From Clostridiales bacterium (GTDB taxonomy: Bacteria > Bacillota > Clostridia > Oscillospirales > Acutalibacteraceae), in the NCBI GenBank assembly GCA_019418545.1, contig DYBQ01000003.1, positions 1 through 64,000 of the forward strand: a DNA stretch of 64,000 nt. Reading direction: 5' to 3'. Numbering within the stretch: the stretch's first letter is position 1; each line of letters opens with the position of its first letter. Of the stretch, positions 1 through 64,000 are shown piece after piece. The position numbers and the translations under genes were made by a program. A model generated the notes under the pieces. The model searched no databases. It saw only the letters and a list, made by a program, of their open reading frames with translations, and had not been told where the DNA came from.

Positions 1-3000
1 CGTCGTCCAGAACTGCCTTGGCGGCGGCCACAGCGTCCTCGAAGAACTTCTTGGCGCTGTCGGTCACACCTTCGGTGCTTTGCTTCAGCGCATACTCATA
101 GGTTGCCTGCAGCAGGCTCTTGTCGGGAGCCACATACTCTTCCAGACCTGCAATCGCGGCATTCAGAGCCTCTACAGCTGCATCCACATCATCCTGCGTG
201 GCTTCTGCGTTGTCATTCACTTCGTTAGCCTTAGCCAGTGCGTCGGCAAACACTGCCCAGCTGGCCTTGGTATAGTCGGCTTCGTCATACTGAGCGGCAT
301 CGGCGATTGCTGCTGCCAGTTCAGTCTTGTCAACGGGAGGTACATAGTCTTCCAGACCTGCGATAGCGTCGTTCAGAGCCTTCACAGCTGCATCCACATC
401 TGCCTGAGTGGCTTCTGCGTCTGCGTTCACTTCGTTAGCCTTTGCCAATGCATCGGCAAACACTGCCCAGCTCTCGGCGGTATAGTCAGCTTCTTGATAC
501 TGAGCTGCATCAGCAATAGCTGCTTCCAGCTCGGTCTTATCAACAGGGGTGGGCTCGGGGTTCTTGGCCAGAACACCCATCATGCTCCACTCATAAATAC
601 GGGTGGAAGGCCACTGAGCGGAGGTATCGCCCTTAGTGACGTTCAGACGGAAGTAACGGCCGGTAACAGATTCAGTAAACTCATAGTGAGTACGGTTTTC
701 CTGGTTGTTTTCATAGGAAGCAACCGTCGTCCAGTTTGCATCATTAGTCAGGAAGCTTTCGTCTGCCAACTGCTCAGCGGTGGGATTTGCTACATTGAGA
801 ATCTGCAATTCAAAATCGCGGGTATTGCGGCCGGAGCCATCACTGAGGTTGACACCTGCGTGGGACATATTCCACTCGGTCAGGGTGTAATATGCACCAA
901 CATCAATAATCAGCTGAGACTGTACTGCGTTGCCGCCGGGGCACCACTTGGTTCCTTCGTCCTTATCAAAGGCGAATTCAGGATCTTCCTTGGAGTTGTG
1001 GTCGCTCTGCTCGGTTGCATACAGGATGGTGGGATTGACGGTGATGTCCACAGGCGTGGTAGCCTCGCCGCCGTCGCCAACGATAATGGTCAGGGTGCCA
1101 ACGGTTTCATTCTCTGCATTCTTATAGGTAACAGTATAGGTGATGTCCTCTGCCAGAGACAGAACCGTACCCTCGACGGGTTTGAAGTTCTGGTCTGCAA
1201 CGGAAACAGTAAAGGTTTCGTCGGGCTTGGCATTTACATCTACATCCTCTGCCAGGAAGGACTTGCCGTTAATCAACTGCTCCTTCAGGCCGGCATATTC
1301 GTTGCCGCGGACGGTATAGGCCTTTTCTGCATAGGACATAACGTCCACAGTGCCCTCAGCGGAAACTTCCATGTTGATAGCTTCAGTGGGCAGGAAGTAT
1401 ACGCCGGAATACACGTTGGGATGCTGGTTGTCAAACTTAACAGCCTCTGCGGGTGCGCCGTCACCCTCATAAATCATAGCCTCTACCATAGCGGGCCAAT
1501 CCAGATATCCATCGGGATGGGGCTGCCATTCGGTAACGGTAATCTTTACATAGCGGGCGGTAACTGGGGTTTCCAGCTCGGCAACAGTTTCAGACAAGGT
1601 GTCTGCGGTGTCGGCGGGAACAGTGTTCAGGGTGCTGATGGTGGTATACTCACCGTCTGCAGTGTCGGAAATAGCCAGTTCAGCGGTCTTCACACCGAAG
1701 GGACGGAAAGGTGTATCGGTGTTGGTCTTAATCCAAATGCTCCAGGAGCCGATGGTCTTCTCAGAACCCAAATCCAACGTGACAGATGCAGGTTGGTCCC
1801 GCTTATTGGTAGCGGTTTCTGCGGCGTTGGTGTCAGTGCCTGTATTGCCATCCACAAACAGCGCTGCATTTGCTACGTTTTCGGAAGCGATAATAGTAGC
1901 ACTGGGAGCCAAGTTGACTTTGTCAGCACTCTGTGTTTCAACAGTTGCAGTAGCAGCCAGAGCTGCCTCTACAAATGCGCGCTCGGGAGTTCCTTCGCTC
2001 AAATCCAGCTTGTTGTCGGAAATATCAACGGATTTAATAGCTGCATATTCGCCAGAAGCGTCCAGCTTTTCAAGACCGAGGCCTGCCAGATTAACAGTTT
2101 CCAGAGCGGTACAGCCGCTAATGTTAACTTCCTTCAGTGCTGTGCACTTGTCCAGACCGGAAATGTTGGTGAGGGAGGTGCAGCCACTGAAATCAATACC
2201 TGTCATAGCAGTCAGGCGGTCCAGACCGGTCAAATCGCTGACCTCAGTACCAGACAAATCCAGAGTGCCAGTAAACTCTTCCAGCGTATCCAGAGTCAGA
2301 CCAACTTGCTCTTTCACAGCATTCAGCAGTGCTGCGTCGGGGAATTGCTCTTCGGTAATCAGATTGGTGGGGTCAACAACCTGTCCGCCTTCAATCATCA
2401 CAACCGTAGGCTCAGACTGGTTGCCGGCAAAGTCGCCAGTAACCACGCTCAGCAAACCATCGCCGCTAATACTGAAACGCATGGTTGCAGTAAAGCGAGC
2501 TACGCCGCCACGCTTGAAGCTGGCCACTTGCTTGCCGTTAAAGGTAGCAGTCATGGTGTACCAGTCAACGGAATCCGGGTCAACCAGCCGCACAGAGCTA
2601 CCGCTGACGCGGATATCTTCTTTGGCGATAGGCTCGGAATAGCTGTCGTTAGACCAACCGCGATAGCAGATGGGTTCGCCCTTCTCGCCGTCACGAACAG
2701 CATAAATCTTCAAATCGTACTCATAGCCCTCTTCCACGGGCAGGGGAATCGTTGCAGAAGTCACATCGCCGCTGGTGGTGTGGGTGTACACCTGATTGTC
2801 GGGGTCGTCCTTGGCAATGTTGCGCAGGGTGACTTCATACTCATAGCTGTCGGGAGCACCGGTTTCGGGAGCATCAAAGGAAACATCCAGCTGACCAGGG
2901 GTTGCTGCACGAACCAACAGACCAGTAGAGGTCTTGGCTTCTTCCACCTTGACATTGCTCACCTTGTCGGTATAGGTATAGGTCAGAGTTGCGGGGTCAC

Positions 3001-5152
3001 TCTCGGTGCCGTCGGCGCCAACTGCGCGCAGCTCCAACTCGATGCTGTCGTTCTCATCGAATACAGATTTCACATACAGAATGCTGTCGTACACACCGCC
3101 CAGATAGACGCGGCTGCCGTCAGACAGGGTTCCATATACGTTGTACTGCTTCACGCTGTCATAGTCGGCCATATCCCAGCTGAGGATCATTTCGCCGGAA
3201 TCGTAAGCATAATCAACAGCAAAGCCGGTGGGGGTAGCGGGCTTGTCAGCGCCGTCGGAGATCTTCAGACCGCCCACGTTGATCTGATAGCCTTCTGCCT
3301 CGCCTGCAAATTCCAGGGTAATGGCAGCAATTTGTCTTCCAGCATACTTGGACAGATCCACATCCACAGTGGTCCAGTCACCGGCGGTTTCGGAACCGGC
3401 GATGTCCAGCTTCTCGGTGGTTTCGGGAGCGTCCTTGAAGATCAGGCCCAGCTGCATGGCAACTGCGTCATCAGAGGTCTTCTTGAAAGTAATGGAAGCT
3501 TCGGAGTTTTCGTTGACAGCCAGATCGGTCTTGTACAGATGCAGGCTGTTAGAACCGGTAATGTTGCCATAAACTACCAGAGAGGAACCGCCCTCATAGG
3601 CGCCTACCTGGGTATAGGGCATGGTAATGGGCTTGTCGTTGACATCGTGGTTGACCAGCTTGCTGCCATAGTCAAAGTCCACTTCCAGTTTCTTGTCGTC
3701 GGTGCTTTCCACCCACCACTGCCAAGTCGGCAGGATATCCTGGATGTTGATGTTGGTCCAAGCCTTGTCAGCGGAAACAGCGCCGTCCACAAAGTACTGC
3801 ATGCCGTGACCGGTGTTGAAGTTGGTGTAGAACTTGGTGCCGTCGATGACGGAACGCTCGGCAATAAAGTCAGCCACGCCGACCCAGCCGGAAGCGTTGC
3901 TTACCTGCACATCGGGACGGCTGTAACCAGCCTTCAGGCCGGTATCCGTGGGATCTTCCTTCACGCCGGAGAAGAACATTCTTTCGCGCTCGGCCACCAT
4001 CCACTGGAACTCATCCCGCTGCATGGGAGGTGTGCTCTTTCCATCGTAGAAGGGAACCTCGTCCACGCCGCGCTGATACCAGTCACTGGGGGTGAACAGA
4101 GCCACGCTGGCGCGGGGGTTGCCGGTTTCATCATACAAGTTTGCCATATTCCGGGCACTGGAGTGACCACCGCTGAACTTGTTCTGGTTGCACTCTGCGC
4201 CGAAAAAGATGCTCTCAAAGGGGTCAACGCCGATCTGCTCGGCATAGGTGATGGCACTGTCCACAGTGGATTTGCTCCAGCCATAGTTGACGAATACGGA
4301 GTTGTTGATCTGTCCGTTGACATCATCCTTCAGCCACTGGGCTTTTGCAGAGTTAAAGCTGCTGTTGGTGTCATACCACTGGGTATACAGGCCGGCTTCG
4401 GTCAGCTTGGCCATAAAGGGTTTGAATTCTTCATAATAACCTTCTTCCTGATTCAGGAAGTAACCGTCAAAACCCATATATTCGGCGATTTCGATGAGCT
4501 TGTCTGCAATAGAGAACTCACCATTTTCGTCTTTTTCAATCAGGTCAGCACAGGTCTGGCCAGGACGGAAAGCAGGGTCAAAATAGATGCAGGCGATAGA
4601 CATAACGCCGTTTTTATGAGCAGCATTGGTATAGGCCGGGTTGGGAATGTTCACAATACCAAACTCAAACCCTCTTGCCTGCCAGTCACTGGTAATGGGG
4701 TCATAAATTGCTTCGGGGGTATAGGCAGTTGCTGCGCCATGCCAGGGAGAGAAGTAGTCAGTATACTGCCAGAAATTGAGCACATGCTCGCCAAATTTGT
4801 CGGTATACATGGTGCTGTTGAAGAAGCTGTTGCCATAGTCGCCTTGCATCAGCATAACCTGTGCATCGGACTCCAGATAGGGCTTAGCCTGGGTTGCCTG
4901 AAATGCTTCATTGCGCTCCTGCAGCGGCACCTCTGCTCTCAGGAACTCTGCATAGGGGTCGGTTTCAGGGCTCCAGTTTTCGATGTCCTTCACCCGGTAG
5001 CCTGCAAAGCTGGGCTCAGCAGACGCCTTGTCGTTGGGCCAGGAGTCGGAAGCAAACGCAGTGAAGGAAGTGCTCAAAGTGGTAAACACCAGAGCAGCTG
5101 CCAAAAACGCTGCGCCGACCCGCTTGGTCCTGCTTGTTTTCTTCATTTTCAT
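1..5152 (-). CDS. Secreted multidomain GH85-family endo-beta-N-acetylglucosaminidase-like protein; C-terminus runs off the window start
   Basis: Reverse-complement reading from ATG 5152 (RBS AAAGGGG) gives MKMKKTSRTKRVGAAFLAAALVFTTLSTSFTAFA signal peptide. GFDGYFLNQEEGYYEEF motif checked in frame at 4443-4510 matches the GH85 N-x-E catalytic motif. Downstream by eye: LRR-like repeats, two discoidin-like segments, classic FIVAR repeats (DYTAESWAVFADALAKANEV), then the same C-terminal cassette as the three paralogs at nt 1-130. No minus ORF in the track only because the stop lies outside the window; the listed + ORF 80..5209 is its antisense shadow. Confidence 0.7.
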   Translation of the reverse strand, partial: MKMKKTSRTKRVGAAFLAAALVFTTLSTSFTAFASDSWPNDKASAEPSFAGYRVKDIENWSPETDPYAEFLRAEVPLQERNEAFQATQAKPYLESDAQVMLMQGDYGNSFFNSTMYTDKFGEHVLNFWQYTDYFSPWHGAATAYTPEAIYDPITSDWQARGFEFGIVNIPNPAYTNAAHKNGVMSIACIYFDPAFRPGQTCADLIEKDENGEFSIADKLIEIAEYMGFDGYFLNQEEGYYEEFKPFMAKLTEAGLYTQWYDTNSSFNSAKAQWLKDDVNGQINNSVFVNYGWSKSTVDSAITYAEQIGVDPFESIFFGAECNQNKFSGGHSSARNMANLYDETGNPRASVALFTPSDWYQRGVDEVPFYDGKSTPPMQRDEFQWMVAERERMFFSGVKEDPTDTGLKAGYSRPDVQVSNASGWVGVADFIAERSVIDGTKFYTNFNTGHGMQYFVDGAVSADKAWTNINIQDILPTWQWWVESTDDKKLEVDFDYGSKLVNHDVNDKPITMPYTQVGAYEGGSSLVVYGNITGSNSLHLYKTDLAVNENSEASITFKKTSDDAVAMQLGLIFKDAPETTEKLDIAGSETAGDWTTVDVDLSKYAGRQIAAITLEFAGEAEGYQINVGGLKISDGADKPATPTGFAVDYAYDSGEMILSWDMADYDSVKQYNVYGTLSDGSRVYLGGVYDSILYVKSVFDENDSIELELRAVGADGTESDPATLTYTYTDKVSNVKVEEAKTSTGLLVRAATPGQLDVSFDAPETGAPDSYEYEVTLRNIAKDDPDNQVYTHTTSGDVTSATIPLPVEEGYEYDLKIYAVRDGEKGEPICYRGWSNDSYSEPIAKEDIRVSGSSVRLVDPDSVDWYTMTATFNGKQVASFKRGGVARFTATMRFSISGDGLLSVVTGDFAGNQSEPTVVMIEGGQVVDPTNLITEEQFPDAALLNAVKEQVGLTLDTLEEFTGTLDLSGTEVSDLTGLDRLTAMTGIDFSGCTSLTNISGLDKCTALKEVNISGCTALETVNLAGLGLEKLDASGEYAAIKSVDISDNKLDLSEGTPERAFVEAALAATATVETQSADKVNLAPSATIIASENVANAALFVDGNTGTDTNAAETATNKRDQPASVTLDLGSEKTIGSWSIWIKTNTDTPFRPFGVKTAELAISDTADGEYTTISTLNTVPADTADTLSETVAELETPVTARYVKITVTEWQPHPDGYLDWPAMVEAMIYEGDGAPAEAVKFDNQHPNVYSGVYFLPTEAINMEVSAEGTVDVMSYAEKAYTVRGNEYAGLKEQLINGKSFLAEDVDVNAKPDETFTVSVADQNFKPVEGTVLSLAEDITYTVTYKNAENETVGTLTIIVGDGGEATTPVDITVNPTILYATEQSDHNSKEDPEFAFDKDEGTKWCPGGNAVQSQLIIDVGAYYTLTEWNMSHAGVNLSDGSGRNTRDFELQILNVANPTAEQLADESFLTNDANWTTVASYENNQENRTHYEFTESVTGRYFRLNVTKGDTSAQWPSTRIYEWSMMGVLAKNPEPTPVDKTELEAAIADAAQYQEADYTAESWAVFADALAKANEVNADAEATQADVDAAVKALNDAIAGLEDYVPPVDKTELAAAIADAAQYDEADYTKASWAVFADALAKANEVNDNAEATQDDVDAAVEALNAAIAGLEEYVAPDKSLLQATYEYALKQSTEGVTDSAKKFFEDAVAAAKAVLDD

Positions 5153-5455
5153 TTCCCCTTTCTGAATTGTCTATTTCAACATATCCGCTGTGGACAGGGA
5201 TATGAATGAGACGACTTGCACCAAAGTCTTCAACAACATTTCCAACAATAAATTCTTATAAATCTCCTGCTAACTGTCGTTGTTTATACTATATCACAGG
5301 ATTGCAATACAAAATACACAACAAACTTGAGTTTATATAATAAAAACAAAACATTTTTATATTTTCCTTTTCGATTTTTAAGAGATATCACTGTTGTAAT
5401 GACATTTGAATCTACCACCTGTTAGGTTTTTCTATCCCCAATTTGAGGTTCCCTC

Positions 5456-5484
5456 TTTCCTTCGTTTTGGGATTGTGATATACT
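5456..5484 (+). promoter_or_regulatory. Candidate sigma-A promoter with extended -10 (TGaTATACT) for the NUDIX gene
   Basis: TG-n-TATACT at 5476-5484; weak -35 TTTCCT 17 bp upstream. Confidence 0.4.
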
Positions 5485-5529
5485 TTTTATAAAATATGTC
5501 CTAAGAAATGTATGGTTGGGAGGGTCTTT

Positions 5530-6075
5530 ATGAAATTAACAGAAAAAACCTTGGAACAGGAATATCTATTTCATGGTCGGATTATTCAGGTTCGCTTGGA
5601 CAAAGCAGAATTAGAAAATGGAGCTGTCGTAAACCGAGAGGTTGTAGAGCATCCCGGCGGAGTTAGCGTTGCGGCCCTTACTGACAACAATGAATTACTT
5701 TTTGTTCGCCAATTCCGTTATCCATATGGGGAAATTATGCTGGAATTGCCTGCAGGAAAACTTGAAAAGGGAGAAGACCCTTTTGAAGCACTAAAGCGGG
5801 AACAAAAAGAAGAAACAGGGACAACCGGGAAAAATTATATTTTCATGGGAAATCTCTATCCCACCCCCGGTTACTGCAATGAGATTATCCGTCTGTGGGC
5901 CTGTCGGGTAGATGATTGGGGGGAACAGAACCCAGACGACGACGAATTTATTGAGGTTGAGAAAATCCCGCTGGAAAAAGCCGTCGAAATGGTACTGAAC
6001 AATGAAATCCCTGATGCCAAAACCCAGTTAGGGATTTTGAAAGCTGCTGCATTGGTCCAATCTGGTAAACTTTAA
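5530..6075 (+). CDS. NUDIX hydrolase (ADP-ribose pyrophosphatase-like)
   Basis: NUDIX box GKLEKGEDPFEALKREQKEETG; RBS GGGAGGG 5 nt before ATG 5530. Confidence 0.85.
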   Translation: MKLTEKTLEQEYLFHGRIIQVRLDKAELENGAVVNREVVEHPGGVSVAALTDNNELLFVRQFRYPYGEIMLELPAGKLEKGEDPFEALKREQKEETGTTGKNYIFMGNLYPTPGYCNEIIRLWACRVDDWGEQNPDDDEFIEVEKIPLEKAVEMVLNNEIPDAKTQLGILKAAALVQSGKL

Positions 6076-6093
6076 TTTTTGAATTCATATGTT

Positions 6094-6136
6094 AAAAAAA
6101 GGGGGAGGAACCACAAATCCTCCCTCTTTATTTTGA
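6094..6136 (+). terminator. Rho-independent terminator
   Basis: GGGGGAGGA...TCCTCCCTC stem followed by TTTATTTTG. Confidence 0.7.
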
Positions 6137-6159
6137 AATCAAAAATTGTTACATATTTT

Positions 6160-6189
6160 TTATATTTTGCACAGGTTTTATGGTATAAT
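6160..6189 (+). promoter_or_regulatory. Candidate promoter with extended -10 (TGgTATAAT)
   Basis: TATAAT at 6184-6189 with TG at 6181-6182; poor -35. Confidence 0.4.
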
Positions 6190-6241
6190 GAGTACAGCAT
6201 CTCTCAATATAAAGCGATTATTTGTTGGAGGACTTTAAAAG

Positions 6242-6682
6242 ATGAAACGCCATGTTTTTTTCCGTGTAATCCCCATCCTTTTTGTTATTTCCTTGCTTTT
6301 TTGCAGCTGTTCTGCAAAAAGCACTGCTACTGCAGAGCAATTTCAAAGCGCAGCAGAAGATGTTGAATATACTGTAGAAGAACAGGATGCAGGGGGCCTG
6401 GTTAGTATCCATATGGCAACCAAAAATGATACTTCTGCCATGGTATTCTATGTCTGTAATAGCGAAGAAGAGTCAAAAAGTGCCTTTACCAGTTTAAAAG
6501 CTAATTTGCCAGAGGATGTTAAACCCGACGAAGTTGATTCTTCCTACTACAGCAAATGTACTGCTGAGAATGATGAATCCTATTATTCTATCATCCGTAT
6601 GGGCAGCACCGTGCTGGCCAGTGCTGTGGAACTTTCGGAAAAAGACAATGTATTGTCCGTTGTTAAAGCTCTGGGATATTAA
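6242..6682 (+). CDS. Hypothetical secreted/lipoprotein
   Basis: Signal peptide MKRHVFFRVIPILFVISLLFCSCS with a lipobox-like Cys; GGAGG RBS. Confidence 0.6.
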   Translation: MKRHVFFRVIPILFVISLLFCSCSAKSTATAEQFQSAAEDVEYTVEEQDAGGLVSIHMATKNDTSAMVFYVCNSEEESKSAFTSLKANLPEDVKPDEVDSSYYSKCTAENDESYYSIIRMGSTVLASAVELSEKDNVLSVVKALGY

Positions 6683-6702
6683 GCAAAAAATCTGTATTCA
6701 AT

Positions 6703-6756
6703 TCAAAAAGGGCTCATCACCTGCACAAGTGACAGGTGATGAGCCCTTTTTATTTC
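6703..6756. terminator. Bidirectional rho-independent terminator
   Basis: 16-bp stem AAGGGCTCATCACCTG/CAGGTGATGAGCCCTT with T-tracts on both sides. Confidence 0.8.
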
Positions 6757-6761
6757 AATTC

Positions 6762-7328
6762 TTACACCTTTGCAAAACCCAAAAAAGCCAAAGCCAAAAT
6801 TGCCAAGTATAAGAACACCGCTGGAGTCCCTCGAAAAGCACGTGGGATACTAATATGTGTCAAACGCGGCATCATTTCTGCCAATAGCCATCCTGCTAAC
6901 CAAAAGGAAAGTCCTGTTCCCAAAGCAAATCCCACAGACTCTCCCCAACTCCATTGTGCCATACCACCAAGGAAAGGAATCGCCAGCACTACGGAATTGA
7001 TAGCTGCTGATGGCAGATATTCCGATATCTTTCGATAGATTTTTGGTGCAGCAAACGCTAAAATCAAGCACGCTGCCAAATACCACACCGCTGCCAACAC
7101 TGCCACGGTCAACGGGAACCAAAACGCCGGAAACCATGCTGCCAGCATAGGAGAAAACAACGCGGAAAGAAGGGAAAATATGCAAATCAATCCAGCATAC
7201 AGCCCTATGGCCCATCCTTTTCTCGCAGCTTTTAATACCCGGCTAAAACCTATTCCCCGGGAAAAAAGGATACTTTCAGATGTTAGCGCCGCCAGGAGTG
7301 CCAGCATCATTTTTCCAAACTCCGTCAT
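6762..7328 (-). CDS. rnfA: RnfA/NqrE-like electron transport complex membrane subunit
   Basis: Polytopic membrane protein. ATG 7328 with RBS GGAGGGAG, overlapping the upstream stop as ATGA. Position after rnfC/D/E. Confidence 0.6.
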   Translation of the reverse strand: MTEFGKMMLALLAALTSESILFSRGIGFSRVLKAARKGWAIGLYAGLICIFSLLSALFSPMLAAWFPAFWFPLTVAVLAAVWYLAACLILAFAAPKIYRKISEYLPSAAINSVVLAIPFLGGMAQWSWGESVGFALGTGLSFWLAGWLLAEMMPRLTHISIPRAFRGTPAVFLYLAILALAFLGFAKV

Positions 7329-7945
7329 GACCACTCCCTCCTCTGCTTTTGGGCTCTCCGGTTTTTCAAATATTGCCAAACTGCGCTCAAACCTGCCACA
7401 ATTCCCAAACCAATTACCACAGATGCACGCTGAAAAACTTCCTCGTTAAGGCTCATGAGGATTTCCCATATGCCGCACACTATCATCATCACCACGCCAA
7501 ACCCGACACCGCTTCCAAGAGCTACTGCAAATGCAGTGGTCAAATCTTTTTCACATGCTGTCCGCGTACCAATGGTAACCAGCATCGTATTGGTAATAAT
7601 CAAAACACCGCATAGTCCTAGATTTCCCATATCCATCGAAAAAAGCGGAAGTATAGCCCAGCCAGCAGGCAGATAGAATCCTGCTGCCACCAACAGAACA
7701 AATGGCATCCGCAGCCATGGAAACATCCGCTTTCCTAAAACATTTCCCAAAAAGCAAACTGGAATCAACAAAAAAAGCTGCAACAAAACCAGCACCCACG
7801 CCAGCTGCACCGACTGGATTCCTGTGAGTATAAGACTCAATCCCGCTCCGCCAGCCAATACTGGGTTTTGTATAAACAAACCATCCCAAAATGCGCGCCT
7901 GCGTCTTCTATGAATTCGGTTTTGCTGTTTGTTGGGATTTTCCAT
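7325..7945 (-). CDS. rnfE: RnfE/NqrD-like membrane subunit
   Basis: FWDGLFIQNPVLAGGAGLSL resembles RnfE/NqrD N-termini; strong RBS AAGGAGGGGGAG 8 nt before ATG 7945. Confidence 0.6.
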   Translation of the reverse strand: MENPNKQQNRIHRRRRRAFWDGLFIQNPVLAGGAGLSLILTGIQSVQLAWVLVLLQLFLLIPVCFLGNVLGKRMFPWLRMPFVLLVAAGFYLPAGWAILPLFSMDMGNLGLCGVLIITNTMLVTIGTRTACEKDLTTAFAVALGSGVGFGVVMMIVCGIWEILMSLNEEVFQRASVVIGLGIVAGLSAVWQYLKNRRAQKQRREWS

Positions 7946-9002
7946 ACAGCAGGCTCCCCCTCCTTCTAAAATACAAAACCACTCTGTCGAGCAAAGGGCT
8001 TACCGCGCCAATCAATAAGATTGCAAAACATCCGCCCTGTTCATAGGCGCCAAAATTTCGCAGCAGCATAATCAAAAGCCCGCCTAACACCCCATACAGA
8101 CATTTACCCACAGAAGTGCGAGGGCTGGTGCAGGGGTCGCTTGCCAAATAGCAGGCACAGAAGAGAAGGGAGCCGGACAGCAACTCATATTTTACTGAAA
8201 TTACCGCTCCTCCCAAAAGCCTTGGGAAAACAGCTGCATAAAGTGCCGCTGTTATGACAAAAAACGCTGTTGGACGCCAATCTGCACTTTTGCGGATAAT
8301 TAAAAAAATAGCTCCTGCTATAATAACAGCCGCTGCTGTAGCGCCCATGGGGCCTTCATAACGTCCCCACAGCATTTCAAAAGGCATAATTTCCGGTTGG
8401 ATTCCATTTTTCAGCAACGCTGCAGAACAAGGCTCCACTGGAAGGTTTTGTGCTGTCAGGGTCAGGGACATCCCGCTTTTCATACTATAATAGGAGAATA
8501 CCTGTTCTGGCCAAAGTACTGTTACAAAAGCTACTCCAGCTGCAGCCGGATTAAAGGGGGTTCTTCCTGTTCCACCAAAAGGCTCTTTGGCGGCCAAAAT
8601 TGCAAACAGGTCTGCTGTTATCACAATCCAAAAAGGCACATTGGCTGGCATCAACAAAGCAATTATCGCACCAGTAACCAGCGGGGAGGCATCAGTAATC
8701 CAAATTCTTCTTCCGGTTACGAGCTGGAAAAGAATATAAGCCAGCAAGCAAGTAATCATAGAAACCATGATTACCATTGCTGCCCGCCACCCATGATACA
8801 CTACCGGCAAAACAGACGTTATCAATAAGACTGCCAGCATATCCCACATCATTGCACTGGAGCTGTGCCGGGAATGCAAACCTATTCGATTATCTTCCAA
8901 AAGCTTCACACCAGTCCACCCCTCTTCCGAAGCTCCGCAGCCTGTTTCATACAAGCCGGCAAATTGATTCCAGAGGGACACACCATCTGGCACACTCCGC
9001 AT
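7908..9002 (-). CDS. rnfD: RnfD/NqrB-like membrane subunit; start uncertain (9002 or 8852)
   Basis: LASDPCTSP resembles the RnfD DPxTSP motif; MMWDMLAVLL resembles IMLLVLLA of RsxD; RBS AGAGGA before ATG 9002. Confidence 0.7.
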   Translation of the reverse strand: MRSVPDGVSLWNQFAGLYETGCGASEEGWTGVKLLEDNRIGLHSRHSSSAMMWDMLAVLLITSVLPVVYHGWRAAMVIMVSMITCLLAYILFQLVTGRRIWITDASPLVTGAIIALLMPANVPFWIVITADLFAILAAKEPFGGTGRTPFNPAAAGVAFVTVLWPEQVFSYYSMKSGMSLTLTAQNLPVEPCSAALLKNGIQPEIMPFEMLWGRYEGPMGATAAAVIIAGAIFLIIRKSADWRPTAFFVITAALYAAVFPRLLGGAVISVKYELLSGSLLFCACYLASDPCTSPRTSVGKCLYGVLGGLLIMLLRNFGAYEQGGCFAILLIGAVSPLLDRVVLYFRRRGSLLYGKSQQTAKPNS

Positions 9003-10102
9003 TGACAGCAATCCTCTACCCGCCACAACATTTTTTGCGGGATAGGCTCCTGTCCCAGAGCTTCCTGTACCAGCCATGGCTCCAGCCTCTTAGGGCAGGC
9101 TCTTTGACATTTCCCACATCCAATACAGGGAAAAACCCGGTCATCCAGTTTTTGCTCTTCTGGTTTCCAAGCTGTAAGGCACCGGCTTGCCGCCACTACA
9201 GGCGTATCTCCATCCACTACCGTGTGACCTCCAAGCTTATTTCCCATTACCGCAACGCAGGGACGGGTTCCTGCTCCGCAATATTCCAGTAAATCCTGGA
9301 TACGAGTTCCAATTGGCACCCACAAAATCTGCGGTTTTGAAACCGCATCCCCAGCTATCGTTATGGCTGTGTGAGTTTGTGGTATCCCTTCCTTCACTGC
9401 CTTTGCCAAAGCAGCGGCAGCCTGTGGCCCAATGCGGGCTGTGGATTCCTTTTCCTCCTCCTGATACAGTATCCAGGCAGGATATCTGGTTCCCAGCTCC
9501 AGAGAATATGCTGCCGGCAAATTTTCCATGGCTCTTCCCACTTCTCTGGAATTCCAGGCAATTTTTTGCTGAGAGATTCCCAAAAACTCTGCGAGAATTT
9601 TCAGGCCCAACAATACATCATCCTGATACTTCAGAAAAAAAGGGCCATCAGGATACAGCGGTTCATCTTCTAAAGCATCCACAGCAATGGAAGAAAGCGG
9701 CTGAGCTGCGGCACTCTCCATCCATTTCCATAATGTTTCTCCGCTGCACTCTTCGATAATCCCGCTATATTTTGCGATTTCAAAAATATTTTTTTCAGTA
9801 TGAGGCTTTTTCCGTTTTTCCTCTTGTTTTCCTGGCATCAGCTCCAAAACCACACACAACACTTTTCCTATTATGGGGTGTTGGATTTCCCGATACGCCT
9901 GTACTACACCGTCTTCGGGAGCAAACCCGCCTTCTTCTCCCAGAAGGTCTCCCTTTTTTACGGCAGCACCTACTGGAAACAATCCCACTCCCTTTGGGTA
10001 TAATGGGACCAGAACCTGCCCGGGACACCAGGGAGTTATTTCCTGACAAGGAACTTGTTCTCCCAGAGCCAGTCGTATTCCTCTTGGGAATAAACGCTTC
10101 AT
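8906..10102 (-). CDS. rnfC: RnfC-like subunit with two 4Fe-4S ferredoxin motifs
   Basis: CIGCGKCQRACP and CCQCGVCQMVCP; N-terminal MKRLFPRGI; RBS AGAGGGA before ATG 10102. Confidence 0.8.
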   Translation of the reverse strand: MKRLFPRGIRLALGEQVPCQEITPWCPGQVLVPLYPKGVGLFPVGAAVKKGDLLGEEGGFAPEDGVVQAYREIQHPIIGKVLCVVLELMPGKQEEKRKKPHTEKNIFEIAKYSGIIEECSGETLWKWMESAAAQPLSSIAVDALEDEPLYPDGPFFLKYQDDVLLGLKILAEFLGISQQKIAWNSREVGRAMENLPAAYSLELGTRYPAWILYQEEEKESTARIGPQAAAALAKAVKEGIPQTHTAITIAGDAVSKPQILWVPIGTRIQDLLEYCGAGTRPCVAVMGNKLGGHTVVDGDTPVVAASRCLTAWKPEEQKLDDRVFPCIGCGKCQRACPKRLEPWLVQEALGQEPIPQKMLWRVEDCCQCGVCQMVCPSGINLPACMKQAAELRKRGGLV

Positions 10103-10716
10103 ATCATCCCTCTTTTCTGGAATTTTATTTGCGGAGGTGTTCCCATGAAAATACAAATTTTAGCCCCAACCTGTTTTCTGGCCATTCTTTCGCCAGAAGA
10201 AACTGCCGCCCTGGGGCTTACTTTTGGGGACGCTCCCCCAAACCGATGGGCAAGTCTCCATTGCCGTCTGGCCGCAGTCCGCATTTTTTCACAAATCATC
10301 CGCCAATATTCATTTCCCCCTGTGACGGGGCGTGTTTTTCTGCAAGCTTCCCGCTTGCCTTCGGGAGAAGCGGTTTTGCTCTTTCGGCTTTCTTCTCAAA
10401 AACAAAGCCGATACAGGCTTCCCAAGCAGCATATAGAAGTCGTTTTTCAATTCAGCCAAGCAGAAGATTTATTCCGTGCCTCTCATGCTATGCTCCACAT
10501 CTTCCCCGACATACCTTCTTGTCTCTATCGCTGGCCCTCTAAGAGGACATCATGGAGACTTATCCTGTCTGTCAAGTTAAAACAATACCCATCCATCTGC
10601 TGTATCATGGGAGAATATTCCAATCGCTGCGGCAGCGGCCGCTTATCTTCGGCTTATACAAAAGAGCACGGTATTTTTATCTGCAAAAACGCCATCCAAA
10701 ACCTATGTGGATTTCA

Positions 10717-11343
10717 TCAAAAAGATTGAAGTTTCTTCAAAGCCTGAGCCGGATTAGCAGCCCGGAACACCCCGGTTCCCGCAACACAAATATCTACGCC
10801 TGCCTGCGCACAAGCCACTATCGTTTCAGGATTGATTCCTCCATCAACTTCCACCAAGATATGAGGCGCACGTTCTTTAATGCGGCGGACTTTTTCCAGC
10901 ATGGGCTCCATAAATGTTTGACCGCCAAATCCAGGCTCCACGGTCATTACCAATACCATTTCAACTTTATCCAGCCAAGGCCATAACATTTCTACCGGTG
11001 TTGCCGGTTTTAGTACCAATCCAGCTTTTGCACCACCCTGATGGATGGCATCTATCGTCTGTCCTATGGGGTCATCACATTCTATATGAAAAGTAATATC
11101 ATCTGCGCCTGCTTTAATAAAAGAAGGGATATAGAAAAGGGGATGTTCCATCATCAAATGAACATCAAATGGAACGTTGGACAAAGGCCGAAGAGCCGCA
11201 ACTAATTCATGTCCATAACTAATATTGGGCACAAAATGGCCATCCATAATATCCAAGTGGATATAATCGGCTTCGGATACCTTTTGGATTTCCTCGCCCA
11301 GCTTTGTAAAATCCGCCGCCAACACAGAAGGGGCAATCTTCAT
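10717..11343 (-). CDS. rpe: Ribulose-phosphate 3-epimerase
   Basis: MKIAPSVLAADF...HLDIMDGHFVPN...VDGGIN, the classic Rpe signature. Confidence 0.9.
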   Translation of the reverse strand: MKIAPSVLAADFTKLGEEIQKVSEADYIHLDIMDGHFVPNISYGHELVAALRPLSNVPFDVHLMMEHPLFYIPSFIKAGADDITFHIECDDPIGQTIDAIHQGGAKAGLVLKPATPVEMLWPWLDKVEMVLVMTVEPGFGGQTFMEPMLEKVRRIKERAPHILVEVDGGINPETIVACAQAGVDICVAGTGVFRAANPAQALKKLQSF

Positions 11344-11449
11344 AATGAATTTACCTCGTTTTCCTTTAAAATCGGCATTATCTGCCATATGCAACATCTT
11401 TCCTTTTTATTCTATCGTATTTTCCTCTTCTTTTCAAGATTTCTGTTAA

Positions 11450-11492
11450 TCGAAAGGGCCTTCCGGCAAAACCGGAAGGCCCTTTTTATAGA
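11450..11492. terminator. Strong GC hairpin; U-tract mainly on the + side
   Basis: AAGGGCCTTCCGG/CCGGAAGGCCCTT followed by TTTTTATA. Confidence 0.5.
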
Positions 11493-11577
11493 AAGCGGAA
11501 CAGCGGTTAGGGGGTGCCGCTGCTTTATCCGCTTTTTATTCTATGACAATACGAAAAAAAATGTGATGGTTACAGGC

Positions 11578-11937
11578 TTACCAATCCCCATCGTCAGAAT
11601 TAGAAGAAGAGGATTTCTCCTCCAAAGACTCTGTTGGTTCTTGTTTCTCTGCATTTTCCTGTGAGGTTTTATTTTTTTCAAAGGCTGCTTTATCCTTGCT
11701 ATATGTTTTCCAAAACACCAAGCATAATAAAACCAATGCTATCGCCGTAATAACCCGTAAAGTCCAACCCCACACGCCTTCAAACAAATTTACCTCTGTC
11801 AGCGCGTTCGCAAGCCACCAACCGCCTAAAACAAGGAAAAAAGCTCCAGCAAGATAGAAAACTTTGTTTTCTTTCCCCATCCGAAAAATCAAAATGAGGC
11901 CCACCACAAGCCACATACCTGCATATACATATTCCAC
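11578..11937 (-). CDS. Small membrane protein, hypothetical
   Basis: Two to three hydrophobic helices and an acidic C-terminal tail. Confidence 0.5.
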   Translation of the reverse strand: MEYVYAGMWLVVGLILIFRMGKENKVFYLAGAFFLVLGGWWLANALTEVNLFEGVWGWTLRVITAIALVLLCLVFWKTYSKDKAAFEKNKTSQENAEKQEPTESLEEKSSSSNSDDGDW

Positions 11938-11999
11938 TTTACTTCCCGCCTTTCAACCGAAAAGGATTTTAAATTCCGGTGAAACATCCAATTTTTGGA

Positions 12000-12317
12000 T
12001 TATGCGCAGAATCTGGAAGTTTTTTTCTCTTCCTGCAAATGTACCTGACGGACACGTTCCCTGTGGACAACCTTTCGAATCTTCCGCTGCTTCTTTTCCT
12101 GCCGCAGCTGAAGGAAGCAGGAGCTCAACACAAAAAATTGCATTAGATGCTGTACCACCTGCAGACTGACAATCCCATCATCCATCATGATTGAAAGCAA
12201 AGCCATAAAAATGCCAATTCCACAGATTTTCAAGCTGTCTTTTCTTTTGGGCCTATACCAAAAAAACATTCCAATAATTGCGCATAATAAAAGGATTCCG
12301 CTTATCAGATTTCCCAT
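12000..12317 (-). CDS. Small membrane protein, hypothetical
   Basis: N-terminal TM helices and a basic C-terminal region. Confidence 0.45.
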   Translation of the reverse strand: MGNLISGILLLCAIIGMFFWYRPKRKDSLKICGIGIFMALLSIMMDDGIVSLQVVQHLMQFFVLSSCFLQLRQEKKQRKIRKVVHRERVRQVHLQEEKKTSRFCA

Positions 12318-12515
12318 AACACCCTCTCCATTCGCTCATATGTTCGATTTTCTTTATTTTAGCATGGATATTTTTAAAAATCAAGAGAATCCAAAGAAAA
12401 AATCGAACATTTTTTCGAATCTGGCAGCAATATATGATTTCCAATAAGCTTCACCGGCAACAGCATTATTGTACCCGATGATTTTGGGCTTTTCAAGGCT
12501 TGTTATACAAATTGC

Positions 12516-12568
12516 CATCATATAAAAACAACCGGACAGAACTCTAAAGTTCTTGCCCGGTTGTTTCT
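12516..12568 (-). terminator. Rho-independent terminator of surface-protein gene A
   Basis: AAACAACCGG...CCGGTTGTTT stem followed on the minus strand by TTTTTATAT. Confidence 0.7.
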
Positions 12569-12601
12569 AAATTTTATCAGGATTTTGTCATATTAACAGA
12601 T

Positions 12602-15600
12602 TCAGGCTCTATTTTTTCTTCTAACAATACACACCGCAAAGCCGCAGCCTGCCACAGCAAGAACAGCAACCAACCAAATCACATTGGTGGAATCACCAGT
12701 AACAGGAGATTGAGGTTTGCTGGTTTCGTTCTCCTGACTGCCGTTATTCTTGTCATCATCAGGCTTGGAAGTATCACCATTATCGGAAGCATCTCCGTCA
12801 TCGTTAGTGCTCAAGTTCTGGATAGCAGCTTTCAGTTCTTCCACAGCCTCATCCACTACTCCCTGGTCATCTTCGCTCAGAGTTTCGTCTGCCAGAACTG
12901 CCTTGGCATTCTGGAAGGCTGCCGCAAACACTGCAACACTTTCGGCTGTGTATCCGCTCAAATCCATTCCTTCGGCCTTATTTACCAAATCCTCCAGAAT
13001 CGACTTGTCTGCCTTAAAACGCTGAGCAAGAATCGCGTTCAGCAATGCTTCTGCTGCCGGCTCTATGTCTTCTTCCATGGCATCGCCGTCATTATAAATG
13101 TCCTTAGCTGCTGCCAGTGCGTCGATAAGCTGCTGCCAGTTATCCTGCACATACTTGTCAGATTCAGCCATCATTTCATCTGCCTTGGCAATCAGCTGCT
13201 CCAGCATGGTCTTGTCGCCCTGGGTCAGTCCCAGGCCCCAGATACCTTTCAGCAGGTTGTCCCATGCCGCATTGACTTCTTCCTGGGTTGCCTTTTCATT
13301 GTCCAGAACTGCCTTTGCCTCTGCCAGGGCATCCTCAAAGAACTTCTTTGCGCTGTCCGTCACACCTTCGGTGCTCAAAGCCAACGCATACTCATAGGTC
13401 TTTTGCAGCAGGGTTTTGTTAGCAGAAATCGGCGCAGACAGTTGAATGAATTCAAACTTATCTAAGTTCCATCCACCAGTAAGTACATTCAACCTAATGG
13501 TATACGTACCCGGTTCTGTAAAAGTCACTGTATCAGTAACTCTCTGATAATTCTGCCATCCTCCTGTTGTTGGTAAGTTTGTCACAGCAAGAGATTCTCC
13601 ATTAGCTAGAAATTCGACCTGTCCCATTGCGTTATTAACACTGACTTTATAATTGAGCTTATATTCTCCGGCGTTTTCAATATGAACTTGGTACTCCATC
13701 CAATCTCCATCATCAATATACGCCGCATAAGAACCATCGTTTTCCAGCTGAATACCACTTTGCTGTGTAAAGTCTTCTCCTTCAACGGTAATTACTTTCG
13801 ATTCATCAATCATGGTAAAGCTATAAGTATCACTATAAACCATCGGCTCTGCCATAACACAGGAAGCTACACGCCAGTAATAAGTTTTGCCAAAATCCAA
13901 ATCAGGCAGGGCTATTTCGGAATCTGAAGTCATTTGTGTAAACACAATATCTGTAAACGCAGAATCCGTTGCAACTTCTACCTGATAGGTAGTTGCATTG
14001 CTGCAAGGAGTCCAGGTCAGATAGTCAGGCTGTGAAATATTCTCCGCTTGATTATCAGGTCTTTGCAAAGTAACTCTTTCCACAGAATCGAATAGGGATT
14101 TCCCAGTCATAGCCTCTACTGTATTGATAATGTGAGTTTTCAACTCGTCGTAACCTTCCGGCTTTTCCGGCCAGCTGAACTTATTGTCAACCCAGGTATT
14201 GCTTCCATAGCCTTTATCAATGGTTCCTTGCTCCATAGACCATACCAAGTTGTTTTCTACTGTAATATTGTCAACTCCATCGTCCATATAGAGTGGGAAG
14301 GTCCAGTGCATTCCTTTTTCCGTTTTGATAATAATATTATTGGAGTAGCGGTTGTCATTTCCACAACCCCAAGCGTATAGTCCGCCGCCATCTTCAACGC
14401 CTGTCATATATTCGTCCACAATATTATATTCGATTACATTATTACGGCTATGTGTAAATTCTTTGACTTCTTCTCGTGTATAATCTTTGTGAAGTTCCAA
14501 ATCATCCCAACGGAATCCATATTGACGGTCCATATTTCCAAAGAAATCCCATGCAGCAGAAAATTTATCAGAATTAAAACCTACTGCAACTTCTCCAAGA
14601 ATCGTTACTCCGGCATAAGGAGACTTAGAAATATAGTTATAACTGATGGTATTTGAGCCACTCTGATATAGTGTAATACCAGCTGTATGCGGATAAGGAG
14701 CGAGTCCTAAATCATGGATGTTATTGTACATTACAGTATTATTTTTGTTAACATCCAATGTTCCAGGTCCATAACCAAAGAAATTCACGCCTCCGCTTCC
14801 CAAGTCACCAAGCTCATTTCCAAGAATCTCAATGTTTTGTGCATGATGGCTCAGTGTAATGCCATAGGAGCCAGAATGCTGAATTGTGCAATTGATAATC
14901 TGGCAATTTTCCGCATTTTGAAAATAAACCGAAGCATCAGGATTTTCAGTGTTTCTTATTACATCGTATTGGTCAAACTGACTTTCCGGCAAACGGTCAT
15001 TATATTCAATTACCAAATTACTCAGAGTAATGTGATGGACGAGATTTTCCCAATTTTTATCTTCATCATCGCCCTGGAATCGAACCAATTCATAAGGAAC
15101 AGGTGCGACAACCCTTTTGCTCGTAAAGTTGCTGTCTTTAGGCCAGTAATAGACCTTTCCTTCACGGCTATTTACACACCACTCACCCGGCTGGTCCAGA
15201 TATTTAATGTCATTCAGAATATTATACCAGCCGCCTTCTTTTGTATTAAAACTATTCATGTTATCGCCCAAATTACTGGGATTATAGGAATACAGATAGG
15301 CGGTGTTATCCTCTTCATTGATTTCAGTCAGCAAGGGCAAAGCATTCCAAAACATGACGGTCATACAGTTAACCTCAATGTCGGGATTATCTGTTAAACC
15401 ATCTAATTCTCCTTCGTTAAAACGGACTTTAATGCCTTTTTCAGGATTTAATTCCAAAAACTTACTGTCCTCTTCGCCAATTGCACCTGAAAACTGGGGC
15501 CAGGTACGAAATTGTTTGGTTTCCATTTGTTGAGAAATCTGCTGACATTCTCCGTCCACATACAAGTCGTGGAATCTCCAGCCGGTCTCAATATCAGCTA

Positions 15601-16948
15601 CATACAGGTTTCCTTTTGCTTCCTCTGCCATATAAGGAACTTCTTCTTCCAAGGGAACCCATCCAGTAATGTCCTTTCCTCCGGTAATGACTGCCTGTTC
15701 ACCGGGATACGAGGTATATACAATGGGTTTTCCGGCTTCACCGCTGTCTTCTGGTGTAAAAATGATGGTTTCTTCCTGATAATATTCTCCGCCTCGCAGA
15801 TATACGGTAACACCGCCATCCGGCAGAGTTTCCAACTGACGGATGGTATCACGAGCTTTCTGCAATGTTGCAAAGGGAGCTTCCTCTGTACCCGGATTCT
15901 CATCGGAACCGGTTGTGGAAACATAATAGAAAGTGCTGCATTCTGCTGTCTCATACACTGTAACCTTGCAGGAAGCCATTTTTGTAGGGTCTGCTGTTGA
16001 TGTTGCGGTAATTACGGTTGTTCCTTCTCCTTGTGCAGTAACCATTCCGCTTTCCTTGTCAACAATGGCCACTTCTTCGTTGCCGCTACTCCATATTACA
16101 CTCTTATCCGAAACTGTGGAGGGCGTTACTGTAGCATTCAGAAGTACCTTTTCTCCTTTTTCCAGGCTGACTTCCGTCTTGTCCAGTTCTACTTTTTCTA
16201 CAGGGATAGTAGTTTCAACTCCCACCACTTTCACATTGTCGAAAATTGCCTGAGCGCCGCAAGCAGAAAGTTTGATTCCTCCACAAGTTGTCGGGGCTCC
16301 ATAGTTTCCGCTGTCCTTTCCAGTAAAAATCGCTTCTCCATACTCTTCATCTTTCGGGGCACAGTATGCGCTGACCGTATCCCCCGAAAAGACTAGCTTT
16401 ATTTTATATAGCTTGCCGGGTTCCAGCTCATAGGAAGATTCTTCCACTTTATTTCCACCTGAGCTGTAATGATACTTGTTGAGTTCAAAAGTCTGAGAAG
16501 CCCGGCGATACATAATTTCCCAACGCTGCTCGGGACTGGTATGCGAACGTCCTGCCAAGCCCACATTGTCATATTGTTTCATGCCAGCATCGCCATGGTC
16601 AATCCATTCTTCAATGGCAAAATCGGCTTCCACAGAATAGTCTTGCCATTCGGACTTTCCGGGAAACAAATCTATCGATGTTCCCCACTCTCCATCAACC
16701 GGGCGGAGCCTCATAACATAGTTCCCGGTGCCGTCGTCCACTACATTAACTTCCGCTGATTCGGGAACCTGCCATTCTTCCCGAAGGCTTCCGCTGTCAA
16801 AATTATCCTCAAACAGCACCTCAGGTGTAATGCCGCCTTCAGAGTCGGATTCCTGCGCTGTAACAGATACAGCAGCCATCTGTAATGCAACAACAGCTGC
16901 AAGCGTACCACAAAGTACTTTTTTAAAATACTTTTTTAAGCCATACAC
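12602..16948 (-). CDS. Cell-wall-anchored multidomain beta-helix protein, paralog A (1448 aa)
   Basis: GTG start, RBS AAGGAG. Signal peptide; LamG/DUF1080-like N-domain; Big_2; beta-helix cap YYVSTTGSDENPGTEEAPFATLQKA and PbH1-type repeats; FN3-like; CBM6/35-like (GGWQNY, NLDKFEF); FIVAR-like cassette; D/N/G linker; PVTGD + TM + RRKNRA sorting signal. Confidence 0.9.
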   Translation of the reverse strand: MYGLKKYFKKVLCGTLAAVVALQMAAVSVTAQESDSEGGITPEVLFEDNFDSGSLREEWQVPESAEVNVVDDGTGNYVMRLRPVDGEWGTSIDLFPGKSEWQDYSVEADFAIEEWIDHGDAGMKQYDNVGLAGRSHTSPEQRWEIMYRRASQTFELNKYHYSSGGNKVEESSYELEPGKLYKIKLVFSGDTVSAYCAPKDEEYGEAIFTGKDSGNYGAPTTCGGIKLSACGAQAIFDNVKVVGVETTIPVEKVELDKTEVSLEKGEKVLLNATVTPSTVSDKSVIWSSGNEEVAIVDKESGMVTAQGEGTTVITATSTADPTKMASCKVTVYETAECSTFYYVSTTGSDENPGTEEAPFATLQKARDTIRQLETLPDGGVTVYLRGGEYYQEETIIFTPEDSGEAGKPIVYTSYPGEQAVITGGKDITGWVPLEEEVPYMAEEAKGNLYVADIETGWRFHDLYVDGECQQISQQMETKQFRTWPQFSGAIGEEDSKFLELNPEKGIKVRFNEGELDGLTDNPDIEVNCMTVMFWNALPLLTEINEEDNTAYLYSYNPSNLGDNMNSFNTKEGGWYNILNDIKYLDQPGEWCVNSREGKVYYWPKDSNFTSKRVVAPVPYELVRFQGDDEDKNWENLVHHITLSNLVIEYNDRLPESQFDQYDVIRNTENPDASVYFQNAENCQIINCTIQHSGSYGITLSHHAQNIEILGNELGDLGSGGVNFFGYGPGTLDVNKNNTVMYNNIHDLGLAPYPHTAGITLYQSGSNTISYNYISKSPYAGVTILGEVAVGFNSDKFSAAWDFFGNMDRQYGFRWDDLELHKDYTREEVKEFTHSRNNVIEYNIVDEYMTGVEDGGGLYAWGCGNDNRYSNNIIIKTEKGMHWTFPLYMDDGVDNITVENNLVWSMEQGTIDKGYGSNTWVDNKFSWPEKPEGYDELKTHIINTVEAMTGKSLFDSVERVTLQRPDNQAENISQPDYLTWTPCSNATTYQVEVATDSAFTDIVFTQMTSDSEIALPDLDFGKTYYWRVASCVMAEPMVYSDTYSFTMIDESKVITVEGEDFTQQSGIQLENDGSYAAYIDDGDWMEYQVHIENAGEYKLNYKVSVNNAMGQVEFLANGESLAVTNLPTTGGWQNYQRVTDTVTFTEPGTYTIRLNVLTGGWNLDKFEFIQLSAPISANKTLLQKTYEYALALSTEGVTDSAKKFFEDALAEAKAVLDNEKATQEEVNAAWDNLLKGIWGLGLTQGDKTMLEQLIAKADEMMAESDKYVQDNWQQLIDALAAAKDIYNDGDAMEEDIEPAAEALLNAILAQRFKADKSILEDLVNKAEGMDLSGYTAESVAVFAAAFQNAKAVLADETLSEDDQGVVDEAVEELKAAIQNLSTNDDGDASDNGDTSKPDDDKNNGSQENETSKPQSPVTGDSTNVIWLVAVLAVAGCGFAVCIVRRKNRA

Positions 16949-16985
16949 CTATTACACAACTCCTTTTTTATAACCTATAGAGAAA

Positions 16986-17022
16986 GCAACCGCCCCATTT
17001 TTTGAAATCATGGGGCGGTTGC
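16986..17022 (-). terminator. Hairpin between paralogs B and A, weak U-tract (possible partial terminator)
   Basis: GCAACCGCCCCAT/ATGGGGCGGTTGC 13-bp stem, followed on the minus strand by TTTCTCT. Only 37 bp upstream of the gene A start. Confidence 0.5.
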
Positions 17023-17069
17023 CTCCTTCAAAAAATAATTTTCCCGAAAGTCTGGGTAATAAAAGGCTT

Positions 17070-20000
17070 TTATACCGTTTTTCTGCGCCGTACCAGTGTA
17101 GCTGCTCCCAATACCATAGCAGCAAATATCATGATAATCCACTGCATATTTTGGCTGTTATCTCCAGTAGCGGGGGTTTCAGACTGATTGCCTTCGGCGC
17201 TGTTGTCATCAGTCGGTTTCTGAACGGAACTGTTACCATCATTGTTATCATTCTTGCCATCATCAGGCTTGGAAGTATCACCATTATCGGAAGCATCTCC
17301 GTCATCGTTAGTGCTCAAGTTCTGGATAGCAGCTTTCAGTTCTTCCACAGCCTCATCCACTACTCCCTGGTCATCTTCGCTCAGAGTTTCGTCTGCCAGA
17401 ACTGCCTTGGCATTCTGGAAGGCTGCCGCAAACACTGCAACACTTTCGGCTGTGTATCCGCTCAAATCCATTCCTTCGGCCTTATTTACCAAATCCTCCA
17501 GAATCGACTTGTCTGCCTTAAAACGCTGAGCAAGAATCGCGTTCAGCAATGCTTCTGCTGCCGGCTCTATGTCTTCTTCCATGGCATCGCCGTCATTATA
17601 AATGTCCTTAGCTGCTGCCAGTGCGTCGATAAGCTGCTGCCAGTTATCCTGCACATACTTGTCAGATTCAGCCATCATTTCATCTGCCTTGGCAATCAGC
17701 TGCTCCAGCATGGTCTTGTCGCCCTGGGTCAGTCCCAGGCCCCAGATACCTTTCAGCAGGTTGTCCCATGCCGCATTGACTTCTTCCTGGGTTGCCTTTT
17801 CATTGTCCAGAACTGCCTTTGCCTCTGCCAGGGCATCCTCAAAGAACTTCTTTGCGCTGTCCGTCACACCTTCGGTGCTCAAAGCCAACGCATACTCATA
17901 GGTCTTTTGCAGCAGGGTCTTGTCAACCACATGAACCACCACAGTGGCTTCCAAATTTTGCGGATTACTCAAACCTATTTTTTCGAGCGGGTTCGTGAAT
18001 GTTGCCTTTAAAGTATAGGTTCCAGCTTTATTTGCCTGATAACCGTCATCGTTCCACTGCACAGGCAGAAGATAGGAAGTCCCATCCTCCAAAATAACGG
18101 GAACTCTGCTGGGAAGTTCCAAGGACTCAAATTTTGTTCCGACAGATACAGTTGTTTCTTGTGCTGGAATCTCTGAAACTGTACCTACAGATACTTCTGT
18201 ATCTCCTCCGAACAATTCCAACTCATAAATTCGTGCAATTTTTGTTCCTTGATAAGCTTGTACCGGCTCGGGAATATAAAGTCTAATATATCTTGCTTTA
18301 ATTGTCTGGTCCAATGTACACTCTGTAATAGTTTCCGTATTTCCGGTCACTTCATCAGCCGTTATCCAATCTTCATCATTAGAGCCAGAAGGTGCCTCCA
18401 AATTGGAATACTGCAAAGAGAAATCCATTGTATTTTTGTCCATACCTTCACCGGCAATGTTCGCATGATACACACGCCAGCCAACAATCTCTTTCTCTTC
18501 ACCCAAATCAACAACTGCCCATTGAGGAGTTCCTCTATCCGAACACCATTTGGTTTCAATATTACCATCTGTCAGGCATTCTTTCTGTTCAGTGGGCCAA
18601 TCTGTATGAGAAGATACTTCCACTACTTCTTTATTCAACGCAACATTATTATTGACAGTAATATACCATTTTCCCACTGCCTTACCGTCTACCATAGCTT
18701 TTACCATCGTGCTGCCTTTACTAATAGCAGTCACTGTACCATCCTGGTTTACCATGGCAACAGATGGATTGGAGGATATCCATGTGAGTTCCTCTGGCAA
18801 AGAATCATTATCCAAATCTTTAGTATTTCCCAACACCATGTTGACTTCCTGGATTTCTACAGTAGAATCCGTATCCTCCAGCCAGCCGCCTTCTGCCTCT
18901 GCTACTGCAACAATCTTATCGTACAATTCCTGATATCCATCAGGCGGAGTGCTCATGTTAGAAGAAGAAAGATTATCGGTAAAGGTATTGTCACCCTTGT
19001 TTACCGTACTAGTCTGAGGTGCCCAAATACGGTTCCCTTTCAAAATGGTACCATCCACTTCATCGTCCATATAGAGCGGATAGACCCAACCGTGTCCGGA
19101 TTCAGACTTATAGATAATATTTTCTTCAAACAGGTTTCCAACATCACATCCCCAAGTATACAAGCAACCGCCATCATCGGTTTTCATCATGTATTCTTCG
19201 GTAATATTGTGACGAATTACATTATATCCATCGTGCTTGAATTGTTTTACTTCTTCACGAGTAAAATCGCCGCCATCTGGATGCAGCTGCAATCTAATGG
19301 GGTCTAACTCTTCATAACGGGCGCCATACTGGCCAAAGAAATTACCATAAGAATCCACACCAAAATGACGAGTTCTCTCGGCATCTCCCGGGATAAATCC
19401 GCTCATAACCTGCCAGTTGGTTCCTGCAACAGAAATTGAGGAATAGGGGACATTTTCAATCTTATTGTATTCGATTTCATTGTGGTTACTGCCAAATATA
19501 CTAACAGCACCTGCATGCATATAGGGAGCAAGACCCAAATCAGAAATGTAATTCCGTCTAATTACATTGTGATGGTTAACGTCCAGGGTACCTGCACCAT
19601 ATCCCATCAGTTCAATTCCACCTGCTCCGGTTCCAACAATGCTGTTCCCTACAATTTCGTTATTCTGAGCATAATGGCACAGGGCAATACCATAAGTACC
19701 AGTATTCTTAATTTTGCAGCCTTCAATCACACAGTTTGCAACGCCATCCATATAAATAGCTGCATCGGGATTTTCACTATACCGCTTTACCCAGTCAGAG
19801 GGGAATTCATCTTCCGGAAGACGGTCTGTGTAGGAAAACTCCAAATCTTTGAGGGTAATATACTCAACCTGATTTTCAAAGTTTTCTTCTTCTTTATCTC
19901 CCTGGAATTCCACAATCCGATAGGCCTTAGGAACGATTACCTTTTGTGTTTCCAAGTCCTCGTCTTTGGGCCACAAATAAACTTTGCCATTCTCAGAATC

Positions 20001-21743
20001 TACACACCATTCTCCAGCTTCATCAATATATTTATAAGCATTCATGATGTTATAGGTTCCAGCACTACTGTCAAAAATCGAACCATCCACAAAATAGAGC
20101 GGATTGTACGAATTCATATAGGCAGAATTTTCTTCATAATCAAAGTCTCTCAACACGGGCAATGCATTCCAGAATCCAACTGCCATCAAATTAATCTCAA
20201 TGTCGCCATTGTCGGGCAATCCCTCCAGGCTGTTGTCTCCAAAATAGATTTTATGGCCCTTTTCCGAATCAAATTGGGGATTGACATTATCATTGATAGA
20301 AAGGTCGAATTTAATCCAATTTTTAAAGCTGTCACTATTTACCTGACGAGAAACCTGCTGACGTTCTCCATCAATGTACAAATCATGGAATCTCCAACCT
20401 TTTTCTACATCAGCTACATAAATATGACCTTTGGCTTCTTCGGTAGTATATGGAAGATTTTCATCTGCCTTTTCCCAATTTGTAATCTCCTTACCGCTTG
20501 TAATCACGGCTTCCTCACCAGGATAAGAGGTATATACAATGGGCTTTCCAACTTCACCGCTGTCTTCCGGTGTAAAAGTAATGGATTCATCCTGATAATA
20601 TTCACCGCCGCGCAGATAGACCGTGACACCGCCTTCTGGCAACACTTCCAGCTCACGAATCGTGTCGCGAGCCTTTTGTATCGTGGCAAAAGGTGCTTCC
20701 TCAGTACCGGCATTCTCATCTGAACCGTCAGGAGAGCCATAGTAGAAGGTCTCACACTCTGCAGTTTCATATACCGTTACCGTACAACTATCCGTTTTAG
20801 ATGAATCGGATGCTGATGCTGCTGTAATGGTCGCCGTGCCTGCTGCTACACCAGTTACTGTGCCATTTTCGTCCACAACAGCTACATCCGTATTGTCACT
20901 GCTCCAAATCAAATTTTTGTCCGAAGCAGTGGAGGGGCTTATAGTTGCCAGCAAAAGGATTGTTTCACCTTTTTCTATATTGGCCTCATTTTTGTCCAGT
21001 TCTACTTCTTCTACTGGAATTTTTGTCTCCACACCGATAACTTTTACATTATCCACCGACATATCACATCCGCCGCTCTCAAATCCTATGCCTCCATAGG
21101 AAAGAGCAGGGCCGTTGCTTCCATCATCAACAAAACTAAGTATGGGTTCTCCATACTCTGCTCCCTTTTCCGTAACATAAGCAAAAACGGTCGTTCCAGT
21201 AAAGTCCAGCTTAAGCTGATAAGTTTTCCCGACCTCCAAAGGATACTCCGTTTTGGCAATCGTGTGTCCCGCATTACTATAAAACTTATTCAATTCCAAA
21301 ATCTGGGACTCCCGACGATAATAAAGACCCAGTTTGCTTCCATTTTGAACATGACCCATCAATCCCAGGCAGTCATACTGCTTCATGCCGGCATCTCCAT
21401 GGTCAATCCATTCGTTAATAACAAAGTCAGCTTCTAAAGAATAATCCGTCCATTCAGCCTTGTTTGTATTTAAATAAGCTTTTCCATCCCACGGTACGCC
21501 GCGAATTTGAAACCAGTTATTCCCCTGGTCATCATTTTTAATCGTATATTCTCCTGTTTCAGCAAACTCCCAACCAGAAGGGATTTCTCCGTTCTCAAAA
21601 TCTTCTTCTAATAAAACCGTATTTTCTGTCTGCACACTTTCTTCCGGAACCACTTTGGCTGACCCTATCATTTGCAGTCCGATTACAAGAGCCAGCATTC
21701 CGCTTACAACCTTTTTTACTGTTTTCCCTTTTAACAATGACAA
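17070..21743 (-). CDS. Cell-wall-anchored multidomain beta-helix protein, paralog B (1557 aa)
   Basis: TTG start with RBS AAGGGAGG. Same LamG-Big_2-beta-helix core as A, plus an extra Big_2, an F5/8-type-C discoidin-like domain and an Ig-like domain. FIVAR cassette; PATGD + TM + RRRK sorting signal. Confidence 0.9.
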   Translation of the reverse strand: MSLLKGKTVKKVVSGMLALVIGLQMIGSAKVVPEESVQTENTVLLEEDFENGEIPSGWEFAETGEYTIKNDDQGNNWFQIRGVPWDGKAYLNTNKAEWTDYSLEADFVINEWIDHGDAGMKQYDCLGLMGHVQNGSKLGLYYRRESQILELNKFYSNAGHTIAKTEYPLEVGKTYQLKLDFTGTTVFAYVTEKGAEYGEPILSFVDDGSNGPALSYGGIGFESGGCDMSVDNVKVIGVETKIPVEEVELDKNEANIEKGETILLLATISPSTASDKNLIWSSDNTDVAVVDENGTVTGVAAGTATITAASASDSSKTDSCTVTVYETAECETFYYGSPDGSDENAGTEEAPFATIQKARDTIRELEVLPEGGVTVYLRGGEYYQDESITFTPEDSGEVGKPIVYTSYPGEEAVITSGKEITNWEKADENLPYTTEEAKGHIYVADVEKGWRFHDLYIDGERQQVSRQVNSDSFKNWIKFDLSINDNVNPQFDSEKGHKIYFGDNSLEGLPDNGDIEINLMAVGFWNALPVLRDFDYEENSAYMNSYNPLYFVDGSIFDSSAGTYNIMNAYKYIDEAGEWCVDSENGKVYLWPKDEDLETQKVIVPKAYRIVEFQGDKEEENFENQVEYITLKDLEFSYTDRLPEDEFPSDWVKRYSENPDAAIYMDGVANCVIEGCKIKNTGTYGIALCHYAQNNEIVGNSIVGTGAGGIELMGYGAGTLDVNHHNVIRRNYISDLGLAPYMHAGAVSIFGSNHNEIEYNKIENVPYSSISVAGTNWQVMSGFIPGDAERTRHFGVDSYGNFFGQYGARYEELDPIRLQLHPDGGDFTREEVKQFKHDGYNVIRHNITEEYMMKTDDGGCLYTWGCDVGNLFEENIIYKSESGHGWVYPLYMDDEVDGTILKGNRIWAPQTSTVNKGDNTFTDNLSSSNMSTPPDGYQELYDKIVAVAEAEGGWLEDTDSTVEIQEVNMVLGNTKDLDNDSLPEELTWISSNPSVAMVNQDGTVTAISKGSTMVKAMVDGKAVGKWYITVNNNVALNKEVVEVSSHTDWPTEQKECLTDGNIETKWCSDRGTPQWAVVDLGEEKEIVGWRVYHANIAGEGMDKNTMDFSLQYSNLEAPSGSNDEDWITADEVTGNTETITECTLDQTIKARYIRLYIPEPVQAYQGTKIARIYELELFGGDTEVSVGTVSEIPAQETTVSVGTKFESLELPSRVPVILEDGTSYLLPVQWNDDGYQANKAGTYTLKATFTNPLEKIGLSNPQNLEATVVVHVVDKTLLQKTYEYALALSTEGVTDSAKKFFEDALAEAKAVLDNEKATQEEVNAAWDNLLKGIWGLGLTQGDKTMLEQLIAKADEMMAESDKYVQDNWQQLIDALAAAKDIYNDGDAMEEDIEPAAEALLNAILAQRFKADKSILEDLVNKAEGMDLSGYTAESVAVFAAAFQNAKAVLADETLSEDDQGVVDEAVEELKAAIQNLSTNDDGDASDNGDTSKPDDGKNDNNDGNSSVQKPTDDNSAEGNQSETPATGDNSQNMQWIIMIFAAMVLGAATLVRRRKTV

Positions 21744-21919
21744 TTATAATACCTCCCTTATTTTCAAAATTTGCAGCTGTTGTCCTATTGACAACTACTA
21801 ACACTCTCCTCCTTTCCATAACTAAATTTTAGGACACTCCTAGAATACTATCGAAAAGCAGCATTTTTCAACTGTAAAAAAGGATGATTCTACTGTAATT
21901 TTGTATTATTATGTCTTTT

Positions 21920-21968
21920 GTAGAAAAAAACATAAAAATTGGTGCTGAAAGTACAACTTCCAGCACCA
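21920..21968 (-). terminator. Rho-independent terminator of the SPFH gene
   Basis: GGTGCTG...CAGCACC stem followed on the minus strand by AATTTTTATGTTTTTTTC. Confidence 0.7.
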
Positions 21969-22017
21969 ATTGTCTACACAAAATAACCTTTTGCAATATT
22001 AGTAATGTTTCTTATAA

Positions 22018-23118
22018 TCAGCTGTTTCCTTGTAACAGTCCCGCCAACTGTGCCAGCAAATCACCGCTTCCTGAGACTCGGATACTATCTACTTTTTCAC
22101 AAATTCTTTCCAAATACTCTAATTCCTTCAAGCGGTACAGGGTTTTGTTTTCGTCCATCATTTTCGCTGTGTTTAACAAAGAACGGGTAGAGGCGACTTC
22201 TTCTCTTCGGGCAATTACGTTTGCTTGTGCCTTTTTTTCTGCCATAAGCACCATATTCATAATTTGACGGATTTCTCCTGGCAAAATAATATCGCGAATA
22301 CCGGCTTGCGTAAATTTCACAAACATTTCCGCCTCATTTGCCTGTAGCTTTTCGAGCACGATTTTGGACATTTCCTCCCTTCCTTCCAAAATCTCATCCA
22401 AAGTGTGAGCTCCTACATACTCCCGTAAGGCCATCTGAATCATGACGTGAACATACTCTTCATAATCATTGGTACCCGAAAAAGCCCGAACATAATCTGT
22501 TATCCGATATCCACAAACCACGCTGATACGCAGAGCCACTTTATCCCGAGAAAGGATTTCCTGTCCGGTCACCGTGATTTGCTGCAACCGGGTATCTACC
22601 AAGTCCGCACTGACACGTACTGTGTTTTTCCAGAAAAAATAGACGCCGGCATCCAGCAGCCTTACAAATTTTTGGTCGTAATAAAGCCGCGCTTTTTGAT
22701 ACTCTCCCACTTCTAAGCGGGTAAAATAAGCCGTCGGGATTTTGGAAAAAATATATCGCGGCACTTCCTCCGATACTTCTGGCTGAGAAATTTCCACTTT
22801 TTGAAATTCATGCCGGTCATTTCCACTCCAAAAAGCATACTTTCCGGCTGGGAGGATTTCCTGAAATTGCCCATTGACAAAATGCAAAAGTATTTCTTCG
22901 TTTACTGCTTCTGCTGTAACTGTCTGCGCAGCTATTTGTGCATCCTGAAGCAAAACTTCCAGCGGGCAAAATTCAGACTCCAGTTTTTGCGAAGTGGGGA
23001 CAACTTCAATGTTTTTCCTGCTTCCAAAAGTGCGATACTTTCCGGGAGAAAGGAGCTTACGATATCTCCCGTTTTGAAACAAGAGGCCTCTTTCGTTTTC
23101 GTGAATTACTGTTTTCAT
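22018..23118 (-). CDS. SPFH/band-7 (stomatin/prohibitin-like) protein with no N-terminal TM; N-terminal region has three LLxxGKYxFW repeats
   Basis: Band-7 core DKVALRISVVCGYRITDYVRAFSG...GIRDIILPGEIRQIMN...AEKKAQANVIARREE; RBS AGGAGG before ATG 23118. Confidence 0.8.
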   Translation of the reverse strand: MKTVIHENERGLLFQNGRYRKLLSPGKYRTFGSRKNIEVVPTSQKLESEFCPLEVLLQDAQIAAQTVTAEAVNEEILLHFVNGQFQEILPAGKYAFWSGNDRHEFQKVEISQPEVSEEVPRYIFSKIPTAYFTRLEVGEYQKARLYYDQKFVRLLDAGVYFFWKNTVRVSADLVDTRLQQITVTGQEILSRDKVALRISVVCGYRITDYVRAFSGTNDYEEYVHVMIQMALREYVGAHTLDEILEGREEMSKIVLEKLQANEAEMFVKFTQAGIRDIILPGEIRQIMNMVLMAEKKAQANVIARREEVASTRSLLNTAKMMDENKTLYRLKELEYLERICEKVDSIRVSGSGDLLAQLAGLLQGNS

Positions 23119-23530
23119 CTATGTACAACCTCCTGGTAAAGTAGTCGGCATCCAGCCTCCGATGAGCCCGCTGCGGCCAAAAAATTGAGATTCCTTTCCT
23201 CTCAGCGGAAGCCTTGCTCTGGCCGAGAGAAAACAAAACCGGTATCCTTTTTTGGGCAGGGCAGCAAGCCCATTTCTGCCTAAAAGTATTTTCCGGGGAA
23301 TATTCCCCACAAAACACTATCGGCAGTACGTTGGCTGCTATGCTTAGTAAAAATAAATTTTCCGGAGGGGACTTGAACCCCGTCCCTGCATAGCAGGGAT
23401 TGCCACCTTTTACGGCAAAACCTCTTTAGCATACGCTTTGGCACTCCTTGCGCACTATGGTGTACTCCATATACACACAAACAAGACGATTTGCCATCAC
23501 CATTATACCTGTGAAAAACACCTGCATCAC
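23119..23530 (-). promoter_or_regulatory. ~400-nt structured leader upstream of the SPFH gene (possible regulatory RNA)
   Basis: Perfect TATAAT on the minus strand at about 23495-23500. Multiple hairpins, a tRNA T-arm-like GGGGTTCAAGTCCCC, a 14-nt palindrome GGGGAATATTCCCC and a CCGGAAAAT direct repeat. Confidence 0.35.
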
Positions 23531-23578
23531 GGAAAAAAAGTTGCGAACTATGTTTATAGTCCGCAACTTTTTTGTTGT
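23530..23578 (-). terminator. Rho-independent terminator of the WYL gene pair
   Basis: GTTGCGAACT...AGTCCGCAAC stem spanning the WYL-B stop codon, followed by TTTTTTTCC on the minus strand. Confidence 0.75.
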
Positions 23579-24462
23579 TTCAGCCTTTCCCGTATTAAAT
23601 TTACAAACTTTTCAGGGCCAACCACACGTATCATTGGACCAAAGGATAACACCCTGATTACCAATTCCGTTTCGTCCTCACAATCATACTGTATCGTTAC
23701 CCGATACCGGTTTTCTGATATTTTTTCTGCACGTCTTTCAAAATGAGCAAAATGAAACAGCACCCTTTCCAATGCATTGCGCTGGTTTATCACTTCAAGC
23801 TCTACCCAAGAACGTGGAGATGTCCATTGTAAAGAAATCGCTCTCGGTTTCTCCAAAATCCGGCTGCAGGAAATGATTCTTCCAAGATTGAAAATCTGTC
23901 CATATCGATGTCCAGATGCATACAATCGAAATTTATCATCCTTTTCCGAATATTCCAAACGGACAGGAAAACACACCACATCCCGGGAATTTCTTCCATC
24001 CGGTGCATACTGGATTCGCAAAGCTTCCCCTGACTTGGTTGCCTCCAAAATTACACGAAAAATTTGAATATACTGCTCATCTTCAAATGGGTCGCCATCC
24101 CCATACTTATCAAATACCCGATAGTCTTCCGGCATAAACAATGGCTCCACGTTTTCAAGCCCCGAAAAATCTACTTCAAACAGACGAATTCGGGCATCCA
24201 GGCTAATCGCTTTCAACCATTGTTTTTCCAATGTGGTCAACGGCATCGTCGGGGCATGACGCAGCGGCGTATGATATTCTTCATCCAGCAGCTGCCATTC
24301 CTGGTTTTTCAAAGCAGGCAAAATAGTAAACACGCTTTCTGAAAAAGCATACTTTCTAATAATCCTTTCCATTTCCTCTTTACACAGCCCGCCCTCGACT
24401 GCCCGGCGCAAAATTTGTGCTACCGTATAATAATAAATCCCATAGACTTCGTGGAAAAGCAT
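23554..24462 (-). CDS. WYL-domain transcriptional regulator (HTH-WYL-WCX), second of a tandem pair
   Basis: WYL-like motif DKFRLYASGHRYGQIFNLGRI; C-terminal WCX-like IRVLSFGPMIRVVGPEKFVNLI. RBS AAGAGGAGAGGAA overlaps the upstream stop. Confidence 0.7.
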   Translation of the reverse strand: MLFHEVYGIYYYTVAQILRRAVEGGLCKEEMERIIRKYAFSESVFTILPALKNQEWQLLDEEYHTPLRHAPTMPLTTLEKQWLKAISLDARIRLFEVDFSGLENVEPLFMPEDYRVFDKYGDGDPFEDEQYIQIFRVILEATKSGEALRIQYAPDGRNSRDVVCFPVRLEYSEKDDKFRLYASGHRYGQIFNLGRIISCSRILEKPRAISLQWTSPRSWVELEVINQRNALERVLFHFAHFERRAEKISENRYRVTIQYDCEDETELVIRVLSFGPMIRVVGPEKFVNLIRERLKQQKSCGL

Positions 24463-24477
24463 CCGTTCCTCTCCTCT

Positions 24478-25710
24478 TTATTCTATCCCATAGATTTGGT
24501 ACATTTCCTCTAAGTCCTTACGAAACCGTCCTTCTATGGATGGTTGAGAAATATGCAAGTCTGTTATACGACAAATAAAAGTCCGTATCCAAGGAAGCAT
24601 CTCATTTACATCATACACTTTGGCCGAAAAGCGGCAAGTGTTTCTATCAAGCCTTTCTACTGTGCCACAGCGTTTTTCCCGAAGCAGTCTCTGATAAATA
24701 TATTCTTCTCTGTCGGAAAAGTGCACGAGGAAAGAAACTGACTGTAATTTTTCTTCTGGCCTTCGCCCCTGTACTCCCCACATATGTTTTTGCATTTTTT
24801 CCAGCATCTTTCGATACTCATCAAAATCTGCCGATATTCCCCCTGCTTTCACCTGAGAAATCAAATCCAAACGAAAAGCTCTGATATATTTTTTTGAAAG
24901 GTCATATCCCATCAGATACCGTCTTCCCGTCTGGACACTAACGAAAATCCGCAGGGGCACCGCCTGTACACAAATATTTTTCTTCTGCCGGTGGCTATGA
25001 GAAACAAAAGAAACAATTCTCTTATTTCTCATAGCTTGAAACAGGCTGCATAGAATCTCACTTTCCATAGCATGTGTAATATAATGATGCTTAAAAACAA
25101 AAGGGTCCTCTATGTCTTCCAGTTTATCCAACAGATAACTGCCAATTACGCCATCCATTCCGGCTTCTGAAAAAAAGCAGATAGCATCTTTCCAGGAAGA
25201 TAAATCAAAATCTTCCCCGCGCCGATATATTGTCTGTTTTCCCTTTCGCTGAGAGCAGATAATTCCCAAAGTTTCATATTCCTTCAGCTTTTTACGAATG
25301 GTAGACTCATCAAATATTCTGGGATTATGAAAATGGGACAAATATTCCTTATCCATAATTTCCATAATGCTACCCAGAGATTTTTCTTCGTCAGCTGTAT
25401 TCAAAATATCCAGAAGGATAAAATGCAGGGTAATATCACCGGAGGTAAAACTGCGGGCTTTCAGTGCCTGATACAAAGGGTTATGCCGGACACGTCTGCT
25501 GTCAATGGAAAGGAAAACATTTTTCCCATGATTCCCCTGGCGGAAAAACATGTATTCTCCTACATAACTTTCAATCCTTCTTCGTTCGTTATCATAAGAG
25601 CGCGGGCTTTTTTGATGGTATTCATTTCGGCTTTTAAAGCCATATATATAAAACTCATTCATATAATCCCGAATACGCTCGAAATTTTTAATCAGCTCCG
25701 AATATGCCAT
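24478..25710 (-). CDS. WYL-domain transcriptional regulator (HTH-WYL-WCX), first of a tandem pair
   Basis: WYL motif GRRYLMGYDLSKKYIRAFRLDLI; C-terminal WCX-like segment. ATG 25710 with RBS GAGGTG; the track start 25719 is GTG. Confidence 0.7.
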   Translation of the reverse strand: MAYSELIKNFERIRDYMNEFYIYGFKSRNEYHQKSPRSYDNERRRIESYVGEYMFFRQGNHGKNVFLSIDSRRVRHNPLYQALKARSFTSGDITLHFILLDILNTADEEKSLGSIMEIMDKEYLSHFHNPRIFDESTIRKKLKEYETLGIICSQRKGKQTIYRRGEDFDLSSWKDAICFFSEAGMDGVIGSYLLDKLEDIEDPFVFKHHYITHAMESEILCSLFQAMRNKRIVSFVSHSHRQKKNICVQAVPLRIFVSVQTGRRYLMGYDLSKKYIRAFRLDLISQVKAGGISADFDEYRKMLEKMQKHMWGVQGRRPEEKLQSVSFLVHFSDREEYIYQRLLREKRCGTVERLDRNTCRFSAKVYDVNEMLPWIRTFICRITDLHISQPSIEGRFRKDLEEMYQIYGIE

Positions 25711-25751
25711 TGTGCGCACCTCATATTTTCGTGCCGATAGCCCCTATGGTA

Positions 25752-28076
25752 TCAAGTTTCTTCTTCATCTCTCTTAGAAAATTCGCGCGGTGTACAATGA
25801 TAGGCCTTTTTGAATAATTTATAGAAATAGGTACTGTTTTCAATACCGATTTCCTTGATAATCTGATTAACCGTATAGTCTGTATTCTGCAGCAAGGTAG
25901 CCGCTTTGCTCATTCTCAGGTTTACGATATATTCATTGAGAGAAAGCCCTGTACTTTCTTTAAACTTATGCATAATATACCGAGGCGAAAGTGCAAGAGA
26001 ATCTCCTATCATTTGGGAAGAGAGATTCACATCACTATAATGAGCTTGCACAAAAGCAATTACCGCACTAATCAGACTATCTTTAGCATTTTCTTCCGCT
26101 TCTTTTTCTGTATCCAAAATTGAAGTAATATACTGCTTTAGCTGTTCTATTGCTTCTTCCAGGGTCTCTGATTGGGCAGCTTTTTGATAAATAGCATTAA
26201 AATTAATATTGGATAATATTCTTTGTTCCCGTATCATTTCGTTAAATATCATATTAATTTGCGTAATCAACGCCATCATACAGGTAGTAGCGCTGCGATA
26301 TTGGAAGGTAGAAATGATATTGGAAATTTCTTCAATTGCCACCAAAGTACTATTCAAATTCTTGGTTTGAATTGCTGATTTAAGCTTCACATCCAACTCA
26401 TATGAATAGTGGCTCTGCTGATTATTTAAATTAAACCGACAGGTCTCATGATACAAAATTTCTCCCAACCCGAACAGATACCGATACTGTAAATATTCAC
26501 GGGCTTCTTTCAGTAAGTCTGTCAGGCTATGGCGGTTAACCGAATAGTTGCTCAATGAAACGGTTAGTGTTAAATCCAGATGCTCCAATATTAAATTCTG
26601 ACATTCCTTAATCAGTGGAATGAGGGAATCTTCCAATGCCTCTCCCTCTGTGTATCCTGTGAGCACACACAAAGTATCCGTACTCATAAAAAAGCAGGAG
26701 TAGGCACGCTTTTCTGATATTTTTTCATGAATGATATTTTCAACAGCATAGGTCATTAACTGAATATCAGATTTATCAAAATGCGTGTTGCCTGTAATAT
26801 CTTCGATTTTAAACAGGATAATTCCAACTGGGATATTGCTAATCAACCAGTGTGATGGGTTATGTTTTTTAAACTGCTCCAAACGCTCCGGGGTACTGTC
26901 CATAACCATTTGTGACAATTCATATTTCATAACCATAGGTTCATGTTCCTGCTTGGCTTTTTGAAGCAGCTGATTTTGCCGCCAAGTAGTACGATAGGCC
27001 TCCCGGAGATAATCAAATTCATTCTGATATTTTTCCGACTCCGATTTTGATTCCCCGAGTCCAGAAATAGAGGTAACAAATTCTTGTACAGGAGAATAAA
27101 GCTGTTTCGACACCAACACCAGCATCAGTAATGCAAGGAATCCAAATCCCATACTGATATACAGCATATCGTTTTTCAATTGTATTAAGTCTTCAAAAAT
27201 ATAATCGTATTCCTGTATCAGCACAACCGCATTGCTTTGATTATTTAAATGAATACCAGAGACAATATATGTTTTCCCATCATATTTTGTCTGATAGGTA
27301 AAAATACCATCTTCGTTCTCCGCTTCCAGATGATTCCAATAGTCTTTTACCAAATACTGATGAGCTTTTGAAACAGTATTGGCCTCTGTCTCATAAATTT
27401 CGCCTAACTGATTACTCAAATAAATATTTCCATGAATTTTATCTTTTTCGGTTTGCGCGCTAATATTCTCTATAAACCAGTTTACGTTTTCGTTTACCAC
27501 TACATAGCCTTCTGTCCCTTTTGTTGGGTCATTAAATTCATACATAAAGTAGGAAAATACGTAGTATGATTTTTCTGAGCCATTGATGGTATGCGTCACT
27601 TTTCGAAGAATGGGCTGCAAACAAGGAATAGAATCCTGACTTTCGACAAAATTTGCCAAGTCGTCCGGGTCAAAGGTACTTGCAGATTCCGTCGAAAAAT
27701 ACTGGTCGTTATTTGCATTATAAATGGTAATAGAGTCAATAGACGGATAAACCATAAGGGATGTATCATGAATTTGCTGCATATAGGTAATTGCATCATA
27801 ATAATCCATGATATCCGTATACATAACCGTTTTTGTTTTATTATCCATAAATACTTCCATACATAAATTGGAAGTGACCGAACTGAAGTAAGTCATGTTT
27901 GCCTGTATTTGATTTAAAATACTTGTATTGGAAGAAGTGATACTGGACATAATCTTTTGATTGGACAAATGGTAGAGTAATAGAGAAAAAGGAATTTGCA
28001 ATACAACAACGAAAAGCACCAAAAATATCCAAATTTTTTTATAGTACTCTCTTCCGTGCAGTTTCTTGAATATCAT
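25752..28076 (-). CDS. Membrane-anchored AraC-family one-component regulator (TM, extracytoplasmic sensor domain, TM, cytoplasmic AraC HTH)
   Basis: Two TM segments flank a ~270-aa extracytoplasmic domain. C-terminal AraC HTH signature ...SPRYIMHKFKESTGLSLNEYIVNLRMSKAATLL...YFYKLFKKAYHCTPREF. Confidence 0.8.
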   Translation of the reverse strand: MIFKKLHGREYYKKIWIFLVLFVVVLQIPFSLLLYHLSNQKIMSSITSSNTSILNQIQANMTYFSSVTSNLCMEVFMDNKTKTVMYTDIMDYYDAITYMQQIHDTSLMVYPSIDSITIYNANNDQYFSTESASTFDPDDLANFVESQDSIPCLQPILRKVTHTINGSEKSYYVFSYFMYEFNDPTKGTEGYVVVNENVNWFIENISAQTEKDKIHGNIYLSNQLGEIYETEANTVSKAHQYLVKDYWNHLEAENEDGIFTYQTKYDGKTYIVSGIHLNNQSNAVVLIQEYDYIFEDLIQLKNDMLYISMGFGFLALLMLVLVSKQLYSPVQEFVTSISGLGESKSESEKYQNEFDYLREAYRTTWRQNQLLQKAKQEHEPMVMKYELSQMVMDSTPERLEQFKKHNPSHWLISNIPVGIILFKIEDITGNTHFDKSDIQLMTYAVENIIHEKISEKRAYSCFFMSTDTLCVLTGYTEGEALEDSLIPLIKECQNLILEHLDLTLTVSLSNYSVNRHSLTDLLKEAREYLQYRYLFGLGEILYHETCRFNLNNQQSHYSYELDVKLKSAIQTKNLNSTLVAIEEISNIISTFQYRSATTCMMALITQINMIFNEMIREQRILSNINFNAIYQKAAQSETLEEAIEQLKQYITSILDTEKEAEENAKDSLISAVIAFVQAHYSDVNLSSQMIGDSLALSPRYIMHKFKESTGLSLNEYIVNLRMSKAATLLQNTDYTVNQIIKEIGIENSTYFYKLFKKAYHCTPREFSKRDEEET

Positions 28077-28240
28077 CAATGAATCGCTCCCTTATCTATT
28101 ATCACTTTCTGCGCCGGTATTTCCCTTTCACTGTATATTCAAAATACTTTTCTGCATGGAAAACAGGAATTTTAAACCGAAAAACTCAGAAACAACTTAC
28201 TAATTTTTATTTATTATATCATTTTTTACCTGTTTTCTCA

Positions 28241-28292
28241 ATAGAAAAAACAGGCAGGCTAATAACGAAACCGGTACCAGCCTACCTGTTTT
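28241..28292 (-). terminator. Rho-independent terminator of paralog C
   Basis: AACAGGCAGGCT...AGCCTACCTGTT stem followed on the minus strand by TTTTTTCTAT. Confidence 0.75.
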
Positions 28293-28315
28293 AAAGATTA
28301 CAAAAAGTTAATTAT

Positions 28316-31300
28316 TTAACCCTCAGTATATTTGCGACGAAAAACGAAAACAACTGCAAAACCAAACATTAATCCAGTAAACATTAATAACAAATCTGTA
28401 TTGCTGTCTCCTGTTTCTGGTATCTGGGAATTATTATTTTCATCGGTGGGACTATTCGAAGAAGTTTCATTTCCAGAAGTACCATTGTCCGGCTTGCTGG
28501 CGTTATTATCTCCCTTACCATCATCAGTATCGGGCTTACCAGTATCGGCACTCAGATTTTCAATGGCATTTTTCAGCTCAGTTACGGCCTCATCTACCAC
28601 AGCCTGGTTATTTTCGCTCAGTGTTTCATCTGCCAACACCAGATTTGCATTGTACAGAGCAGCGCGGAATACTGCCACACTTTCTGCTGTATAACCGCTC
28701 AAATCCATTCCTTCTGCCTTGTTAACCAGCTCTTCCAGAATCGATTTGTCCGCCTTAAACCGCTGGGCCAAAATTGCATTCAGCAGAGCTTCTGTTGCCG
28801 GCTGTACATCTTCTTCCATAGCGTCGCCGTCTGCCATCACTTTTTTGGCCTCAGCCAGGGCATCCACCAGCAGCTGCCAATTGTCCTGCACATACTTGTC
28901 CTGGTTAGGAATCATAGCCTCTGCCTTAGCAATCAGCTGTTCAAACAAAGTCTTGTCGCCTTGTACAAGTCCCAGACCCCAAATGCCATCAAGCAGATTG
29001 TCCCATGCAGTATTGACTTCTTCCTGAGTTGCCTTAGCGTCATCCAAAACGGCCTTGGCTTCTGCTACTGCTTTTTCAAAGTATGATTTTGCGCTATCCG
29101 TCACACCTTCTGTGCTCAGGGTCAAGGCATAGTCATAGGTTTTCTGCAGCAGGGTTTTATTGGGAGCCACATACTCTTCCAGACCTGCAATCGCATCATT
29201 CAGAGCCTTTACAGCTGCATCTACTTCTTCCTGGGTAGCTTCTGCATTATCGTTTACTTCATTTGCTTTTTCCAGCGCATCCGCAAATACTGCCCAACTA
29301 GCCTTGGTGTAATCAGCTTCTTCATACTGCGCTGCTTCTGCAATTGCATTTTCCAACGCAGTTTTGTCAGCAGCAGGAACGGCAGCTACTACACGGACAT
29401 TGTCTACTTCTGCATATTCACGGCCAAAACCAATACCGATACCACCTGTGGCACGCATCTGGTCAGTTTCAAACTCATAAATCAGCTCAGAATCAATAAA
29501 GTAACGCACACGATTTCCAAGGTGTTCTACGCGGCAATGATAGGTTTTTCCAGTCTCTACCACAAATGGGCTTCCTGTAGCAAAAGTAGTCCAGTTATTT
29601 CCTTTTCCCATCACAGCTTCCACTATGCCACTTTTTCTCATTGCCAACTGATTAAATTGACGAGGATTCAAACCAGTTCTGGATACCAGACCAATAGCAG
29701 AATACTCTTCAGCCCCATCCTGATAACCTGTGATGGTAATATCAGCTTCAAAGGCGTAGTCAGACCAATCAGCAGTATCATTGTTAACAAAGAATTCCTG
29801 CCAGCTGCCATCGTATTTCATTACACCGTTTTCGGTTTTTACTTCGCCTCCCTGCGGGCTGACCCACAGTTCGCTTGCACCATTATCAAAGTTATCCTCA
29901 AACAGGACTTCTACTTTTCTTGTGGTAACGGCAACAGGCTCACTGGCTTCTCCTTCACCTTTCTGGTTAGATGCGCTTACCTTATATTCATAGGTTTTTT
30001 CCGCAGCTACATTTTCATCGAGATAAGAGGCCGAATCAATATTTTCAGCTATTTTTTCAAAGGTATCTGTGCCTGCTTCCCGGCGATATACGGTATAGGT
30101 ATAATGATATCCTTCTTCCCAGGAAATCATGACTGCATCATAATCGTTTTCCAGCTTGATTTCTGTGGGAGCTTCGGGTACAGTTTCTTCTTTGGTAGTG
30201 ATTACAAAAATTTCGCTCTGGCTGTTTGCACCTGCCTGTCCCAAAGCAGAAACTCTCCAGTAATAAGTTTTGCCATAATCCAGTTCTACATCATCTATCC
30301 GAGTTTTTGTAGTTTCCTGGCTTACCAGAATATCTGTAAATTCAGCATCAGAGGCAATTTCCAATTGATATTTCGCTGCATTTTCAGAAGCATTCCAAGA
30401 AAAGTCTACAACAGGAGCCAAGTCTTTTGCATTATTTTCGGGAGAAGAAAGTACCGGTACGCCCAGAGGAGCGGTTTTAAAACCACCGACTGCTTCTTCT
30501 GCCTGATTCATAATGGACTGATACAACTCGTCATAGCCAGCGGGCTTATCAGGCCAACCATACTGGTTATCAATATAGGGGTTGTCACCCTTATTCAGTT
30601 CTGCCTGGTCAATTGCCCAAATACGGTTTCCTTCTACAGTTGCTCCATCAGTATAGTCGTCCATATACAACGGCCACAGCATATGACGTCCCTTTACTGA
30701 CTTATGCATGACATTAAAGCTGAAGCTGTTGCCCAAGCCAGGATACCAAGCATACAAGCATCCGCCATCATTCATATCCGTCATATACTCTTCGATGATA
30801 TTGTATTCTACTACATTATTGACCGAGTGCTGATATTCCTTGCAGTCCCAGCGGCCAAAGTCTTTTCCGCCCAGCTCGTCCCAACGGATGTTATATTGAC
30901 GGTGTTTATCGCCAAAAGTATCATACGATGCACGGGTATCAGGGGTAGAAGCCGACATACTGTTATGGTCTGTTCCCATAATACTAAACGCTGTATATGG
31001 AACATTGGTAATATAGTTATAGGTCAACGTGTTATAACCACTTCCAAACACACTAACAGCCGGGGAATGAAGATAAGGTGCCCGTCCGGTATCATGGATA
31101 TTGTTATACATAACGGTATTATGGTGGTTTACATCAGTAGTGCCTACACCATATCCATTAATCTGGACGCCGCCGCATCCTAAATCGCCCAATTCGTTTC
31201 CGATAATATTATTATTCTGTGCGTAATGGTCCAGTGTTACCGCATAGGTTCCCGAATGACGCAGAGTACAATCAGTAATTGTACAATTTGCTGTTCCCTG

Positions 31301-33223
31301 GAAATAAACCATAGCATCGGGGTTTTCGGCATTTCTTACCAGCCAGTCATCTCCAAACTGGTTTTCGGGAACACGGTCGGAATATTCAATGGTCAAGCCA
31401 CTGAGAGTAATATATTCTACCTGTTTTTCCCAATTCTGCTCTTCTTCGTCTCCTTGGAAGCGAATCAATTCATACGGTTTTGGAGCAATCATTCGGCTGT
31501 CTTCAGGATTGCCGTTTTCCGGCCAGTAATACACTTTGCCTGCTTTACTGTCGACACACCATTCACCAGGTTCATCGATAAATTTCAGTGCATTCAGGAT
31601 TTGGTAGTAACCATAATCATTATCACCAAAAGTGGCAGGGTTCATAGATTGCAGATAGACTGTATTAGACTCTTCATCAATTTCCGTCACAACCGGCAAA
31701 TAGTTCCAGTAAACTACTGGCATCAGATTAAGTTCAATGTCCTCGCTGCCATTGAGTCCATCCAGCATACCGTCCTGGAAGGTTGCCAAAATTCCCTTTT
31801 CTTTGTCAGGAGCTGCACGGTGAACCATCGTCGGCCACTGTCCCCAGTCATTGGTATTGGTACTGCGGGAAACTTGCAGCCGCTTTCCATCGGCATACAA
31901 ATCGTGGAAACGCCATCCGGCTTCTACATCTGCAACATACAGGTTTCCTTTTGCAGCATCAGAAACATTTTCCAAATTTTCATCTGCAAGCTGCCATCCG
32001 GTAATTTCCTGTCCGCCGGTAATCACTGCTGTCTCTCCAGGATAAGAAGCATACACGATAGGTTTATCCCGTTCGCCGCTGTCTTCTGGCGTAAAGGTTA
32101 GGGTTTCTCCCTGATAATATTCGCCTTCCCGCAGATAAACCGTCACACCACCCTGCGGCAAAACCTCCAGATTGCGGATTGCATTGCGGGCAGCCTGAAT
32201 CGTTTGGAAAGGAGATTCCTCTGTTCCGGGGTTCTCATCATTTCCGTTGGGAGAAACATAGTAGAAGGTAGTACACTCGGGCACTTCATAGACTTCTACC
32301 TGACACTGGGCGCTGACTTCAGGAGCGGATGCAGATGTAACGGTAATCACAGTAGTACCTGCTGCAACAGCCGTTACTATGCCTTCGTCGCTCACTTGTG
32401 CCACATTGGAATCAGCACTTTCCCACACCAAAGATTTATCAGAAGCATTTTCCGGTGTAACAGATGCAGAAAGCGATGCTGTTTTCCCTGCTTCCAAAGA
32501 CATTTCACTTTGGCTGAGGGTGATTGTCTCCACAGGAATCTGATGCTCAATTCCCGTCACCTTAAAGTTATCAACCCAAAAATCTCCATACACACCTTCA
32601 ATGGAAACGCCGCCAAAGGTAAGGCTTGGACTTTCGGTATCTGTGTATGTAATGACAGGTTCTGTAAATTCCTGTCCTTTTTCCGCAAAATATGCCCGGA
32701 TTACATTACCGTCAAAATCCAGCTTCATATGATAGTCTTTCCCAGTATCCAATGTAAAGGGCACTTCCATAATTGGATGACCCCATCCATCATAGAATTT
32801 ATTCAGTTCCAACACTCCACGTTTCCGGTAATACAAACCCCATCGGTCTTTGCTGGCGGAGCAGCGTCCGGAAATGCCAATGCTGTCATATTGTCCGTTA
32901 TATTCCGAAGGCTCAATCCAATGGTTAATCCGAAAATCCATTTCGATTGAGTAATCAGTCCACTCTGCTTTTCCCAAATTCAAATAAGCAGATGGCCAAT
33001 CACCTGTAACATTCCAAACTTTATTTCCTGTACCATCATCTACAATCTGCTCAGACAAATCAATATCCCAACCTTCCTGGACATCACCATCAAAGGTTTC
33101 ATAAAACAGAACATTGTCTTCCTCTGCTTCAGCTGTAGGTTCTGCTAAAACAGGAATCGCTGTCTGCACCAGCAAAACACCTGCGAGCAGCAGGCTTCCC
33201 AGTGCTTTTTTCCAGGATTTCAT
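28316..33223 (-). CDS. Cell-wall-anchored multidomain beta-helix protein, paralog C (1635 aa)
   Basis: Signal peptide; LamG/DUF1080; Big_2; beta-helix; two FN3-like domains; a second LamG/DUF1080-like domain; three FIVAR-like repeats; diverged copy of the C-terminal cassette; PETGD + TM + RRKYTEG sorting signal. Confidence 0.9.
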   Translation of the reverse strand: MKSWKKALGSLLLAGVLLVQTAIPVLAEPTAEAEEDNVLFYETFDGDVQEGWDIDLSEQIVDDGTGNKVWNVTGDWPSAYLNLGKAEWTDYSIEMDFRINHWIEPSEYNGQYDSIGISGRCSASKDRWGLYYRKRGVLELNKFYDGWGHPIMEVPFTLDTGKDYHMKLDFDGNVIRAYFAEKGQEFTEPVITYTDTESPSLTFGGVSIEGVYGDFWVDNFKVTGIEHQIPVETITLSQSEMSLEAGKTASLSASVTPENASDKSLVWESADSNVAQVSDEGIVTAVAAGTTVITVTSASAPEVSAQCQVEVYEVPECTTFYYVSPNGNDENPGTEESPFQTIQAARNAIRNLEVLPQGGVTVYLREGEYYQGETLTFTPEDSGERDKPIVYASYPGETAVITGGQEITGWQLADENLENVSDAAKGNLYVADVEAGWRFHDLYADGKRLQVSRSTNTNDWGQWPTMVHRAAPDKEKGILATFQDGMLDGLNGSEDIELNLMPVVYWNYLPVVTEIDEESNTVYLQSMNPATFGDNDYGYYQILNALKFIDEPGEWCVDSKAGKVYYWPENGNPEDSRMIAPKPYELIRFQGDEEEQNWEKQVEYITLSGLTIEYSDRVPENQFGDDWLVRNAENPDAMVYFQGTANCTITDCTLRHSGTYAVTLDHYAQNNNIIGNELGDLGCGGVQINGYGVGTTDVNHHNTVMYNNIHDTGRAPYLHSPAVSVFGSGYNTLTYNYITNVPYTAFSIMGTDHNSMSASTPDTRASYDTFGDKHRQYNIRWDELGGKDFGRWDCKEYQHSVNNVVEYNIIEEYMTDMNDGGCLYAWYPGLGNSFSFNVMHKSVKGRHMLWPLYMDDYTDGATVEGNRIWAIDQAELNKGDNPYIDNQYGWPDKPAGYDELYQSIMNQAEEAVGGFKTAPLGVPVLSSPENNAKDLAPVVDFSWNASENAAKYQLEIASDAEFTDILVSQETTKTRIDDVELDYGKTYYWRVSALGQAGANSQSEIFVITTKEETVPEAPTEIKLENDYDAVMISWEEGYHYTYTVYRREAGTDTFEKIAENIDSASYLDENVAAEKTYEYKVSASNQKGEGEASEPVAVTTRKVEVLFEDNFDNGASELWVSPQGGEVKTENGVMKYDGSWQEFFVNNDTADWSDYAFEADITITGYQDGAEEYSAIGLVSRTGLNPRQFNQLAMRKSGIVEAVMGKGNNWTTFATGSPFVVETGKTYHCRVEHLGNRVRYFIDSELIYEFETDQMRATGGIGIGFGREYAEVDNVRVVAAVPAADKTALENAIAEAAQYEEADYTKASWAVFADALEKANEVNDNAEATQEEVDAAVKALNDAIAGLEEYVAPNKTLLQKTYDYALTLSTEGVTDSAKSYFEKAVAEAKAVLDDAKATQEEVNTAWDNLLDGIWGLGLVQGDKTLFEQLIAKAEAMIPNQDKYVQDNWQLLVDALAEAKKVMADGDAMEEDVQPATEALLNAILAQRFKADKSILEELVNKAEGMDLSGYTAESVAVFRAALYNANLVLADETLSENNQAVVDEAVTELKNAIENLSADTGKPDTDDGKGDNNASKPDNGTSGNETSSNSPTDENNNSQIPETGDSNTDLLLMFTGLMFGFAVVFVFRRKYTEG

Positions 33224-33264
33224 TTTTCATACACTTCCTCTCTTTTTCATGCATCCGTCAATTC

Positions 33265-34329
33265 CTAGCTGCATTTTTCATTAGCAAATTCAAGAATTTC
33301 TTTGGCCTCCTTCTCTGTATACTCAAAATCAAAATAACAGGACAATCCCTGCGGATGCAGCTGGGTGAATATTTCCTCCACATCCTCTCTCTGCAACCCG
33401 ATATTGATAAGCTTTCCTGCATTTTGAATTTTCTTTAAAACTTCAATCCAATACCGGGCAGACGGCTGCCCTGCTCCATATACCCACTGGATTCCTGCCA
33501 GCTCAGGGATTGCCAGCAAATCATCCAGATGCTTTAGCGCGCCCGGTCCATCCAGATGGAAAATGGTGTTTCCTTTCAGATATCGGATTTCCTCCCGAAG
33601 CTCCGGCAAAATCAGCTCTCGGAACGTATCTTGAGACACCATACAAATGAAATCCGAAGATGTTACATACCATGGCTCTTTTTTATAAAGCCCCATCCAA
33701 TTGGATGTACCTACCTGGTATTTTTGGGTTATACGGTACAGCTCTTCAAATTGCCGCTGAAATGCCGGAAGTAAAACCGTCTTTGCATTTTCAAACACTT
33801 CTGGCTGGTCAATGACATCAAAGCACAGATTTTCCGGACCCCGGATAGACACTAGCCCATCTGCGCCCATATGTAAATCGGTAATCCCCACCAGGTATTC
33901 TCCTCGGCTATCTTCTGTAAAAGCCTCTGTGATTTCCCGGATTTTCTGCCACCATGGGTTTTCCTCATGAAACGTAAAATCTTCTGTCCAATCCTTTACA
34001 AACGGTACGCTATAGCTGGTGGTTTCTTCAAAAATCAAATCTGCTCCTAAAGATGCACCAAAAATATCTGGTCCCAAGTTGGGATTTACCAAGGGGAAAG
34101 CGTCTCCCAAATAAAAAGAGGAATCGAGCACAGCTCTTTCTTTTTGAATCAGATACTCTATATCTGTCCACTTTTCTTTTTGGGTGGAAGGAACTTTTTG
34201 CAGTTGAGGGATTTCTTTTTTCTGTCCCTTTAGTAATAAGACTGGAGTTTGATTGCGGCAGTTCCAGAAATCTTCATATCGTTCTGATAACTGTTCTGTA
34301 TTCATACATTTCTCTCTTTCAAATTTCAT
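33265..34329 (-). CDS. Uroporphyrinogen-decarboxylase (URO-D/MtaA)-family protein; start uncertain (34329 or 34305)
   Basis: Overall similarity to the second URO-D-like gene at 38388..39452; TIM-barrel URO-D-like pattern. Confidence 0.55.
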   Translation of the reverse strand: MKFEREKCMNTEQLSERYEDFWNCRNQTPVLLLKGQKKEIPQLQKVPSTQKEKWTDIEYLIQKERAVLDSSFYLGDAFPLVNPNLGPDIFGASLGADLIFEETTSYSVPFVKDWTEDFTFHEENPWWQKIREITEAFTEDSRGEYLVGITDLHMGADGLVSIRGPENLCFDVIDQPEVFENAKTVLLPAFQRQFEELYRITQKYQVGTSNWMGLYKKEPWYVTSSDFICMVSQDTFRELILPELREEIRYLKGNTIFHLDGPGALKHLDDLLAIPELAGIQWVYGAGQPSARYWIEVLKKIQNAGKLINIGLQREDVEEIFTQLHPQGLSCYFDFEYTEKEAKEILEFANEKCS

Positions 34330-34429
34330 GGTTTCTCATTTTTTCAATAATGAAACCCCTAAACATCCCGTGATTTTTCAGTCAGTTTAGGGGTTTCAAA
34401 CGCTATGCTGTTACGCGGTGGGAATTAAT

Positions 34430-35944
34430 TTACTTAGTCTTTTTCCATTCGTCAACCTGACGCTGCACTTCATCGATAATCTTCTGTGCACCGGCATTTT
34501 CCAGCTTCTCCAGGAATTCAGGCATATACTTATCGGGGTCCATAGAACCGCTGTCCAGAGCCAGTTCATACTCAGCCTTTACTGCGCTGACGCTGGCCAT
34601 TTCGGTCTGTACCTTGGTGGAGTCAAATGCAAAGCCCAGTGCCGGGGATGCTTTTGCAGTATTGTTGATTTCCTGAGTCTGCTCCCAAGTATCCTCGTCC
34701 TGGCCTTCCTTCAAATAAGCCAGATACTGGTTGCCATAAGCCCAGTCCATATTGGGAGTATAGCCGGAATTCTCAATAGGAGCGATATAGTTTTCTTTGC
34801 CTTCAATCTTGTTATAGTGCTTACCTTCGATACCCTGGGTAATCAGGTTGTACAAATAGACATCGCTGTTCACCAAATCCAGGAATTCCACTGCCTTTTC
34901 AGGATTCTTGGAAGTCCGGCTGACAGCAGTCATTGTAGCAGTGATACCACTGGTAGGCAGCCAGGAGTCAGACAACTGGATTTGAACTGCTTCTTTTCCG
35001 CCAAAATCGGCTTCGATGGTTGCCTGTCCGCCGGGTTTCATAGTGCCGTCAAATCTGGCGATATATTTGCCAGCCTTCAAGCCTGCTTTATCGTTATCCA
35101 GTGTTGCAATGTCTTTGCGAATGATGCCCTTCTGGTTCCACTCATACATGAGCTTATAGTGCTCTTGCACCTGCGGCAGCTCGAACTGGTTGATAACTTC
35201 CAAGTTCTCGTCATCCAGCATTACCACGCCAGGGATGTGGCGGCCAGCAAGCTCATCATATCCCATTACAAAGGTCTGGAAGTCCAGAATACCGCCCTTA
35301 TCTGCATACATGGGATAAATCTCGGGATGGTCAGCTTTTACAGCTTCAAAGAAAGATGTCAAATCAGACAAATCATTAACAGTGGAAACATCCAGCTTAT
35401 ATTCATCTACATAATCCTTGACAATATAGATAACATTTGTCATAGCCCAAATCTGCTGATTGGGAACTGCCATAATCTTTCCGTCTACCTTTGCAGCTTC
35501 CCATCCGTTCTCCGGCATATCCTTCATCAGGTTGGGGGCATGCTCTTTCAGCAGGTCATCCAGCTCCAAATAGGCTTTCTTATTTACGTTGGTATAGAAA
35601 TTGTTCAGCCAGTGAGCCGTAAAGGTCAAGTCAAAGGGAGTCTGTCCGGCAATAGTGGTCTGCATCTTGGTATCAAAGTTACCGCCATCAATTTCAATGA
35701 TATTCAGGGTGCAGTTCATCTTTTCTTCCAGATACTTGTTGACCTCTTCCATAACTGCATCATGGTCAGCCTGTGCTGCTACCGGCATATACCAGGTAAG
35801 CTCCACTTTTTCCTCGGAATTACCGCTATCGTTCCCACTGTCTCCTGTAGAGGTATTTGCAGTCTGCTGAGAACATCCAGCAAAAGAGCCGGCTGCCAGC
35901 GCTGCTGCCAGCAAACAAATCAGGATTTTTTTCAACTTCAACAC
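34430..35944 (-). CDS. ABC transporter extracellular solute-binding lipoprotein (family 1, LplA-like)
   Basis: GTG start with RBS AAAGGGG; signal peptide LKLKKILICLLAAALAAGSFAGCS with a lipobox; SBP_bac_1-like length and composition. Confidence 0.85.
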   Translation of the reverse strand: MLKLKKILICLLAAALAAGSFAGCSQQTANTSTGDSGNDSGNSEEKVELTWYMPVAAQADHDAVMEEVNKYLEEKMNCTLNIIEIDGGNFDTKMQTTIAGQTPFDLTFTAHWLNNFYTNVNKKAYLELDDLLKEHAPNLMKDMPENGWEAAKVDGKIMAVPNQQIWAMTNVIYIVKDYVDEYKLDVSTVNDLSDLTSFFEAVKADHPEIYPMYADKGGILDFQTFVMGYDELAGRHIPGVVMLDDENLEVINQFELPQVQEHYKLMYEWNQKGIIRKDIATLDNDKAGLKAGKYIARFDGTMKPGGQATIEADFGGKEAVQIQLSDSWLPTSGITATMTAVSRTSKNPEKAVEFLDLVNSDVYLYNLITQGIEGKHYNKIEGKENYIAPIENSGYTPNMDWAYGNQYLAYLKEGQDEDTWEQTQEINNTAKASPALGFAFDSTKVQTEMASVSAVKAEYELALDSGSMDPDKYMPEFLEKLENAGAQKIIDEVQRQVDEWKKTK

Positions 35945-36038
35945 ATCAATTTCCCCTTTCAAAAATTAATTCTTCATTGTGTGCGCTATATATGAACCCG
36001 TACAAACGGTTTCATTGATAGAATGATATCATAATTGA

Positions 36039-36929
36039 TTAGCCTTTTACAGCTCCTACTGCCAAACCTTTGACAAAATGCTTTTGGAAAAATGGGAAAA
36101 TAAACAACATAGGACCTGCGGCCAATACACACAGCGCCATTCTGGCACTTTCATTTGGCAGGTTGGAAATATCAATACTAACATTACCTGCCTGCATCGT
36201 AGTAATTAAGAACTGAATGTTATTCATGATGCGATACAAATAATACTGCAGGGAATTCAGGGTCGCGTCATTGATATACATCAGGGACAGCCACCAGTCA
36301 TTCCAATAGGTAAAGGCAATAAACAGACCTACTGCTGCAAAAGCCGGTTTAGAAATCGGGATGATAATTCGGAAGAAAATTCCTACCTCACTTGCACCAT
36401 CAATTTTTGCTGCTTCGATTAGTGACATAGGCGTGTCACCAAAGAAGCCTTTCATCAAAAACACATGCCACGGCATAATGATATATGGAAGAATCAGTGC
36501 AAAAATTGTGTCACCCAAATGGTAGTAGTTGTTCAGCAAAATATAGGTGGGCACCATGCCTCCATTAAACAACAATGTGAACAAGGTCAGGAAGGATAAC
36601 AGCCCATGAAATTTAAAATCCTTTCTGGCAATCACATATCCCAGCATACTGGTAAACAACAAACTGAAAAATGTACCGACTACTGTAACACCTATGGTTA
36701 CCATATAAGAATTGATTAACTGCTTCGGGCTTTGGAAAATATATTCATAAGCCCTTACTGAAAATTCTCCCGGAATCAACGAATACCCTTCTGTAGAAAG
36801 AGAAACCTCGCTGGTAAGGGATGCAGATACAATATACAGAAGCGGAACTACGCAGCAAATGGAAACCAGGATAAAAATCAAATTGATGATAAAATTTGAT
36901 AAAAATGCGCTTTTCTTTGAACCTACCAC
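36039..36929 (-). CDS. Carbohydrate ABC transporter permease (LplC/BPD_transp_1)
   Basis: EAA-loop region AAKIDGASEVGIFFRIIIPISKP; six TM segments. Confidence 0.85.
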   Translation of the reverse strand: MVGSKKSAFLSNFIINLIFILVSICCVVPLLYIVSASLTSEVSLSTEGYSLIPGEFSVRAYEYIFQSPKQLINSYMVTIGVTVVGTFFSLLFTSMLGYVIARKDFKFHGLLSFLTLFTLLFNGGMVPTYILLNNYYHLGDTIFALILPYIIMPWHVFLMKGFFGDTPMSLIEAAKIDGASEVGIFFRIIIPISKPAFAAVGLFIAFTYWNDWWLSLMYINDATLNSLQYYLYRIMNNIQFLITTMQAGNVSIDISNLPNESARMALCVLAAGPMLFIFPFFQKHFVKGLAVGAVKG

Positions 36930-36943
36930 AATAATCCCCTCCT

Positions 36944-37879
36944 TTAAAACAGTGCGCTTTCGCGGTCGATTTTGCGAACTACCAGATTGCTTCCCAAAAC
37001 CAGGAGGAAACCGACGATAGACTGATACAAACCTACAGCAGAAGCCATTCCAATATCTCCGGTTACGCGCAAGGCACGGAATACATATGTATCAATAACA
37101 TCCGTTACAGAATACAGCGTTCCGGAATCCTTTGTGAGGAAGTAGAACATACCAAAGTCTGCATAGAAAATTTTGCCGATTTGAAGCAGAGAAAGCAGAA
37201 TAATAGTCGGAACCAAAAACGGAATGGAAATTTTGAGGGTGGTTTGGAAACGATTAGCTCCATCAATGGCTGCTGCTTCAAACTGTGTGGTATCAATACC
37301 CATCAGAGTTGCATAGAAAAGAAGCGTCATATATCCAACATTTTTCCATACATAAGAGAACAATAGAATCCATGGCCAGTATTCGGGAGCGTTATAAAAG
37401 TTCGGAACCTCCATTCCCATCTTTTCCAGCAGGTTGGGCAATACACCCATATCCGGGCTCAAAAAAGCATAGAGAACATAACTGGCTACTACCCATGATA
37501 CAAAATATGGAACAAACATACAAGTCTGATACAACTTTACCTGACGTCTGCCGAGCTCAAACAGCAGCAATGCCAGCAATACCGACAAAATAATTGTTAC
37601 TGCAATAAATAAAAAGTTTAAGCATATGGTGTTGCGTGTAATTCGGAAAGCATCCTGAGAGCCAAAGAAAAACTCAAAGTTGTCAAATCCGCACCAATCA
37701 CTTTGGAAAATACCTTTGGAATAATCGATTCGTTTAAATGGAATAATTAATCCAAAAAGCGGCGCATAATAAAAGGCCAACAAAAAAATCAGCCCTGGTA
37801 CTGCCAGCAAAAACAGCCCCCAATTCATTTTTTTCTTTTTTTGCACAAAAAACCATCCCTTTCTCAAAGTGAAAACCAT
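36944..37879 (-). CDS. Carbohydrate ABC transporter permease (LplB-like); start uncertain
   Basis: AAAIDGANRFQTTLKISIPFLVPT EAA loop; KKKK before the first TM. Confidence 0.8.
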   Translation of the reverse strand: MVFTLRKGWFFVQKKKKMNWGLFLLAVPGLIFLLAFYYAPLFGLIIPFKRIDYSKGIFQSDWCGFDNFEFFFGSQDAFRITRNTICLNFLFIAVTIILSVLLALLLFELGRRQVKLYQTCMFVPYFVSWVVASYVLYAFLSPDMGVLPNLLEKMGMEVPNFYNAPEYWPWILLFSYVWKNVGYMTLLFYATLMGIDTTQFEAAAIDGANRFQTTLKISIPFLVPTIILLSLLQIGKIFYADFGMFYFLTKDSGTLYSVTDVIDTYVFRALRVTGDIGMASAVGLYQSIVGFLLVLGSNLVVRKIDRESALF

Positions 37880-38278
37880 GTCACCAGATTTACACCTACA
37901 AACATTTTCAAAATCATCCTGCAACATTACCAATAGATATTCTCACATATACTTTTTATGAGAATCTATACGGATGTTTCTTTCACTCCCCAATCACTAT
38001 GATTCTGTTTTGTTTGTGTGTTTACAATGTACTGGTATTGCTGGTCAATGTTTTTTCTGTCTGTATGGTAACATGACGGAAATATCAGCTGCAACTCTAA
38101 AATTATCTTTTTAGACTATAACTTCATAACTATTATTTAAATTCTTTTGTGATTTCTCCAAACATGCCGAAATTATATATAAAATTGCACAAGTGTACAG
38201 TGGGTATCATTGTGTGTTATTGACACATTTGCCCAATTTCTGTTTTTATAAAACTTTTATTCAATAAAATCTATAATC

Positions 38279-38330
38279 AAAACAGGCACAGTACAAACGG
38301 AAGAGTCGTTTTGCACTGTGCCTGTTTTAA
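38279..38330. terminator. Hairpin terminator-like element between the URO-D-like gene and the ABC permease
   Basis: AAACAGGCACAGT...ACTGTGCCTGTTT stem; the T-tract is stronger on the + side. Confidence 0.4.
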
Positions 38331-38387
38331 TTTCATTATCCTACTTAGAAAGGATATTTCCAATATCCTGTGCAGCTTTACGATTAC

Positions 38388-39452
38388 TTAGATAATCCCA
38401 TACATTGCCAACACATTTTCAATGGGAGTATCTGGCTGCACTGCATGAGAAGGTGCCATAATATAGCCTCCTCCATTTCCCAAAATTTGGGTATTCTCTG
38501 CTACTTTTGCTTTCACTTCTTCTGGCGTAGCAAATGGCAGGAAAGACTGTACATCCATTGCCCCGTGGAAGGTAAGTTGTTTTCCATATTTCTCTTTCAA
38601 AACCTTGGGGTTCATTCCGGCAGCACTGGTTTGAATTGGGTCCAGGATTGTCACGCCCACTTCAATCAAATCGGGAATGATGGGAGCGATAGCGCCGCAG
38701 GAATGGAAGAAAATCTCCACGTCAAAATTCTTTTTAATTTCCTTATAAAATTTCTGATACAGCGGCTTAAAATACCGGCAAAACATGTCCCGGGAAATTA
38801 ACAAATTATTCTGTGCCCCATAGTCACCGCCGCCATTGAGCTCATGAATTTTTCCTTTTCCTGCTTCCAATGTTTTCAGTGCATGCCACAGCCGGATTTC
38901 ATTGTGTTTTTCAATCATAGCCACTGCCAGGTCTTCATCCAACGCCAGTGTCATCAAAAACTTTTCATCTCCAGCCCACATAGACACATGCTGCAGCCCA
39001 GAGGGGTCGCCATGAGCGGTAATCCAGTAATCCCCTCTTTCTTCCAGCCGCTCTATGCTTTCGGATACATAGGAAAAGTCCCACCATTCCTTCTTGCCGT
39101 CCCAACCCCACCGGCCTTCCAAATCTTCCGGTGTTTCCACATCGGACCATGGAAAATACACTTCGGATTCTACCATAATCCCATTGGTGGAAGGGAACTC
39201 CTTCATTCTAGGGCCTCCAGAAACAATAATCTCATAGGAGCCGTCTTCAAAGGTTTTCAAAGGCGGCCCAATATATTTGGGTCCTACTGTCCTCCGGTCT
39301 ACACCCAGTTTATCTAAAATTTCATCCCGGTCATCAGTTTCAAAATACTCTTCGAGCTTTTTCCAGATGTACGGTTCTGCCGAAAAATCATATGGTATCC
39401 GGTCTGCCGGTTTTTTATCTAATGCTGCACGAAATCTTTCATAATGTGTCAT
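38388..39452 (-). CDS. Uroporphyrinogen-decarboxylase (URO-D/MtaA)-family protein
   Basis: RBS AAGGAGG 10 nt before ATG 39452, coupled as ATGA to the upstream gene; URO-D-like fold signature. Confidence 0.7.
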   Translation of the reverse strand: MTHYERFRAALDKKPADRIPYDFSAEPYIWKKLEEYFETDDRDEILDKLGVDRRTVGPKYIGPPLKTFEDGSYEIIVSGGPRMKEFPSTNGIMVESEVYFPWSDVETPEDLEGRWGWDGKKEWWDFSYVSESIERLEERGDYWITAHGDPSGLQHVSMWAGDEKFLMTLALDEDLAVAMIEKHNEIRLWHALKTLEAGKGKIHELNGGGDYGAQNNLLISRDMFCRYFKPLYQKFYKEIKKNFDVEIFFHSCGAIAPIIPDLIEVGVTILDPIQTSAAGMNPKVLKEKYGKQLTFHGAMDVQSFLPFATPEEVKAKVAENTQILGNGGGYIMAPSHAVQPDTPIENVLAMYGII

Positions 39453-41338
39453 ACAGTTTTTTCCTCCTTTTGTAACAACTCTACTGTTTCAGCCAAAGTA
39501 AGCAGATTGCTGGTCTCACACCAGCAGCTTCCGTTAAACACGCCGCCTATACACCTTGTGCTCTCCCAATCGGACATATTTACCCGCTCGCAAATATAGC
39601 CTTGAGGAAGCTTTTCCGGCTCAGCTCGAATGGAATCATCTTCCAACAGGCTGGCATCTTTTGGTACATCCCAGGAATAAATTGGGCGCTTTTCGGTAGA
39701 CATATACTGGCTAATCGTAAGCGCAATATCCTTTAAAAGCTCCAAATAGGCCGGATTTCCTGTCCACTTATAAATTTTATAGATGCTATCACCAGACAGC
39801 GTACAGATTCCGGGAGCAGAATGTTTATTCTGGACATTAGCAAAAACGCTGCCCACTGTCTTCATATCCAGACGTCCAAATTCGCTGGTTTTTGGGAAAT
39901 GATAGTTATAGCTGACGACCCAGCTGCTGCACTGGTGCAGCATAAACACAGCTCTATCCAGCCAAACCGAATCCTTGGTTACATCATACAGCTCCACCAG
40001 GCTTTCAAGCAGTCCAAATGCACTTTCACTGTCAGGTCCCTGTAAAATTTCTCCCGGACCTCCGGTAGTATATCCACGAATGGCATCTCTTGTGTAATAC
40101 TGTTCTGCACTTTCTAACGCTACCTGCAAATACTTTTCTTCTCCAAAATAACGATAGGCTGCTACAAGACCGGCAGGGGCAATTCCACCACTGGTAGAGC
40201 CGCCTGCAATAATTTCGCCGGTTTCCACATTGACAAACTGACCAAACTGGCCATACTTTTCCCACAGCTTTACAAAGGCATCTGCCAGTTTTCGTGCTCC
40301 TGCCTCAAATTCTACAGGCACTGTTTGATTTCTCTCCTGTATCAGGCGGAAATGCTTGAACAAAAACACCAACATATCTCCCGATTCCCGGATTAAATGC
40401 TGGTCAATTCCTGACGGGTCATGAATTACTTGACCATTCTCATCTGCCATTCCATAAAAGAATCCGCTCTTTCCCTGTGTACGGAAAAGATGCCGCAGAG
40501 TAGCCAGACCCCGTTTCCATTCTACTTCTCCGCCCAGCTTCATCAATGCATAACTGGACATACCTCCGCCAACCCAGCCAGGCTGCCAGGGAGTACAGTG
40601 GTCCCCAAATGGGACTGCGCGATAAAATTCAGCACCAGGCTGCCAGTTCAAATAATTAAACTTATCCCGCTGAATTTCAAACTGTTCTTCAAACGAAAGG
40701 ACTTCCGGACGGGTGTCATCCATTCCCATACATTTCCGGTTTTCAAAAAACACCCGATAAAACTCCTCCATACTGTCGCAGGAAAACTCCAGAAGCCGGA
40801 AGGGGATGTCGATTACCTTTCCCTTTTCTAACGTAATGCCTGTATCCTTTTTATTTTGCATAAAAGGCCATCGATAAATTTTTTCTCTTCTCATATGAGG
40901 CCAGCAAACGCCTATTTTCCCTTTTTCATAGGAAAGCCCTAAATTGATACCGTCAATTTCCTGAATAGTATAAAACAAAATGGCCTGTTTGCGGCTTGCA
41001 GAAAACACACCCACACAAGGGACACTTACATCGCCGGTGGTTACTTCAATTTTCCCGCTGCCATCCTCATTCAGCCGGATAACATCGGTCATGGTAACCG
41101 GCATATCTACGGATGCTTCTTCCATTGCAAACTTAGGCGGATAGTGTTTTTTAAGCGAACGGAAGCGATTTCCATTATAGCAGCAGGCCGGGAACAGAAC
41201 ATATTCCTCTCCATCAGCAGGAAATTCGCTGATAAACTCTACAAAAGCATTTTCCTGTGTTTGAGAAATATTTGCGCTTAACTTTTCTCCGGTTATCTGA
41301 TAATCAGCCCGGGCACTTTCTAATGATGGATAAAACAT
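39449..41338 (-). CDS. Hypothetical 629-aa protein, possibly a six-hairpin (alpha/alpha)6 glycoside hydrolase-like enzyme
   Basis: RBS GGGGAG before ATG 41338; no signal peptide. Segments GGPGEILQGPDSESAFGLLESLVELY and GGSTSGGIAPAGLVAAYRYF suggest a barrel glycosidase-like fold. Family not recognised. Confidence 0.5.
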   Translation of the reverse strand: MFYPSLESARADYQITGEKLSANISQTQENAFVEFISEFPADGEEYVLFPACCYNGNRFRSLKKHYPPKFAMEEASVDMPVTMTDVIRLNEDGSGKIEVTTGDVSVPCVGVFSASRKQAILFYTIQEIDGINLGLSYEKGKIGVCWPHMRREKIYRWPFMQNKKDTGITLEKGKVIDIPFRLLEFSCDSMEEFYRVFFENRKCMGMDDTRPEVLSFEEQFEIQRDKFNYLNWQPGAEFYRAVPFGDHCTPWQPGWVGGGMSSYALMKLGGEVEWKRGLATLRHLFRTQGKSGFFYGMADENGQVIHDPSGIDQHLIRESGDMLVFLFKHFRLIQERNQTVPVEFEAGARKLADAFVKLWEKYGQFGQFVNVETGEIIAGGSTSGGIAPAGLVAAYRYFGEEKYLQVALESAEQYYTRDAIRGYTTGGPGEILQGPDSESAFGLLESLVELYDVTKDSVWLDRAVFMLHQCSSWVVSYNYHFPKTSEFGRLDMKTVGSVFANVQNKHSAPGICTLSGDSIYKIYKWTGNPAYLELLKDIALTISQYMSTEKRPIYSWDVPKDASLLEDDSIRAEPEKLPQGYICERVNMSDWESTRCIGGVFNGSCWCETSNLLTLAETVELLQKEEKTV

Positions 41339-41520
41339 AAAGACTACTCCCCATTATTTTTTATAGACGGCTATACCGCCAAAGGATATCAAATCCTCTA
41401 TTTGTATGGTATCACCGGTTTTTGAAATGCTCAACTGCAAAAAATGCTCTTTTCACTGTAATATGGAATTATTTGAAAAAAGGCTTCCTCCATATCACTT
41501 TTAAAAGCTTAAAATCATCA

Positions 41521-41566
41521 AAAAAAGATAAAAAGTGGGACAGAATAAAAACTATTCTGTCCCACC
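41521..41566 (-). terminator. Rho-independent terminator after the YbjQ-family gene
   Basis: GTGGGACAGAAT...ATTCTGTCCCAC stem followed on the minus strand by TTTTTATCTTTTTT. Confidence 0.75.
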
Positions 41567-41583
41567 TTGTTATGCCAATCAGA

Positions 41584-41904
41584 TTACTCAAAAACAACAG
41601 CTGTTCCGCTGACTGTCACCATCAACATGGCGTTGTTGGCACCCAGTACCTCATAGTCAATGTCTACTCCAACTACAGCATTTGCGCCTCTCTCTTCGGC
41701 CCGCTGTTCCAACTCATCCAACGCCTGCTGTCTGGCAGCCATCAATTCCTCTTCATAAGTTTCGGAACGTCCTCCAAAAAAGTTCCTCATTCCTGCTGCA
41801 ACATCTTTTAGCACATTGATACCGGTAATAACCTCCCCAAAAACAACTCCCCGGTATTCCATAATCTGACGGCCTTCAATACATGGTGTTGTGGTCACAA
41901 TCAT
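41584..41904 (-). CDS. YbjQ/UPF0145-family protein
   Basis: [24 protein letters not shown]...[11 protein letters not shown]...[13 protein letters not shown]; RBS GAAGGAGG. Confidence 0.8.
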
Positions 41905-41981
41905 AACAAAACCTCCTTCTCTGCTGATACAATATAAGGGATTTTCTCCTTTGATTATATCATACAGCAAGAGGTCTGTCA

Positions 41982-43083
41982 TCAATCTAAAATTCCATGC
42001 ACAGGATTATTTTTCATAGCCTCGCCGCGGGTGTATTTGGATTGAATCGGAATCATTTTTCCAGAGCTGCTGCTCTTTTCAAAACTCTGCATCACTTCCA
42101 GCACATGGTATGTTTGCTTCCAGCTTTCCCGAGATGTTCTTCCGGTTTGAATTGCCTTTGCCATATCGGCCAGTCCCAGCGCACGGGAATTTTCCGCATA
42201 GTCAAAGCACAGAGGCATCTCCTTCACCTGGCCATCCTCTGGACGCAAAAGCTTTACAGGGCCTCCAAAGCCATTGGGGTCGGGAACAAACAGCGTGCCT
42301 TTTGTGCCATAGATTTCCAGACGCGCCTGTTCCGGGTAACACACATCGAAGGTGGTAAAAATGGTGCCAGTTGCACCGCTTTCAAAATTCATAATACCGG
42401 TCACATAGGTAGGTACCTTTACTTCCACGGTCTCGCCGCAATGAGGCTGGCTGGTAATGGTGCGGGTTGGGAAAGATGCCTTGGTTACACCCATTACACT
42501 GGAAACCCCTCCCAACAGGTTGACAAGCGCTGTGATATAATAGGGTCCCATATCCATCATGGGGCCGCCGCCATACTGATAATAGAAAGCCGGGTCGGGA
42601 TGCCAGCTTTCATGGCCGCGGCAAATCATAAAGGCGGCCGCGCCAATCGGCTCCCCAATATATCCATCGTCAATCAGCTTGCGGCAGGTCTGAATGCCCG
42701 CTCCCAAAAAGGTGTCCGGTGCGCCTCCCAGCATCAGTCCTTTTTCCTGGGCCAGCTCTACCAGCTCCTTACCTTCCTCCAAAGAAGCTGCCAACGGTTT
42801 TTCAGAATAAACATGTTTTCCGGCCTTCAGTGCTTCAATAGAAACGCCATAATGCTCATATGGGCGGGTCAAATTCAAAACAATGTCAATTTCCGGGTCT
42901 GCAAACAACTCATACATGGTGTCATACAGCTTGGGAATATTATATTTTTCCTGCGCCCTCTCGGCTTTTTCCCGAACAAGGTCACAAACGGCTACCAGCT
43001 CAATTTCCTTAAAGCATCCAGTAATATTTTGCAGATAGATGCCGGAAATATCACCGACTCCCACCATACCGATTTTTACGGTT
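41982..43083 (-). CDS. Gfo/Idh/MocA-family NAD(P)-dependent oxidoreductase
   Basis: [20 protein letters not shown] Rossmann N-terminus; RBS AAGGAGG. Confidence 0.85.
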
Positions 43084-43108
43084 TTCCCCATGAGATTTCC
43101 TCCTTTTC

Positions 43109-43831
43109 TCAATACATCTTTGCTGTATTTTCAAACCGCTCGGTGGTCAGGCCATGGTCAACAGCATATTGCTTGCCCTCACCGGCCCAAACCATACCAC
43201 GTTCCATAAGAATCTGTGCATTGGGAGATTTGTCAAACACATCATCGTGATGGCCCAGCGAGGTATAGAATACCCGTCCGTTGCCCCAGAACTTCGTCCA
43301 GGCTACCGGCATATCCACCGGTTTGTTAGAAATGTGATAATAGGGAACCACGGGGAACCGGGTGGTCGCCAGCACCTCGATAGACGGGTCAATATGAAGA
43401 TAATAATGCTCGCTGCACACAGGGAAATCTTCCAAGCCCTCCACAATAGGGCTGGAGCCATGGCAGATATTTACCATATAGTCAATGCCGTCTCCGCCGG
43501 GATGGCTAACCCACTGGCCTCCTGTAATAAACTGCCATTCGGTATCCTGCCGGAATGAATCACACATGCCGCCGTGGCAGCCTGCCAAGCCTACACCTGA
43601 GCCAACCGCCTTGCAGATATTCACTACATAATCATGGTTAATCTCTCCCATAGTCCAGCAGGCTACAATCAAATCCAGCCCCATCAGCATATCCAAATCT
43701 GCCAGCACATCCAATGTGTCGCTGATAGTGCAGGTATAGCCGTGCTTTTCCAGCAGACCGGCAAATCGTTTTGATGTCAGCTGCGGCTCGTGACCGTCCC
43801 AGCCGCCCTGTAAAATCAATGCTTTTTTCAT
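43109..43831 (-). CDS. ThuA-family (trehalose-utilisation-like) protein
   Basis: MKKALILQGGWDGHEP...; ThuA-like glutamine-amidotransferase-like fold; RBS AAGGAG. Confidence 0.75.
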   Translation of the reverse strand: MKKALILQGGWDGHEPQLTSKRFAGLLEKHGYTCTISDTLDVLADLDMLMGLDLIVACWTMGEINHDYVVNICKAVGSGVGLAGCHGGMCDSFRQDTEWQFITGGQWVSHPGGDGIDYMVNICHGSSPIVEGLEDFPVCSEHYYLHIDPSIEVLATTRFPVVPYYHISNKPVDMPVAWTKFWGNGRVFYTSLGHHDDVFDKSPNAQILMERGMVWAGEGKQYAVDHGLTTERFENTAKMY

Positions 43832-43896
43832 GAAAACTACTCCTTTCAAAGAATAAGATGATTCATATGGGAATTTCATTTCTTTTTTGTTTTGTA

Positions 43897-44958
43897 TTAA
43901 ATATGGCAGGCTATGCCGTGCCCCTGTTTTTCTGACTCAAAAATCAAATCAATTACCTTCATTACCCGCAGGCACTGTTCCGGCTTTACAATTAACTGCG
44001 CGCCATTATCCAATACATCCACAATATTTTTATAGTAGTCTGCCCAGTCCGTTTCCACTTCAGGCAGAGGCTCCTCTTTTGTTGTATAGGCCGGACGCGG
44101 CGCCATAGTACGGGTGGGTCCGGCTTCGGTATAAACAATGTCGTCATCCCAGGCCATTTGTCCAGCGTCTTCCCGCAGCTGGACAGTTTTTCCTTTACAG
44201 GACCAGTCCTCTACTACGGCAGTGCCTCCGGTACAGCTTACATGCCAACGTGGTAGATTGACAAAACAGTTTGTGGACATTTCCAGCAGTGCCGAAACCC
44301 CGTTTTCAAACCGAAGGAACAGCTTGATATTATCGTCGACTTCTTCAGAAAATACCGTTTGCAAATGGGCATCCACCGACACCACCGGGGAATCAATCAT
44401 ATTCATCATCTGGTCCAGCAGATGTACGCCCCAGTCCAGCACCATACCTCCACCGTTTACTTTATATCCTCTCCAGCCATACATGGCTCCTCGGGAGCCC
44501 TGTACCCGGCTCTCAATGAAATAAGGGGCTCCTAATGTTCCATCTTCAATAATTTTTTTAATAATGCGGTAATCCTTGTCCCATCTGCGATTCTGATGTA
44601 CGGAAAACAGCTTTCCTGTTTCCTTAGAAACCGCCATAATTTCTTCCAGCTCGGCAGCATTCATGGTAACAGGCTTTTCGCACACCACATTTTTTCCTGC
44701 CCGCAAGCACTGGATAGCCAGCTCCTTGTGAAAGTTGTTGGGCACAGCAATGGTAACCAAATCGATTTCCTTGTCATGCAGCAGTTCTTCCAATGAGGAA
44801 TAGGGAGACAGCCCCTTTTCTTTGGCTTTGTTTAGTGCCTCTGGGCGAATATCCCAAACTCCTTTTACATGAATTTGAGGAATCTTGTCCATGATATTCT
44901 GGCAATGCCAGCTTCCCATTCCGCCATATCCAATAACCGCCAAATTGTGTTTCCTCAT
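43897..44958 (-). CDS. Gfo/Idh/MocA-family oxidoreductase
   Basis: MRKHNLAVIGYGGMGSWH N-terminus; RBS GGAGG. Confidence 0.85.
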   Translation of the reverse strand: MRKHNLAVIGYGGMGSWHCQNIMDKIPQIHVKGVWDIRPEALNKAKEKGLSPYSSLEELLHDKEIDLVTIAVPNNFHKELAIQCLRAGKNVVCEKPVTMNAAELEEIMAVSKETGKLFSVHQNRRWDKDYRIIKKIIEDGTLGAPYFIESRVQGSRGAMYGWRGYKVNGGGMVLDWGVHLLDQMMNMIDSPVVSVDAHLQTVFSEEVDDNIKLFLRFENGVSALLEMSTNCFVNLPRWHVSCTGGTAVVEDWSCKGKTVQLREDAGQMAWDDDIVYTEAGPTRTMAPRPAYTTKEEPLPEVETDWADYYKNIVDVLDNGAQLIVKPEQCLRVMKVIDLIFESEKQGHGIACHI

Positions 44959-45081
44959 AAAAAAATCCTCCAAACCCGGTAGTTTCTGGTTGCATTATAT
45001 CACCCTTTGCCGTACAATACCTGTCATAAGGGATTTACTTTTAGCCAAATATTGCGCTTTTTCAGAAAGGAAGATTTTCTT

Positions 45082-45948
45082 ATGAAATCGGCAGAATCCC
45101 AAGCCTATTATGAGGACCGGTATGGCCGGATTGCAGACATTCAAGCCGTAGAAGCGGATTCTATCAGCTTTCCGCTTCACCTGCACAATGATTTGGAATT
45201 ATTTCTGGTTCGCAGCGGATGTATCCGAGTCACCGTTGGAAAAGAAGAGGCTGAACTTAAATCGGGGGAATTTACACTCATTTTTCCCAACATGGCCCAC
45301 GCTTATCTTTGCCTTGAAAACGGCAGTCAGTATACCATGGTCGTTTGCAGTCCGTCCCTTGCAGGAGAATACTTATCAAGACTGACACACTACCGTCCTC
45401 AAAATCCATTTTTGCAGGATGTCCCTCTTCATCCAGATATCCCCTATGCTATGCATGGGTTAGTTATGCAGGCGGCCAATCAGCCCGATGAAGAAATTTT
45501 CCGAGCTCTAATACAGCTAATTTTAGCCCGCAGCTTACAAAAAATGGTATTGGAGCCTGCGAGAGAGCCAAAATCTATGGACTTAACAGGCCGGCTCATA
45601 CGGTATTTAGCCGACCATTTTCAAGAGCCTCTTTCGCTCGATAGCGTTGCCCGGGATTTAGCAGTTAGTAAATACCATCTTTCCCATGTTTTTTCCAATC
45701 GCCTTCATACCAGTTTTACAGATTATGTAAACTTTCTCCGGTTAAACCGGGCTCGGGAATTGCTTTTAATGACAGACGATAGTGTTTTGGAAATCGCACT
45801 TTCTTGTGGATTTTCCAGTCAGCGTACCTTCAATCGGACATTCCGGGAATATTTTGGAAAAACTCCCCGGGAGTTTCGCTCAGAAAAAGCGTTTCCCCCT
45901 GCCCAGACATGTCAAAGCGCAGAGGGAAAGCAAAAAGATACTCTATAA
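45082..45948 (+). CDS. AraC-family transcriptional regulator (cupin N-domain plus HTH)
   Basis: C-terminal HTH_18 signature ...LDSVARDLAVSKYHLSHVFSNRLHTSFTDYVNFLRLNRARELL...; RBS GAAAGGAAG. Confidence 0.85.
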   Translation: MKSAESQAYYEDRYGRIADIQAVEADSISFPLHLHNDLELFLVRSGCIRVTVGKEEAELKSGEFTLIFPNMAHAYLCLENGSQYTMVVCSPSLAGEYLSRLTHYRPQNPFLQDVPLHPDIPYAMHGLVMQAANQPDEEIFRALIQLILARSLQKMVLEPAREPKSMDLTGRLIRYLADHFQEPLSLDSVARDLAVSKYHLSHVFSNRLHTSFTDYVNFLRLNRARELLLMTDDSVLEIALSCGFSSQRTFNRTFREYFGKTPREFRSEKAFPPAQTCQSAEGKQKDTL

Positions 45949-45956
45949 AATTTACA

Positions 45957-46754
45957 TTATAAGCTCAAATTCCTACGGCAAAAAACTCCAATGCCTCCAG
46001 CATAAAATATAAAAGAACCGGCAAACAGCACAGCTATCTGCCACACAACACCATCCCCGGCTGCAATGGCTTTGGAATCAAACAGGGTCAGTGGCGTCAG
46101 ATACAGGAGAAATTCCCAGCTTTCGTCCATCTGCCCCAGCATTTGCAGCAGGATAAATACAATACACAGCCCGGCCCCCACGCCGATAGCCCAGCGGCTT
46201 TCCTGAAAACTGCACGCACTGCAAAAGCACAGCCCCGCCAGAAACTCCAACATTCCCAACAGGCAGAAGTTTAGAAATACAAACTGCCCTCCGTCCAGTT
46301 CTCCGGGAAACATGGTTTCGGACAGCACCAGCCCGCACAGCGTCTCATACACAACAGCCGCCAATACACACATAGCCAGCACCACCGCCTGTGTCAAGGC
46401 AATGGAAGCACGCGAATGGGGTGTTGCCAGCAGACAGGCCATGGAACCCCTATCGATATATCGGGCCATCAGCCGACTGGAAAGGAAAAGAATCATCACC
46501 AGCGGCAGGCAAATTAGCAAAAATCCATAGAGGTAATTGGCCAAAAACTCCAACAGTGTGCTGCCCGGCGCATCCATCCCAAAAGCAGAAAACAGTTCGG
46601 GCATACTTTCCATCATGAGCTGCAAGCTTCCGCCCATTTCCGGGTCAAACATGCTGATAATCACGCCTGTGTACAGGGTGAAAATCCCGCAGAAAATCAG
46701 GACGATTTTATAATTGACCCGCCATTCCCGGCGGAAAAGAGTCCATACCATCAT
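45957..46754 (-). CDS. ABC-2-type transporter permease
   Basis: Six hydrophobic segments; adjacent to and overlapping the ATPase gene. Confidence 0.7.
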   Translation of the reverse strand: MMVWTLFRREWRVNYKIVLIFCGIFTLYTGVIISMFDPEMGGSLQLMMESMPELFSAFGMDAPGSTLLEFLANYLYGFLLICLPLVMILFLSSRLMARYIDRGSMACLLATPHSRASIALTQAVVLAMCVLAAVVYETLCGLVLSETMFPGELDGGQFVFLNFCLLGMLEFLAGLCFCSACSFQESRWAIGVGAGLCIVFILLQMLGQMDESWEFLLYLTPLTLFDSKAIAAGDGVVWQIAVLFAGSFIFYAGGIGVFCRRNLSL

Positions 46755-47665
46755 GCTTCCCCCTTCCGGTCAGCGGCTTTTTCTTCTCCGTAATATCCAA
46801 GAAACATATCTTCCAGTGTCTGTGTCCGCAGCTGTAAATCCGTTACCCCACAGCCTGCCATCTTTTGCAGCAGCAGAGAGAGGTTTTCCCTCCCGGAAAC
46901 AGAAATTTCCACCCGGTTTTCATGCCGAACGGCCCCGTCCCACTGATTGGCTGCTTTTTCGGCTTCCTTTTCCCCGGGAAATACAAACTGATAGGTTTTG
47001 ACCTTGCTTTTCCGCAGGGAATCCATTTCCTCTATGGCTGCAATGCGGCCTTTTTTCAAAATTGCCACCCGGCTGCAGGTACGCTCTGCTTCCTCAAAGA
47101 GGTGGCTGGACAGGAACACCGTCGCGCCCCGCTGCCGGCTTTCATGCACCAGCTCCAAAAAACGGTTCTGCATCAGCGGGTCCAGTCCGCTGGTGGGTTC
47201 GTCCAGAATCAAAATTTCCGGTTTTGCCATAAAGGCGTTGAGAATCCCCAGCTTCTGTTTGGTTCCCTTACTCATGCGGCGAATCCGCTGTTTTCCGTCC
47301 AGCTCAAAAAGCTCGGACAGGCGCTTGGCTTCCGCCAAATCAGAAATACCCTTCATTCCAGCCATGAACCGCAGGAACTGCTCGCCGGTCATGTCATCCG
47401 GCAGCGCCAGTTCTCCGGGAAGATAGCCCACATGCGCCTGAATTTTTTTCGCGTCCCGAAAACAGTCCATCCCCAAAATCCGCGCACTGCCTTTCTGGGG
47501 TCGGATAAACCCCATCAGCTGCCGGATGGTGGTGGTTTTTCCTGCACCATTGGGACCTAAAAATCCGAAAACCTCCCCTTTTACAAGGGTAAAGTTCAAA
47601 TCAAACACGCCCCGCCCTGCGCCATATTCTTTTGTCAGGTCGGATACTTCAATGACCGACTCCAT
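46751..47665 (-). CDS. ABC transporter ATP-binding protein
   Basis: Walker A GPNGAGKTTT; signature LSGGQ-like region; RBS AAGGAGG before ATG 47665. Confidence 0.85.
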   Translation of the reverse strand: MESVIEVSDLTKEYGAGRGVFDLNFTLVKGEVFGFLGPNGAGKTTTIRQLMGFIRPQKGSARILGMDCFRDAKKIQAHVGYLPGELALPDDMTGEQFLRFMAGMKGISDLAEAKRLSELFELDGKQRIRRMSKGTKQKLGILNAFMAKPEILILDEPTSGLDPLMQNRFLELVHESRQRGATVFLSSHLFEEAERTCSRVAILKKGRIAAIEEMDSLRKSKVKTYQFVFPGEKEAEKAANQWDGAVRHENRVEISVSGRENLSLLLQKMAGCGVTDLQLRTQTLEDMFLGYYGEEKAADRKGEA

Positions 47666-47900
47666 TACGATATTCCTCCTTGTCTTTTGGCTGCCAAATA
47701 TAGATGCAAAAAAGCACTTGTCTTTAAAATAGTAAACTGGCAAAATCGAAAAAAACGGCTGTGCCATCTAAGCTCCCCATTTTGGGTTGACCTTCCAGTC
47801 AATCTTTGGTTTCATTATAGGGGATTGACTGAGATTTACAAGGGGGATTTCGTTTAAAATGTCTACTGGCTGATTTCCAAGTAAAATGCCATAGTTTTCC

Positions 47901-47929
47901 TTGCAACTATTCCATAAACATGATACACT
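47901..47929 (+). promoter_or_regulatory. Candidate sigma-A promoter for glyQS
   Basis: TTGCAA, 17-bp spacer, TACACT. Confidence 0.45.
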
Positions 47930-48028
47930 GAAAAGGACGCTTTGAGAGAAAGCCGCAGCCAGCGGACGGCTCAAACGCGCAAATCAACACAAGTGCCGCA
48001 GCCAGCGGCGCAGGATGGAGGAAATAAT

Positions 48029-49411
48029 ATGTTAGCAACCGACAAGACCATGGAAACCATCGTCGCCCTTTGCAAAGGCCGTGGATTTATCTTCCCCGGC
48101 TCCGAAATTTACGGAGGTCTCTCCAACAGCTGGGACTACGGCCCTCTGGGTATGGCGTTCAAGGATAACGTAAAGAACGCGTGGAAAAAGAAGTTCATTC
48201 AGGAAAGCCCCTACAACGTGGGTCTGGATTCTGCAATCCTCATGAACCCCGAAGTATGGGTGGCAACCGGCCATGTGGGCGGTTTCTCCGACCCGCTGAT
48301 GGACTGCCGCGACTGTAAGACCCGTCACCGCGCCGACAAGCTCATCGAGGACTTCACCGGCGAATCCGCCGACGGCTGGACCAACGAGCAGATGCAGAGC
48401 TTCATTCAGGAGCACGGCATCACCTGCCCCAACTGCGGCAGCAAAAACTTCACCGATATCCGTCAGTTCAACCTTATGTTCAAGACCTTCCAGGGCGTGA
48501 CTGAGGACGCAAAGAACCAGCTGTATCTCCGTCCCGAGACGGCACAGGGTATCTTTGTTAACTTCCCCGCTATCCAGCGCACCACCCGCAAGAAGGTTCC
48601 CTTCGGTGTGTGCCAAGTGGGCAAAAGCTTCCGCAATGAGATTACCCCCGGTAACTTCACCTTCCGTACCCGCGAGTTCGAGCAGATGGAGTGCGAGTTC
48701 TTCTGCAAGCCCGGCACTGATTTGGACTGGTTCTATTACTGGAAAGACTTCTGCAAAAACTGGCTGCTGTCTCTGGGCATGAAGGAAGAAAACATGCGCC
48801 TGCGTGACCACCGTCCCGAGGAGCTGTCCTTCTACTCCAAGGCTACCACCGATATTGAGTATCTGTTCCCCTTCGGCTGGGGCGAGCTGTGGGGCATTGC
48901 CGACCGTACTGATTATGATTTGGGCCGTCATCAGGAGCATTCTGGAAAAGATTTGTCCTATTTTGACCCAGAAACCAACACCCGCTATATTCCCTATGTA
49001 GTCGAGCCCTCTCTGGGTGCTGACCGTGTGGCACTGGCTTTCCTGTGCGACGCTTATGACGAGGAAGTTGTGGACGCAGAGAAAAACGACACCCGCGTGG
49101 TGCTGCGCCTGCATCCCTATCTGGCTCCCTTCAAGGCTGCCATTCTGCCCCTTTCCAAAAAGCTCAGCGAAAAGGCCCGCGAGGTCTATGCACAGCTGGC
49201 CAAGGAGTTCATGGTGGACTTTGACGACGCTGGCTCCATCGGTAAGCGCTATCGCCGTCAGGACGAAATCGGTACCCCCATGTGCATCACCTATGACTTT
49301 GACAGCGAGAATGATGGCTGCGTGACCATCCGTGACCGTGACACCATGGCACAGGAGCGCGTTTCCATCGATAAGCTGGCAGACTACATTCGCGAGAAAA
49401 TCGCTTTCTAA
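48029..49411 (+). CDS. glyQS: Glycine--tRNA ligase (dimeric class II, GlyQS type)
   Basis: [41 protein letters not shown]; anticodon-binding C-terminus; RBS GGAGG. Confidence 0.9.
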
Positions 49412-49429
49412 GAGAAAATCTTGTTATTG

Positions 49430-49479
49430 ACAGCAGGCTCTATTCCGGGACTCTCCGGCAATAGAGTCTGCTTTTTTTG
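49430..49479 (+). terminator. Rho-independent terminator of glyQS
   Basis: GCAGGCTCTATT...AATAGAGTCTGC stem followed by TTTTTTT. Confidence 0.8.
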
Positions 49480-49627
49480 CATAAATTTCTTTCCAAAAAT
49501 GGGAAAAACATTTTGGGCTCCCTTGTCGCTTTTATGAAAATACTGTATACTTTATTACTATAAATCAGTTATAATAAAAAGGGATATTCCCTGATAATAC
49601 TATCGAAAATCTGGGCAGGTGAACAAA

Positions 49628-50347
49628 ATGAATATGGTAGTCTGTGACGATGACCGTACTTTTGTCAAGATTTTTGAAAATGCCATTAAGGTCATTATGG
49701 AAGAAAAAGGGATTGACTGCACGGTTTTCTGCTATGATAATCCACTTACAATGCTTGAGCAGACAACCGTTCAGCCAAACACGGTATTTTTTCTTGATAT
49801 TGATATGCCGCAATTAACCGGATTTGAAACAGCTGATAAGCTGCGGAAACGTTTGGGAAAGTTTGATGTTGTATTTGTGACAAATCGAGAAGAACTTGTC
49901 TTCCAATCTTTTGAATACTCTCCCATTGCTTTTATCCGAAAAAGATATTTTCGGAAAGAGCTTTCTCAGCTGCTAAACCGCCTTTTCAGCGGATACCGCT
50001 TACAGGATACCGTTATTGAGGTTTTAGAGCAAAGAGGGAAAAATCGGGTTATACGTAATGTGCCGCTGCGCGATATTCTTTATATAGATAACGAGAAAAA
50101 TTATGTGAAGATTATAACGGCCAATGCCGAATACAGCCGTCGTTCAACACTAAATCAAATGGAAAAGGAGCTTTCTCCTTTTGGGTTTATTCGGGTTCAT
50201 GCTGGTTTTTTAGTAAACTATCAGTATATTGAGTCATTTGAACGCGAATATTTGCGCTTGACCAATCGAGCCATGATTCCATTGAGCCGAAGCAAACGGG
50301 AAAAAGCCTGTGAGTCCTGGTATCGTTTGCTTGGAGGGATGATATGA
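49628..50347 (+). CDS. LytTR-family response regulator (AgrA-like)
   Basis: Receiver domain (VVCDDD, FLDIDMP) and a C-terminal LytTR domain (YVKIITANAEYSRRSTLNQMEKEL...FIRVHAGFLVNYQYI). Confidence 0.85.
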   Translation: MNMVVCDDDRTFVKIFENAIKVIMEEKGIDCTVFCYDNPLTMLEQTTVQPNTVFFLDIDMPQLTGFETADKLRKRLGKFDVVFVTNREELVFQSFEYSPIAFIRKRYFRKELSQLLNRLFSGYRLQDTVIEVLEQRGKNRVIRNVPLRDILYIDNEKNYVKIITANAEYSRRSTLNQMEKELSPFGFIRVHAGFLVNYQYIESFEREYLRLTNRAMIPLSRSKREKACESWYRLLGGMI

Positions 50348-51690
50348 CAGAAACATTCTTGTGGACATTATTTGAAATCTTTGTAACAGTTTTGGAAGCC
50401 ACCTGTACTGTTTATTTTTTACATGGAATTTTGAGATTCCGGCTTTCCGGTAAAGCACGAATTATTTGCCCAATCATACTGTGCTTACTGCAAACCATTT
50501 TGATTTGTGCAGTTAATCTTACTCATGTAATTTCTTGGGCTATTGTAGAAATTTTTCTTTTTATTCTTTACTATACCTATGCTTATTTTTGTCTCGATGG
50601 GAATTTTATTCAAAAACTTATTTTTTCCATTGCGGATGTATTGCTGCTGCGTCTCACTACCACAATTCTAGTTTTTTGTATGAGCCTGTTGTCCAATACA
50701 ACCATAGACAATATGATAAATGAAAACAGCTGGATTCGTTTTGGTACAGTGATTTTGATTCGACTCTCTCATTTTTATCTCTGCGCCATAGCGGTAAAGC
50801 TGTTTCAAAAACACCGAAAACCACAAAAAATGGAATGTTATCTGCTGACCATCAACTTTGTTTTGCTGGATGCTGCATTAGCACTGAGTTTTAACCTGTT
50901 GGCCAGTGATACTCTTTCCCAGCAAAACAAAGGGCTTCTTTTGGGAATTGTGTGGATTCTGGCAATCATGGGTATTATTTCTTATTCTTTCCTTTTATAT
51001 GCCGGCCAAAAAAGTGAACGGGAAACCACTGAAGTATTAAATCGACATAAAGAAAAATTCAATCAAAACGAGGTTGAAATCCTCTACGAAAATTATCTCG
51101 AAATGCAGCGGGTTCGCCATGATATGAAAAACCATCTGCTGTGTCTCAGCGAAATGCTTCGTACCGGCCATTACAAAGAGGCAGAAGACTTTTGCAATAG
51201 TATCAATGACGATATTGAATCTGTCCAAAGCTATATATTGTCTGATAACCCAGCAGTAGGCAGCTTGATAAACTGCAAAATTGGCCAAGCTAAAAAGCGA
51301 GGCATTACTGTAAAATGCCTGCTCACCGTCCCCATGAAAGATTTTCCTTATAATTTGGAATTATGCGGGGCACTGGGGAACCTTTTGGATAACGCCATTG
51401 AAGCCAATGAACATCTGCCTTCAGGAGAAAAAAATATGTCTTTGGAAATGAAGTATGTTCATGACATGATGGTCATTAAAGTCAGTAATCCCATTAAGGG
51501 GCCGGTATTAAAAAATGGCACTCTTCCAGAAACCACGAAAACCGATAAAAAATATCATGGTTTTGGCCGAAGCAACACGGAATCCTATGTGCGCCGAATG
51601 AATGGAAAATTGTTGTATTCCGACAGTAACGGCTTGTTTACCGCTGCCATTTTTCTTCCTTATGGGAAAAATCGTACAATTTATCCCTAA
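50344..51690 (+). CDS. AgrC-like sensor histidine kinase (multi-TM sensor plus HATPase)
   Basis: Six to seven N-terminal TM helices; H-box RHDMKNHL; N-box GNLLDNAIEA; start overlaps the regulator stop as ATGA. Confidence 0.85.
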   Translation: MTETFLWTLFEIFVTVLEATCTVYFLHGILRFRLSGKARIICPIILCLLQTILICAVNLTHVISWAIVEIFLFILYYTYAYFCLDGNFIQKLIFSIADVLLLRLTTTILVFCMSLLSNTTIDNMINENSWIRFGTVILIRLSHFYLCAIAVKLFQKHRKPQKMECYLLTINFVLLDAALALSFNLLASDTLSQQNKGLLLGIVWILAIMGIISYSFLLYAGQKSERETTEVLNRHKEKFNQNEVEILYENYLEMQRVRHDMKNHLLCLSEMLRTGHYKEAEDFCNSINDDIESVQSYILSDNPAVGSLINCKIGQAKKRGITVKCLLTVPMKDFPYNLELCGALGNLLDNAIEANEHLPSGEKNMSLEMKYVHDMMVIKVSNPIKGPVLKNGTLPETTKTDKKYHGFGRSNTESYVRRMNGKLLYSDSNGLFTAAIFLPYGKNRTIYP

Positions 51691-51743
51691 ATCATGCAAA
51701 TTATCCCACATGTATTGATTTTTGCTGGTTTCAACGGTATCAT
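51679..51743 (+). promoter_or_regulatory. Candidate agrBD promoter with LytTR-type direct repeats
   Basis: Direct repeats TTATCCC at 51681 and 51701, 20-bp period, abutting -35 TTGATT (51715-51720); 17-bp spacer; TATCAT (51738-51743). Confidence 0.45.
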
Positions 51744-51778
51744 TATGACAGAATCCTTGAGTTTGGAATGATACATAG

Positions 51779-52381
51779 ATGATTGCTTCTGTTTCTGATT
51801 GGATTGCGGATTTCTTTGTATCTCATGGTGTGATTGCGGTTGAGGAAAAAGAGGTATATGCTTACGGCTTTGCGGCCATCATTTCTACTGTTATCAGTTA
51901 TGGGATTATTTTGGCGATTGCGGCTGTTTTGCATTGTATTTGGCTGTGGATAGTCTTTATTCTCTGTTTTTCCCCCTTAAGAAGATACAGTGGTGGATAT
52001 CACGCTTCTTCTTATGTTCGATGTAAGACAATTTATGCCATAACATTTTTGTTGATTGCTCTTGCAGTAATCTTTTTATCCCAATGGGATTTATGGTTTC
52101 TTCCAATACTCCTAGCGATTTTCAGTGTAATTGTTGTTTGTAAATTTGCTCCTGTAATTCCTCGGAACAAAGAGCTTTTGCAGGAAGAAATTGCTGCAAA
52201 CCGTCGAAAAAGCATATGGATTGTTTGCATCGAAGGATTTTGTGTGCTTATATTTTTAAAATGGTATTATGCCATATCTCTTTCCATTTCATTCATCATG
52301 CTGGCTGTGTCCTTTGCACTGTTAGCTGAAATATTCATTACCAAAAGGAGTGTTCACTCATGCAGAAAAAATCTCTGTTAA
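51779..52381 (+). CDS. agrB: AgrB-family autoinducing-peptide maturation protease
   Basis: PLRRYSGGYHASSYVRCK aligns with S. aureus AgrB RRHAHGAHAPSSFWC (catalytic His and Cys); multi-TM. Confidence 0.85.
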   Translation: MIASVSDWIADFFVSHGVIAVEEKEVYAYGFAAIISTVISYGIILAIAAVLHCIWLWIVFILCFSPLRRYSGGYHASSYVRCKTIYAITFLLIALAVIFLSQWDLWFLPILLAIFSVIVVCKFAPVIPRNKELLQEEIAANRRKSIWIVCIEGFCVLIFLKWYYAISLSISFIMLAVSFALLAEIFITKRSVHSCRKNLC

Positions 52382-52503
52382 AAATGGTTTGCAATGCAGC
52401 TAAATCCGTTGCTGTTAAGAGCTGCGGTCAGACTTCCTTCCTGGACTTCTATCAGCCCAAAGAGCCTGCTATGCTGCGCAAAATGAAGGAAGAGAAGAAG
52501 TAA
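52360..52503 (+). CDS. agrD: AgrD-like autoinducing-peptide precursor, 47 aa (not in the ORF track)
   Basis: ATG 52360 with RBS AAGGAG 10 nt upstream, overlapping the agrB 3' end. MQKKSLLKMVCNAAKSVAVKSCGQTSFLDFYQPKEPAMLRKMKEEKK: amphipathic N-terminal helix, Cys-containing core, then a conserved QPKEP charged tail like the clostridial AgrD HQPKVPKEL. Confidence 0.7.
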   Translation: MQKKSLLKMVCNAAKSVAVKSCGQTSFLDFYQPKEPAMLRKMKEEKK

Positions 52504-52605
52504 TTCCCCTTTTTTGATTTTTTCTTAGGCCGTTCTGCCGGTTATGCTCCCGGCAGAAACCGGTCTTTTATGAAAATGCCTACAGAGCATGGATAGTTCG
52601 ATTTC

Positions 52606-52665
52606 CCGCAAAGGCTCAGATAGACGACCTGTCTGTCTGAGCCTTTGCGCTTTTTTATGTTTTTA
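52606..52665 (+). terminator. Rho-independent terminator of the agr operon
   Basis: 18-bp stem GCAAAGGCTCAGATAGAC/GTCTGTCTGAGCCTTTGC followed by GCTTTTTTATGTTTTT. Confidence 0.8.
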
Positions 52666-52674
52666 TCGTAAAGG

Positions 52675-54474
52675 TTATTCTCCAATTTGTGTACGATACA
52701 TCCTTGCATATTTGCCATTGAGAGCCATTAGCTGCTCATGGCTTCCCTTTTCTAAAACCCTGCCGTCCTCAATCAAAATGATGATATCCGAATCCTTAAT
52801 GGTAGACAGACGATGGGCAATAATAAAGGAAGTACGGCCTTGCGTAGCTGTCAGCATAGCACGGCGTATCTTTTGCTCCGTCACAGTATCAACGGAACTG
52901 GTAGCCTCATCCAAAATTAAAATTGGCGCATTGATTAATACAGCCCGGGCAATAGTTAAAAGCTGCCTTTCTCCCTGGCTCAACTCCGCTCCGCTTTGCG
53001 TAAGCACCGTATCATATTTTTGGGGCAGCCTCTGGATGAATGAATCAGCACCTGCCATCCGCGCTGCCTGCTCAATTTTCTCCAGGGAAGCCTCTTCATA
53101 TCCATAACTGATATTCTCTCTTACTGATTTGGCAAAAAGAGCAGTATCCTGTAATACTACTCCAAAACAACGCCGCAAATCCTCCATACGGTATTCCCGC
53201 AAGTCGTGGCCATCCAACAGAATCTTGCCTGCCGTTACATCATAAAATCGGGTAAGCAAATTGATAATCGTCGTCTTTCCCGCTCCGGTTGGGCCAACAA
53301 TCGCTATTCTGGTACCAGCAGCAATTTTGAGCGATACATCCTGTAGAATCGGCTTTTCAGGCTGATAACCAAAATACACATGCTGAAGTTCAAATTCTCC
53401 CCGAGGCATGGTCAGCGAAAGAGCATTGGGAGAATCTTCCGGTTCAGGCGGCTCATCCAAAATATCAAAAATACGTTCCGCACCGGCAACGGCTGTTTGA
53501 AAATTATTATAGATATTGGCAATGTCCACAAAGGGTCTGGAAAACTGCCGGCTATAAAGCAAAAAGCTGGTTATCATTCCAACCTGAATATATCCCATCA
53601 CTGCCATAATGCCGCTGATGATGGAAATCAGCACATAATTTAAATTGTTAATGACATTTGTAATCGGCATCAGATAACCCGACCAAGTGAGGGCTCTGGT
53701 AGAAATCTTCTGCAAGTTTTCATTCAAACTTTCAAACTGCTCGATGGATTCCTGCTCTCTGCAAAATGCCTTCACTACATTTACACCGGAAATAGTTTCT
53801 TCAATTTGCCCATTCAGCTGCCCCAATACTTTTTGCTGCTCTGCAAACATTTTGCGGGTACGGCGAGTAATGATACGGGTTAGCAATAAAATCAGCCCAA
53901 CACTGATGAGTGACACTGCTGTTAGAAGCAGATTTAGGGAAAGCATGATGCAGAAAATACCAACAATTGTAAAAAGGTAAGTCAAGAGCTGCGTTAGAGA
54001 ATTGGAAATGGTGGTGCTGATATTATCCACATCGTTGGTCAACCGGCTCATGAGCTCTCCATGCTGTTTTTTATCAAAAAAAGCCAGAGGCAAATTTTTC
54101 ATAACCGAAAACAGGGTGACACGAATATAGTGAATGATTCTTTGCCCGATAGCGGCCATAAAAAACTGCTGCAAAAATCGAACCAGCCAATCGCACAGGT
54201 ATAGCCCCAAAAGGGTAAGCACCAGTACAATCAATGGATTTCCTCTATCTACCGCAGTTACGGCACTGCCAATCACCAAAGGAGACAGAATGGAAGAAAT
54301 CGAAGTAAAAGCCGACAGCAATAAAATCCATCCCAACCCTTTTCGATGGCCTTTTGTTAAGGACCAAAGTCGGAGTGTCGTCCCCTTTAAATCTTTTGGC
54401 TTTTCTACCGGGCGCCCTCTCATCCTTCCTCTTCCCATTCCGGTGGGCGGCGGCATACCATTCCGTTCAGCCAT
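52675..54474 (-). CDS. ABC exporter, fused permease-ATPase (MsbA/LmrA-like), subunit 2 of a heterodimer
   Basis: Six TM helices plus an NBD (Walker A GPTGAGKTT, LSQGERQ, Walker B ILILDEATS). RBS GGAGGGGG before ATG 54474, which overlaps the upstream stop. Confidence 0.85.
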   Translation of the reverse strand: MAERNGMPPPTGMGRGRMRGRPVEKPKDLKGTTLRLWSLTKGHRKGLGWILLLSAFTSISSILSPLVIGSAVTAVDRGNPLIVLVLTLLGLYLCDWLVRFLQQFFMAAIGQRIIHYIRVTLFSVMKNLPLAFFDKKQHGELMSRLTNDVDNISTTISNSLTQLLTYLFTIVGIFCIMLSLNLLLTAVSLISVGLILLLTRIITRRTRKMFAEQQKVLGQLNGQIEETISGVNVVKAFCREQESIEQFESLNENLQKISTRALTWSGYLMPITNVINNLNYVLISIISGIMAVMGYIQVGMITSFLLYSRQFSRPFVDIANIYNNFQTAVAGAERIFDILDEPPEPEDSPNALSLTMPRGEFELQHVYFGYQPEKPILQDVSLKIAAGTRIAIVGPTGAGKTTIINLLTRFYDVTAGKILLDGHDLREYRMEDLRRCFGVVLQDTALFAKSVRENISYGYEEASLEKIEQAARMAGADSFIQRLPQKYDTVLTQSGAELSQGERQLLTIARAVLINAPILILDEATSSVDTVTEQKIRRAMLTATQGRTSFIIAHRLSTIKDSDIIILIEDGRVLEKGSHEQLMALNGKYARMYRTQIGE

Positions 54475-56182
54475 GATTTCCCCCTCCAATCTGCGAAGCA
54501 TAAATCGCCTGATAGGCAGAGCACTTTGCCATCAGTTCTTCATGGCTCCCGAATCCCCGGACAAAACCGTTATCCATACACAAAATTCTGTCTGCCCGTC
54601 GGACAGTGGAAATTCGCTGACTAATGAGCAATACGGTACAATCTGCCGCCTTTTCTCTCAGCCCATTTAAAACGGCTGCTTCTGTTTCCGCATCCAAGGC
54701 GCTGGTGCAGTCATCCAAAATGAGAATCCGCGGGTTGCGCACCAAGGCCCTCGCCAAGGCCAGACGTTGTTTTTGTCCACCAGACAAGTTTACGCCTCCC
54801 TGTCCCAGCAGCGTTTCGTAGCCATTTTCTGTTTTTTGTATAAAAGAATCGGCTTTGGCAATGGCCGCTGCATTTTGAATCTCTTCATCTGAAGCATCCC
54901 GTCTTCCCCAACGAAGATTTTCCAAAATGGTGCCGGTAAACAACAAGGCCTTTTGCGGGACTACTGACACTACGCTCCTGAGTTCAGTTTCAGAAACTTC
55001 ATTTACGTCTGCTCCATCCACCAAAATTCTTCCTTCGCTTGCATCATAAAAGCGGGGGACCAAATTGACCAGCGTACTTTTTCCAGAGCCGGTTGGCCCA
55101 ATAATTCCAATGGTTTCGCCCGGCTCTGCCTGAAAGCTGATGTGGTGCAGTGCGGGAGTAGCCGAGCCAGCATAGGTAAAGGAAACGTCTTGAAACACGA
55201 CTTTCCCTTTCCAGTTGGGATGTTCGGGATTTTTTGGGGATTCCTGCGCTGGTGTTTCTTCCAAAATCTCGCGGATTCTATTGGAAGAAGCCATGGCTCT
55301 CACGGCTGTATTCAAAATATTGGAGACCATTCCAAGGGCAAAAAGGATTTGTGTCATATAATTGACCGAAGCCATCAGACGCCCGATTTCCGTGCTGTTT
55401 TGTGCATTGGAAACCCATAAAAGCACAACGATTCCCAGATTGACTGTCAGATTAATCAGCGGCGCAAAAATTGCCATAATCCGCATAGCTCCGGTTCCTG
55501 CCATTGCGAGCTCTTTTGATGCCCCTGTAAACCGGGCTTCCTCCTGCTCTTCCCCACGAAATGCCTTTACCACCCGGATGGAGGATAAAAACTCCCGGCT
55601 GACGGTATTCAAACGGTCCAGCTTCTCCTGTACCACTCCAAACCTGGGGTACCCCAGCTTCATATTGGCAATAATCAACACGGCGGCAATCATCAAGATA
55701 ACACCTATCATGGGAAGCTGCTGCGGGGTTTGCATAATTACTAGTATAATTGCCCCAATACAGGTGATGGGAGCCTTGGCCATAATCCGCATACAGCCAT
55801 TGATAAATTCCTGTACCTGGGTAACATCATTGGTAATGCGGGTAATAATCGAGCCAGGCTGCAACCTGTCTATGTTTTCCAGAGACAGGGTTTGTACCTT
55901 TCGGTACATATCAGAGCGAATTTCCCGGGCAATGGTCTGGGATGTGCGGTTTGCCAATATATTTCGCATCACAGCACCAAGGGCTCCCAGTGCCGCTATC
56001 AGCAGCATAATTCCACCATATTGCAAAATTTTTCCCAAATCAGCCTGCTTCACACCGTTATCCACAATTTGTGCCATAAAGGCCGGCTGTAAAAGGTCTG
56101 CCATTGCTTCCAGTGTTAAAAAGGACAGGGCCGCCAGGAAAAGCCCCAAATGTCTTCTAATATAATGCAGGATTTGCCTCAT
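54467..56182 (-). CDS. ABC exporter, fused permease-ATPase, subunit 1 of a heterodimer
   Basis: GPTGSGKST, LSGGQKQR, ILILDDCTSALD. Confidence 0.85.
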   Translation of the reverse strand: MRQILHYIRRHLGLFLAALSFLTLEAMADLLQPAFMAQIVDNGVKQADLGKILQYGGIMLLIAALGALGAVMRNILANRTSQTIAREIRSDMYRKVQTLSLENIDRLQPGSIITRITNDVTQVQEFINGCMRIMAKAPITCIGAIILVIMQTPQQLPMIGVILMIAAVLIIANMKLGYPRFGVVQEKLDRLNTVSREFLSSIRVVKAFRGEEQEEARFTGASKELAMAGTGAMRIMAIFAPLINLTVNLGIVVLLWVSNAQNSTEIGRLMASVNYMTQILFALGMVSNILNTAVRAMASSNRIREILEETPAQESPKNPEHPNWKGKVVFQDVSFTYAGSATPALHHISFQAEPGETIGIIGPTGSGKSTLVNLVPRFYDASEGRILVDGADVNEVSETELRSVVSVVPQKALLFTGTILENLRWGRRDASDEEIQNAAAIAKADSFIQKTENGYETLLGQGGVNLSGGQKQRLALARALVRNPRILILDDCTSALDAETEAAVLNGLREKAADCTVLLISQRISTVRRADRILCMDNGFVRGFGSHEELMAKCSAYQAIYASQIGGGNHG

Positions 56183-56327
56183 ATTTGTGCCCCCTTGCTA
56201 TCTGGGATGACTCCTGTACTTCTTTAAAAATGACTATTTCCATTGTATCACTTTTCTAACCCCCCGACAACGCACCCGCTATTCCGGGGTAATTGACTTT
56301 GGTTTTCCTTATGGTATACTGATATAA

Positions 56328-56906
56328 ATGATATACTCTCGAGAGGATGGGATATCCTTGACACTGGTAACACAACGATTGATTCTCCGTCCTTGGGAAG
56401 AATCCGATGCGCAGTCTCTGTATGAATACGCTAAAAATCCTGCTGTTGGCCCCATTGCCGGTTGGCCGGTGCATACTGACGTGGAAAACAGTCGGGAAAT
56501 CATTCGGAACGTTTTGTCTGCACCGGAAACTTATGCTGTTGTCCCTAAAGAATTTGGAAGACCTGTCGGCAGTATCGGCTTGATGATTGGCGAAAAAAGC
56601 AATTTTCCTCTTCCCGAAAATGAAGGAGAGATTGGATACTGGATTGGAGAGCCGTTCTGGGGACAGGGACTGATTCCAGAGGGAGTAATGGCTTTGCTGA
56701 CTCATGGCTTTGAGGAAATAGGGCTGTGTAAAATCTGGTGCGGTTATTTTGAAGGAAATGAAAAGTCCCGCCGGGTACAGGAAAAATGTGGCTTTTTGTA
56801 TCATCACACCAACTATAACCGGCTGTGGCAAAAAACCGGCGAAATCCGTACCGAACATATTTCCTGTTTGACTCGGGAACAATGGTTAAAAATTAGGAAG
56901 ACATAA
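56328..56906 (+). CDS. GNAT-family N-acetyltransferase (RimJ/RimL-like); start could be TTG 56357
   Basis: LILRPWEESDAQSLYEYAKNP...GYWIGEPFWGQGL, typical Acetyltransf_3. Confidence 0.75.
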   Translation: MIYSREDGISLTLVTQRLILRPWEESDAQSLYEYAKNPAVGPIAGWPVHTDVENSREIIRNVLSAPETYAVVPKEFGRPVGSIGLMIGEKSNFPLPENEGEIGYWIGEPFWGQGLIPEGVMALLTHGFEEIGLCKIWCGYFEGNEKSRRVQEKCGFLYHHTNYNRLWQKTGEIRTEHISCLTREQWLKIRKT

Positions 56907-56950
56907 AAATCCGCTGTGAACCTGTTTGGCTCACAGCGGATTTTATTATG
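56905..56950. terminator. Bidirectional rho-independent terminator
   Basis: AATCCGCTGTGA...TCACAGCGGATT stem flanked by AAAAA and TTTATTAT. Confidence 0.7.
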
Positions 56951-56956
56951 AAACAC

Positions 56957-58609
56957 TTATCCAAATATTGTTTGATACAGCCGATAGCCGCCGGAAAGGT
57001 TATACACGTCATAGCCATTTTGCATCAGAATACGGGCGGCAATATAACCGCGCAGGCCAATCTGGCAGGTTACGTAAATCGTCTTGTCTTTCGGGATTTC
57101 GTCCAGACGGCTGCGCAGGGAGTCCAGCGGGATATTGACGAAACCGGGAATAGTGCCGGCCAAATATTCCATGGGATTACGGGTATCCAGTAGGAAAGCA
57201 TGGGGGTCTTTGCTGATTTTCTCAATGTCGTGCCAATGGAAGGTCTTCACCAGGCCGCTCATCATGTTTTCAATGACATATCCGGCCATGTTCACCGGGT
57301 CTTTGGCGGAGCCAAAAGGCGGCGCATAGCACAGCTCCAGCTCGGTCAAATCTTTGGCGGTCATGCCCGCACGGATAGCCGTGGCGAACACGTCGCAGCG
57401 CTTGTCCACACCGTCATTGCCCACAATCTGCGCTCCCAGAATCTTGCCGGTTTCCTTTTCAAAAATGGTCTTGATGGACATATTGGTAGCGCCGGGATAA
57501 TAGGTGGCGTGGTTTGCGGAGAAGGTGAAGGACTTTTCATAGTTCAAATGCAGAGCCTTGGCGGTCTTTTCGGTGATGCCGGTGGAGGCGACAGCTAAAT
57601 CGAACACTTTTAGGATGGAGGAGCCCTGGGTGCCGGTGTAGCGGCTGGGAATGCCGCAGATATTGTCGGCAGCAATGCGTCCTTGCTTGTTGGCGGGGCC
57701 TGCCAGCGGAATATATCCCTTTTCGCCGGTGACAAAATGGGTAATCTCAATCAGGTCGCCCACGGCATAAATGCCGTCCACACCGGTTTCCATTGCGGAA
57801 TTGACAATCAGCGCGCCTTTGGCGTTGGCGGGCAGCCCGGCCTTGATGGCGATTTCGGAAGCGGGACGCACACCGATGGCCATGACCAACAAATCAGCGT
57901 CGATGGTTTCGCCGTTGACCGTTAGGGAAACGCCGGTTTCGGTGTCCTCAATCTTCTGCAAAGCGCTGCCCAACATCAGATGAAGTCCTTTCTGGCGCAT
58001 ATGGCCATGTACCTGTGCCGCCATGTCCGCGTCGATGGAGGGAATTACCTGGTCAGCCATTTCTACCAGCGTCACGTCCATGCCCAAATCGTGGAGGTTT
58101 TCGGCCACTTCCAAACCGATAAAGCCGCCGCCTGCCACCACCGCTTTTTTGGCCTGATGCTCTTCAATATAGGTCTTGACCGCTACGGTATCGGGGATGT
58201 TGCGGACGGTGAACACCTTTTTGGAATTAATGCCGGGGATGGGGGGCATGGCAGCGTCGGCGCCCATGGAGAGAATCAGGGAATCATAGCTCTCCTCGTA
58301 CTCTTCGCCGGTATTGTGGTTATGGATGGTAATGGTTTTGTTGTCGGGCTGAATGGAAACCGCCTCGCTGAACACGCGGACATCCACGTTGAAACGGGCC
58401 TTAAAGCTCTCGGGGGTCTGAAGGGTCAGTGCAGCACGGTCCTGAATGGTGCCGCCCAGATAGTAGGGCAGGCCGCAGTTGGCAAAGGAGATATAGGGGC
58501 CCCGTTCCACCACGACGATATGGGCGTTCTCGTCAAGACGGCGCAGACGGGCAGCAGCAGAAGCGCCGCCTGCCACGCCGCCGATGATGACAACTTTCTT
58601 CTGTTTCAT
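56957..58609 (-). CDS. CoA-disulfide reductase/NADH oxidase-family flavoprotein with a C-terminal rhodanese domain
   Basis: FAD motif VVIIGGVAGGASAA; redox-active CGLPYY-type Cys; second Rossmann motif VVAGGGFIGLE; C-terminal rhodanese segment with TCQIGLRGY. Confidence 0.8.
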   Translation of the reverse strand: MKQKKVVIIGGVAGGASAAARLRRLDENAHIVVVERGPYISFANCGLPYYLGGTIQDRAALTLQTPESFKARFNVDVRVFSEAVSIQPDNKTITIHNHNTGEEYEESYDSLILSMGADAAMPPIPGINSKKVFTVRNIPDTVAVKTYIEEHQAKKAVVAGGGFIGLEVAENLHDLGMDVTLVEMADQVIPSIDADMAAQVHGHMRQKGLHLMLGSALQKIEDTETGVSLTVNGETIDADLLVMAIGVRPASEIAIKAGLPANAKGALIVNSAMETGVDGIYAVGDLIEITHFVTGEKGYIPLAGPANKQGRIAADNICGIPSRYTGTQGSSILKVFDLAVASTGITEKTAKALHLNYEKSFTFSANHATYYPGATNMSIKTIFEKETGKILGAQIVGNDGVDKRCDVFATAIRAGMTAKDLTELELCYAPPFGSAKDPVNMAGYVIENMMSGLVKTFHWHDIEKISKDPHAFLLDTRNPMEYLAGTIPGFVNIPLDSLRSRLDEIPKDKTIYVTCQIGLRGYIAARILMQNGYDVYNLSGGYRLYQTIFG

Positions 58610-58682
58610 AGAAAATCAATCCTTTCTAAATTTTATTGACAGTATGGATTCTCAATCTTATATCAGTCGTGACGGAGGGAGT

Positions 58683-59270
58683 TCACTCCTGTCCCCGATT
58701 TTTAGCTTTACAGATTAGCTGGGTCATGGTGCCCATGGGGCAGTACACACACCAGGAGCGGGGTTTGAACATGGCCATGGTGAGAATTCCCAGTACCGTA
58801 GAGGTCAGCATCACGCTGTAAAAACCAAAGGCAAACTGTGCCGCCCACGGCGTTACCAGTCCGTCGGTATAAGCCCACTGCCACGGCAGGCGGAAAGTCC
58901 ACAAAAGGGTGACGGTTTGCTGTAAACTGTTGCTTCCGGCGAACACCAGCCAGGTGACATACAGCATATTGAAAAACATAATCATGAAAAAGGTAAGAAA
59001 CCCGTACCGGAACCACTTGGAGCGAATCCAGGCCGGAATGGGCTTATTGCGGGAAAGATGGAGTTTTTCCCCCAGCAGGCTGAACAGCTGCCCGCGGCCG
59101 CAATATTTGTTGCAATAGGCTTTATTGCCGCGGATGACCGAGATTAGCAGCGGGACAATAAAGCAAATTAATCCCAGCCACGCAAACAGGATGTTAACAA
59201 AACCCAAAATCAGATACAGCCCGGATGCAATCCAGAGCCAGTCATACCAGCGTGTTTTTGTTTTCATCAT
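58683..59270 (-). CDS. Membrane 4Fe-4S-binding protein (NapH/MauN-like)
   Basis: Four TM helices; Cys clusters CNKYCGRG and CVYCPMG. Confidence 0.65.
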   Translation of the reverse strand: MMKTKTRWYDWLWIASGLYLILGFVNILFAWLGLICFIVPLLISVIRGNKAYCNKYCGRGQLFSLLGEKLHLSRNKPIPAWIRSKWFRYGFLTFFMIMFFNMLYVTWLVFAGSNSLQQTVTLLWTFRLPWQWAYTDGLVTPWAAQFAFGFYSVMLTSTVLGILTMAMFKPRSWCVYCPMGTMTQLICKAKNRGQE

Positions 59271-59467
59271 ATCACCTCCCGGGCAACAATCGAAATCACG
59301 TCAGCGGGACATTTTTTCGCACACAGCCCGCATCCCACACACAACTCCGGGTCAATCACCGCATACACGCCCCGGGGAATCGAAATTGCCTTTCGCGGGC
59401 ACACCTTCATGCAGCACCCGCAAGCCACGCACTCTTTTTGGGAAACCTGCGCCAGTTTCTTTGCCAT
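59267..59467 (-). CDS. 2x[4Fe-4S] ferredoxin (66 aa)
   Basis: CVACGCCMKVCP and CVGCGLCAKKCP. Confidence 0.85.
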   Translation of the reverse strand: MAKKLAQVSQKECVACGCCMKVCPRKAISIPRGVYAVIDPELCVGCGLCAKKCPADVISIVAREVI

Positions 59468-59595
59468 AAAACGCTCCTCCTGTTTCTTGCTTGTGTGGGT
59501 TTATCATAGCACTTTTTCCCTGGCTCTTCTGTGCGTTGGTCACACAATTAAACAGTTTGTTGTAAATTCAAAAACTAAATATACATATCGTATAA

Positions 59596-59624
59596 TTGAA
59601 AACCGCTCGACAACGTGCTATAAT
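59596..59624 (+). promoter_or_regulatory. Sigma-A promoter of the methyltransferase transcript
   Basis: TTGAAA (59596-59601), 17-bp spacer, TATAAT (59619-59624). Confidence 0.65.
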
Positions 59625-59657
59625 CAAAACCAGAATCAACGAAGGAGGGTGAACGCA

Positions 59658-59693
59658 TATGCGGACACCGCGAATTAACGGCCGGGTGCAGTA
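59658..59693 (+). CDS. Candidate 11-codon leader peptide (uORF) MRTPRINGRVQ
   Basis: RBS GAAGGAGGG 8 nt upstream of ATG 59658; the stop overlaps segment GGGTGCAGT, which can pair with either of two downstream segments. Confidence 0.4.
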
Positions 59694-59787
59694 ACCGCAA
59701 ATCATCGACTGCATTCGGCGAATTAGGATGATTGGGAGACTGCACCCCTTCTATTCTTATCAATCGAAATTGGAAGGAGCAATCTCT

Positions 59788-60561
59788 GTGAATCAACTGA
59801 ACCATCAGGAAAAACAGGCGTTGTATCGCCTTTGGAAAGAAGAAGAAGCCGCAACCTTTACGGGCTGGGATTTTTCCCATCTCGACGGCCGCTGTCAGGA
59901 CGGAAAACTCCCATGGGACTATGAAGCCATGGCTCGCTTGCTGCTGCGTCCGGAAAAAGAGCTGCTGGACATGGGCACCGGTGGTGGAGAATTTTTGCTG
60001 ACACTGGGACACCCCGGGGAACATACCACGGTAACGGAGGGGTATCCGCCCAATGTGCAGCTGTGCCGCCAGCGGCTGGAACCGCTGGGCATCCAGGTGG
60101 TGGAAGCGTGTGGGGAAGACCCGCTTCCGCTGGAAAGTGAACGCTTTGATGTAATTTTGAACCGCCACGAGGATTTTCGAGCGGAAGAAATTTTCCGGCT
60201 GCTGAAGCCCGGCGGAGTCTTCCTCACCCAGCAGGTGGGCGGCCAAAATGACAACGACCTTTCCCGGGTGCTGATTCCCGGCTTTGTGCCCCAGTATCCC
60301 CACCACACGCTGGCAAACAATCGCCGCCTGCTGGAAGAAGCCGGTCTGGTGATACGGGAAGCGAAAGAGCATTTTTCGCCCATCCGGTTTTTTGACGTGG
60401 GGGCACTAATCTATTTTGCGAAGATTCTGCCGTGGGAATTCCCGGGCTTTACGGTAGACGGTTGTCTCGAAACCCTCTTCCAGCTGGAAGAGCAGCGCCG
60501 CCGGGACGGTTTTGTGGAAGGAACAGAGCACCGCTTTTTGCTGCTGGCCGAAAAACGGTGA
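59788..60561 (+). CDS. Class I SAM-dependent methyltransferase
   Basis: GTG start, RBS GGAAGGAG 8 nt upstream; motif I LLDMGTGGGEFLL; FDVILNRHEDF. Confidence 0.8.
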   Translation: MNQLNHQEKQALYRLWKEEEAATFTGWDFSHLDGRCQDGKLPWDYEAMARLLLRPEKELLDMGTGGGEFLLTLGHPGEHTTVTEGYPPNVQLCRQRLEPLGIQVVEACGEDPLPLESERFDVILNRHEDFRAEEIFRLLKPGGVFLTQQVGGQNDNDLSRVLIPGFVPQYPHHTLANNRRLLEEAGLVIREAKEHFSPIRFFDVGALIYFAKILPWEFPGFTVDGCLETLFQLEEQRRRDGFVEGTEHRFLLLAEKR

Positions 60562-60598
60562 CAGATAGGATATTATATATAGAAAGGGAAGTGTAGCA

Positions 60599-60781
60599 AT
60601 GGCTGGAAAAAGCAACTGTGACTGCTGTGCCAGTTATGTGTTTGACGATGAGTATGGCTATTACCGGTGCGATGTGAATTTGGACGAGGACGAGATGGAG
60701 CAGTTCCTGAGGGGAACGCTGGACAACTGCCCGTATTATCAGCCCTATGACGAGTATAAGATTGTACAGAAACAGAACTAA
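60599..60781 (+). CDS. Small acidic Cys-rich protein (60 aa), hypothetical
   Basis: MAGKSNCDCCASY...YRCDV...NCPYY; RBS AAAGGGAAG; followed at once by a strong terminator. Confidence 0.5.
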   Translation: MAGKSNCDCCASYVFDDEYGYYRCDVNLDEDEMEQFLRGTLDNCPYYQPYDEYKIVQKQN

Positions 60782-60789
60782 ATCTTAAG

Positions 60790-60840
60790 AGAAGGTGTGT
60801 TTGGCGAGATGTTATCCGCTAAACACACCTTTTTCTTTAT
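60790..60840 (+). terminator. Rho-independent terminator
   Basis: AGGTGTGTTTGGCG...CGCTAAACACACCT stem followed by TTTTTCTTTAT. Confidence 0.85.
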
Positions 60841-61232
60841 AGCATTTGTTACAACTCAGATAAATTGGTTACAAAAGTTACAAGAATTTCAAAATAAAAA
60901 AGCAAAATACCCGTATTTATATTCATTCTTTTAATTTTCAAAATTGGAATAAAAATAAAATTGCGGCTGTACTATCCGATTTTTTTGAAGTAATTCATTT
61001 TTAAATTTGCAAAATATAGAATAATTATTCACAATTCCTCGCTATACCCAATTGGTAACAAGTTTGTAACCTTTAAATTGTGTCACTTTGCACATGGGAA
61101 AAACCAAGCCGGGTGACATAAAAAAGAAAATAAACCCGTTATTTGCTGTTTTTTCAAATCTATTTTTCTGAATACGATTTTTAAAAATACAATATACAGC
61201 ATAATCACCAAAAATATCGCTTTTTGAAATTT

Positions 61233-61261
61233 GACATTCGGGAAACCAACGCATATAATAC
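61233..61261 (+). promoter_or_regulatory. Strong sigma-A promoter for the G5/3D gene
   Basis: TTGACA, 17-bp spacer, TATAAT. Confidence 0.7.
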
Positions 61262-61341
61262 CCACAGCGTTGCAAATCCAAAAATCTGAATGCTGTCGGC
61301 TCAGTTTTTCTGTCACGACAGCCAAGACAAAGGAGAAGCTT

Positions 61342-62565
61342 ATGCACTTCAAAAAGTTGACAAAGAAAAAACTGAATATGGTGGCCCGTAATGTGGTGGC
61401 CCTCTCTATCATGATGATGGTTTGCGTTGGTTCCGTCATAACGGTTATGGCAAAGACTGTAGAAGTTACGATTGTGGACAACGATGAGACAACCGCCATC
61501 AGTATGATGGACCCCTCCAAGGATGCTGTCCTTGAAACTGCCATTCGTTATCAGCGCATTGATGCCGTCAACGATGATGATTCCGTAGTTTTCGATTCCG
61601 ACTCTAACACCTTAACAATCCGTCGCGGTATTGAGGTAACGGTTACTGCTGATGGTGAAAGCCGTACCGTAGATATGTACTATGGTGATACGGTGGCTCA
61701 GGCAGTTAGCAAGGCCGGTTTTGTTTGCGGAGAAAATGACAAGCTGTCCATGGACAGTGACGAAGTCCTGACGGACGACAGCAAGCTCACCCTGACTCGT
61801 TATTATCATGTCAGTGTGATTTCGGATGGCGAAACCCACAACCTGCTGCTGCAGGAAGGTGATGTACAGTCTGCACTTAATGCCGCTTCTGTAACCCTTG
61901 GAAAAGAAGACTCGGCTGATGCAAAACTGGATGCACCTTTGACCGAAGGCATGGAGATTCACATTTCCCGTGTCACTTATGAAGAAGAAACACAAACTGA
62001 GACTGTAGATTATGCGGTAAAAGAGGTAGACTCTTCTTCTCTCTATGTTGGCGAAACCAAAGTGCAGACCGAAGGTGTGGAAGGTGAACGCACCATTGTG
62101 TATCGCAACAAGCTGGTAAACGGCAATGTAGTAGATACTGAAGAGATTTCTAATGAAATCACCAAAGAACCGGTAGACAAAGTGGTGCTGGTTGGAACCA
62201 AAAAACGTCCTTCTGGATATGCAAGTATTTCTTCTGACGGTACCCTTATTGACCACAACGGCAACCAGGTTTCTTACACTAGAGCACTTACCGGACGCTG
62301 CACCGCTTATACTGGCGGTGGTTGGACTGCTACTGGCCGTCCAGCGCAATATGGTAATATTGCTGTAAATCCTGATGTCATCCCCTATGGCTCCAAGCTG
62401 TATATCTGCTCTCCCGACGGCTCTATTGTTTATGGATATGCCACGGCAGCAGATACCGGTGGATTTGCAAGTATGGGCTATATCATGGCGGATTTATATT
62501 ATGATACCTATCAGGAATGCGCTAATTTTGGTGTCCGAGAGATGACCATTTATGTGTTATCCTAA
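61342..62565 (+). CDS. YabE/RpfB-like cell-wall protein: N-terminal TM, three DUF348 repeats, a G5 domain and a C-terminal 3D (MltA-like) domain
   Basis: RBS AAAGGAGAAG before ATG 61342. G5: VGETKVQTEGVEGERTIVYRNKLVNGNVV. 3D: TGRCTAYTGGGWTATGRPAQYGNIAVNPDVIPYGSKLYI. Confidence 0.85.
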   Translation: MHFKKLTKKKLNMVARNVVALSIMMMVCVGSVITVMAKTVEVTIVDNDETTAISMMDPSKDAVLETAIRYQRIDAVNDDDSVVFDSDSNTLTIRRGIEVTVTADGESRTVDMYYGDTVAQAVSKAGFVCGENDKLSMDSDEVLTDDSKLTLTRYYHVSVISDGETHNLLLQEGDVQSALNAASVTLGKEDSADAKLDAPLTEGMEIHISRVTYEEETQTETVDYAVKEVDSSSLYVGETKVQTEGVEGERTIVYRNKLVNGNVVDTEEISNEITKEPVDKVVLVGTKKRPSGYASISSDGTLIDHNGNQVSYTRALTGRCTAYTGGGWTATGRPAQYGNIAVNPDVIPYGSKLYICSPDGSIVYGYATAADTGGFASMGYIMADLYYDTYQECANFGVREMTIYVLS

Positions 62566-62573
62566 GTAAAATG

Positions 62574-62614
62574 AAAAGGCAAAGCAGATAACTGCTTTGC
62601 CTTTTTTGTTTTAT
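62574..62614 (+). terminator. Rho-independent terminator
   Basis: AAGGCAAAGCAG...CTGCTTTGCCTT stem followed by TTTTTGTTTTAT. Confidence 0.85.
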
Positions 62615-62907
62615 CACAATTCCCCGGCTTCTGCTATTCCAATGTTTTTTGAAACAAAAAACGACCACCCGATTGGGTGGCCGCTTTATGTTGGCATCTT
62701 TCTATCGTCCCGGGCCGTCGCCAGCCAAGTATTTTCGACATCAACGAGCTTAACTTCTGTGTTCGGGATGGGAACAGGTGGACCCTCGTTATCATCGACA
62801 CCAACTATTTTGTTTTCCGTCTTTCCTGACGGTTTTATAATGATAACACGTTTTCCTGTAAAAATCAAGGGGTTTTTGCGAATTTTTTAATTTTTTTTGA
62901 ATCGCCT

Positions 62908-62958
62908 TTATAAAAAATCCCTTCTTCCATTTTGGCCGTTATCTATGGAAGAAGGGAT
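62908..62958 (-). terminator. Rho-independent terminator of the antiterminator gene
   Basis: CCCTTCTTCCAT...ATGGAAGAAGGG stem followed on the minus strand by ATTTTTTATAAA. Confidence 0.75.
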
Positions 62959-62971
62959 TTCCAATTAATCA

Positions 62972-63813
62972 CTATATGTCCTGCCGCTCCATTTCAAGAA
63001 CCCGCTCTATATGCATAGCCAGATACCCCACCTCAATCTCATCCACTGGTTGATGCAGTGTATCTTTTAGCTGCTGGCAAATCTGTCCTGCAATATAGAA
63101 CGCTCGTGGACAGGTTTCCTTCATAATACCATTAACATCTACATAAAGCTTTTCACCTTTCAGGATTCGTGCCGCCATATACTTAATATGTGTCATCAAC
63201 CGATTATAAGACAGCGAAGAAACATCCATGGAAACTCCTGTTTCCTTCTGCACCATTTCTACGCATTCGCGAATGGTGCGTGCAGTTTGCATCGCCTGCG
63301 ACACCTGCATGGATTCCAGCGAGGAATGAATATGAAGGGCTATATACCCCAGTTCATCATCGCTAAAGACAATTCCAGCCTGTTCCCGAATGATTTCTCG
63401 AGCTGTTTCTGCAACTTGAAACTCCTGAGGGAACAACGCCCGTATATCGGTAGTCAGCGGATTGCTGATAGGAGCATTTTTCCGAATTCTTTGGGCTGCA
63501 AAGGCGATATGGTCCGCCATAGGAATCAGAATACTGGTATCAATGCTGCCAAAGACTTTTTGTGCTTGCGCCACAATCTGGTCCGCAATAGATAGATATA
63601 TCGGGTCAATACGGCGCACCAAGTCACGGGGGTTTCCGTGGTCGCTTGTTTGAGCCAATTCATAGGCAGTTACTGTGGTGGGAGAAAACTCCACCCGTTC
63701 ACCTGGCTTCTTTCCGAATCCGGCACCTTTTCCTAAAATCAGGCACTCCTTTTGGTTTTCCATATGGATAGCCAAAACGGAATTGTGATTTAGTACTTTT
63801 GTAATTCGATACA
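62972..63813 (-). CDS. BglG/LicT/SacY-family PRD-containing transcriptional antiterminator
   Basis: GTG start with RBS AAGGGGG. N-terminal CAT RNA-binding domain YRITKVLNHNSVLA and two PRD domains (IALHIHSSL, LAMHIERV). Confidence 0.85.
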
Positions 63814-63848
63814 CGGAAATTCCCCCTTTTGTCATGGAGCAGCCACTC

Positions 63849-64000
63849 AGGACTCGTAGATATCCAAGGCCAGCAAATCTTCACCCGGCTTTATATGACC
63901 GGTTTTCAGCAGACGCAGAGCCTGATTATCCTCCATTGTGGTAAACAGGACTGGAGAAGACGTGGAGGAAGCATTTTCACGGATATAATCCAAATCAAAT
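63849..64000 (-). CDS. C-terminal fragment of a PTS EIIA(Glc)-domain protein; the 5' part lies outside the window
   Basis: Translated tail FDLDYIRENASSTSSPVLFTTMEDN...GEDLLALDIYES aligns with the E. coli Crr C-terminus FDLPLLEEKAKSTLTPVVISNMDE...GETPVIRIKK. Confidence 0.6.

Follow-up and report, generated by a model that had tools for sequence, protein, structure and literature searches.

Do four large secreted proteins that share a C-terminal module form one surface apparatus aimed at one class of glycan, and what reactions would they catalyse? The question is raised by a 64,000-nucleotide stretch of a Clostridiales genome (contig DYBQ01000003.1), referred to here as the window. Four minus-strand genes in it encode secreted, multidomain proteins. 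Three of them coincide exactly with open reading frames: g2 (12602..16948), g3 (17070..21743) and g4 (28316..33223). The fourth, g1 (1..5152), is a single open minus-strand frame that runs off the window start, so that its C-terminus is cut away by the window edge; a long plus-strand ORF (80..5209) was rejected as a gene, being a shadow of g1. It is judged probable that the four are Sec-secreted glycoside hydrolases carried on a common stalk, with g2–g4 of GH141 type, products that would be imported and processed, and a cassette subject to gene conversion. Much of the original prediction stands, namely that of modular, secreted, putatively glycan-active enzymes with a common FIVAR cassette beside an ABC sugar importer, as do the coordinates and the GH85, LRR, discoidin, Big_2, beta-helix, FN3, CBM6, Ig and FIVAR modules, all of which were found by Pfam.

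Domain architecture of the four genes

Translation, Pfam and a phmmer search of the PDB identify g1 as a secreted, Endo-D-like GH85 endo-beta-N-acetylglucosaminidase. Its GH85 domain (~3794-4807; PF03644, E 1.6e-55, 189 bits against a cutoff of 22.2) matches Endo-D (2w91) at E 1.4e-47 and keeps the N-x-E catalytic motif, with ‘GFDGYFLNQEE’ aligned to Endo-D ‘GYDGYFINQET’; the catalytic role of the Asn and Glu in the GH85 NQE motif is known from Endo-A and Endo-D. The domain is accompanied by an EndoS-type LRR (2012-2344; E 3.9e-33), an EndoS Ig-like domain, two F5/8C modules (1517-1870 and 644-973) and two canonical FIVARs (137-544), all on the minus strand. Like Streptococcus pneumoniae Endo-D (PDB 2W91) and enzymes with EndoS-type accessory domains, g1 is a big secreted surface enzyme with NQE, LRR and Ig-like features, from which it differs by the two extra F5/8C modules and a clade-specific FIVAR cassette. 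It would act on N-glycan cores. That all four proteins end with the cassette holds for g2–g4, and in g1 the cassette is visible in part: its first 41 residues (2-124, by tblastn) fall within the window and are 80% identical to the shared cassette.

The remaining three, also on the minus strand, are predicted to be wall-anchored, GH141-like proteins. In g2 (1448 aa), a concanavalin/PF06439-like N-domain (16235-16837) and Big_2 (15983-16201) precede the GH141-like beta-helix with its insertion domain (14084-15946), which is followed by an fn3-like module, CBM6 (13445-13783; Pfam E 5e-22), the cassette (12809..13420; three FIVAR stretches in Pfam) and a terminal segment (12605..12808) made up of a D/N/G/S-rich linker, SPVTGD, a hydrophobic segment and an RRKNRA tail. 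In g3 (1557 aa), the N-domain (21024-21638), Big_2 (20793-21014) and GH141-like part (18864-20765) are followed by a second Big_2, a CBM32-type F5/8C module (18222-18614), Big_4 (18000-18155), the cassette (17313-17924), and the linker and TPATGD signal (17073-17312). The longest, g4 (1635 aa), comprises the N-domain (32534-33127), Big_2 (32327-32536), the GH141-like part (30464-32290), Ig and fn3 (29927-30406), a second copy of the N-domain type (29393-29920), a canonical FIVAR (29180-29368), the cassette (28550-29161), and the linker and IPETGD signal (28319-28549). Pfam matched Beta_helix in each, together with Big_2, CBM6 and three FIVARs in g2; two Big_2, F5/8C, Big_4 and three FIVARs in g3; and Big_2, Ig, fn3 and four FIVARs in g4.

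The description of all four as paralogues applies to g2, g3 and g4, which are 47–49% identical to one another over ~1000 aa, and not to g1, whose likeness to them is limited to the C-terminal FIVAR/cassette part. The proposed LamG/DUF1080 identity of the ~200-aa N-domain of g2–g4 finds indirect support. Searched directly, the domain had no Pfam match at E<0.05 and no PDB sequence match, and a word-based search for homologues brought up one fragment. A HMMER profile built from its four copies in the window recovered 690 proteins, and PF06439 (3-keto-disaccharide hydrolase, formerly DUF1080) lies in the matched or neighbouring region of seven of the ten matches scanned, several of which also carry Laminin_G_3. 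Transitively, the N-domain appears to be a divergent member of the PF06439/LamG superfamily, an assignment that does not imply a catalytic role.

Genomic surroundings and the question of a single system

The genes around g4 are those originally described. Directly upstream, and likewise on the minus strand, lie genes for a 354-aa cytoplasmic protein with no Pfam match (33265-34329), a lipoprotein solute-binding protein (SBP) with DUF3502 (34430-35962; Pfam, lipobox and TM scan) and two ABC permeases (36039-36929 and 36944-37933). The g4 gene lies 41 bp downstream of the 354-aa gene and is closely spaced and co-oriented with the importer genes; the genes at 33265..37933 are probably co-transcribed with it. 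Downstream is a gene (25752..28079, minus strand) for a 775-aa AraC-family regulator, in which TM segments are predicted at aa 12-40 and 303-328; an 11/12 promoter-like site was found beside the gene (28241-28213). An extracellular glycoside hydrolase, an SBP, two permeases and a regulator, the layout of a Gram-positive polysaccharide-utilisation locus, therefore occur together; no ABC ATPase was found in the locus. Beyond the permeases, Pfam identified a URO-D/MtaA-like protein (38388-39452), a 629-aa protein with a weak match to the GH127 catalytic domain (39449-41338) and a 3-keto-sugar-type set of YbjQ-like, GFO/IDH/MocA, ThuA-like and second GFO/IDH/MocA proteins (41584..44973), all on the minus strand. 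The two GFO/IDH/MocA proteins and the ThuA-like protein had no signal peptide in a hydropathy scan covering these three and not the YbjQ-like protein. The 629-aa protein had no PDB sequence match, alone or as a three-sequence profile. The importer would take up oligosaccharides released outside the cell, for processing in the cytoplasm by the 629-aa GH127-like protein, two URO-D-like proteins and the GFO/ThuA oxidoreductases.

Part of this arrangement recurs on a ~20-kb contig of another organism (L018), where a GH141-like gene lies among conserved cytoplasmic partners and is also flanked by importer and regulator gene types. The 354-aa protein is 43% identical to the product of a gene beside the L018 GH141-like gene, and homologues of the URO-D/MtaA-like and 629-aa proteins (37% and 58% identity) flank it as well. 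The GFO/ThuA genes are not conserved there, and are linked to g4 by position alone. A search for literature on loci combining URO-D and GH127 found none.

The original prediction saw all four genes as one sortase-displayed apparatus for foraging on host N-glycan or mucin, with GH85 marking the substrate. In its favour, the four genes fall within 33 kb, all on the same strand, and have the cassette in common; g1 and g3 carry CBM32-type F5/8C modules, which often bind Gal/GalNAc; and elsewhere the cassette has relatives on enzymes of mucin type, GH101 and GH123 among them. Against it, 7.4 kb of unrelated genes part g1 from g2: a plus-strand NUDIX gene, an Rnf-type operon and rpe, along with small ORFs over ~1.2 kb. 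The GC content of g1 is 53% against ~44%, and its GC3 is 0.61 against 0.38–0.39 for the heads of g2–g4. The g3 gene comes with a terminator and promoter context of its own (a hairpin terminator at 21971-21937, with upstream promoter-like sites). On the ~20 kb of L018 no GH85 was called, and neither GH85 nor any other host-glycan enzyme was among the Pfam-matched genes near its GH141-like gene. The GH141 enzymes characterised so far, moreover, have plant or algal glycans as their substrates (PMC10154630, PMC12786026). With the GH85 gene 7.4 kb distant, beyond unrelated genes, and different in GC, there is no support for giving all four genes an N-glycan or mucin role, and a single apparatus of this kind is considered improbable.

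Two WYL genes and an SPFH gene lie between g3 and g4; PADLOC matched only generic WYL signalling models, and these genes were not counted as part of the system. The window also contains a lone 5S rRNA and no tRNA. A search with its ThuA protein found that protein on just two Logan contigs, each of ~1.6 kb.

The beta-helix modules and family GH141

The catalytic region of g2–g4, whose best match among 5.8 billion proteins is 49% identical, was originally thought to belong to a family that may be new. It has known relatives. A family profile (A1) searched against the PDB matched 9rx2 at E 3.8e-147 and the GH141 founder BT_1002 of Bacteroides thetaiotaomicron (5mqp) at E 1.5e-59, over profile positions 25-600. 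The GH141 fold is present: the catalytic domain is a parallel beta-helix in which an inserted beta-sandwich follows the N-terminal cap. BT_1002 residues D523 and D564 have been reported to be catalytic (PMC10154630, PMC12786026); they correspond to D528 and D569 in the structure's chain, +5 being the sole offset that gives Asp at both positions. In a 37-sequence family alignment their columns contain D or E (29 D, 8 E) and an invariant D (37/37), respectively, and both acidic positions are present in g2–g4, within ...DGG.LY... and ...LYMDD.... In full-length g2, whose beta-helix module spans aa ~326-960, the two acids are D853 and D889. The Pfam GH141_M model matches at a borderline 25.4–28.0 bits against a gathering threshold of 27. 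Because the full-length profile match to BT_1002 reaches E 1.5e-59, membership of GH141, or at least the status of a sister family, is likely for g2–g4. By the same comparisons, GH141 type and a catalytic function are probable for a large family whose sole annotation is ‘right-handed parallel beta-helix repeat protein’.

A polysaccharide lyase of PL9 type is one alternative for the beta-helix modules, a truly new catalytic family another, and both together are given little credence. The PL9 structure 5olq matched the same profile at E 1.3e-5, far short of the full-length match to BT_1002, and in fold comparisons only ~300 core residues correspond to PL9, compared with 516 residues, insertion domain included, for GH141; acidic residues are kept, too, at both GH141 catalytic-Asp columns. 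Beta-helix modules with no hydrolase or lyase relationship, for example pure adhesins, were considered as well, and the GH141 match was found instead: a role as non-catalytic adhesins, like the pneumococcal beta-helix adhesin PfbA, is scarcely credible given the far stronger match to a proven hydrolase, the invariance of the acidic pair and many active-face residues in 37 diverse family members, among them periplasmic and lipoprotein forms from Bacteroidota and Verrucomicrobiota, and the linkage of the genes to a sugar importer and cytoplasmic sugar enzymes.

With the GH141-type reading preferred, g2–g4 remain distant from the known GH141 enzymes (the founding member BT_1002, and also Xyn141E and the Wf141 endo-fucanases), with only 18–23% identity. 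They differ from them in being Gram-positive, predicted wall-anchored proteins of 1450–1640 aa, with a LamG-like N-domain, Big_2, CBMs and FIVARs added. The closest solved relative by sequence, the ‘Parallel beta-helix repeat protein’ 9RX2 (phmmer E 7e-67), belongs to the same widespread family and is ~34% identical to g2 and g4 over ~550 residues; it differs in being a 717-aa, single-module protein with a lipoprotein-like Cys at its start and neither FIVAR nor anchor. The fold libraries used for comparison did not contain 9RX2. A literature search for it found no paper, and a wider GH141 search found no characterised close relative. Specificities within GH141 (RG-II fucosidase, xylanase, endo-fucanase) are too varied for transfer to g2–g4.

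The three proteins are best viewed as old paralogues that combine a PF06439/LamG-like, lectin-type N-domain, Big_2 and a GH141-type beta-helix with inserted beta-sandwich, and that differ in their binding modules: CBM6 in g2, CBM32-type F5/8C and Big_4 in g3, and Ig, fn3 and a second LamG-like domain in g4. Most likely, the three would use a carboxylate pair equivalent to BT_1002 D523/D564 to hydrolyse a single complex polysaccharide, differing in the linkages or contexts that they attack.

The FIVAR cassette as a predicted display module

Pfam resolves the cassette into three FIVAR repeats; after it come an acidic linker and an xPxTGD sorting signal. FIVAR (PF07554) matches score 48.6–82.7 bits against a cutoff of 29.2, with 2–4 stretches of ~70-aa helical units per protein. 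The predicted D/N/G-rich linker and sortase-type signal were confirmed in the three full-length genes: SPVTGD (g2), TPATGD (g3) and IPETGD (g4) are each followed by ~20 hydrophobic residues and RRK, a complete tripartite signal whose motif is an xPxTG(D) variant without the canonical Leu. The xPxTGD variant also occurs in 15 relatives, and an NCBIfam LPXTG-type model matches g4 at a score below its cutoff (28.9 against 47). Three divergent, three-helix FIVAR repeats would form a rigid stalk, the low-complexity D/N/G/S/K-rich spacer would cross the peptidoglycan, and the motif, hydrophobic helix and R/K tail would be recognised by a sortase encoded elsewhere; a Pfam scan of the larger ORFs of the window (roughly at least 130 aa) found no sortase. 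Alternatively, g2–g4 could be membrane-tethered through the C-terminal helix.

The cassette is not special to this locus. Its nearest relatives come from chicken- and human-gut Clostridia MAGs and Pseudoflavonifractor, and in gut Clostridia it is fused to GH101, GH123, GH30, DUF7402, InlB-repeat and another beta-helix head; by these fusions it is a generic C-terminal display module of related Clostridia. In NCBIfam comparisons, the FIVARs of the window proteins align with the C-terminal ends of LnbX and HypBA2, and with an internal part of ZmpB. A design of signal peptide, glycoside hydrolase, CBM, FIVAR and LPXTG has been published for other Gram-positive gut bacteria (PMC13096917). The window genes share this design, that is, signal peptide, catalytic head, binding modules, FIVAR repeats and sorting signal, with the SP-GH-CBM32-FIVAR-LPXTG glycosidases of these bacteria (Hoskinsella mucinilytica GH89/GH36, PMC13096917; Bifidobacterium LnbX and HypBA2). 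They differ in their fixed three-FIVAR cassette, common to neighbouring genes and partly identical, and in the xPxTGD motif. The overall surface design is standard for Gram-positives.

Between g2 (12754-13414) and g3 (17258-17918), a 661-bp block covering almost exactly the cassette is 100% identical in DNA sequence. In each gene the block keeps the reading frame, stops sharply at the domain boundary and is bordered left and right by unique sequence. The enzyme parts of g2 and g3 are only ~49% identical despite this block, and closer full-architecture relatives of g2 and g3 exist elsewhere (P0242, 86%; P0245, 62.5%). The g4 cassette shows a protein identity of 80%. Cassette copies are more alike within one genome than between genomes, at 74–89% within other genomes. 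The identical block indicates recent gene conversion between g2 and g3. A repeat collapsed or copied by the assembler might produce the same identity, and the public cassette homologues, mostly short fragments and some deposited as partial proteins, suggest that the repeat breaks assemblies; such an artefact is nonetheless very unlikely in view of the frames, edges and unique flanks of both copies, and the within-genome likeness elsewhere fits real concerted evolution. Gene conversion or module exchange would thus keep the cassette uniform within a genome. Its higher GC3 was rejected as proof of foreign origin, the SBP (0.53) and Rnf (0.48) genes spanning the same range.

Two further, non-exclusive readings are offered tentatively and are rather unlikely. 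In one, the three-FIVAR cassette may serve as a recombination handle, a unit of concerted evolution and module exchange by which unrelated heads (GH85, GH141-like, GH101, GH123, GH30) may be moved onto, or homogenised with, a genome-specific stalk, possibly since the stalk binds a genome-specific wall partner. In the other, the GH141-like enzyme, the Cys-rich 629-aa GH127-like protein, the two URO-D/MtaA-like proteins and the 354-aa protein may make up a so far undescribed pathway by which Gram-positives process a plant sugar that is branched or O-methylated, RG-II-type side chains for example. It would then resemble the arrangement in Bacteroides, where GH141 BT1002 and GH127 BT1003 are adjacent.

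The analysis gives a clean annotation of a surface glycan-degrading locus, which does not overturn current understanding, in a Clostridia lineage that public protein collections hardly cover. Gene conversion confined to a display module is neatly illustrated by the 661-bp identity, and the recurring GH127-like and URO-D-like partners mark an uncharacterised downstream pathway. With their different binding modules, the three paralogues g2–g4 provide a natural specificity series for experimenters.

Domain architecture of the four predicted surface enzymes

The four secreted-protein genes of the original prediction are all present on the minus strand: g1 (1..5152), a single open frame of 1717 codons running from its signal peptide past the window start, and, in the ORF listing, g2 (12602..16948; 1448 aa), g3 (17070..21743; 1557 aa) and g4 (28316..33223; 1635 aa). 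A 1709-aa plus-strand ORF over the g1 region is a compositional shadow ORF, not a gene. Each of the four translations opens with a basic stretch followed by a hydrophobic one, resembling a signal peptide. Pfam matched the predicted domain content: g1 contains GH85 (1.6e-55), GH85_C, an EndoS LRR (3.9e-33), an EndoS Ig-like domain, two F5/8C domains and FIVAR; g2 contains Big_2, Beta_helix/NosD, a borderline GH141_M, a Pel9A-like N-cap, CBM6 (5e-22) and three FIVAR repeats; g3 contains two Big_2 domains, the same beta-helix signals as g2, F5/8C, Big_4 and three FIVAR repeats; and g4 contains Big_2, beta-helix signals, an Ig domain, fn3 and four FIVAR repeats. The description of all four as paralogues holds for g2-g4, which share 47-49% identity across their first ~1000 residues, but not for g1, whose BLASTP similarity to the others is confined to the C-terminal FIVAR region. 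As judged from these alignments, the set should read as three paralogues plus one unrelated enzyme sharing their tail.

The GH85 region of g1 aligns to pneumococcal Endo-D (2w91; E 1.4e-47), with the NQE residues of ‘FLNQEE’ facing those of ‘FINQET’. Because of this alignment and the EndoS LRR and Ig-like domains, g1 is predicted to be an ordinary Endo-D/EndoS-like endo-beta-N-acetylglucosaminidase. Its GC content is 53% and its GC3 0.61, compared with GC3 values of 0.38-0.39 for the heads of g2-g4 (the parts ahead of the shared C-terminal cassette) and 0.49-0.55 for their cassettes. Heads and tails may have had separate histories, but other genes in the window span 0.37-0.53.

Beta-helix and N-terminal modules of g2-g4

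The beta-helix family had been thought possibly new, but a full-length profile match, the best fold match and a conserved acidic pair all point to the GH141 type. When g2 was compared with PDB sequences by phmmer, aa 326-900 matched 9rx2_A (‘Parallel beta-helix repeat protein’, 717 aa; E 7e-67), while the match to BT_1002, the GH141 founding member from Bacteroides thetaiotaomicron (PDB 5mqp), was limited to the N-cap. A search of 5.8 billion proteins with the beta-helix region returned 606 relatives at E<=1e-10, generically named throughout, from Paenibacillus, KSB1, Armatimonadota, Bacteroidota, Verrucomicrobiota and other groups; the top match had only 49% identity, so the window proteins are absent from that collection. 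A profile built from an alignment of 37 family sequences matched 9rx2 at E 3.8e-147 and BT_1002 at E 1.5e-59, the latter in three stretches spanning profile positions 25-600. The AlphaFold2 model of the g2 beta-helix region is confident (pLDDT 90.9, pTM 0.93). Its top Foldseek neighbour is 5mqp (E 4e-31, TM 0.68-0.72), followed by the GH120 enzyme XylC (1e-13), with GH110, GH136 and PL9, the other families put forward for comparison, far behind.

Mutagenesis has shown D523 and D564 of BT_1002 to be essential (PMC10154630, PMC12786026). These correspond to D528 and D569 in the PDB chain, +5 being the sole offset that gives Asp at both positions. The D528 column of the alignment holds only acidic residues (29 D, 8 E) and the D569 column is an invariant Asp (37/37); at these columns g2, g3 and g4 read ...DGG(G/C)LY... 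and ...LYMDD.... On sequence and model, the beta-helix modules of g2-g4 thus appear to be GH141-type. GH141 is reported to be very diverse, with 69 SSN clusters and 36 CUPP branches, and its activities include RG-II fucosidase, xylanase and endo-fucanase (PMC12786026); specificity is therefore not transferable to g2-g4.

The first ~200 residues of g2-g4 form a domain that recurs in g4 at aa ~1102-1277; the copies have 31-44% mutual identity. The domain has no match among PDB sequences and none in a direct Pfam search at E<0.05, and a word-based homologue search returned a single fragment. A full HMMER profile search recovered 690 proteins at E<=0.001. PF06439 (3-keto-disaccharide hydrolase, formerly DUF1080) was found at the matched or an adjacent region in seven of the ten that were scanned, several of which also carry Laminin_G_3. 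The predicted LamG/DUF1080 assignment thus stands at the superfamily level through these relatives, but not as a direct Pfam match. The domain is treated here as a putative lectin-like module, not an enzyme.

The FIVAR cassette as a predicted display module

The ~204-aa cassette consists of three divergent FIVAR repeats, scoring 59-83 bits in g2-g4 and 48.6 bits in the truncated g1 (Pfam cutoff 29.2). The claim that all four proteins end with it is upheld for g2-g4; for g1, it extends to the first 41 cassette residues, those within the window, which are 80% identical. The g4 cassette has 80% protein identity to that of g2, and a canonical FIVAR ahead of the cassette is common to g1 and g4 (82% over 110 aa). 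At the DNA level, g2 and g3 share 661 bp with zero mismatches (12754-13414 and 17258-17918) and an abrupt loss of similarity at both edges. This tract encodes aa 1179-1399 of g2 and 1276-1496 of g3, which comprise the cassette minus its first few codons plus the first linker residues; the sorting signals, which differ, lie outside it, and the remaining ~1000 codons are ~49% identical in protein. Each gene has a closer relative of full architecture in another organism, P0242 for g2 (86% identity) and P0245 for g3 (62.5% over 1330 aa). The duplication is therefore old and the tract identity recent, a combination that indicates probable gene conversion of the display module alone.

Searching proteins with the cassette gave 519 matches, mostly short gene fragments; the named ones, some deposited as partial proteins, came from Pseudoflavonifractor. 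Among species-representative genomes it occurs, often in three copies, in Candidatus Heritagella gallinarum, Candidatus Enterenecus faecium and uncultured Lachnospiraceae/Clostridiales MAGs. The heads of these ORFs comprise GH101 with accessory domains, GH123, a beta-helix with CE2_N, DUF7402 with F5/8C, InlB-type repeats and a frameshift-split GH30. All their tails carry xPxTGD (APTTGD, VPKTGD, APKTGD, SSETGD etc.), a hydrophobic segment and a K/R tail. Frameshifts often part the cassette from its head in public MAG contigs, as on L003 (2324-7121) and L004 (7164-10735), with a GH30 head next to a separate 314-aa FIVAR ORF and DUF7402 next to a 244-aa FIVAR ORF; the repeat evidently degrades assembly and gene calling. 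Despite unrelated heads, cassette identity is higher within genomes (87-89% in one MAG, 74-85% in another, 80-100% in the window) than between them (43-79%), the pattern that concerted evolution or repeated module exchange would leave.

Other Gram-positive gut bacteria have already been depicted with the signal peptide-GH-CBM32-FIVAR-LPXTG design (PMC13096917). In NCBIfam, the FIVARs of the window align with the C-terminal ends of LnbX and HypBA2 as well as with a region inside ZmpB. The cassette is thus not special to this locus but a common, annotated module in its usual role, a stalk generic for the clade.

Neighbourhood and cytoplasmic partners

Between g1 and g2 lie a plus-strand NUDIX gene, four Rnf-type genes, a ribulose-phosphate 3-epimerase gene and then ~1.2 kb with small ORFs only. 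The Rnf/Nqr-type genes (6762-10156, minus strand) encode two RnfA/E-like proteins, an RnfD-like protein and an RnfC-like protein with 4Fe-4S; their ORF calls overlap (7325-7945/7908-9077/8906-10156), so start codons need revising. Between g3 and g4 are an SPFH/Band 7 gene and two WYL-domain genes (22018-25719, minus strand), followed by a 775-aa AraC regulator with two TM segments. PADLOC matched the WYL genes to generic WYL signalling models only, and the SPFH/WYL genes may be regulators or defence-related. A terminator with a 16-bp stem (21971-21937) and promoter-like sites lie ahead of g3, and the region's top promoter match (11/12, with TG) lies ahead of the AraC gene.

Closely spaced upstream of g4 are a 354-aa protein without a Pfam match (33265-34329, minus strand), a lipoprotein SBP with DUF3502 and two permeases. 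Further upstream are a URO-D/MtaA-like protein (38388-39452, minus strand; Pfam), a 629-aa protein with a weak GH127 match and a Cys-rich C-terminal end (39449-41338, minus strand), a YbjQ-like protein, and GFO/IDH/MocA, ThuA and GFO/IDH/MocA proteins; no signal peptides were found in those scanned, a set from which the YbjQ-like protein was left out. Spacing and consensus sites suggest that g1 likely stands alone, g3-g2 form one unit, and the ABC importer through g4 form another with the upstream cytoplasmic genes. Pfam scans of the larger ORFs in the window revealed no sortase. Elsewhere are a plus-strand agr-like quorum-sensing set (49619-52381; LytTR response regulator, GHKL histidine kinase and AgrB) and a minus-strand 5S rRNA gene (62689-62805; Rfam, 79 bits) adjoining a PRD/CAT antiterminator gene (62972-63835); no 16S, 23S or tRNA genes accompany the 5S anywhere in the window.

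The closest complete homologue with context, P0002 (720 aa, 48% identity to g4), lacks the anchor. Its neighbours on Logan contigs are two permeases, an SBP, two proteins of 629/695 aa, two URO-D proteins and a 355-aa protein. BLASTP identities between the window proteins and their counterparts on one of these contigs, L018, are 58% (629-aa), 43% (354-aa), 37% (URO-D-like) and ~31% (permeases). The cytoplasmic trio of 354-aa, URO-D/MtaA-like and 629-aa proteins, whose L018 counterparts lie at 5963-9982 and 13488-16931, thus stands beside GH141-like genes on two unrelated contigs. Sequence searches with the 629-aa protein, alone or as a small profile, gave no solved relative. The GH141/GH127 adjacency resembles that of BT1002 with BT1003 in the RG-II locus of Bacteroides, a lead rather than evidence.

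These conserved partners link the GH141-like enzyme with a cytoplasmic pathway of its own, which argues against inferring its substrate from g1. Along ~20 kb of L018, where several genes have no Pfam match, neither GH85 nor any further recognised host-glycan enzyme was called, and the N-glycan or mucin substrate proposed from GH85 is accordingly not favoured. Of the predicted sortase-displayed glycan-foraging apparatus, the enzymes, shared stalk and sortase-type signal are retained, and g1-g4 would be glycoside hydrolases displayed at the cell surface on one common FIVAR stalk; the GH85 gene counts as a neighbour, not as a demonstrated part of the GH141-like enzymes' pathway. The remaining interest is modest and lies in the exact 661-bp conversion tract confined to the display module, the three GH141-like paralogues carrying different binding modules and the uncharacterised conserved cytoplasmic gene set.

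Follow-up and report, generated by a model that had tools for sequence, protein, structure and literature searches.

Background and closest described systems

Gene conversion and concerted evolution are well known for duplicated genes in bacteria, for example tufA and tufB of Salmonella and the rRNA operons, and gene conversion in duplicated bacterial genes is said to have been reviewed by Santoyo and Romero in 2005. A similar pattern is found in the window analysed here, a stretch of 64,000 nucleotides from an uncultured human-gut commensal (contig DYBQ01000003.1 of assembly GCA_019418545.1), in which two tandem paralogs, termed gene A and gene B, share an identical block of 661 bp. As with tufA and tufB, a sharply bounded tract of identity lies within diverged paralogs, the synonymous sites have been homogenised and the process appears to be homology-dependent; moreover, in assembled sequence, the copies are identical within a genome and the pair differs between strains. 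The locus departs from the tuf type in that homogenisation is confined to a single internal module of a multidomain gene, with the heads and anchors remaining divergent, and in that a break in domain architecture, not a gradual decay of identity, determines where the tract ends on its 5' side.

The second group of related systems comprises the mosaic, recombining families of wall-anchored proteins in Gram-positive bacteria, including the streptococcal M and M-like proteins (emm-enn-mrp) and pneumococcal PspA/PspC. The zinc metalloproteases IgA1 protease and ZmpB/C/D are reportedly a mosaic surface family as well (PMC3518915). With these systems the present genes have in common that the paralogs lie side by side or scattered, that conserved terminal segments flank variable centres, and that recombination within genomes and between strains leads to chimeras and deletions; their putative anchors are likewise of the sortase type; ZmpB also carries FIVAR-type modules (by profile match, and by fold match to 7jrm). 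Unlike them, the present genes reside in a gut commensal of the Oscillospirales, have beta-helix, CBM and GH85 heads rather than being immune-evasion adhesins or proteases, and show no sign of immune selection.

The third likeness is to FIVAR-containing glycosidases and adhesins such as StrH of S. pneumoniae, NagH and ZmpB of C. perfringens, LnbX and HypBA2 of Bifidobacterium and staphylococcal Ebh and Embp, where tandem three-helix bundles of ~70 aa separate the catalytic or binding domains from the wall anchor. The sequence and fold matches between these proteins and the present module are weak, and the module would play the part of a stalk. A search of the literature yielded no report joining FIVAR with gene conversion. 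The process is nevertheless of a known kind, that is, concerted evolution together with mosaicism of Gram-positive surface proteins, and no new mechanism is involved. The reading favoured here, at a probability of roughly 0.85, is recent gene conversion between the stalk cassettes of the tandem paralogs A and B, accompanied in the population by deletion and by the exchange of short patches and of central catalytic/CBM regions.

Architecture of genes A and B

The two genes and their component parts are as follows.

12602..16948, minus strand: gene A, 1448 aa, starting with GTG downstream of AGGAG; its product is the same as P0121 in the databases
17070..21743, minus strand: gene B, 1557 aa; identical to database protein P0188
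12754..13414, minus strand: block copy 1, gene A aa 1179-1399, exactly identical to 17258-17918
17258..17918, minus strand: block copy 2, gene B aa 1276-1496
12602..12753, minus strand: A-specific tail, running from the remainder of the linker through the sorting motif, the membrane helix and the positive tail to the stop, which in the flank alignment departs from the B tail right after the block
17070..17257, minus strand: B-specific tail, which exceeds the A tail in length and carries a separate, putative sorting signal (flank alignment)
15532..16240, minus strand: best-conserved segment of the A head; its B counterpart, 20348-21053, is 71% identical over 709 nt and 81% in the core
16949..17069, minus strand: spacer between B and A, holding a GC-rich hairpin and the RBS that serves A, as read from the sequence

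Gene A encodes, in order, a signal peptide, an N-terminal domain, Big_2, a right-handed beta-helix head, CBM6, three FIVAR units, a linker, the motif SPVTGD, a hydrophobic helix and the terminal RRKNRA. The head of gene B is of the same type (~56% identical at the nucleotide level) and is followed by Big_2, F5/8 type C, Big_4, three FIVAR units, a linker, TPATGD, a hydrophobic helix and RRRKTV. The heads score above the cut-off for Pfam Beta_helix; for GH141_M the scores are 25.9 for A and 25.4 for B, both below the cut-off of 27, and 28.0 for a further paralog in the window, C. In the PDB the head matches 9rx2, a 'parallel beta-helix repeat protein' (E = 4e-67), and BT_1002 (GH141) over ~90 aa only.

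At the other end of the proteins, sorting signals can be read from the sequence as SPVTGD, TPATGD and IPETGD, and behind each motif come ~20 hydrophobic residues and an RRK-type tail; the motif thus has the form xPxTG and not the canonical LPxTG. Profile TIGR01167 (LPXTG_anchor, cut-off 15.9) gives 16.6 for C and 15.0, just under the cut-off, for B, with no match for A. A, B and C all begin with K-rich hydrophobic leaders. The best explanation is that A and B are putative sortase-type cell-wall-anchored beta-helix enzymes that degrade glycans.

Between the divergent catalytic/CBM heads and the divergent sortase-type anchors, the block codes for three FIVAR three-helix bundles and the first ~14 residues of a D/N/K-rich linker. 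Pfam FIVAR (PF07554, cut-off 29.2) scores 58.9 bits in A, 59.6 in B and 82.7 in C, over 3, 3 and 4 stretches, and an AlphaFold2 model of the module has a pLDDT of 93.9, with nine helices grouped 3+3+3 and a disordered tail. The best fold matches, all weak, are the FIVAR-type modules of StrH, Embp, EbhA, NagH and ZmpB (including 7jrm), with Foldseek E values of ~0.007-0.09 and a best PDB sequence match at E = 0.002. We infer that the FIVAR module forms a stalk spanning the cell wall.

The hairpin of the intergenic region, GCAACCGCCCCAT...ATGGGGCGGTTGC and then TTTCT, together with the RBS of A, suggests that A and B may be separate transcription units. A scan for consensus terminators did not call the hairpins visible after both A and B; the intergenic one was probably missed owing to its 11-nt loop.

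Extent of the identical block

The preliminary description of this DNA had claimed that the two segments are the same base for base over 661 bp, and this is borne out by direct string comparison: 12754-13414 equals 17258-17918 at 661 of 661 positions and cannot be extended by one base on either side. BLAST of the window against itself agrees, giving 99.7% over 674 bp, an alignment that includes two flanking mismatches. The copies are direct repeats with an offset of 4504 bp and, in gene orientation on the minus strand, both start at codon phase 0. Homology upstream of the block ends at a domain junction, which forms its 5' edge, and the 3' edge falls inside the low-complexity linker. The block had also been placed at the 3' ends of the genes; it lies near them, but the two genes are divergent in their final stretches, which measure 152 nt in A and 188 nt in B. 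Beyond the block the aligned sites of A and B are 56% identical with a longest identical run of 17 nt, and site shuffles (n=2000) gave a longest run of 33 nt. Even at 81% identity per site, the probability of 661 consecutive matches is ~1e-57. Chance is thereby excluded as the source of the identity.

Two further copies of the module are present in the window.

28316..33223, minus strand: paralog C, 1635 aa, whose three-FIVAR module (28563-29161) shares 76% identity with the block
1..5170, minus strand: gene for a GH85-type surface enzyme, truncated by the start of the window, whose FIVAR region (5-124) shares 81-82% identity with the block's 5' part

An identity of 80-85% had been given for both; the value holds for the GH85 gene, over the ~120 nt available before the window ends, but is too high for paralog C.

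Synonymous sites and probable recent conversion

Why should two otherwise diverged genes be the same over this one stretch? Within the block pS between A and B is 0 over ~144 synonymous sites. Outside it pS is 0.6-0.86, so that synonymous sites are saturated, and pN is 0.3-0.5. With no synonymous divergence in the block, selection at the protein level cannot explain the identity. Against paralog C the module has a pS of 0.60-0.69 and a pN of 0.11-0.18. Nor is identity a general property of the family, since the modules of tandem paralogs in other species are only 71-73% identical. JGI metagenomes contained no exact match to a 42-nt block probe and just four distant modules (65-73% aa identity), which were used solely as a baseline of divergence. 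A contig-level scan of genomes gave Lachnospiraceae-labelled MAGs as the closest relatives, at 52% on the protein level, with no conspecific genome among them. Taxonomic placement was based instead on the glycyl-tRNA synthetase, which is 85% identical to that of Anaeromassilibacillus and 95-99% identical to those of Firmicutes MAGs. The absence of synonymous divergence supports recent gene conversion or recombination between the cassettes, as had been proposed from the sequence at the outset.

Related alleles and the question of assembly

Further features come into play when other assemblies are considered.

13415..17918, minus strand: 4504-bp repeat unit absent from L021, consisting of the A head, the intergenic region, the B tail and one block copy; its end-points are ambiguous inside the repeat, so that 12754-17257 is equivalent
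13071..13127, minus strand: 57-bp variable patch, block positions 288-344, holding all 7 block differences between the window and L023
17575..17631, minus strand: twin 57-bp patch in copy 2, counterpart of 13071..13127

Domain shuffling among the surface enzymes had been raised as a possible consequence of such cassettes, and comparison with other assemblies supports it: B/A fusions occur in L021 and P0189, a sister-species chimera emerges from L019/L020 versus L022, and in P0210 and P0184, each encoded on a contig of 23,424 bp that may be one and the same, heads are joined to foreign modules and tails. L021 belongs to the same species (98.9-99.8% identity) and is colinear with the window except that it is without exactly 4504 bp, so that it has a single gene of B head, module and A tail, followed by the DNA downstream of A. 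The fragment P0189, from another sample, has the same B-head/A-tail fusion with a different module haplotype. A 13-bp patch in the L021 module is, moreover, an exact match to paralog C (4 of 4 sites), its likely donor, and the C module of L021 itself has been switched to the A/B state at 2 sites. Among the other material, L016 is an N-gapped scaffold of which only the 3' half was used, its apparent A-tail gene with a foreign head being dropped because the join spans the gapped scaffold, and L017, with very low coverage and frameshifts, was used qualitatively.

Only two assemblies with both genes were found worldwide. The second is L023, an ENA contig of 33 kb belonging to another project, in which the order C...B-A is that of the window and the two block copies are again identical. 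Module differences number 0 within the window, 0 within L023 and 7-9 between the window, L023 and L021, although graph assembly can write identical copies by construction. Copies that are identical within a genome and different between strains are the pattern of concerted evolution, here in assembled sequence.

The preliminary description had named assembly collapse as the alternative, and the caveat is a real one. In its most durable form, to which we give somewhat less than even odds, conversion is real and the base-perfect identity is partly a product of assembly: A and B would truly differ at the 57-bp patch (7 SNPs, ~98.9%), the bubble having been collapsed and one branch written twice. 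This refines the conversion reading and does not contradict it. Out of 24,674 positions, the window and L023 disagree at 14, these being the same 7 sites in each copy, with 0 differences over the ~23,350 positions elsewhere, and 7 sites within 57 bp would make a single bubble at typical k. The pattern is at least as easily explained by each assembler keeping a different branch. Both two-copy assemblies are probably of the short-read graph type, judging by their contigs of 101.8 kb and 33.3 kb and by the N-gapped ENA scaffolds (L016), and a repeat longer than the reads becomes one graph edge traversed twice, making the identity partly one by construction. L021 follows the window at positions 288-291 and L023 at 309-344, a combination that crossing-over of two copies of this kind would produce, and the fusions in L021 and P0189 could be assembler paths that skip the loop. 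On the other side, the further haplotypes of L016, L018, P0189 and P0210 mean that the patch sites segregate between strains; recombinant haplotypes at the patch are found across the window, L023, L021, L016 and L018. The block does resemble a collapsed de Bruijn repeat in being longer than reads, present twice in one contig and base-identical, with assemblies differing only inside it. A plain collapse differs in that the true copies must already be nearly identical, and the contrast with the 56-76% identity of the paralogous segments could not be created in this way. The near-identity of the A and B stalks is thus independently supported; the base-perfect identity rests on assembled sequence, and the true figure may be ~98.9%.

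A gross mis-assembly, in which one gene alone ends in the module and the other received its copy through a chimeric join, is very improbable. Assemblies do fail at the module, as the N-gapped scaffold L016 with its foreign head and A tail demonstrates, and module-bearing proteins in public metagenomes are almost all short fragments from contig ends. Yet without the module each gene would have no stalk and no in-frame link to its own distinct anchor, the in-frame junctions are clean, and related genes in other species all have the order head-FIVAR-anchor. The order head B-block-tail B-head A-block-tail A is, moreover, the sole linear path that uses all the pieces, and it is reproduced by L023.

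It is scarcely credible that selection acts on the nucleotide sequence itself, for instance because it contains an antisense gene (plus-strand ORF 12710-13465) or specifies a structured RNA. Long antisense ORFs do run over both copies, and their identity, already remarked upon in the preliminary description, follows trivially from the identity of the underlying DNA. The antisense ORF opposite the GH85 gene is, however, even longer, which marks such ORFs as a compositional by-product here, and paralog C has no antisense ORF of at least 150 aa opposite its module, which shows ordinary protein-level constraint (pN/pS ~0.2 in the sense frame). Rfam gives no match at the block, and synonymous sites of the module vary between strains. 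Programmed variation of the stalk by silent-cassette antigenic variation, a shufflon or a diversity-generating retroelement has next to no probability: clustered substitutions and mosaic alleles are present, but every copy is a complete gene equipped with an RBS, a signal peptide and an anchor of its own, the substitutions lack adenine specificity, the window has no inverted repeats of at least 40 nt, and no recombinase, integrase or reverse-transcriptase Pfam match occurs among the called genes of the colinear loci L021 and L023, where several small ORFs are without any Pfam match.

Apparent head alleles of a sister species

Exchange of heads, the further component of the conversion reading, is seen in assembled sequence of a sister species. 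Between L019/L020 and L022 the 10 kb upstream, nt 1-1198 of the gene and everything from the start of the module onward are common at 98-99%, whereas the centres, apparently at a single locus and with shared junctions, are of A'-type versus B-type. Identity with B of the window is ~91% for the B-type centre, compared with ~71% for the neighbouring DNA. Eleven distinct full-length chimeric proteins (A'-head/B-centre) were found, together with 7 distinct proteins of A'-type, 6 of which have the same tail; the chimeric allele is located on Logan contig L019, and centres of each type are present in many independent assemblies. The best-conserved head segment of A (15532..16240) includes the FTPEDSGE stretch, the place of crossover in the chimera. 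It is tempting, if rather doubtful as a generalisation, to suppose that standing homology arms are provided jointly by the FIVAR stalk on the 3' side and, on the 5' side, by the conserved head segment around FTPEDSGE, with centres swapped in frame across loci, strains and species of gut Oscillospirales and the head alleles kept as a balanced polymorphism.

Proposed mechanism

The events proposed would be driven by homologous recombination of the RecA type between stalk cassettes. In non-reciprocal gene conversion one copy would recently have been overwritten by the other; the dependence on RecA, like the direction of conversion, we infer. The tract would stop on its 5' side where homology ends, at the junction of the last carbohydrate-binding or Ig domain with the first FIVAR unit, and on its 3' side inside the low-complexity linker, with the result that each gene retains its own head and its own sorting signal. 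Crossing-over between the direct repeats would lead to the loss of one 4504-bp unit and to fusion of the B head with the A tail, and short patches could be traded with more distant copies such as paralog C. With the stalk and the conserved 5' head segment as homology arms, central catalytic/CBM regions might also be exchanged in frame between different loci, strains or species.

Significance

For metagenomics, the module is a systematic breakpoint of short-read assembly. The best 120 database matches to it are all fragments, of 132-381 aa, in a listing that is not exhaustive, full-length A and B being absent from it although both belong to the collection; inventories of surface CAZymes taken from such MAGs may be under-counted or chimeric. 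For the organism, the locus points to an uncultured human-gut commensal that reshuffles its surface glycan-degrading repertoire, in which a near-identical stalk would supply the homology for gene fusion and loss and for the in-frame swapping of heads. If the tentative picture of standing homology arms is true, this family of surface glycanases would constitute an exchangeable-cassette system.

The tandem genes and their common architecture

The genes considered here all lie on the minus strand.

12602-16948, minus strand, gene A, 1448 aa
17070-21743, minus strand, gene B, 1557 aa
28316-33223, minus strand, gene C, 1635 aa
1-5170, minus strand, GH85-type gene, extending from about 5170 past the window start

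Genes A, B and C share a common plan, in which a signal peptide, an N-terminal domain, a Big_2 domain, a right-handed beta-helix head and variable binding domains are followed by three or four FIVAR repeats, a linker rich in D, N, K and S, an xPxTGD motif (SPVTGD, TPATGD and IPETGD in A, B and C, respectively), a hydrophobic helix and an RRK-type tail. The beta-helix head matches PDB entry 9rx2 at E = 4e-67 and GH141 BT_1002 weakly, and its Pfam GH141_M scores reach or come close to the threshold. As variable binding domains, A has CBM6, B a second Big_2 with F5/8-type-C and Big_4, and C fn3 and others. Both A and B have their own ribosome-binding site and are each followed by a GC-rich hairpin, read from the sequence and called in neither case by a consensus terminator scan. 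An AlphaFold2 model of the stalk module (41 homologues; pLDDT 93.9) has nine helices in three three-helix bundles with a disordered tail, and its structural neighbours, all weak, are only the known FIVAR-type modules of StrH, Embp, EbhA, NagH and ZmpB.

The fourth, additional FIVAR of paralog C and the repeat region of the GH85-type gene are 77% identical (29038-29380 against 1-343), and FIVAR units are therefore also common to otherwise unrelated enzymes. Within the GH85-type gene the tandem FIVAR repeats are 82.5% identical to each other (118-337 against 325-547). The G+C content of this region (1-4000) is 53-54%, compared with about 36-50% in the rest of the window outside 58-60 kb and 41-45% around A-C, and given this composition the gene may be of different origin. 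Antisense to the whole of it runs a 1709-aa ORF (80-5209, plus strand). The translated sequence is of low complexity, with many G, C, V, I and L residues, and the codon usage of the sense gene would appear to account for the ORF as a compositional by-product, although at 5.1 kb it is unusually long for an antisense ORF.

The identical block and its edges

The perfect identity reported in the preliminary description is exact to the base: 12754-13414 in A and 17258-17918 in B agree at 661 of 661 positions by string comparison, the match stopping on both sides at these coordinates, and self-BLAST of the window returns 99.7% over 674 bp. The copies are direct repeats with a spacing of 4504 bp. Outside the block, aligned positions of A and B are 56% identical with a longest identical run of 17 nt, and in site shuffles an identical run never exceeds 33 nt. 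That the other copies are more diverged also stands, although the figures of about 80-85% first quoted were slightly high, C being 76% identical to the block and the GH85-type gene 81-82% over the ~120 nt available.

Read along the genes, both copies of the block start at codon phase 0; they span residues 1179-1399 of A and 1276-1496 of B, comprising exactly the three-FIVAR unit and the first ~14 linker residues. Its 5' edge is a domain junction (SAPISAN/KTLLQ in A, VVVHVVD/KTLLQ in B), upstream of which A and B encode unrelated domains. The 3' edge falls inside the linker (KPDD/DKNNGS against KPDD/GKNDNN), and A and B therefore each retain their own sorting signal.

Recombination or selection

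What has kept these two cassettes alike? In Nei-Gojobori windows the heads of A and B give a saturated pS of 0.6-0.86 and a pN of 0.3-0.5, and the stalk module of A/B against C gives a pS of 0.60-0.69 and a pN of 0.11-0.18; the module is clearly under ordinary protein-level constraint. Such constraint leaves synonymous sites free, whereas in the block all of about 144 synonymous sites are identical between A and B (pS 0), and the two DNA segments are therefore of recent common descent by conversion or recombination, as had been proposed. Such identity is not a family-wide property, since tandem paralogs elsewhere (loci L001 and L025, from other species) have modules only 71-73% identical. Selection at the nucleotide level is very unlikely to be its cause. 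A programmed variation system is also very unlikely; inverted repeats of at least 40 nt are absent from the window, and no recombinase or reverse-transcriptase Pfam match came up among genes called at the colinear loci.

Evidence from same-species assemblies

The window's A and B proteins are identical to database entries P0121 and P0188, from a 101.8-kb NCBI contig. Gross mis-assembly of the repeat is very unlikely; L023, an ENA contig of 33 kb that belongs to another project, aligns colinearly with window 31743-7070 (99.943%), has the order C...B-A and again carries two identical 661-bp copies. Its 14 mismatches to the window are the same seven sites in each copy (block positions 288, 289, 291, 309, 316, 333 and 344), a single 57-bp patch, with 0 differences over the remaining ~23.3 kb. 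Either this is true concerted evolution, in which a short patch entered one copy and was then copied into the other, or the patch truly differs between A and B and the two graph assemblers, resolving the bubble in opposite ways, each wrote a single branch into both copies; the latter has a substantial, if somewhat less than even, chance of being correct. Under either reading A and B truly share no less than about 98.9% of the block's positions, including uninterrupted runs of 287 and 317 bp, and the conclusion of conversion therefore holds. Few further hidden A/B differences are possible, because both assemblies would have had to take the same branch every time. The identity would be perfect on the first reading and about 98.9% on the second. 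Among the five sequences available the patch haplotypes are recombinant.

Patch haplotypes at block positions 288-291/309/316/333/344 in the window and in loci from other assemblies
Window: TAC-T-A-T-A
L023: GGA-C-G-C-G
L021: TAC-C-G-C-G
L016: TAC-C-G-C-A
L018: GGA-T-A-C-A

L021, a 28.8-kb locus of the same species, is 98.9% identical upstream and 99.8% downstream, with gene order unchanged and exactly one 4504-bp unit missing. In its single gene (protein P0125) the B head is followed by one module and the A tail, with A's downstream DNA beyond, which is the product expected of crossing-over between two direct repeats. A fragment from another sample, P0189, has the same junctions as this fusion with a different module haplotype. 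An assembler skipping a loop could mimic such an allele, which is accordingly graded as probable but unproven. In the L021 module, block positions 159, 165, 168 and 171 are also altered (to T, T, T and C), with the paralog C state at 4/4, and over block positions 100-215 the locus's own C module departs from that of the window at two sites, both in the A/B state. The pattern suggests conversion tracts tens of bases long, between copies 11 kb apart with an identity of only 76%. Along the locus, L021 has 68 mismatches per 1.5 kb in the AraC-type regulator (26500-27999), 38 per 1.5 kb in the B head (19500-20999) and 0-3 per 500 bp in many other bins, a patchiness that suggests imported recombination tracts along the whole locus.

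Head swapping in a sister species

In a sister species, the A-type protein A' is 74% identical to A. From this species, loci L019/L020 and L022 agree at 98-99% over 10 kb upstream, over gene nt 1-1198 and over all that follows from the opening codon of the three-FIVAR module, whereas the central ~2.6 kb is A'-type in L022 (CBM6 and a fourth FIVAR) and B-type in L019/L020 (F5/8C and Big_4). The 5' switch comes directly after a 25-nt stretch, encoding FTPEDSGE, that is identical in all four genes, and the 3' switch falls at the KTLLQ junction found also in the window. With the window's B, the B-type centre shares ~91% identity, as against ~78% between the A' and A heads and ~71% for flanking genes, which suggests that this centre moved laterally. 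Eleven distinct full-length chimeric proteins were found, together with seven distinct A'-type proteins, six of which have the tail of the chimeric set. Logan contigs are assembled conservatively, and because the chimeric allele is present on one (L019), the chimera is no assembly artefact. Two other database proteins are mosaic, P0210 combining an A'-type centre, a window-type module and a B-type tail, and P0184 an A head with a sister-species-type tail. The suggestion that conserved 3' cassettes could drive domain shuffling is thus borne out in assembled data.

The two sister-species alleles occupy one position (L019/L020 10001-14674; L022 10001-14569), have unrelated central catalytic/CBM regions and each occur in many independent assemblies. 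The gene lies between GH127-like and ABC transporter genes and an AraC gene, which is paralog C's position in the window (compare 34442-41248 and 25774-27296); which paralog type fills this chromosomal slot therefore varies between species. P0184 (A-type, 1454 aa, foreign tail) and P0210 (A'-type, 1523 aa) are both on contigs of exactly 23,424 bp and may be a differently assorted tandem pair on one contig.

Organism and surroundings

Glycyl-tRNA synthetase shares 85% identity with its Anaeromassilibacillus counterpart and 95-99% with those of Firmicutes MAGs; judging from the study codes in their names, the samples are probably gut metagenomes. Other genes at the locus code for a GH127-like protein, ABC sugar transporters, AraC and WYL regulators and an Rnf complex, and no tRNA genes were found. 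Beside a PRD/CAT antiterminator gene (62972-63835) is a 5S rRNA gene.

62689-62805, minus strand, 5S rRNA, full-length match, 79 bits

The remaining window sequence gave no 16S or 23S matches, and the 5S gene stands either alone or at the edge of an rRNA operon that lies mostly outside the window.

Proposed mechanism and significance

The most likely process, to which we assign a probability of about 85%, is homology-dependent, RecA-type gene conversion between the stalk cassettes of the tandem paralogs A and B, a mechanism that we infer from these patterns. The conversion tract would halt on the 5' side at the limit of homology and on the 3' side within the linker, and deletion/fusion alleles, short-patch exchanges and head swaps would arise from the same stalk homology. 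No paper tying FIVAR modules to gene conversion was found in the literature searched.

The best 120 database matches to the 221-aa stalk module (P0001-P0120) are all fragments (132-381 aa), most of them from short contigs and many labelled 'partial', in a list that is not exhaustive, full-length A and B being present in the collection and absent from it. Short-read metagenome assemblies seem to break systematically at this module, and enzymes that carry it are probably under-represented or chimeric in MAG catalogues. The locus is a clear new example of a known process, the concerted evolution and mosaicism of Gram-positive surface-protein families, and its interest would be greater if the head-swapping polymorphism were a maintained, cross-species cassette system.

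Follow-up and report, generated by a model that had tools for sequence, protein, structure and literature searches.

What do two adjacent WYL-domain genes control in a Clostridiales bacterium, and what might their products sense? To our knowledge, it is only for Proteobacteria that RNA-repair operons are understood mechanistically; there, damaged tRNA is sensed by RtcR. The pair considered here lies in a 64,000-nucleotide stretch of DNA (GCA_019418545.1 DYBQ01000003.1:1-64000), the whole of which was analyzed and is called the window. We find the module to be part of RtcB-type RNA-repair operons. The leader following the pair is a conserved structured RNA with a tRNA-like part, and the terminator between them carries a predicted promoter/operator motif. 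The locus bears on how abundant gut Clostridia turn on RtcB or Pnkp systems and on what the SPFH protein and its RNA do there, and could reveal whether WYL domains read RNA damage besides ssDNA. It also offers a function-level label for thousands of proteins named “WYL domain-containing protein” or unnamed.

The two WYL genes and their products

Both open reading frames of the initial annotation were recovered on the minus strand together with the motifs quoted for them. They are designated WYL-A and WYL-B.

24478..25710, minus strand: WYL-A gene, 410 aa (ATG at 25710, stop at 24478-24480)
25426..25710, minus strand: WYL-A N-terminal extension, aa 1-95, nearly invariant in the family alignment
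24847..25056, minus strand: WYL domain of WYL-A (GRRYLMGY...FRLDLI), matching PF13280 in 24/24 family members
24463..24480, minus strand: WYL-A/WYL-B junction
23554..24462, minus strand: WYL-B gene, 302 aa

The ATG at 25710 was preferred as the WYL-A start over an in-frame GTG at 25719 because a GAGGTG ribosome-binding site precedes it. At the junction, where stop and ribosome-binding site had been said to overlap, the TAA of WYL-A and the AGAGGAGAGG ribosome-binding site of WYL-B are immediately contiguous, and 15 nt separate the reading frames, an arrangement consistent with translational coupling. The two frames overlap by one base in one related locus (L005).

WYL-A consists of an N-terminal extension of ∼95 aa, a putative winged helix (∼aa 96-165), a WYL domain at aa 219-288 and, towards the C-terminus, a WCX-like region (∼aa 320-406). 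WYL-B begins with a three-helix domain, followed by a WYL domain (aa 134-196) that contains the invariant EYSEKDDKFR motif, and by a WCX region at ∼aa 217-299. The proposed search with the Pfam WYL model (PF13280, gathering cut-off 21.8) gave 31.3 bits for WYL-A (E = 2e-7) and 20.9 bits, just under the cut-off, for WYL-B; the PADLOC WYL profile matches them at 1.3e-13 and 1.7e-13, respectively. Neither protein was matched by an NCBIfam model. The C-terminal WCX-like extensions claimed for both proteins are borne out. WYL-B itself scores 22.1 bits against WCX (PF25583), under the cut-off of 23.9, and profile searches with its family found WCX in 21/24 members (best 6e-8) and WYL in 13/24. For WYL-A, weak WCX matches in 6/24 family members are joined by a fold match, the C-terminal half of its model superposing on the DriD C-domain with a TM score of 0.65-0.73 (normalised to the target).

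AlphaFold2 models were compared with known structures using Foldseek. The WYL-A model (pLDDT 68, with low confidence in the N-terminal 93 aa) matches DriD (8tp8) at 1.3e-10 and PafBC (9fnd) at 1.9e-10, and the WYL-B model (pLDDT 80.8) matches the same two at 3e-8 and 1e-7. Both models thus match full-length HTH-WYL-WCX regulators, namely DriD, PafBC, CapW and BrxR, at E values from 1e-10 to 1e-7, and a WYL-A profile run against PDB sequences finds the WYL domain of PafB/C at E = 0.004. Regulators of this HTH-WYL-WCX composition are reportedly the “class A” of Mueller et al. 2019.

The helix-turn-helix half of the initial annotation did not hold at the profile level: neither HTH_11 nor any other HTH profile is significant in WYL-A or WYL-B, whether as single sequences or as 24-member families. 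A winged helix is supported for WYL-A alone, at the level of fold and weak profiles. In its model, aa 91-164, behind the 95-aa extension, show the secondary-structure pattern of a winged helix, and there are fold matches to MecI/BlaI/LmrR at E ∼0.02. Residues 131-187 resemble ArsR/SmtB-type winged helices at E ∼0.1 (profile against PDB sequences), the basic recognition segment STIRKKLKEY is similar to that of ArsR/SmtB repressors, and PaaX, Penicillinase_R and Forkhead give weak profile matches in the family. The WYL-B N-terminus is modeled as three helices and a loop with few basic residues and no HTH match; it is possibly a degenerate winged helix and may lack DNA binding.

The most conserved part of WYL-A in the family alignment is the N-terminal extension, which no Pfam or NCBIfam model matched. 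Searches with this domain gave 678 cluster representatives at 50% identity, and it is N-terminal in nearly all of the best 150 of the 678. Among the same best 150 are seven WYL-A/WYL-B fusions of 728-855 aa with different linkers; two of them were compared with WYL-B, and their C-terminal halves match it at 3e-58 and 4e-50. At least 551 genome loci encode a relative of the pair, and WYL-A lies directly upstream of WYL-B in 78/78 related loci with enough flanking sequence. This obligate adjacency and the natural single-chain fusions point to a heteromer with a joint function. The PafBC-like label of the initial annotation therefore stands in part. Proteins of the WYL+WCX regulator type in a PafBC-like two-gene arrangement are supported by domain content, adjacency and fusions, but the two are not close paralogs, and recent paralogy was rejected (hhalign E = 0.018, probability 2.6%, WYL region only).

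Members of the family occur in Clostridia, Treponema and Enterococcus. Cultured carriers are Robinsoniella peoriensis, Ruthenibacterium lactatiformans, Hominibacterium faecale and Anaerofilum hominis. When plasmid carriage was tested, only large non-mobilizable replicons were found.

Genes that accompany the pair

The pair is flanked as first described, by an AraC-type gene on one side and by a terminator and a leader of ∼430 nt, between WYL-B and an SPFH gene, on the other. A functional tie to the flanking surface-enzyme and AraC genes was not found, and the upstream context differs in every species; the upstream regions of WYL-A share no motif. The constant partners are the downstream genes only. 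In 57/59 loci with enough flanking sequence, RNA-repair genes (SPFH/Band-7, Ro-like DUF2828-vWA, RtcB or RlaP) follow on the same strand. The suggested WYL-WYL-SPFH triad was present in 39/59 related loci, with SPFH homologs at 51-86% identity; RtcB comes after SPFH in 26 of these 39, and RlaP accompanies SPFH/RtcB in some loci. A distant WYL pair in Enterococcus raffinosus is arranged head-to-head with a Hen1-Pnkp-RlaP RNA-repair operon.

22018..23118, minus strand: SPFH/Band-7 gene, 366 aa; Pfam Band_7 (PF01145), 106.6 bits, aa 148-307
21937..21971, minus strand: terminator-like hairpin ending the SPFH operon, 16 bp and a T run, directly after SPFH

The SPFH protein has a 140-aa N-terminal extension, and no hydrophobic (transmembrane) stretch was evident on reading its sequence. 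RtcB does not follow SPFH here and was not found by tblastn in the 64-kb window, so that an RNA-repair function at this locus would rest on SPFH and the RNA alone. A Band-7 protein and a predicted tRNA-like RNA adjoining RtcB are attributed to Burroughs and Aravind 2016 in a citing text (bioRxiv 10.1101/312249). The rtc locus of P. aeruginosa, which is under RtcR control, includes an SPFH gene (PMC13086221). Two further papers predict that WYL and CARF transcription factors recognize RNA with cyclic ends and control RNA repair (PMC9503650; PMC7824862).

Terminator, conserved motif and predicted promoter

23534..23573, minus strand: intrinsic terminator ending the WYL operon, an inverted repeat folding into an 18-bp hairpin (−24.8 kcal/mol, z = −6.2)
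23556-23573, minus strand: terminator 5′ arm, the last WYL-B codons (QKSCGL and stop)
23534-23551, minus strand: terminator 3′ arm, part of the conserved motif
23533-23539, minus strand: run of T residues (T7) of the terminator
23528..23549, minus strand: signature motif AGTTCGCAACTTTTTTTCCGTG, proposed operator and UP/−35 region of the regulated promoter
23502..23530, minus strand: predicted sigma-A-type promoter, with −35-like GTGATG (23525-23530), 17-nt spacer and −10 TATAAT (23502-23507)

A near-invariant motif, AGTTCGCARCTTTTTTTCCGTGAT-N18-TAnAAT, is located after WYL-B. Its core, GTTCGCANNTTTTTTTCC, occurs exactly once and on the same strand in 76/87 loci, and the consensus in fixed register over 69 loci is ...CCGTGATA-N17-tggTAnAAT. 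In the window the signature motif occurs once, with 0 expected. Transcription from the predicted promoter would start near 23495. A search for autoregulation found neither the operator motif nor its half-sites upstream of WYL-A.

The same sequence forms a hairpin with the end of the WYL-B gene. At least 15/17 pairs form in 56/69 loci, and the arms carry compensatory changes (AGT/ACT, AGC/GCT and ATGTGC/GCACAT). Codons at the WYL-B end alternate between Gly (GGA) and Glu (GAA), both of which keep pairing with U; so radical an alternation argues that these codons follow a nucleic-acid constraint. That the motif pairs with conserved codons, and so acts in termination, explains part of its conservation. 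The idea that the WYL-B C-terminus is conserved purely as a by-product of the hairpin finds only partial support: some loci in which the motif lies 100-640 nt away still have the CGL/CEL ending.

Some loci have the motif without a partner arm. In the divergent locus L088, the motif and −10 box lie upstream of WYL-A and face DUF2828-RtcB-RlaP; there is no hairpin partner, and WYL-B ends in ...ARGFSQ. Three others (L078, L086 and L053) likewise keep the motif, its CCGTGAT extension and the TAnAAT register without the partner arm. Retention of the motif in L088 without a hairpin partner indicates that it is more than a piece of the terminator and forms part of the regulated promoter, and we predict that it serves as promoter as well as 3′ arm of the WYL-B terminator.

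Structured RNA upstream of the SPFH gene

23119..23495, minus strand: structured leader/ncRNA (SPFH/Band-7-associated), ∼380 nt, conserved over its whole length in 37 loci
23431..23455, minus strand: conserved 5′ hairpin (GUGCRC...GYGUAU), helices 1-2; pair 74-92 is AU in 17 and GC in 15 sequences
23358..23419, minus strand: tRNA-like module with weak acceptor-like stem, anticodon-like hairpin and T-arm
23367-23381, minus strand: T-arm GGGGUUCAAGUCCCC of the tRNA-like module, whose pairs covary
23154..23281, minus strand: 3′ domain, ∼130 nt, four-helix extended hairpin

RNAalifold gave 50 pairs for the RNA, 40 of them with compensatory changes. Of the alignment cells, 90.3% are paired; the corresponding values are 71.5% for shuffles and 35-50% for slid controls, and the covariation seen in the real alignment was attained by 0/500 shuffles. 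Only covarying helices are reported here, as MAFFT misaligns the variable region of the 5′ half that holds one or two T-arm modules; the T-arm of the window aligns to different modules in different alignment runs.

No Rfam family reached its gathering score in the leader of the window or of ten related SPFH-type loci, and at E values up to 10 only a mascRNA-like match and noise appeared. That match, to mascRNA-menRNA, is the best for the tRNA-like module, at 30.5 bits (E = 3e-4), under the gathering score of 42.5. Most SPFH loci have a T-loop pattern, GGTTCRANTCC, at a distance of 150-230 nt downstream of WYL-B. Relatives have one or two tRNA-like modules, and the Ro-like loci have 1-4 Rfam-positive tRNA-like genes; the module of the window was called a tRNA neither by ARAGORN nor by the Rfam tRNA model. 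With default settings, ARAGORN found nothing in the window and 39 gaps besides one tRNA-His-like call in L062, which was rejected because the acceptor stem it requires is incompatible with a covarying hairpin; under relaxed settings the calls were inconsistent.

The 3′ domain has 37 pairs, 33 with compensatory changes, and conserved internal loops (GGAUACCG, CCAAAAG, CUUUCCGC, CUYAA and GCCGC). A covariance model of this domain, R1, reaches 100.3 bits (E = 2.5e-23) on the window and has 49 matches, one per locus, with an SPFH gene seen in 47/49; 17 of the loci are outside the training set. The RNA probably extends the predicted Band-7-associated tRNA, and adds a candidate large structured RNA missing from Rfam.

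Proposed mechanism and alternatives

On balance, we lean towards reading the pair as a PafBC/DriD-like, nucleic-acid-sensing regulator of the RNA-repair operon, a Clostridial counterpart of RtcR. Its binding to the motif, its activating role, its ligand, the transcription start and what the RNA does are inferences in the model that follows. WYL-A and WYL-B would form one heteromeric, ligand-sensing HTH-WYL-WCX transcription factor, expressed from a variable promoter of its own by a transcript that would stop at the hairpin terminator. The 3′ arm of the hairpin, the T7 run and CCGTGAT would be the conserved operator/−35 region of the next promoter, which would drive an RNA-repair module, here the ∼380-nt RNA and a soluble SPFH/Band-7 protein and in most relatives also RtcB, with or without the RlaP nucleotidyltransferase. 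WYL-A would supply the DNA-binding winged helix. The WYL domains may recognize something released by nucleic-acid damage, for which the context suggests cleaved RNA (tRNA fragments, 2′,3′-cyclic-phosphate ends) as the likeliest candidate, and this ligand would turn the complex into an activator just upstream of the −35, which would do in Clostridia the job of the CARF-domain activator RtcR. Several points speak against this reading, among them the lack of a significant HTH profile and of RtcB in the window, the remote similarity of WYL-A and WYL-B by hhalign, and the ligands of the solved WYL regulators, which, where known, are all ssDNA and not RNA (by the titles of 8tp8 and 9c5g). The locus offers a compact testable system, with a two-subunit WYL sensor, a candidate 25-bp operator in a defined promoter and a strongly covarying RNA.

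A bolder form of this proposal is offered tentatively, as possible but not probable. The pair would be a dedicated RNA-damage sensor, of cleaved tRNA or 2′,3′-cyclic-phosphate ends and not of ssDNA. Its asymmetric operator would have been co-opted as its own terminator arm, so that the last WYL-B codons are dual-coded, and the operon would open with a new ∼380-nt RNA class (tRNA-like modules and a 130-nt domain) that serves with a soluble SPFH ring as RNA-repair scaffold or decoy, even without a ligase alongside.

The same complex, operator and target operon could also work in the opposite sense, as a CapW/BrxR-like repressor that occludes the UP/−35 region and is released by ligand, which we judge unlikely, though deserving of weight. 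The −35-like GTGATA and extended −10 are fairly good alone, so that the promoter could be constitutive and repressed, not activated; many loci have a 4/6 −35 hexamer, a 17-nt spacer and a TGn-extended −10, and may need no activator. CapW and BrxR are structural neighbors of both models, and many WYL transcription factors are called negative regulators by the Aravind group (PMC9503650). The best fold matches, however, are the activators DriD and PafBC, including complexes with RNA polymerase. Moreover, the conserved block covers ∼−33 to −54, upstream of and up to the −35, and leaves uncovered the −10 and +1, the usual sites of repressors.

It is improbable that the motif does no more than terminate the WYL operon, held constant by a conserved C-terminal peptide encoded in its partner arm, with the pair regulating or binding elsewhere. 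This would account for the strong hairpin followed by T7, for the covarying arms, and for the CGL/CEL ending where the motif is distant. It would not account for the four loci without a partner arm (L078, L086, L053 and L088), in which the exact motif, CCGTGAT and the TAnAAT register persist, nor for a stem sequence kept across species whose proteins are ∼50% identical, since terminator stems are not normally conserved in sequence at that divergence. The GGA/GAA alternation, too, fits a constraint on nucleic acid acting on the codons.

WYL domains can bind RNA, as does the Cas13d accessory protein WYL1, and the pair might accordingly be RNA-binding accessory subunits of repair and not transcription factors. 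The structure 6oaw (“CRISPR Cas-related protein”), which we take to be WYL1, is among the fold matches of both models, HTH profiles are not significant, and the genes travel with RNA-repair genes and RNAs. We nonetheless consider this very improbable, given that the full-length folds align with DNA-binding HTH-WYL-WCX regulators, that WYL-A has the basic ArsR/SmtB-like segment, that a conserved DNA motif of protein size lies at the promoter in every architecture, and that a terminator separates the pair from the repair genes, as expected of a regulator.

Least credible is the inserted stress- or phage-responsive module of the initial annotation, controlling surface-enzyme or AraC genes or a phage-defence locus: although BrxR and CapW control defence loci and the pair in the window sits between an AraC-type gene and giant surface proteins, its upstream neighbors are inconstant and without a common motif, only the downstream RNA-repair genes stay with it, PADLOC gives generic WYL models alone besides weak Avs5-like noise for SPFH, and the signature motif is essentially absent from viral contigs (2 of 2.9 million).

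Comparison with known systems

PafBC is the mycobacterial/Arthrobacter heterodimeric HTH-WYL-WCX activator of the DNA-damage response. It shares with our pair two adjacent genes for WYL+WCX proteins, which in our case too would act together, natural fusions (6sj9 is a PafBC fusion), an asymmetric motif, here the proposed target, adjoining the −10 box, and fold matches at E 1e-10 to 1e-7. PafB and PafC are close homologs, whereas WYL-A and WYL-B are not, and WYL-A has an extra 95-aa domain before its putative winged helix. PafBC belongs to Actinobacteria, at the proteasome/Pup locus, and acts on DNA-repair genes through the RecA-NDp motif; the pair described here occurs in Clostridia, Treponema and Enterococcus without proteasome/Pup linkage, and is associated with AGTTCGCARCTTTTTTTCCGTGAT and RNA-repair genes.

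The best structural match for both models is DriD, the Caulobacter ssDNA-sensing WYL activator. It is said to be a single-gene homodimer with a palindromic box just upstream of the −35 of its target promoter. The operator proposed here would likewise lie just upstream of the −35, but keeps its sequence without a symmetric partner. Two different subunits are present here, and the ligand of DriD is ssDNA (title of 8tp8).

BrxR and CapW have the same HTH-WYL-WCX fold. They are single-gene homodimeric repressors beside BREX, CBASS and other phage-defence genes, whereas here a two-gene pair is found without defence genes, and the proposed operator is upstream of the −35.

For the Band-7/SPFH-RtcB system, the comparison is with the description in the citing text (10.1101/312249). 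In both, SPFH is preceded by an RNA that is, or in the window may be, tRNA-like; RtcB mostly comes next, and some loci have RlaP as well. The RNA as cited strongly resembles a real tRNA, while that described here is ∼380 nt long, with one or two degenerate tRNA-like modules and a separate covarying 130-nt 3′ domain. The cited operon has RtcB; in the window RtcB is absent and a terminator follows SPFH.

RtcR, the CARF-AAA+ sigma-54 activator of rsr-yrlBA-rtcBA or rtcBA, is an unrelated protein (CARF and AAA+/sigma-54 versus WYL and WCX with a sigma-A-type promoter), and the analogy is one of function only. What the two would have in common is a ligand-sensing regulator beside an RtcB operon that may hold a tRNA-like RNA and a scaffold, either Ro60 or SPFH.

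Gene arrangement and domain composition

Four open reading frames follow one another on the minus strand of the window, among the genes listed here:

25752-28079, minus strand: AraC-type gene (HTH_18, 66 bits) with an N-terminal membrane/sensor part
25710..24478, minus strand: WYL-A, 410 aa from the ATG at 25710
24462..23554, minus strand: WYL-B, the next ORF after WYL-A
23118..22018, minus strand: SPFH/Band-7 gene (Band_7, 106.6 bits), following a 435-nt gap after WYL-B
12602-16948, 17070-21743 and 28316-33223, minus strand: three paralogous giant surface protein genes (1448-1635 aa)
62689-62805, minus strand: 5S rRNA gene (Rfam, 79 bits)

For WYL-A, a GAGGTG ahead of the ATG at 25710 marks that codon as the likely start, and the stop codon (TAA) of the gene directly adjoins the WYL-B ribosome-binding site AGAGGAGAGG. 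The AraC-family gene, encoding 775 aa, ends 41 nt ahead of WYL-A, and the pair may be co-transcribed with it in the window; this adjacency is not kept in other species. A terminator-like hairpin lies directly 3′ of the SPFH gene. The SPFH protein, judged by eye, has no evident hydrophobic (transmembrane) stretch, and its N-terminal extension (aa 1-140; 22700-23118, minus strand) seems to be a two- to threefold repeat of the first SPFH-fold beta-hairpin (ERGLLFQNGRYRKLLSPGKY / LLHFVNGQFQEILPAGKY / ARLYYDQKFVRLLDAGVY). In Rfam, only the 5S rRNA gene of the window reaches gathering score; neither tRNA and tmRNA genes nor RtcB were found in the 64 kb.

Both proteins belong to the HTH-WYL-WCX regulator class by their WYL domain and WCX C-terminal extension. 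WYL-A scores above the Pfam WYL threshold and WYL-B slightly below both the WYL and WCX thresholds, while the PADLOC WYL profile matches each at ∼1e-13. Among 24 relatives of each protein, WYL was assigned in 24/24 for WYL-A, and for WYL-B WCX was assigned in 21/24 and WYL in 13/24. AlphaFold2 models (pLDDT 68 for WYL-A and 81 for WYL-B) have as their top PDB matches the known regulators DriD, PafBC, CapW and BrxR (E 1e-10 to 1e-7 over 300-360 columns). The tandem WYL-WCX regulators described in the initial annotation are thus borne out by profiles, family-wide assignments and fold matches. Its helix-turn-helix assignment is the weak point. Residues ∼96-165 of WYL-A have a winged-helix pattern with a basic recognition segment and weak similarity to ArsR/SmtB, PaaX and BlaI/MecI, but no HTH profile was significant in either protein, and the N-terminal domain of WYL-B consists of three helices only, without an HTH signal. 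The winged-helix element is preceded by an extra 95-aa N-terminal domain that is extremely conserved and matches no known family.

The pair as one unit

Clostridial relatives number in the thousands for each protein; they share 50-60% identity and are uniform in length (∼412 aa for WYL-A, ∼303 aa for WYL-B). A scan of one genome per species gave at least 551 loci, and Robinsoniella peoriensis and Ruthenibacterium lactatiformans are among the carriers in culture. Eighty loci were fetched for neighbourhood analysis, and in all 78 with enough flank WYL-A lies directly upstream of WYL-B. The two sequences are only remotely related, so the pair appears from its sequences to be two specialised subunits rather than a recent duplication. 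The N-terminal domain of WYL-A was searched against 1.8 billion representatives and gave 678 matches; among the 150 listed it is nearly always at the N-terminus. Seven of these 150 best matches, 728-855 aa long, consist of a whole WYL-A and a whole WYL-B fused through differing linkers. The C-terminal halves of two fusions were compared with WYL-B and matched it at 3e-58 and 4e-50. Natural fusion of two proteins is a classical sign of action in one complex.

RNA-repair genes downstream of the pair

Flanks of 3 kb or more were available for 59 loci, and in 57 of these RNA-repair genes, named by their Pfam assignments, lie downstream on the same strand.

Genes downstream of the pair, same strand, in 59 loci
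SPFH then RtcB, with or without RlaP: 26 loci
SPFH alone (the window type): 11 loci
SPFH and RlaP: 2 loci
Ro/TROVE-like DUF2828-DUF7788(vWA), with or without RtcB and RlaP: 14 loci
RtcB, with or without RlaP: 4 loci
None of the listed RNA-repair genes: 2 loci

WYL-WYL-SPFH triads, which the initial annotation had suggested looking for in other genomes, therefore recur, with SPFH following the pair in 26 + 11 + 2 of the 59 loci. A distant pair (34% identity) on an Enterococcus raffinosus megaplasmid (NZ_CP081847.1; locus L091, 114-6948) stands head-to-head with Hen1-Pnkp-RlaP, a different RNA-repair system; the Clostridial motif described below is absent there, and the gene after the pair encodes an IS30 transposase. 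Among the few exceptions is a spirochaete pair (Treponema saccharophilum pTS1; L090, 4727-9245), where a diguanylate cyclase gene and hypothetical genes, beginning 560 nt further on, take the place of RNA-repair genes. In an Eubacteriales locus (L005, 15252-15599), a 115-aa Cys-rich DUF326 protein is encoded after RtcB.

Upstream, the neighbours of the pair differ in every species and have no common motif, so the AraC and surface-enzyme surroundings noted in the initial annotation are incidental. A pair regulating the flanking surface-enzyme or defence genes is accordingly a less likely reading. The three giant surface proteins that flank the WYL-SPFH module all have a signal peptide and a C-terminal membrane anchor; they combine Big_2, Pel9A-like/GH141 beta-helix, F5/8 type C or CBM6/35 domains and FIVAR repeats, and their C-terminal FIVAR regions are nearly identical.

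Conserved motif and predicted promoter

Directly after WYL-B stands AGTTCGCAACTTTTTTTCCGTG (23549-23528, minus strand), which occurs once in the window with 0 expected by chance. Its core, GTTCGCANNTTTTTTTCC, is found exactly once, on the gene strand, in 76/87 loci. The consensus over 69 distinct loci, AGTTCGCAgCTTTTTTTCCGTGATAa-N17-tggTAnAAT, is invariant in length and reads as a predicted promoter, with a -35-like GTGATA, a 17-nt spacer and an often TG-extended -10. In the window the predicted start of transcription falls near 23495, and in most relatives the transcript would open with a conserved sequence of UUGCAAGG type. The motif stands in -10 register ahead of RNA-repair genes in both tandem and divergent layouts.

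Nucleotides 1-17 of the motif also base-pair with the final WYL-B codons, CAA AAA AGY TGC GGA CTN (QKSCGL). The resulting hairpin of 18 bp is followed by a T7 run (-24.8 kcal/mol, z=-6.2). In 56/69 loci at least 15 of the 17 pairs are retained, and the compensatory changes are AGT/ACT, AGC/GCT and ATGTGC/GCACAT. The penultimate WYL-B residue is Gly (GGA) in some loci and Glu (GAA) in others, a radical change for the protein, and both codons pair with the same U. These last codons (23554-23573, minus strand, and in related loci) are dual-coded, as peptide and as terminator 5′ arm; the Ser codon AGY covaries with R in GCARCT.

Such pairing would suit a motif that is a terminator and nothing else, but this is less likely. 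Three loci (L078, L086, L053) lack the partner arm and keep the motif sequence, its CCGTGAT extension and the -10 register. The strongest case is L088, where it is found 5′ of WYL-A, on the other strand and facing DUF2828-RtcB-RlaP, and the C-terminal peptide of WYL-B is unrelated. Because sequence and register persist without the arm, the motif is more than a terminator arm. We read it as a putative operator and UP/-35 region of a regulated promoter, which may secondarily have been exploited to end the regulator's own transcript.

Structured RNA ahead of SPFH

Between the predicted transcription start and the ribosome-binding site of SPFH, conservation extends over the full length in 37 loci. 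RNAalifold on 32 sequences gave 50 pairs, 40 of them with compensatory changes. Paired cells make up 90.3% of this structure, versus 71.5% in column shuffles and 35-50% with slid partners; the covariation score is 0.544 versus 0.208 and 0.09-0.15, respectively, and none of 500 shuffles reaches 0.544. The elements in the window are as follows:

23455-23431, minus strand: covarying hairpin, upstream of the 3′ domain
23419-23358, minus strand: tRNA-like module with a canonical T-arm, GGGGUUCAAGUCCCC, upstream of the 3′ domain
23281-23154, minus strand: 3′ domain of 130 nt, with four stacked helices and conserved internal loops, the best-defined part

A covariance model of the 3′ domain found one copy per locus in 49 loci, 17 of them outside the training set. 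SPFH lies downstream in all but two short contigs, which end too early to show one, and the model has no match in Ro-like or RtcB-only loci. The covarying RNA is SPFH-associated, since its 3′ domain tracks SPFH even in L072 and L080, where it stays beside SPFH far from the WYL genes. Four loci (L055, L060, L074, L084; ∼8220-9050) carry ∼650 nt extra between the 3′ domain and the SPFH gene. A 91-aa gene call in the WYL-B/SPFH gap of L005 overlaps the RNA and is probably spurious.

At gathering score, no Rfam family was found in the leader of the window and ten relatives. The best match of the tRNA-like module is the tRNA-like mascRNA model (30.5 bits, E=3e-4), under gathering score, and ARAGORN did not accept the module as a tRNA. 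Most SPFH loci show T-loop signatures where the module lies, and in many of them there are two modules. In Ro-like DUF2828-vWA loci the corresponding space is occupied by tandem tRNA-like genes, one to four per locus, which the Rfam tRNA model accepts at 33-59 bits:

L017, 10526-10841
L061, 9178-9523
L088, 5792-5864, minus strand
L089, 9932-9994
L057, 9515-9586
L027, 8087-8157

These genes stand after the conserved promoter, and their transcripts share a GCRCAGACAGCAA-like 5′ sequence. In L088 the motif ACAGCAA recurs about every 100 nt.

Proposed regulation

We propose that the motif is the binding site of the pair, with the WYL-A winged helix as the most likely DNA contact, and that the WYL domains recognise a nucleic acid produced by damage, plausibly cleaved RNA. 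Once it has bound this ligand, the complex would activate transcription from just upstream of the -35, as DriD and PafBC do. The chief alternative keeps the same components but would have the pair repress the promoter until ligand releases it, in the manner of CapW/BrxR; in its favour, the promoter elements seem fairly competent by themselves. That WYL-A and WYL-B are instead RNA-binding accessory proteins is less likely than regulation in either form.

Comparison with known systems

Burroughs & Aravind 2016, as cited (10.1101/312249; PMC7824862), described Ro/TROVE or SPFH/Band-7 scaffold proteins and cognate RNAs (Y RNAs or ‘Band-7-associated tRNA’) adjoining RtcB, with the RlaP nucleotidyltransferase also included. 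The partner set of the WYL pair agrees with that description as others cite it, and a Band-7/tRNA-like/RtcB system, as cited, had thus already been predicted (10.1101/312249). Also predicted in print is that WYL transcription factors may control RNA repair: the Aravind group suggested that cyclic-ended RNA may be what CARF and WYL transcription factors sense, and that RNA-repair pathways are under the control of some of them (PMC9503650). Experimental work on either prediction was not found in the searchable literature. Judged against the 2016 paper as it is cited, four features appear new: a defined putative sensor, encoded by two genes or one fused gene and bearing an additional N-terminal domain; a putative operator/promoter overlapping a terminator and the last WYL-B codons; how far the SPFH-associated RNA extends and how it is structured; and the use of one regulator family for SPFH, Ro-like, RtcB-only and Pnkp/Hen1 operons.

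In Pseudomonas aeruginosa, an SPFH gene lies within the rtc locus controlled by RtcR (PMC13086221), the proteobacterial activator of RtcB operons, as at PA14_60630; the WYL pair would be a functional analogue of RtcR without kinship to it. Like PafBC, the pair would be a two-subunit WYL regulator, and its fusions mirror the natural Arthrobacter PafBC fusion (6sj9), but it differs from PafBC in subunit paralogy, taxon, genomic linkage and motif and is not a member of that system.
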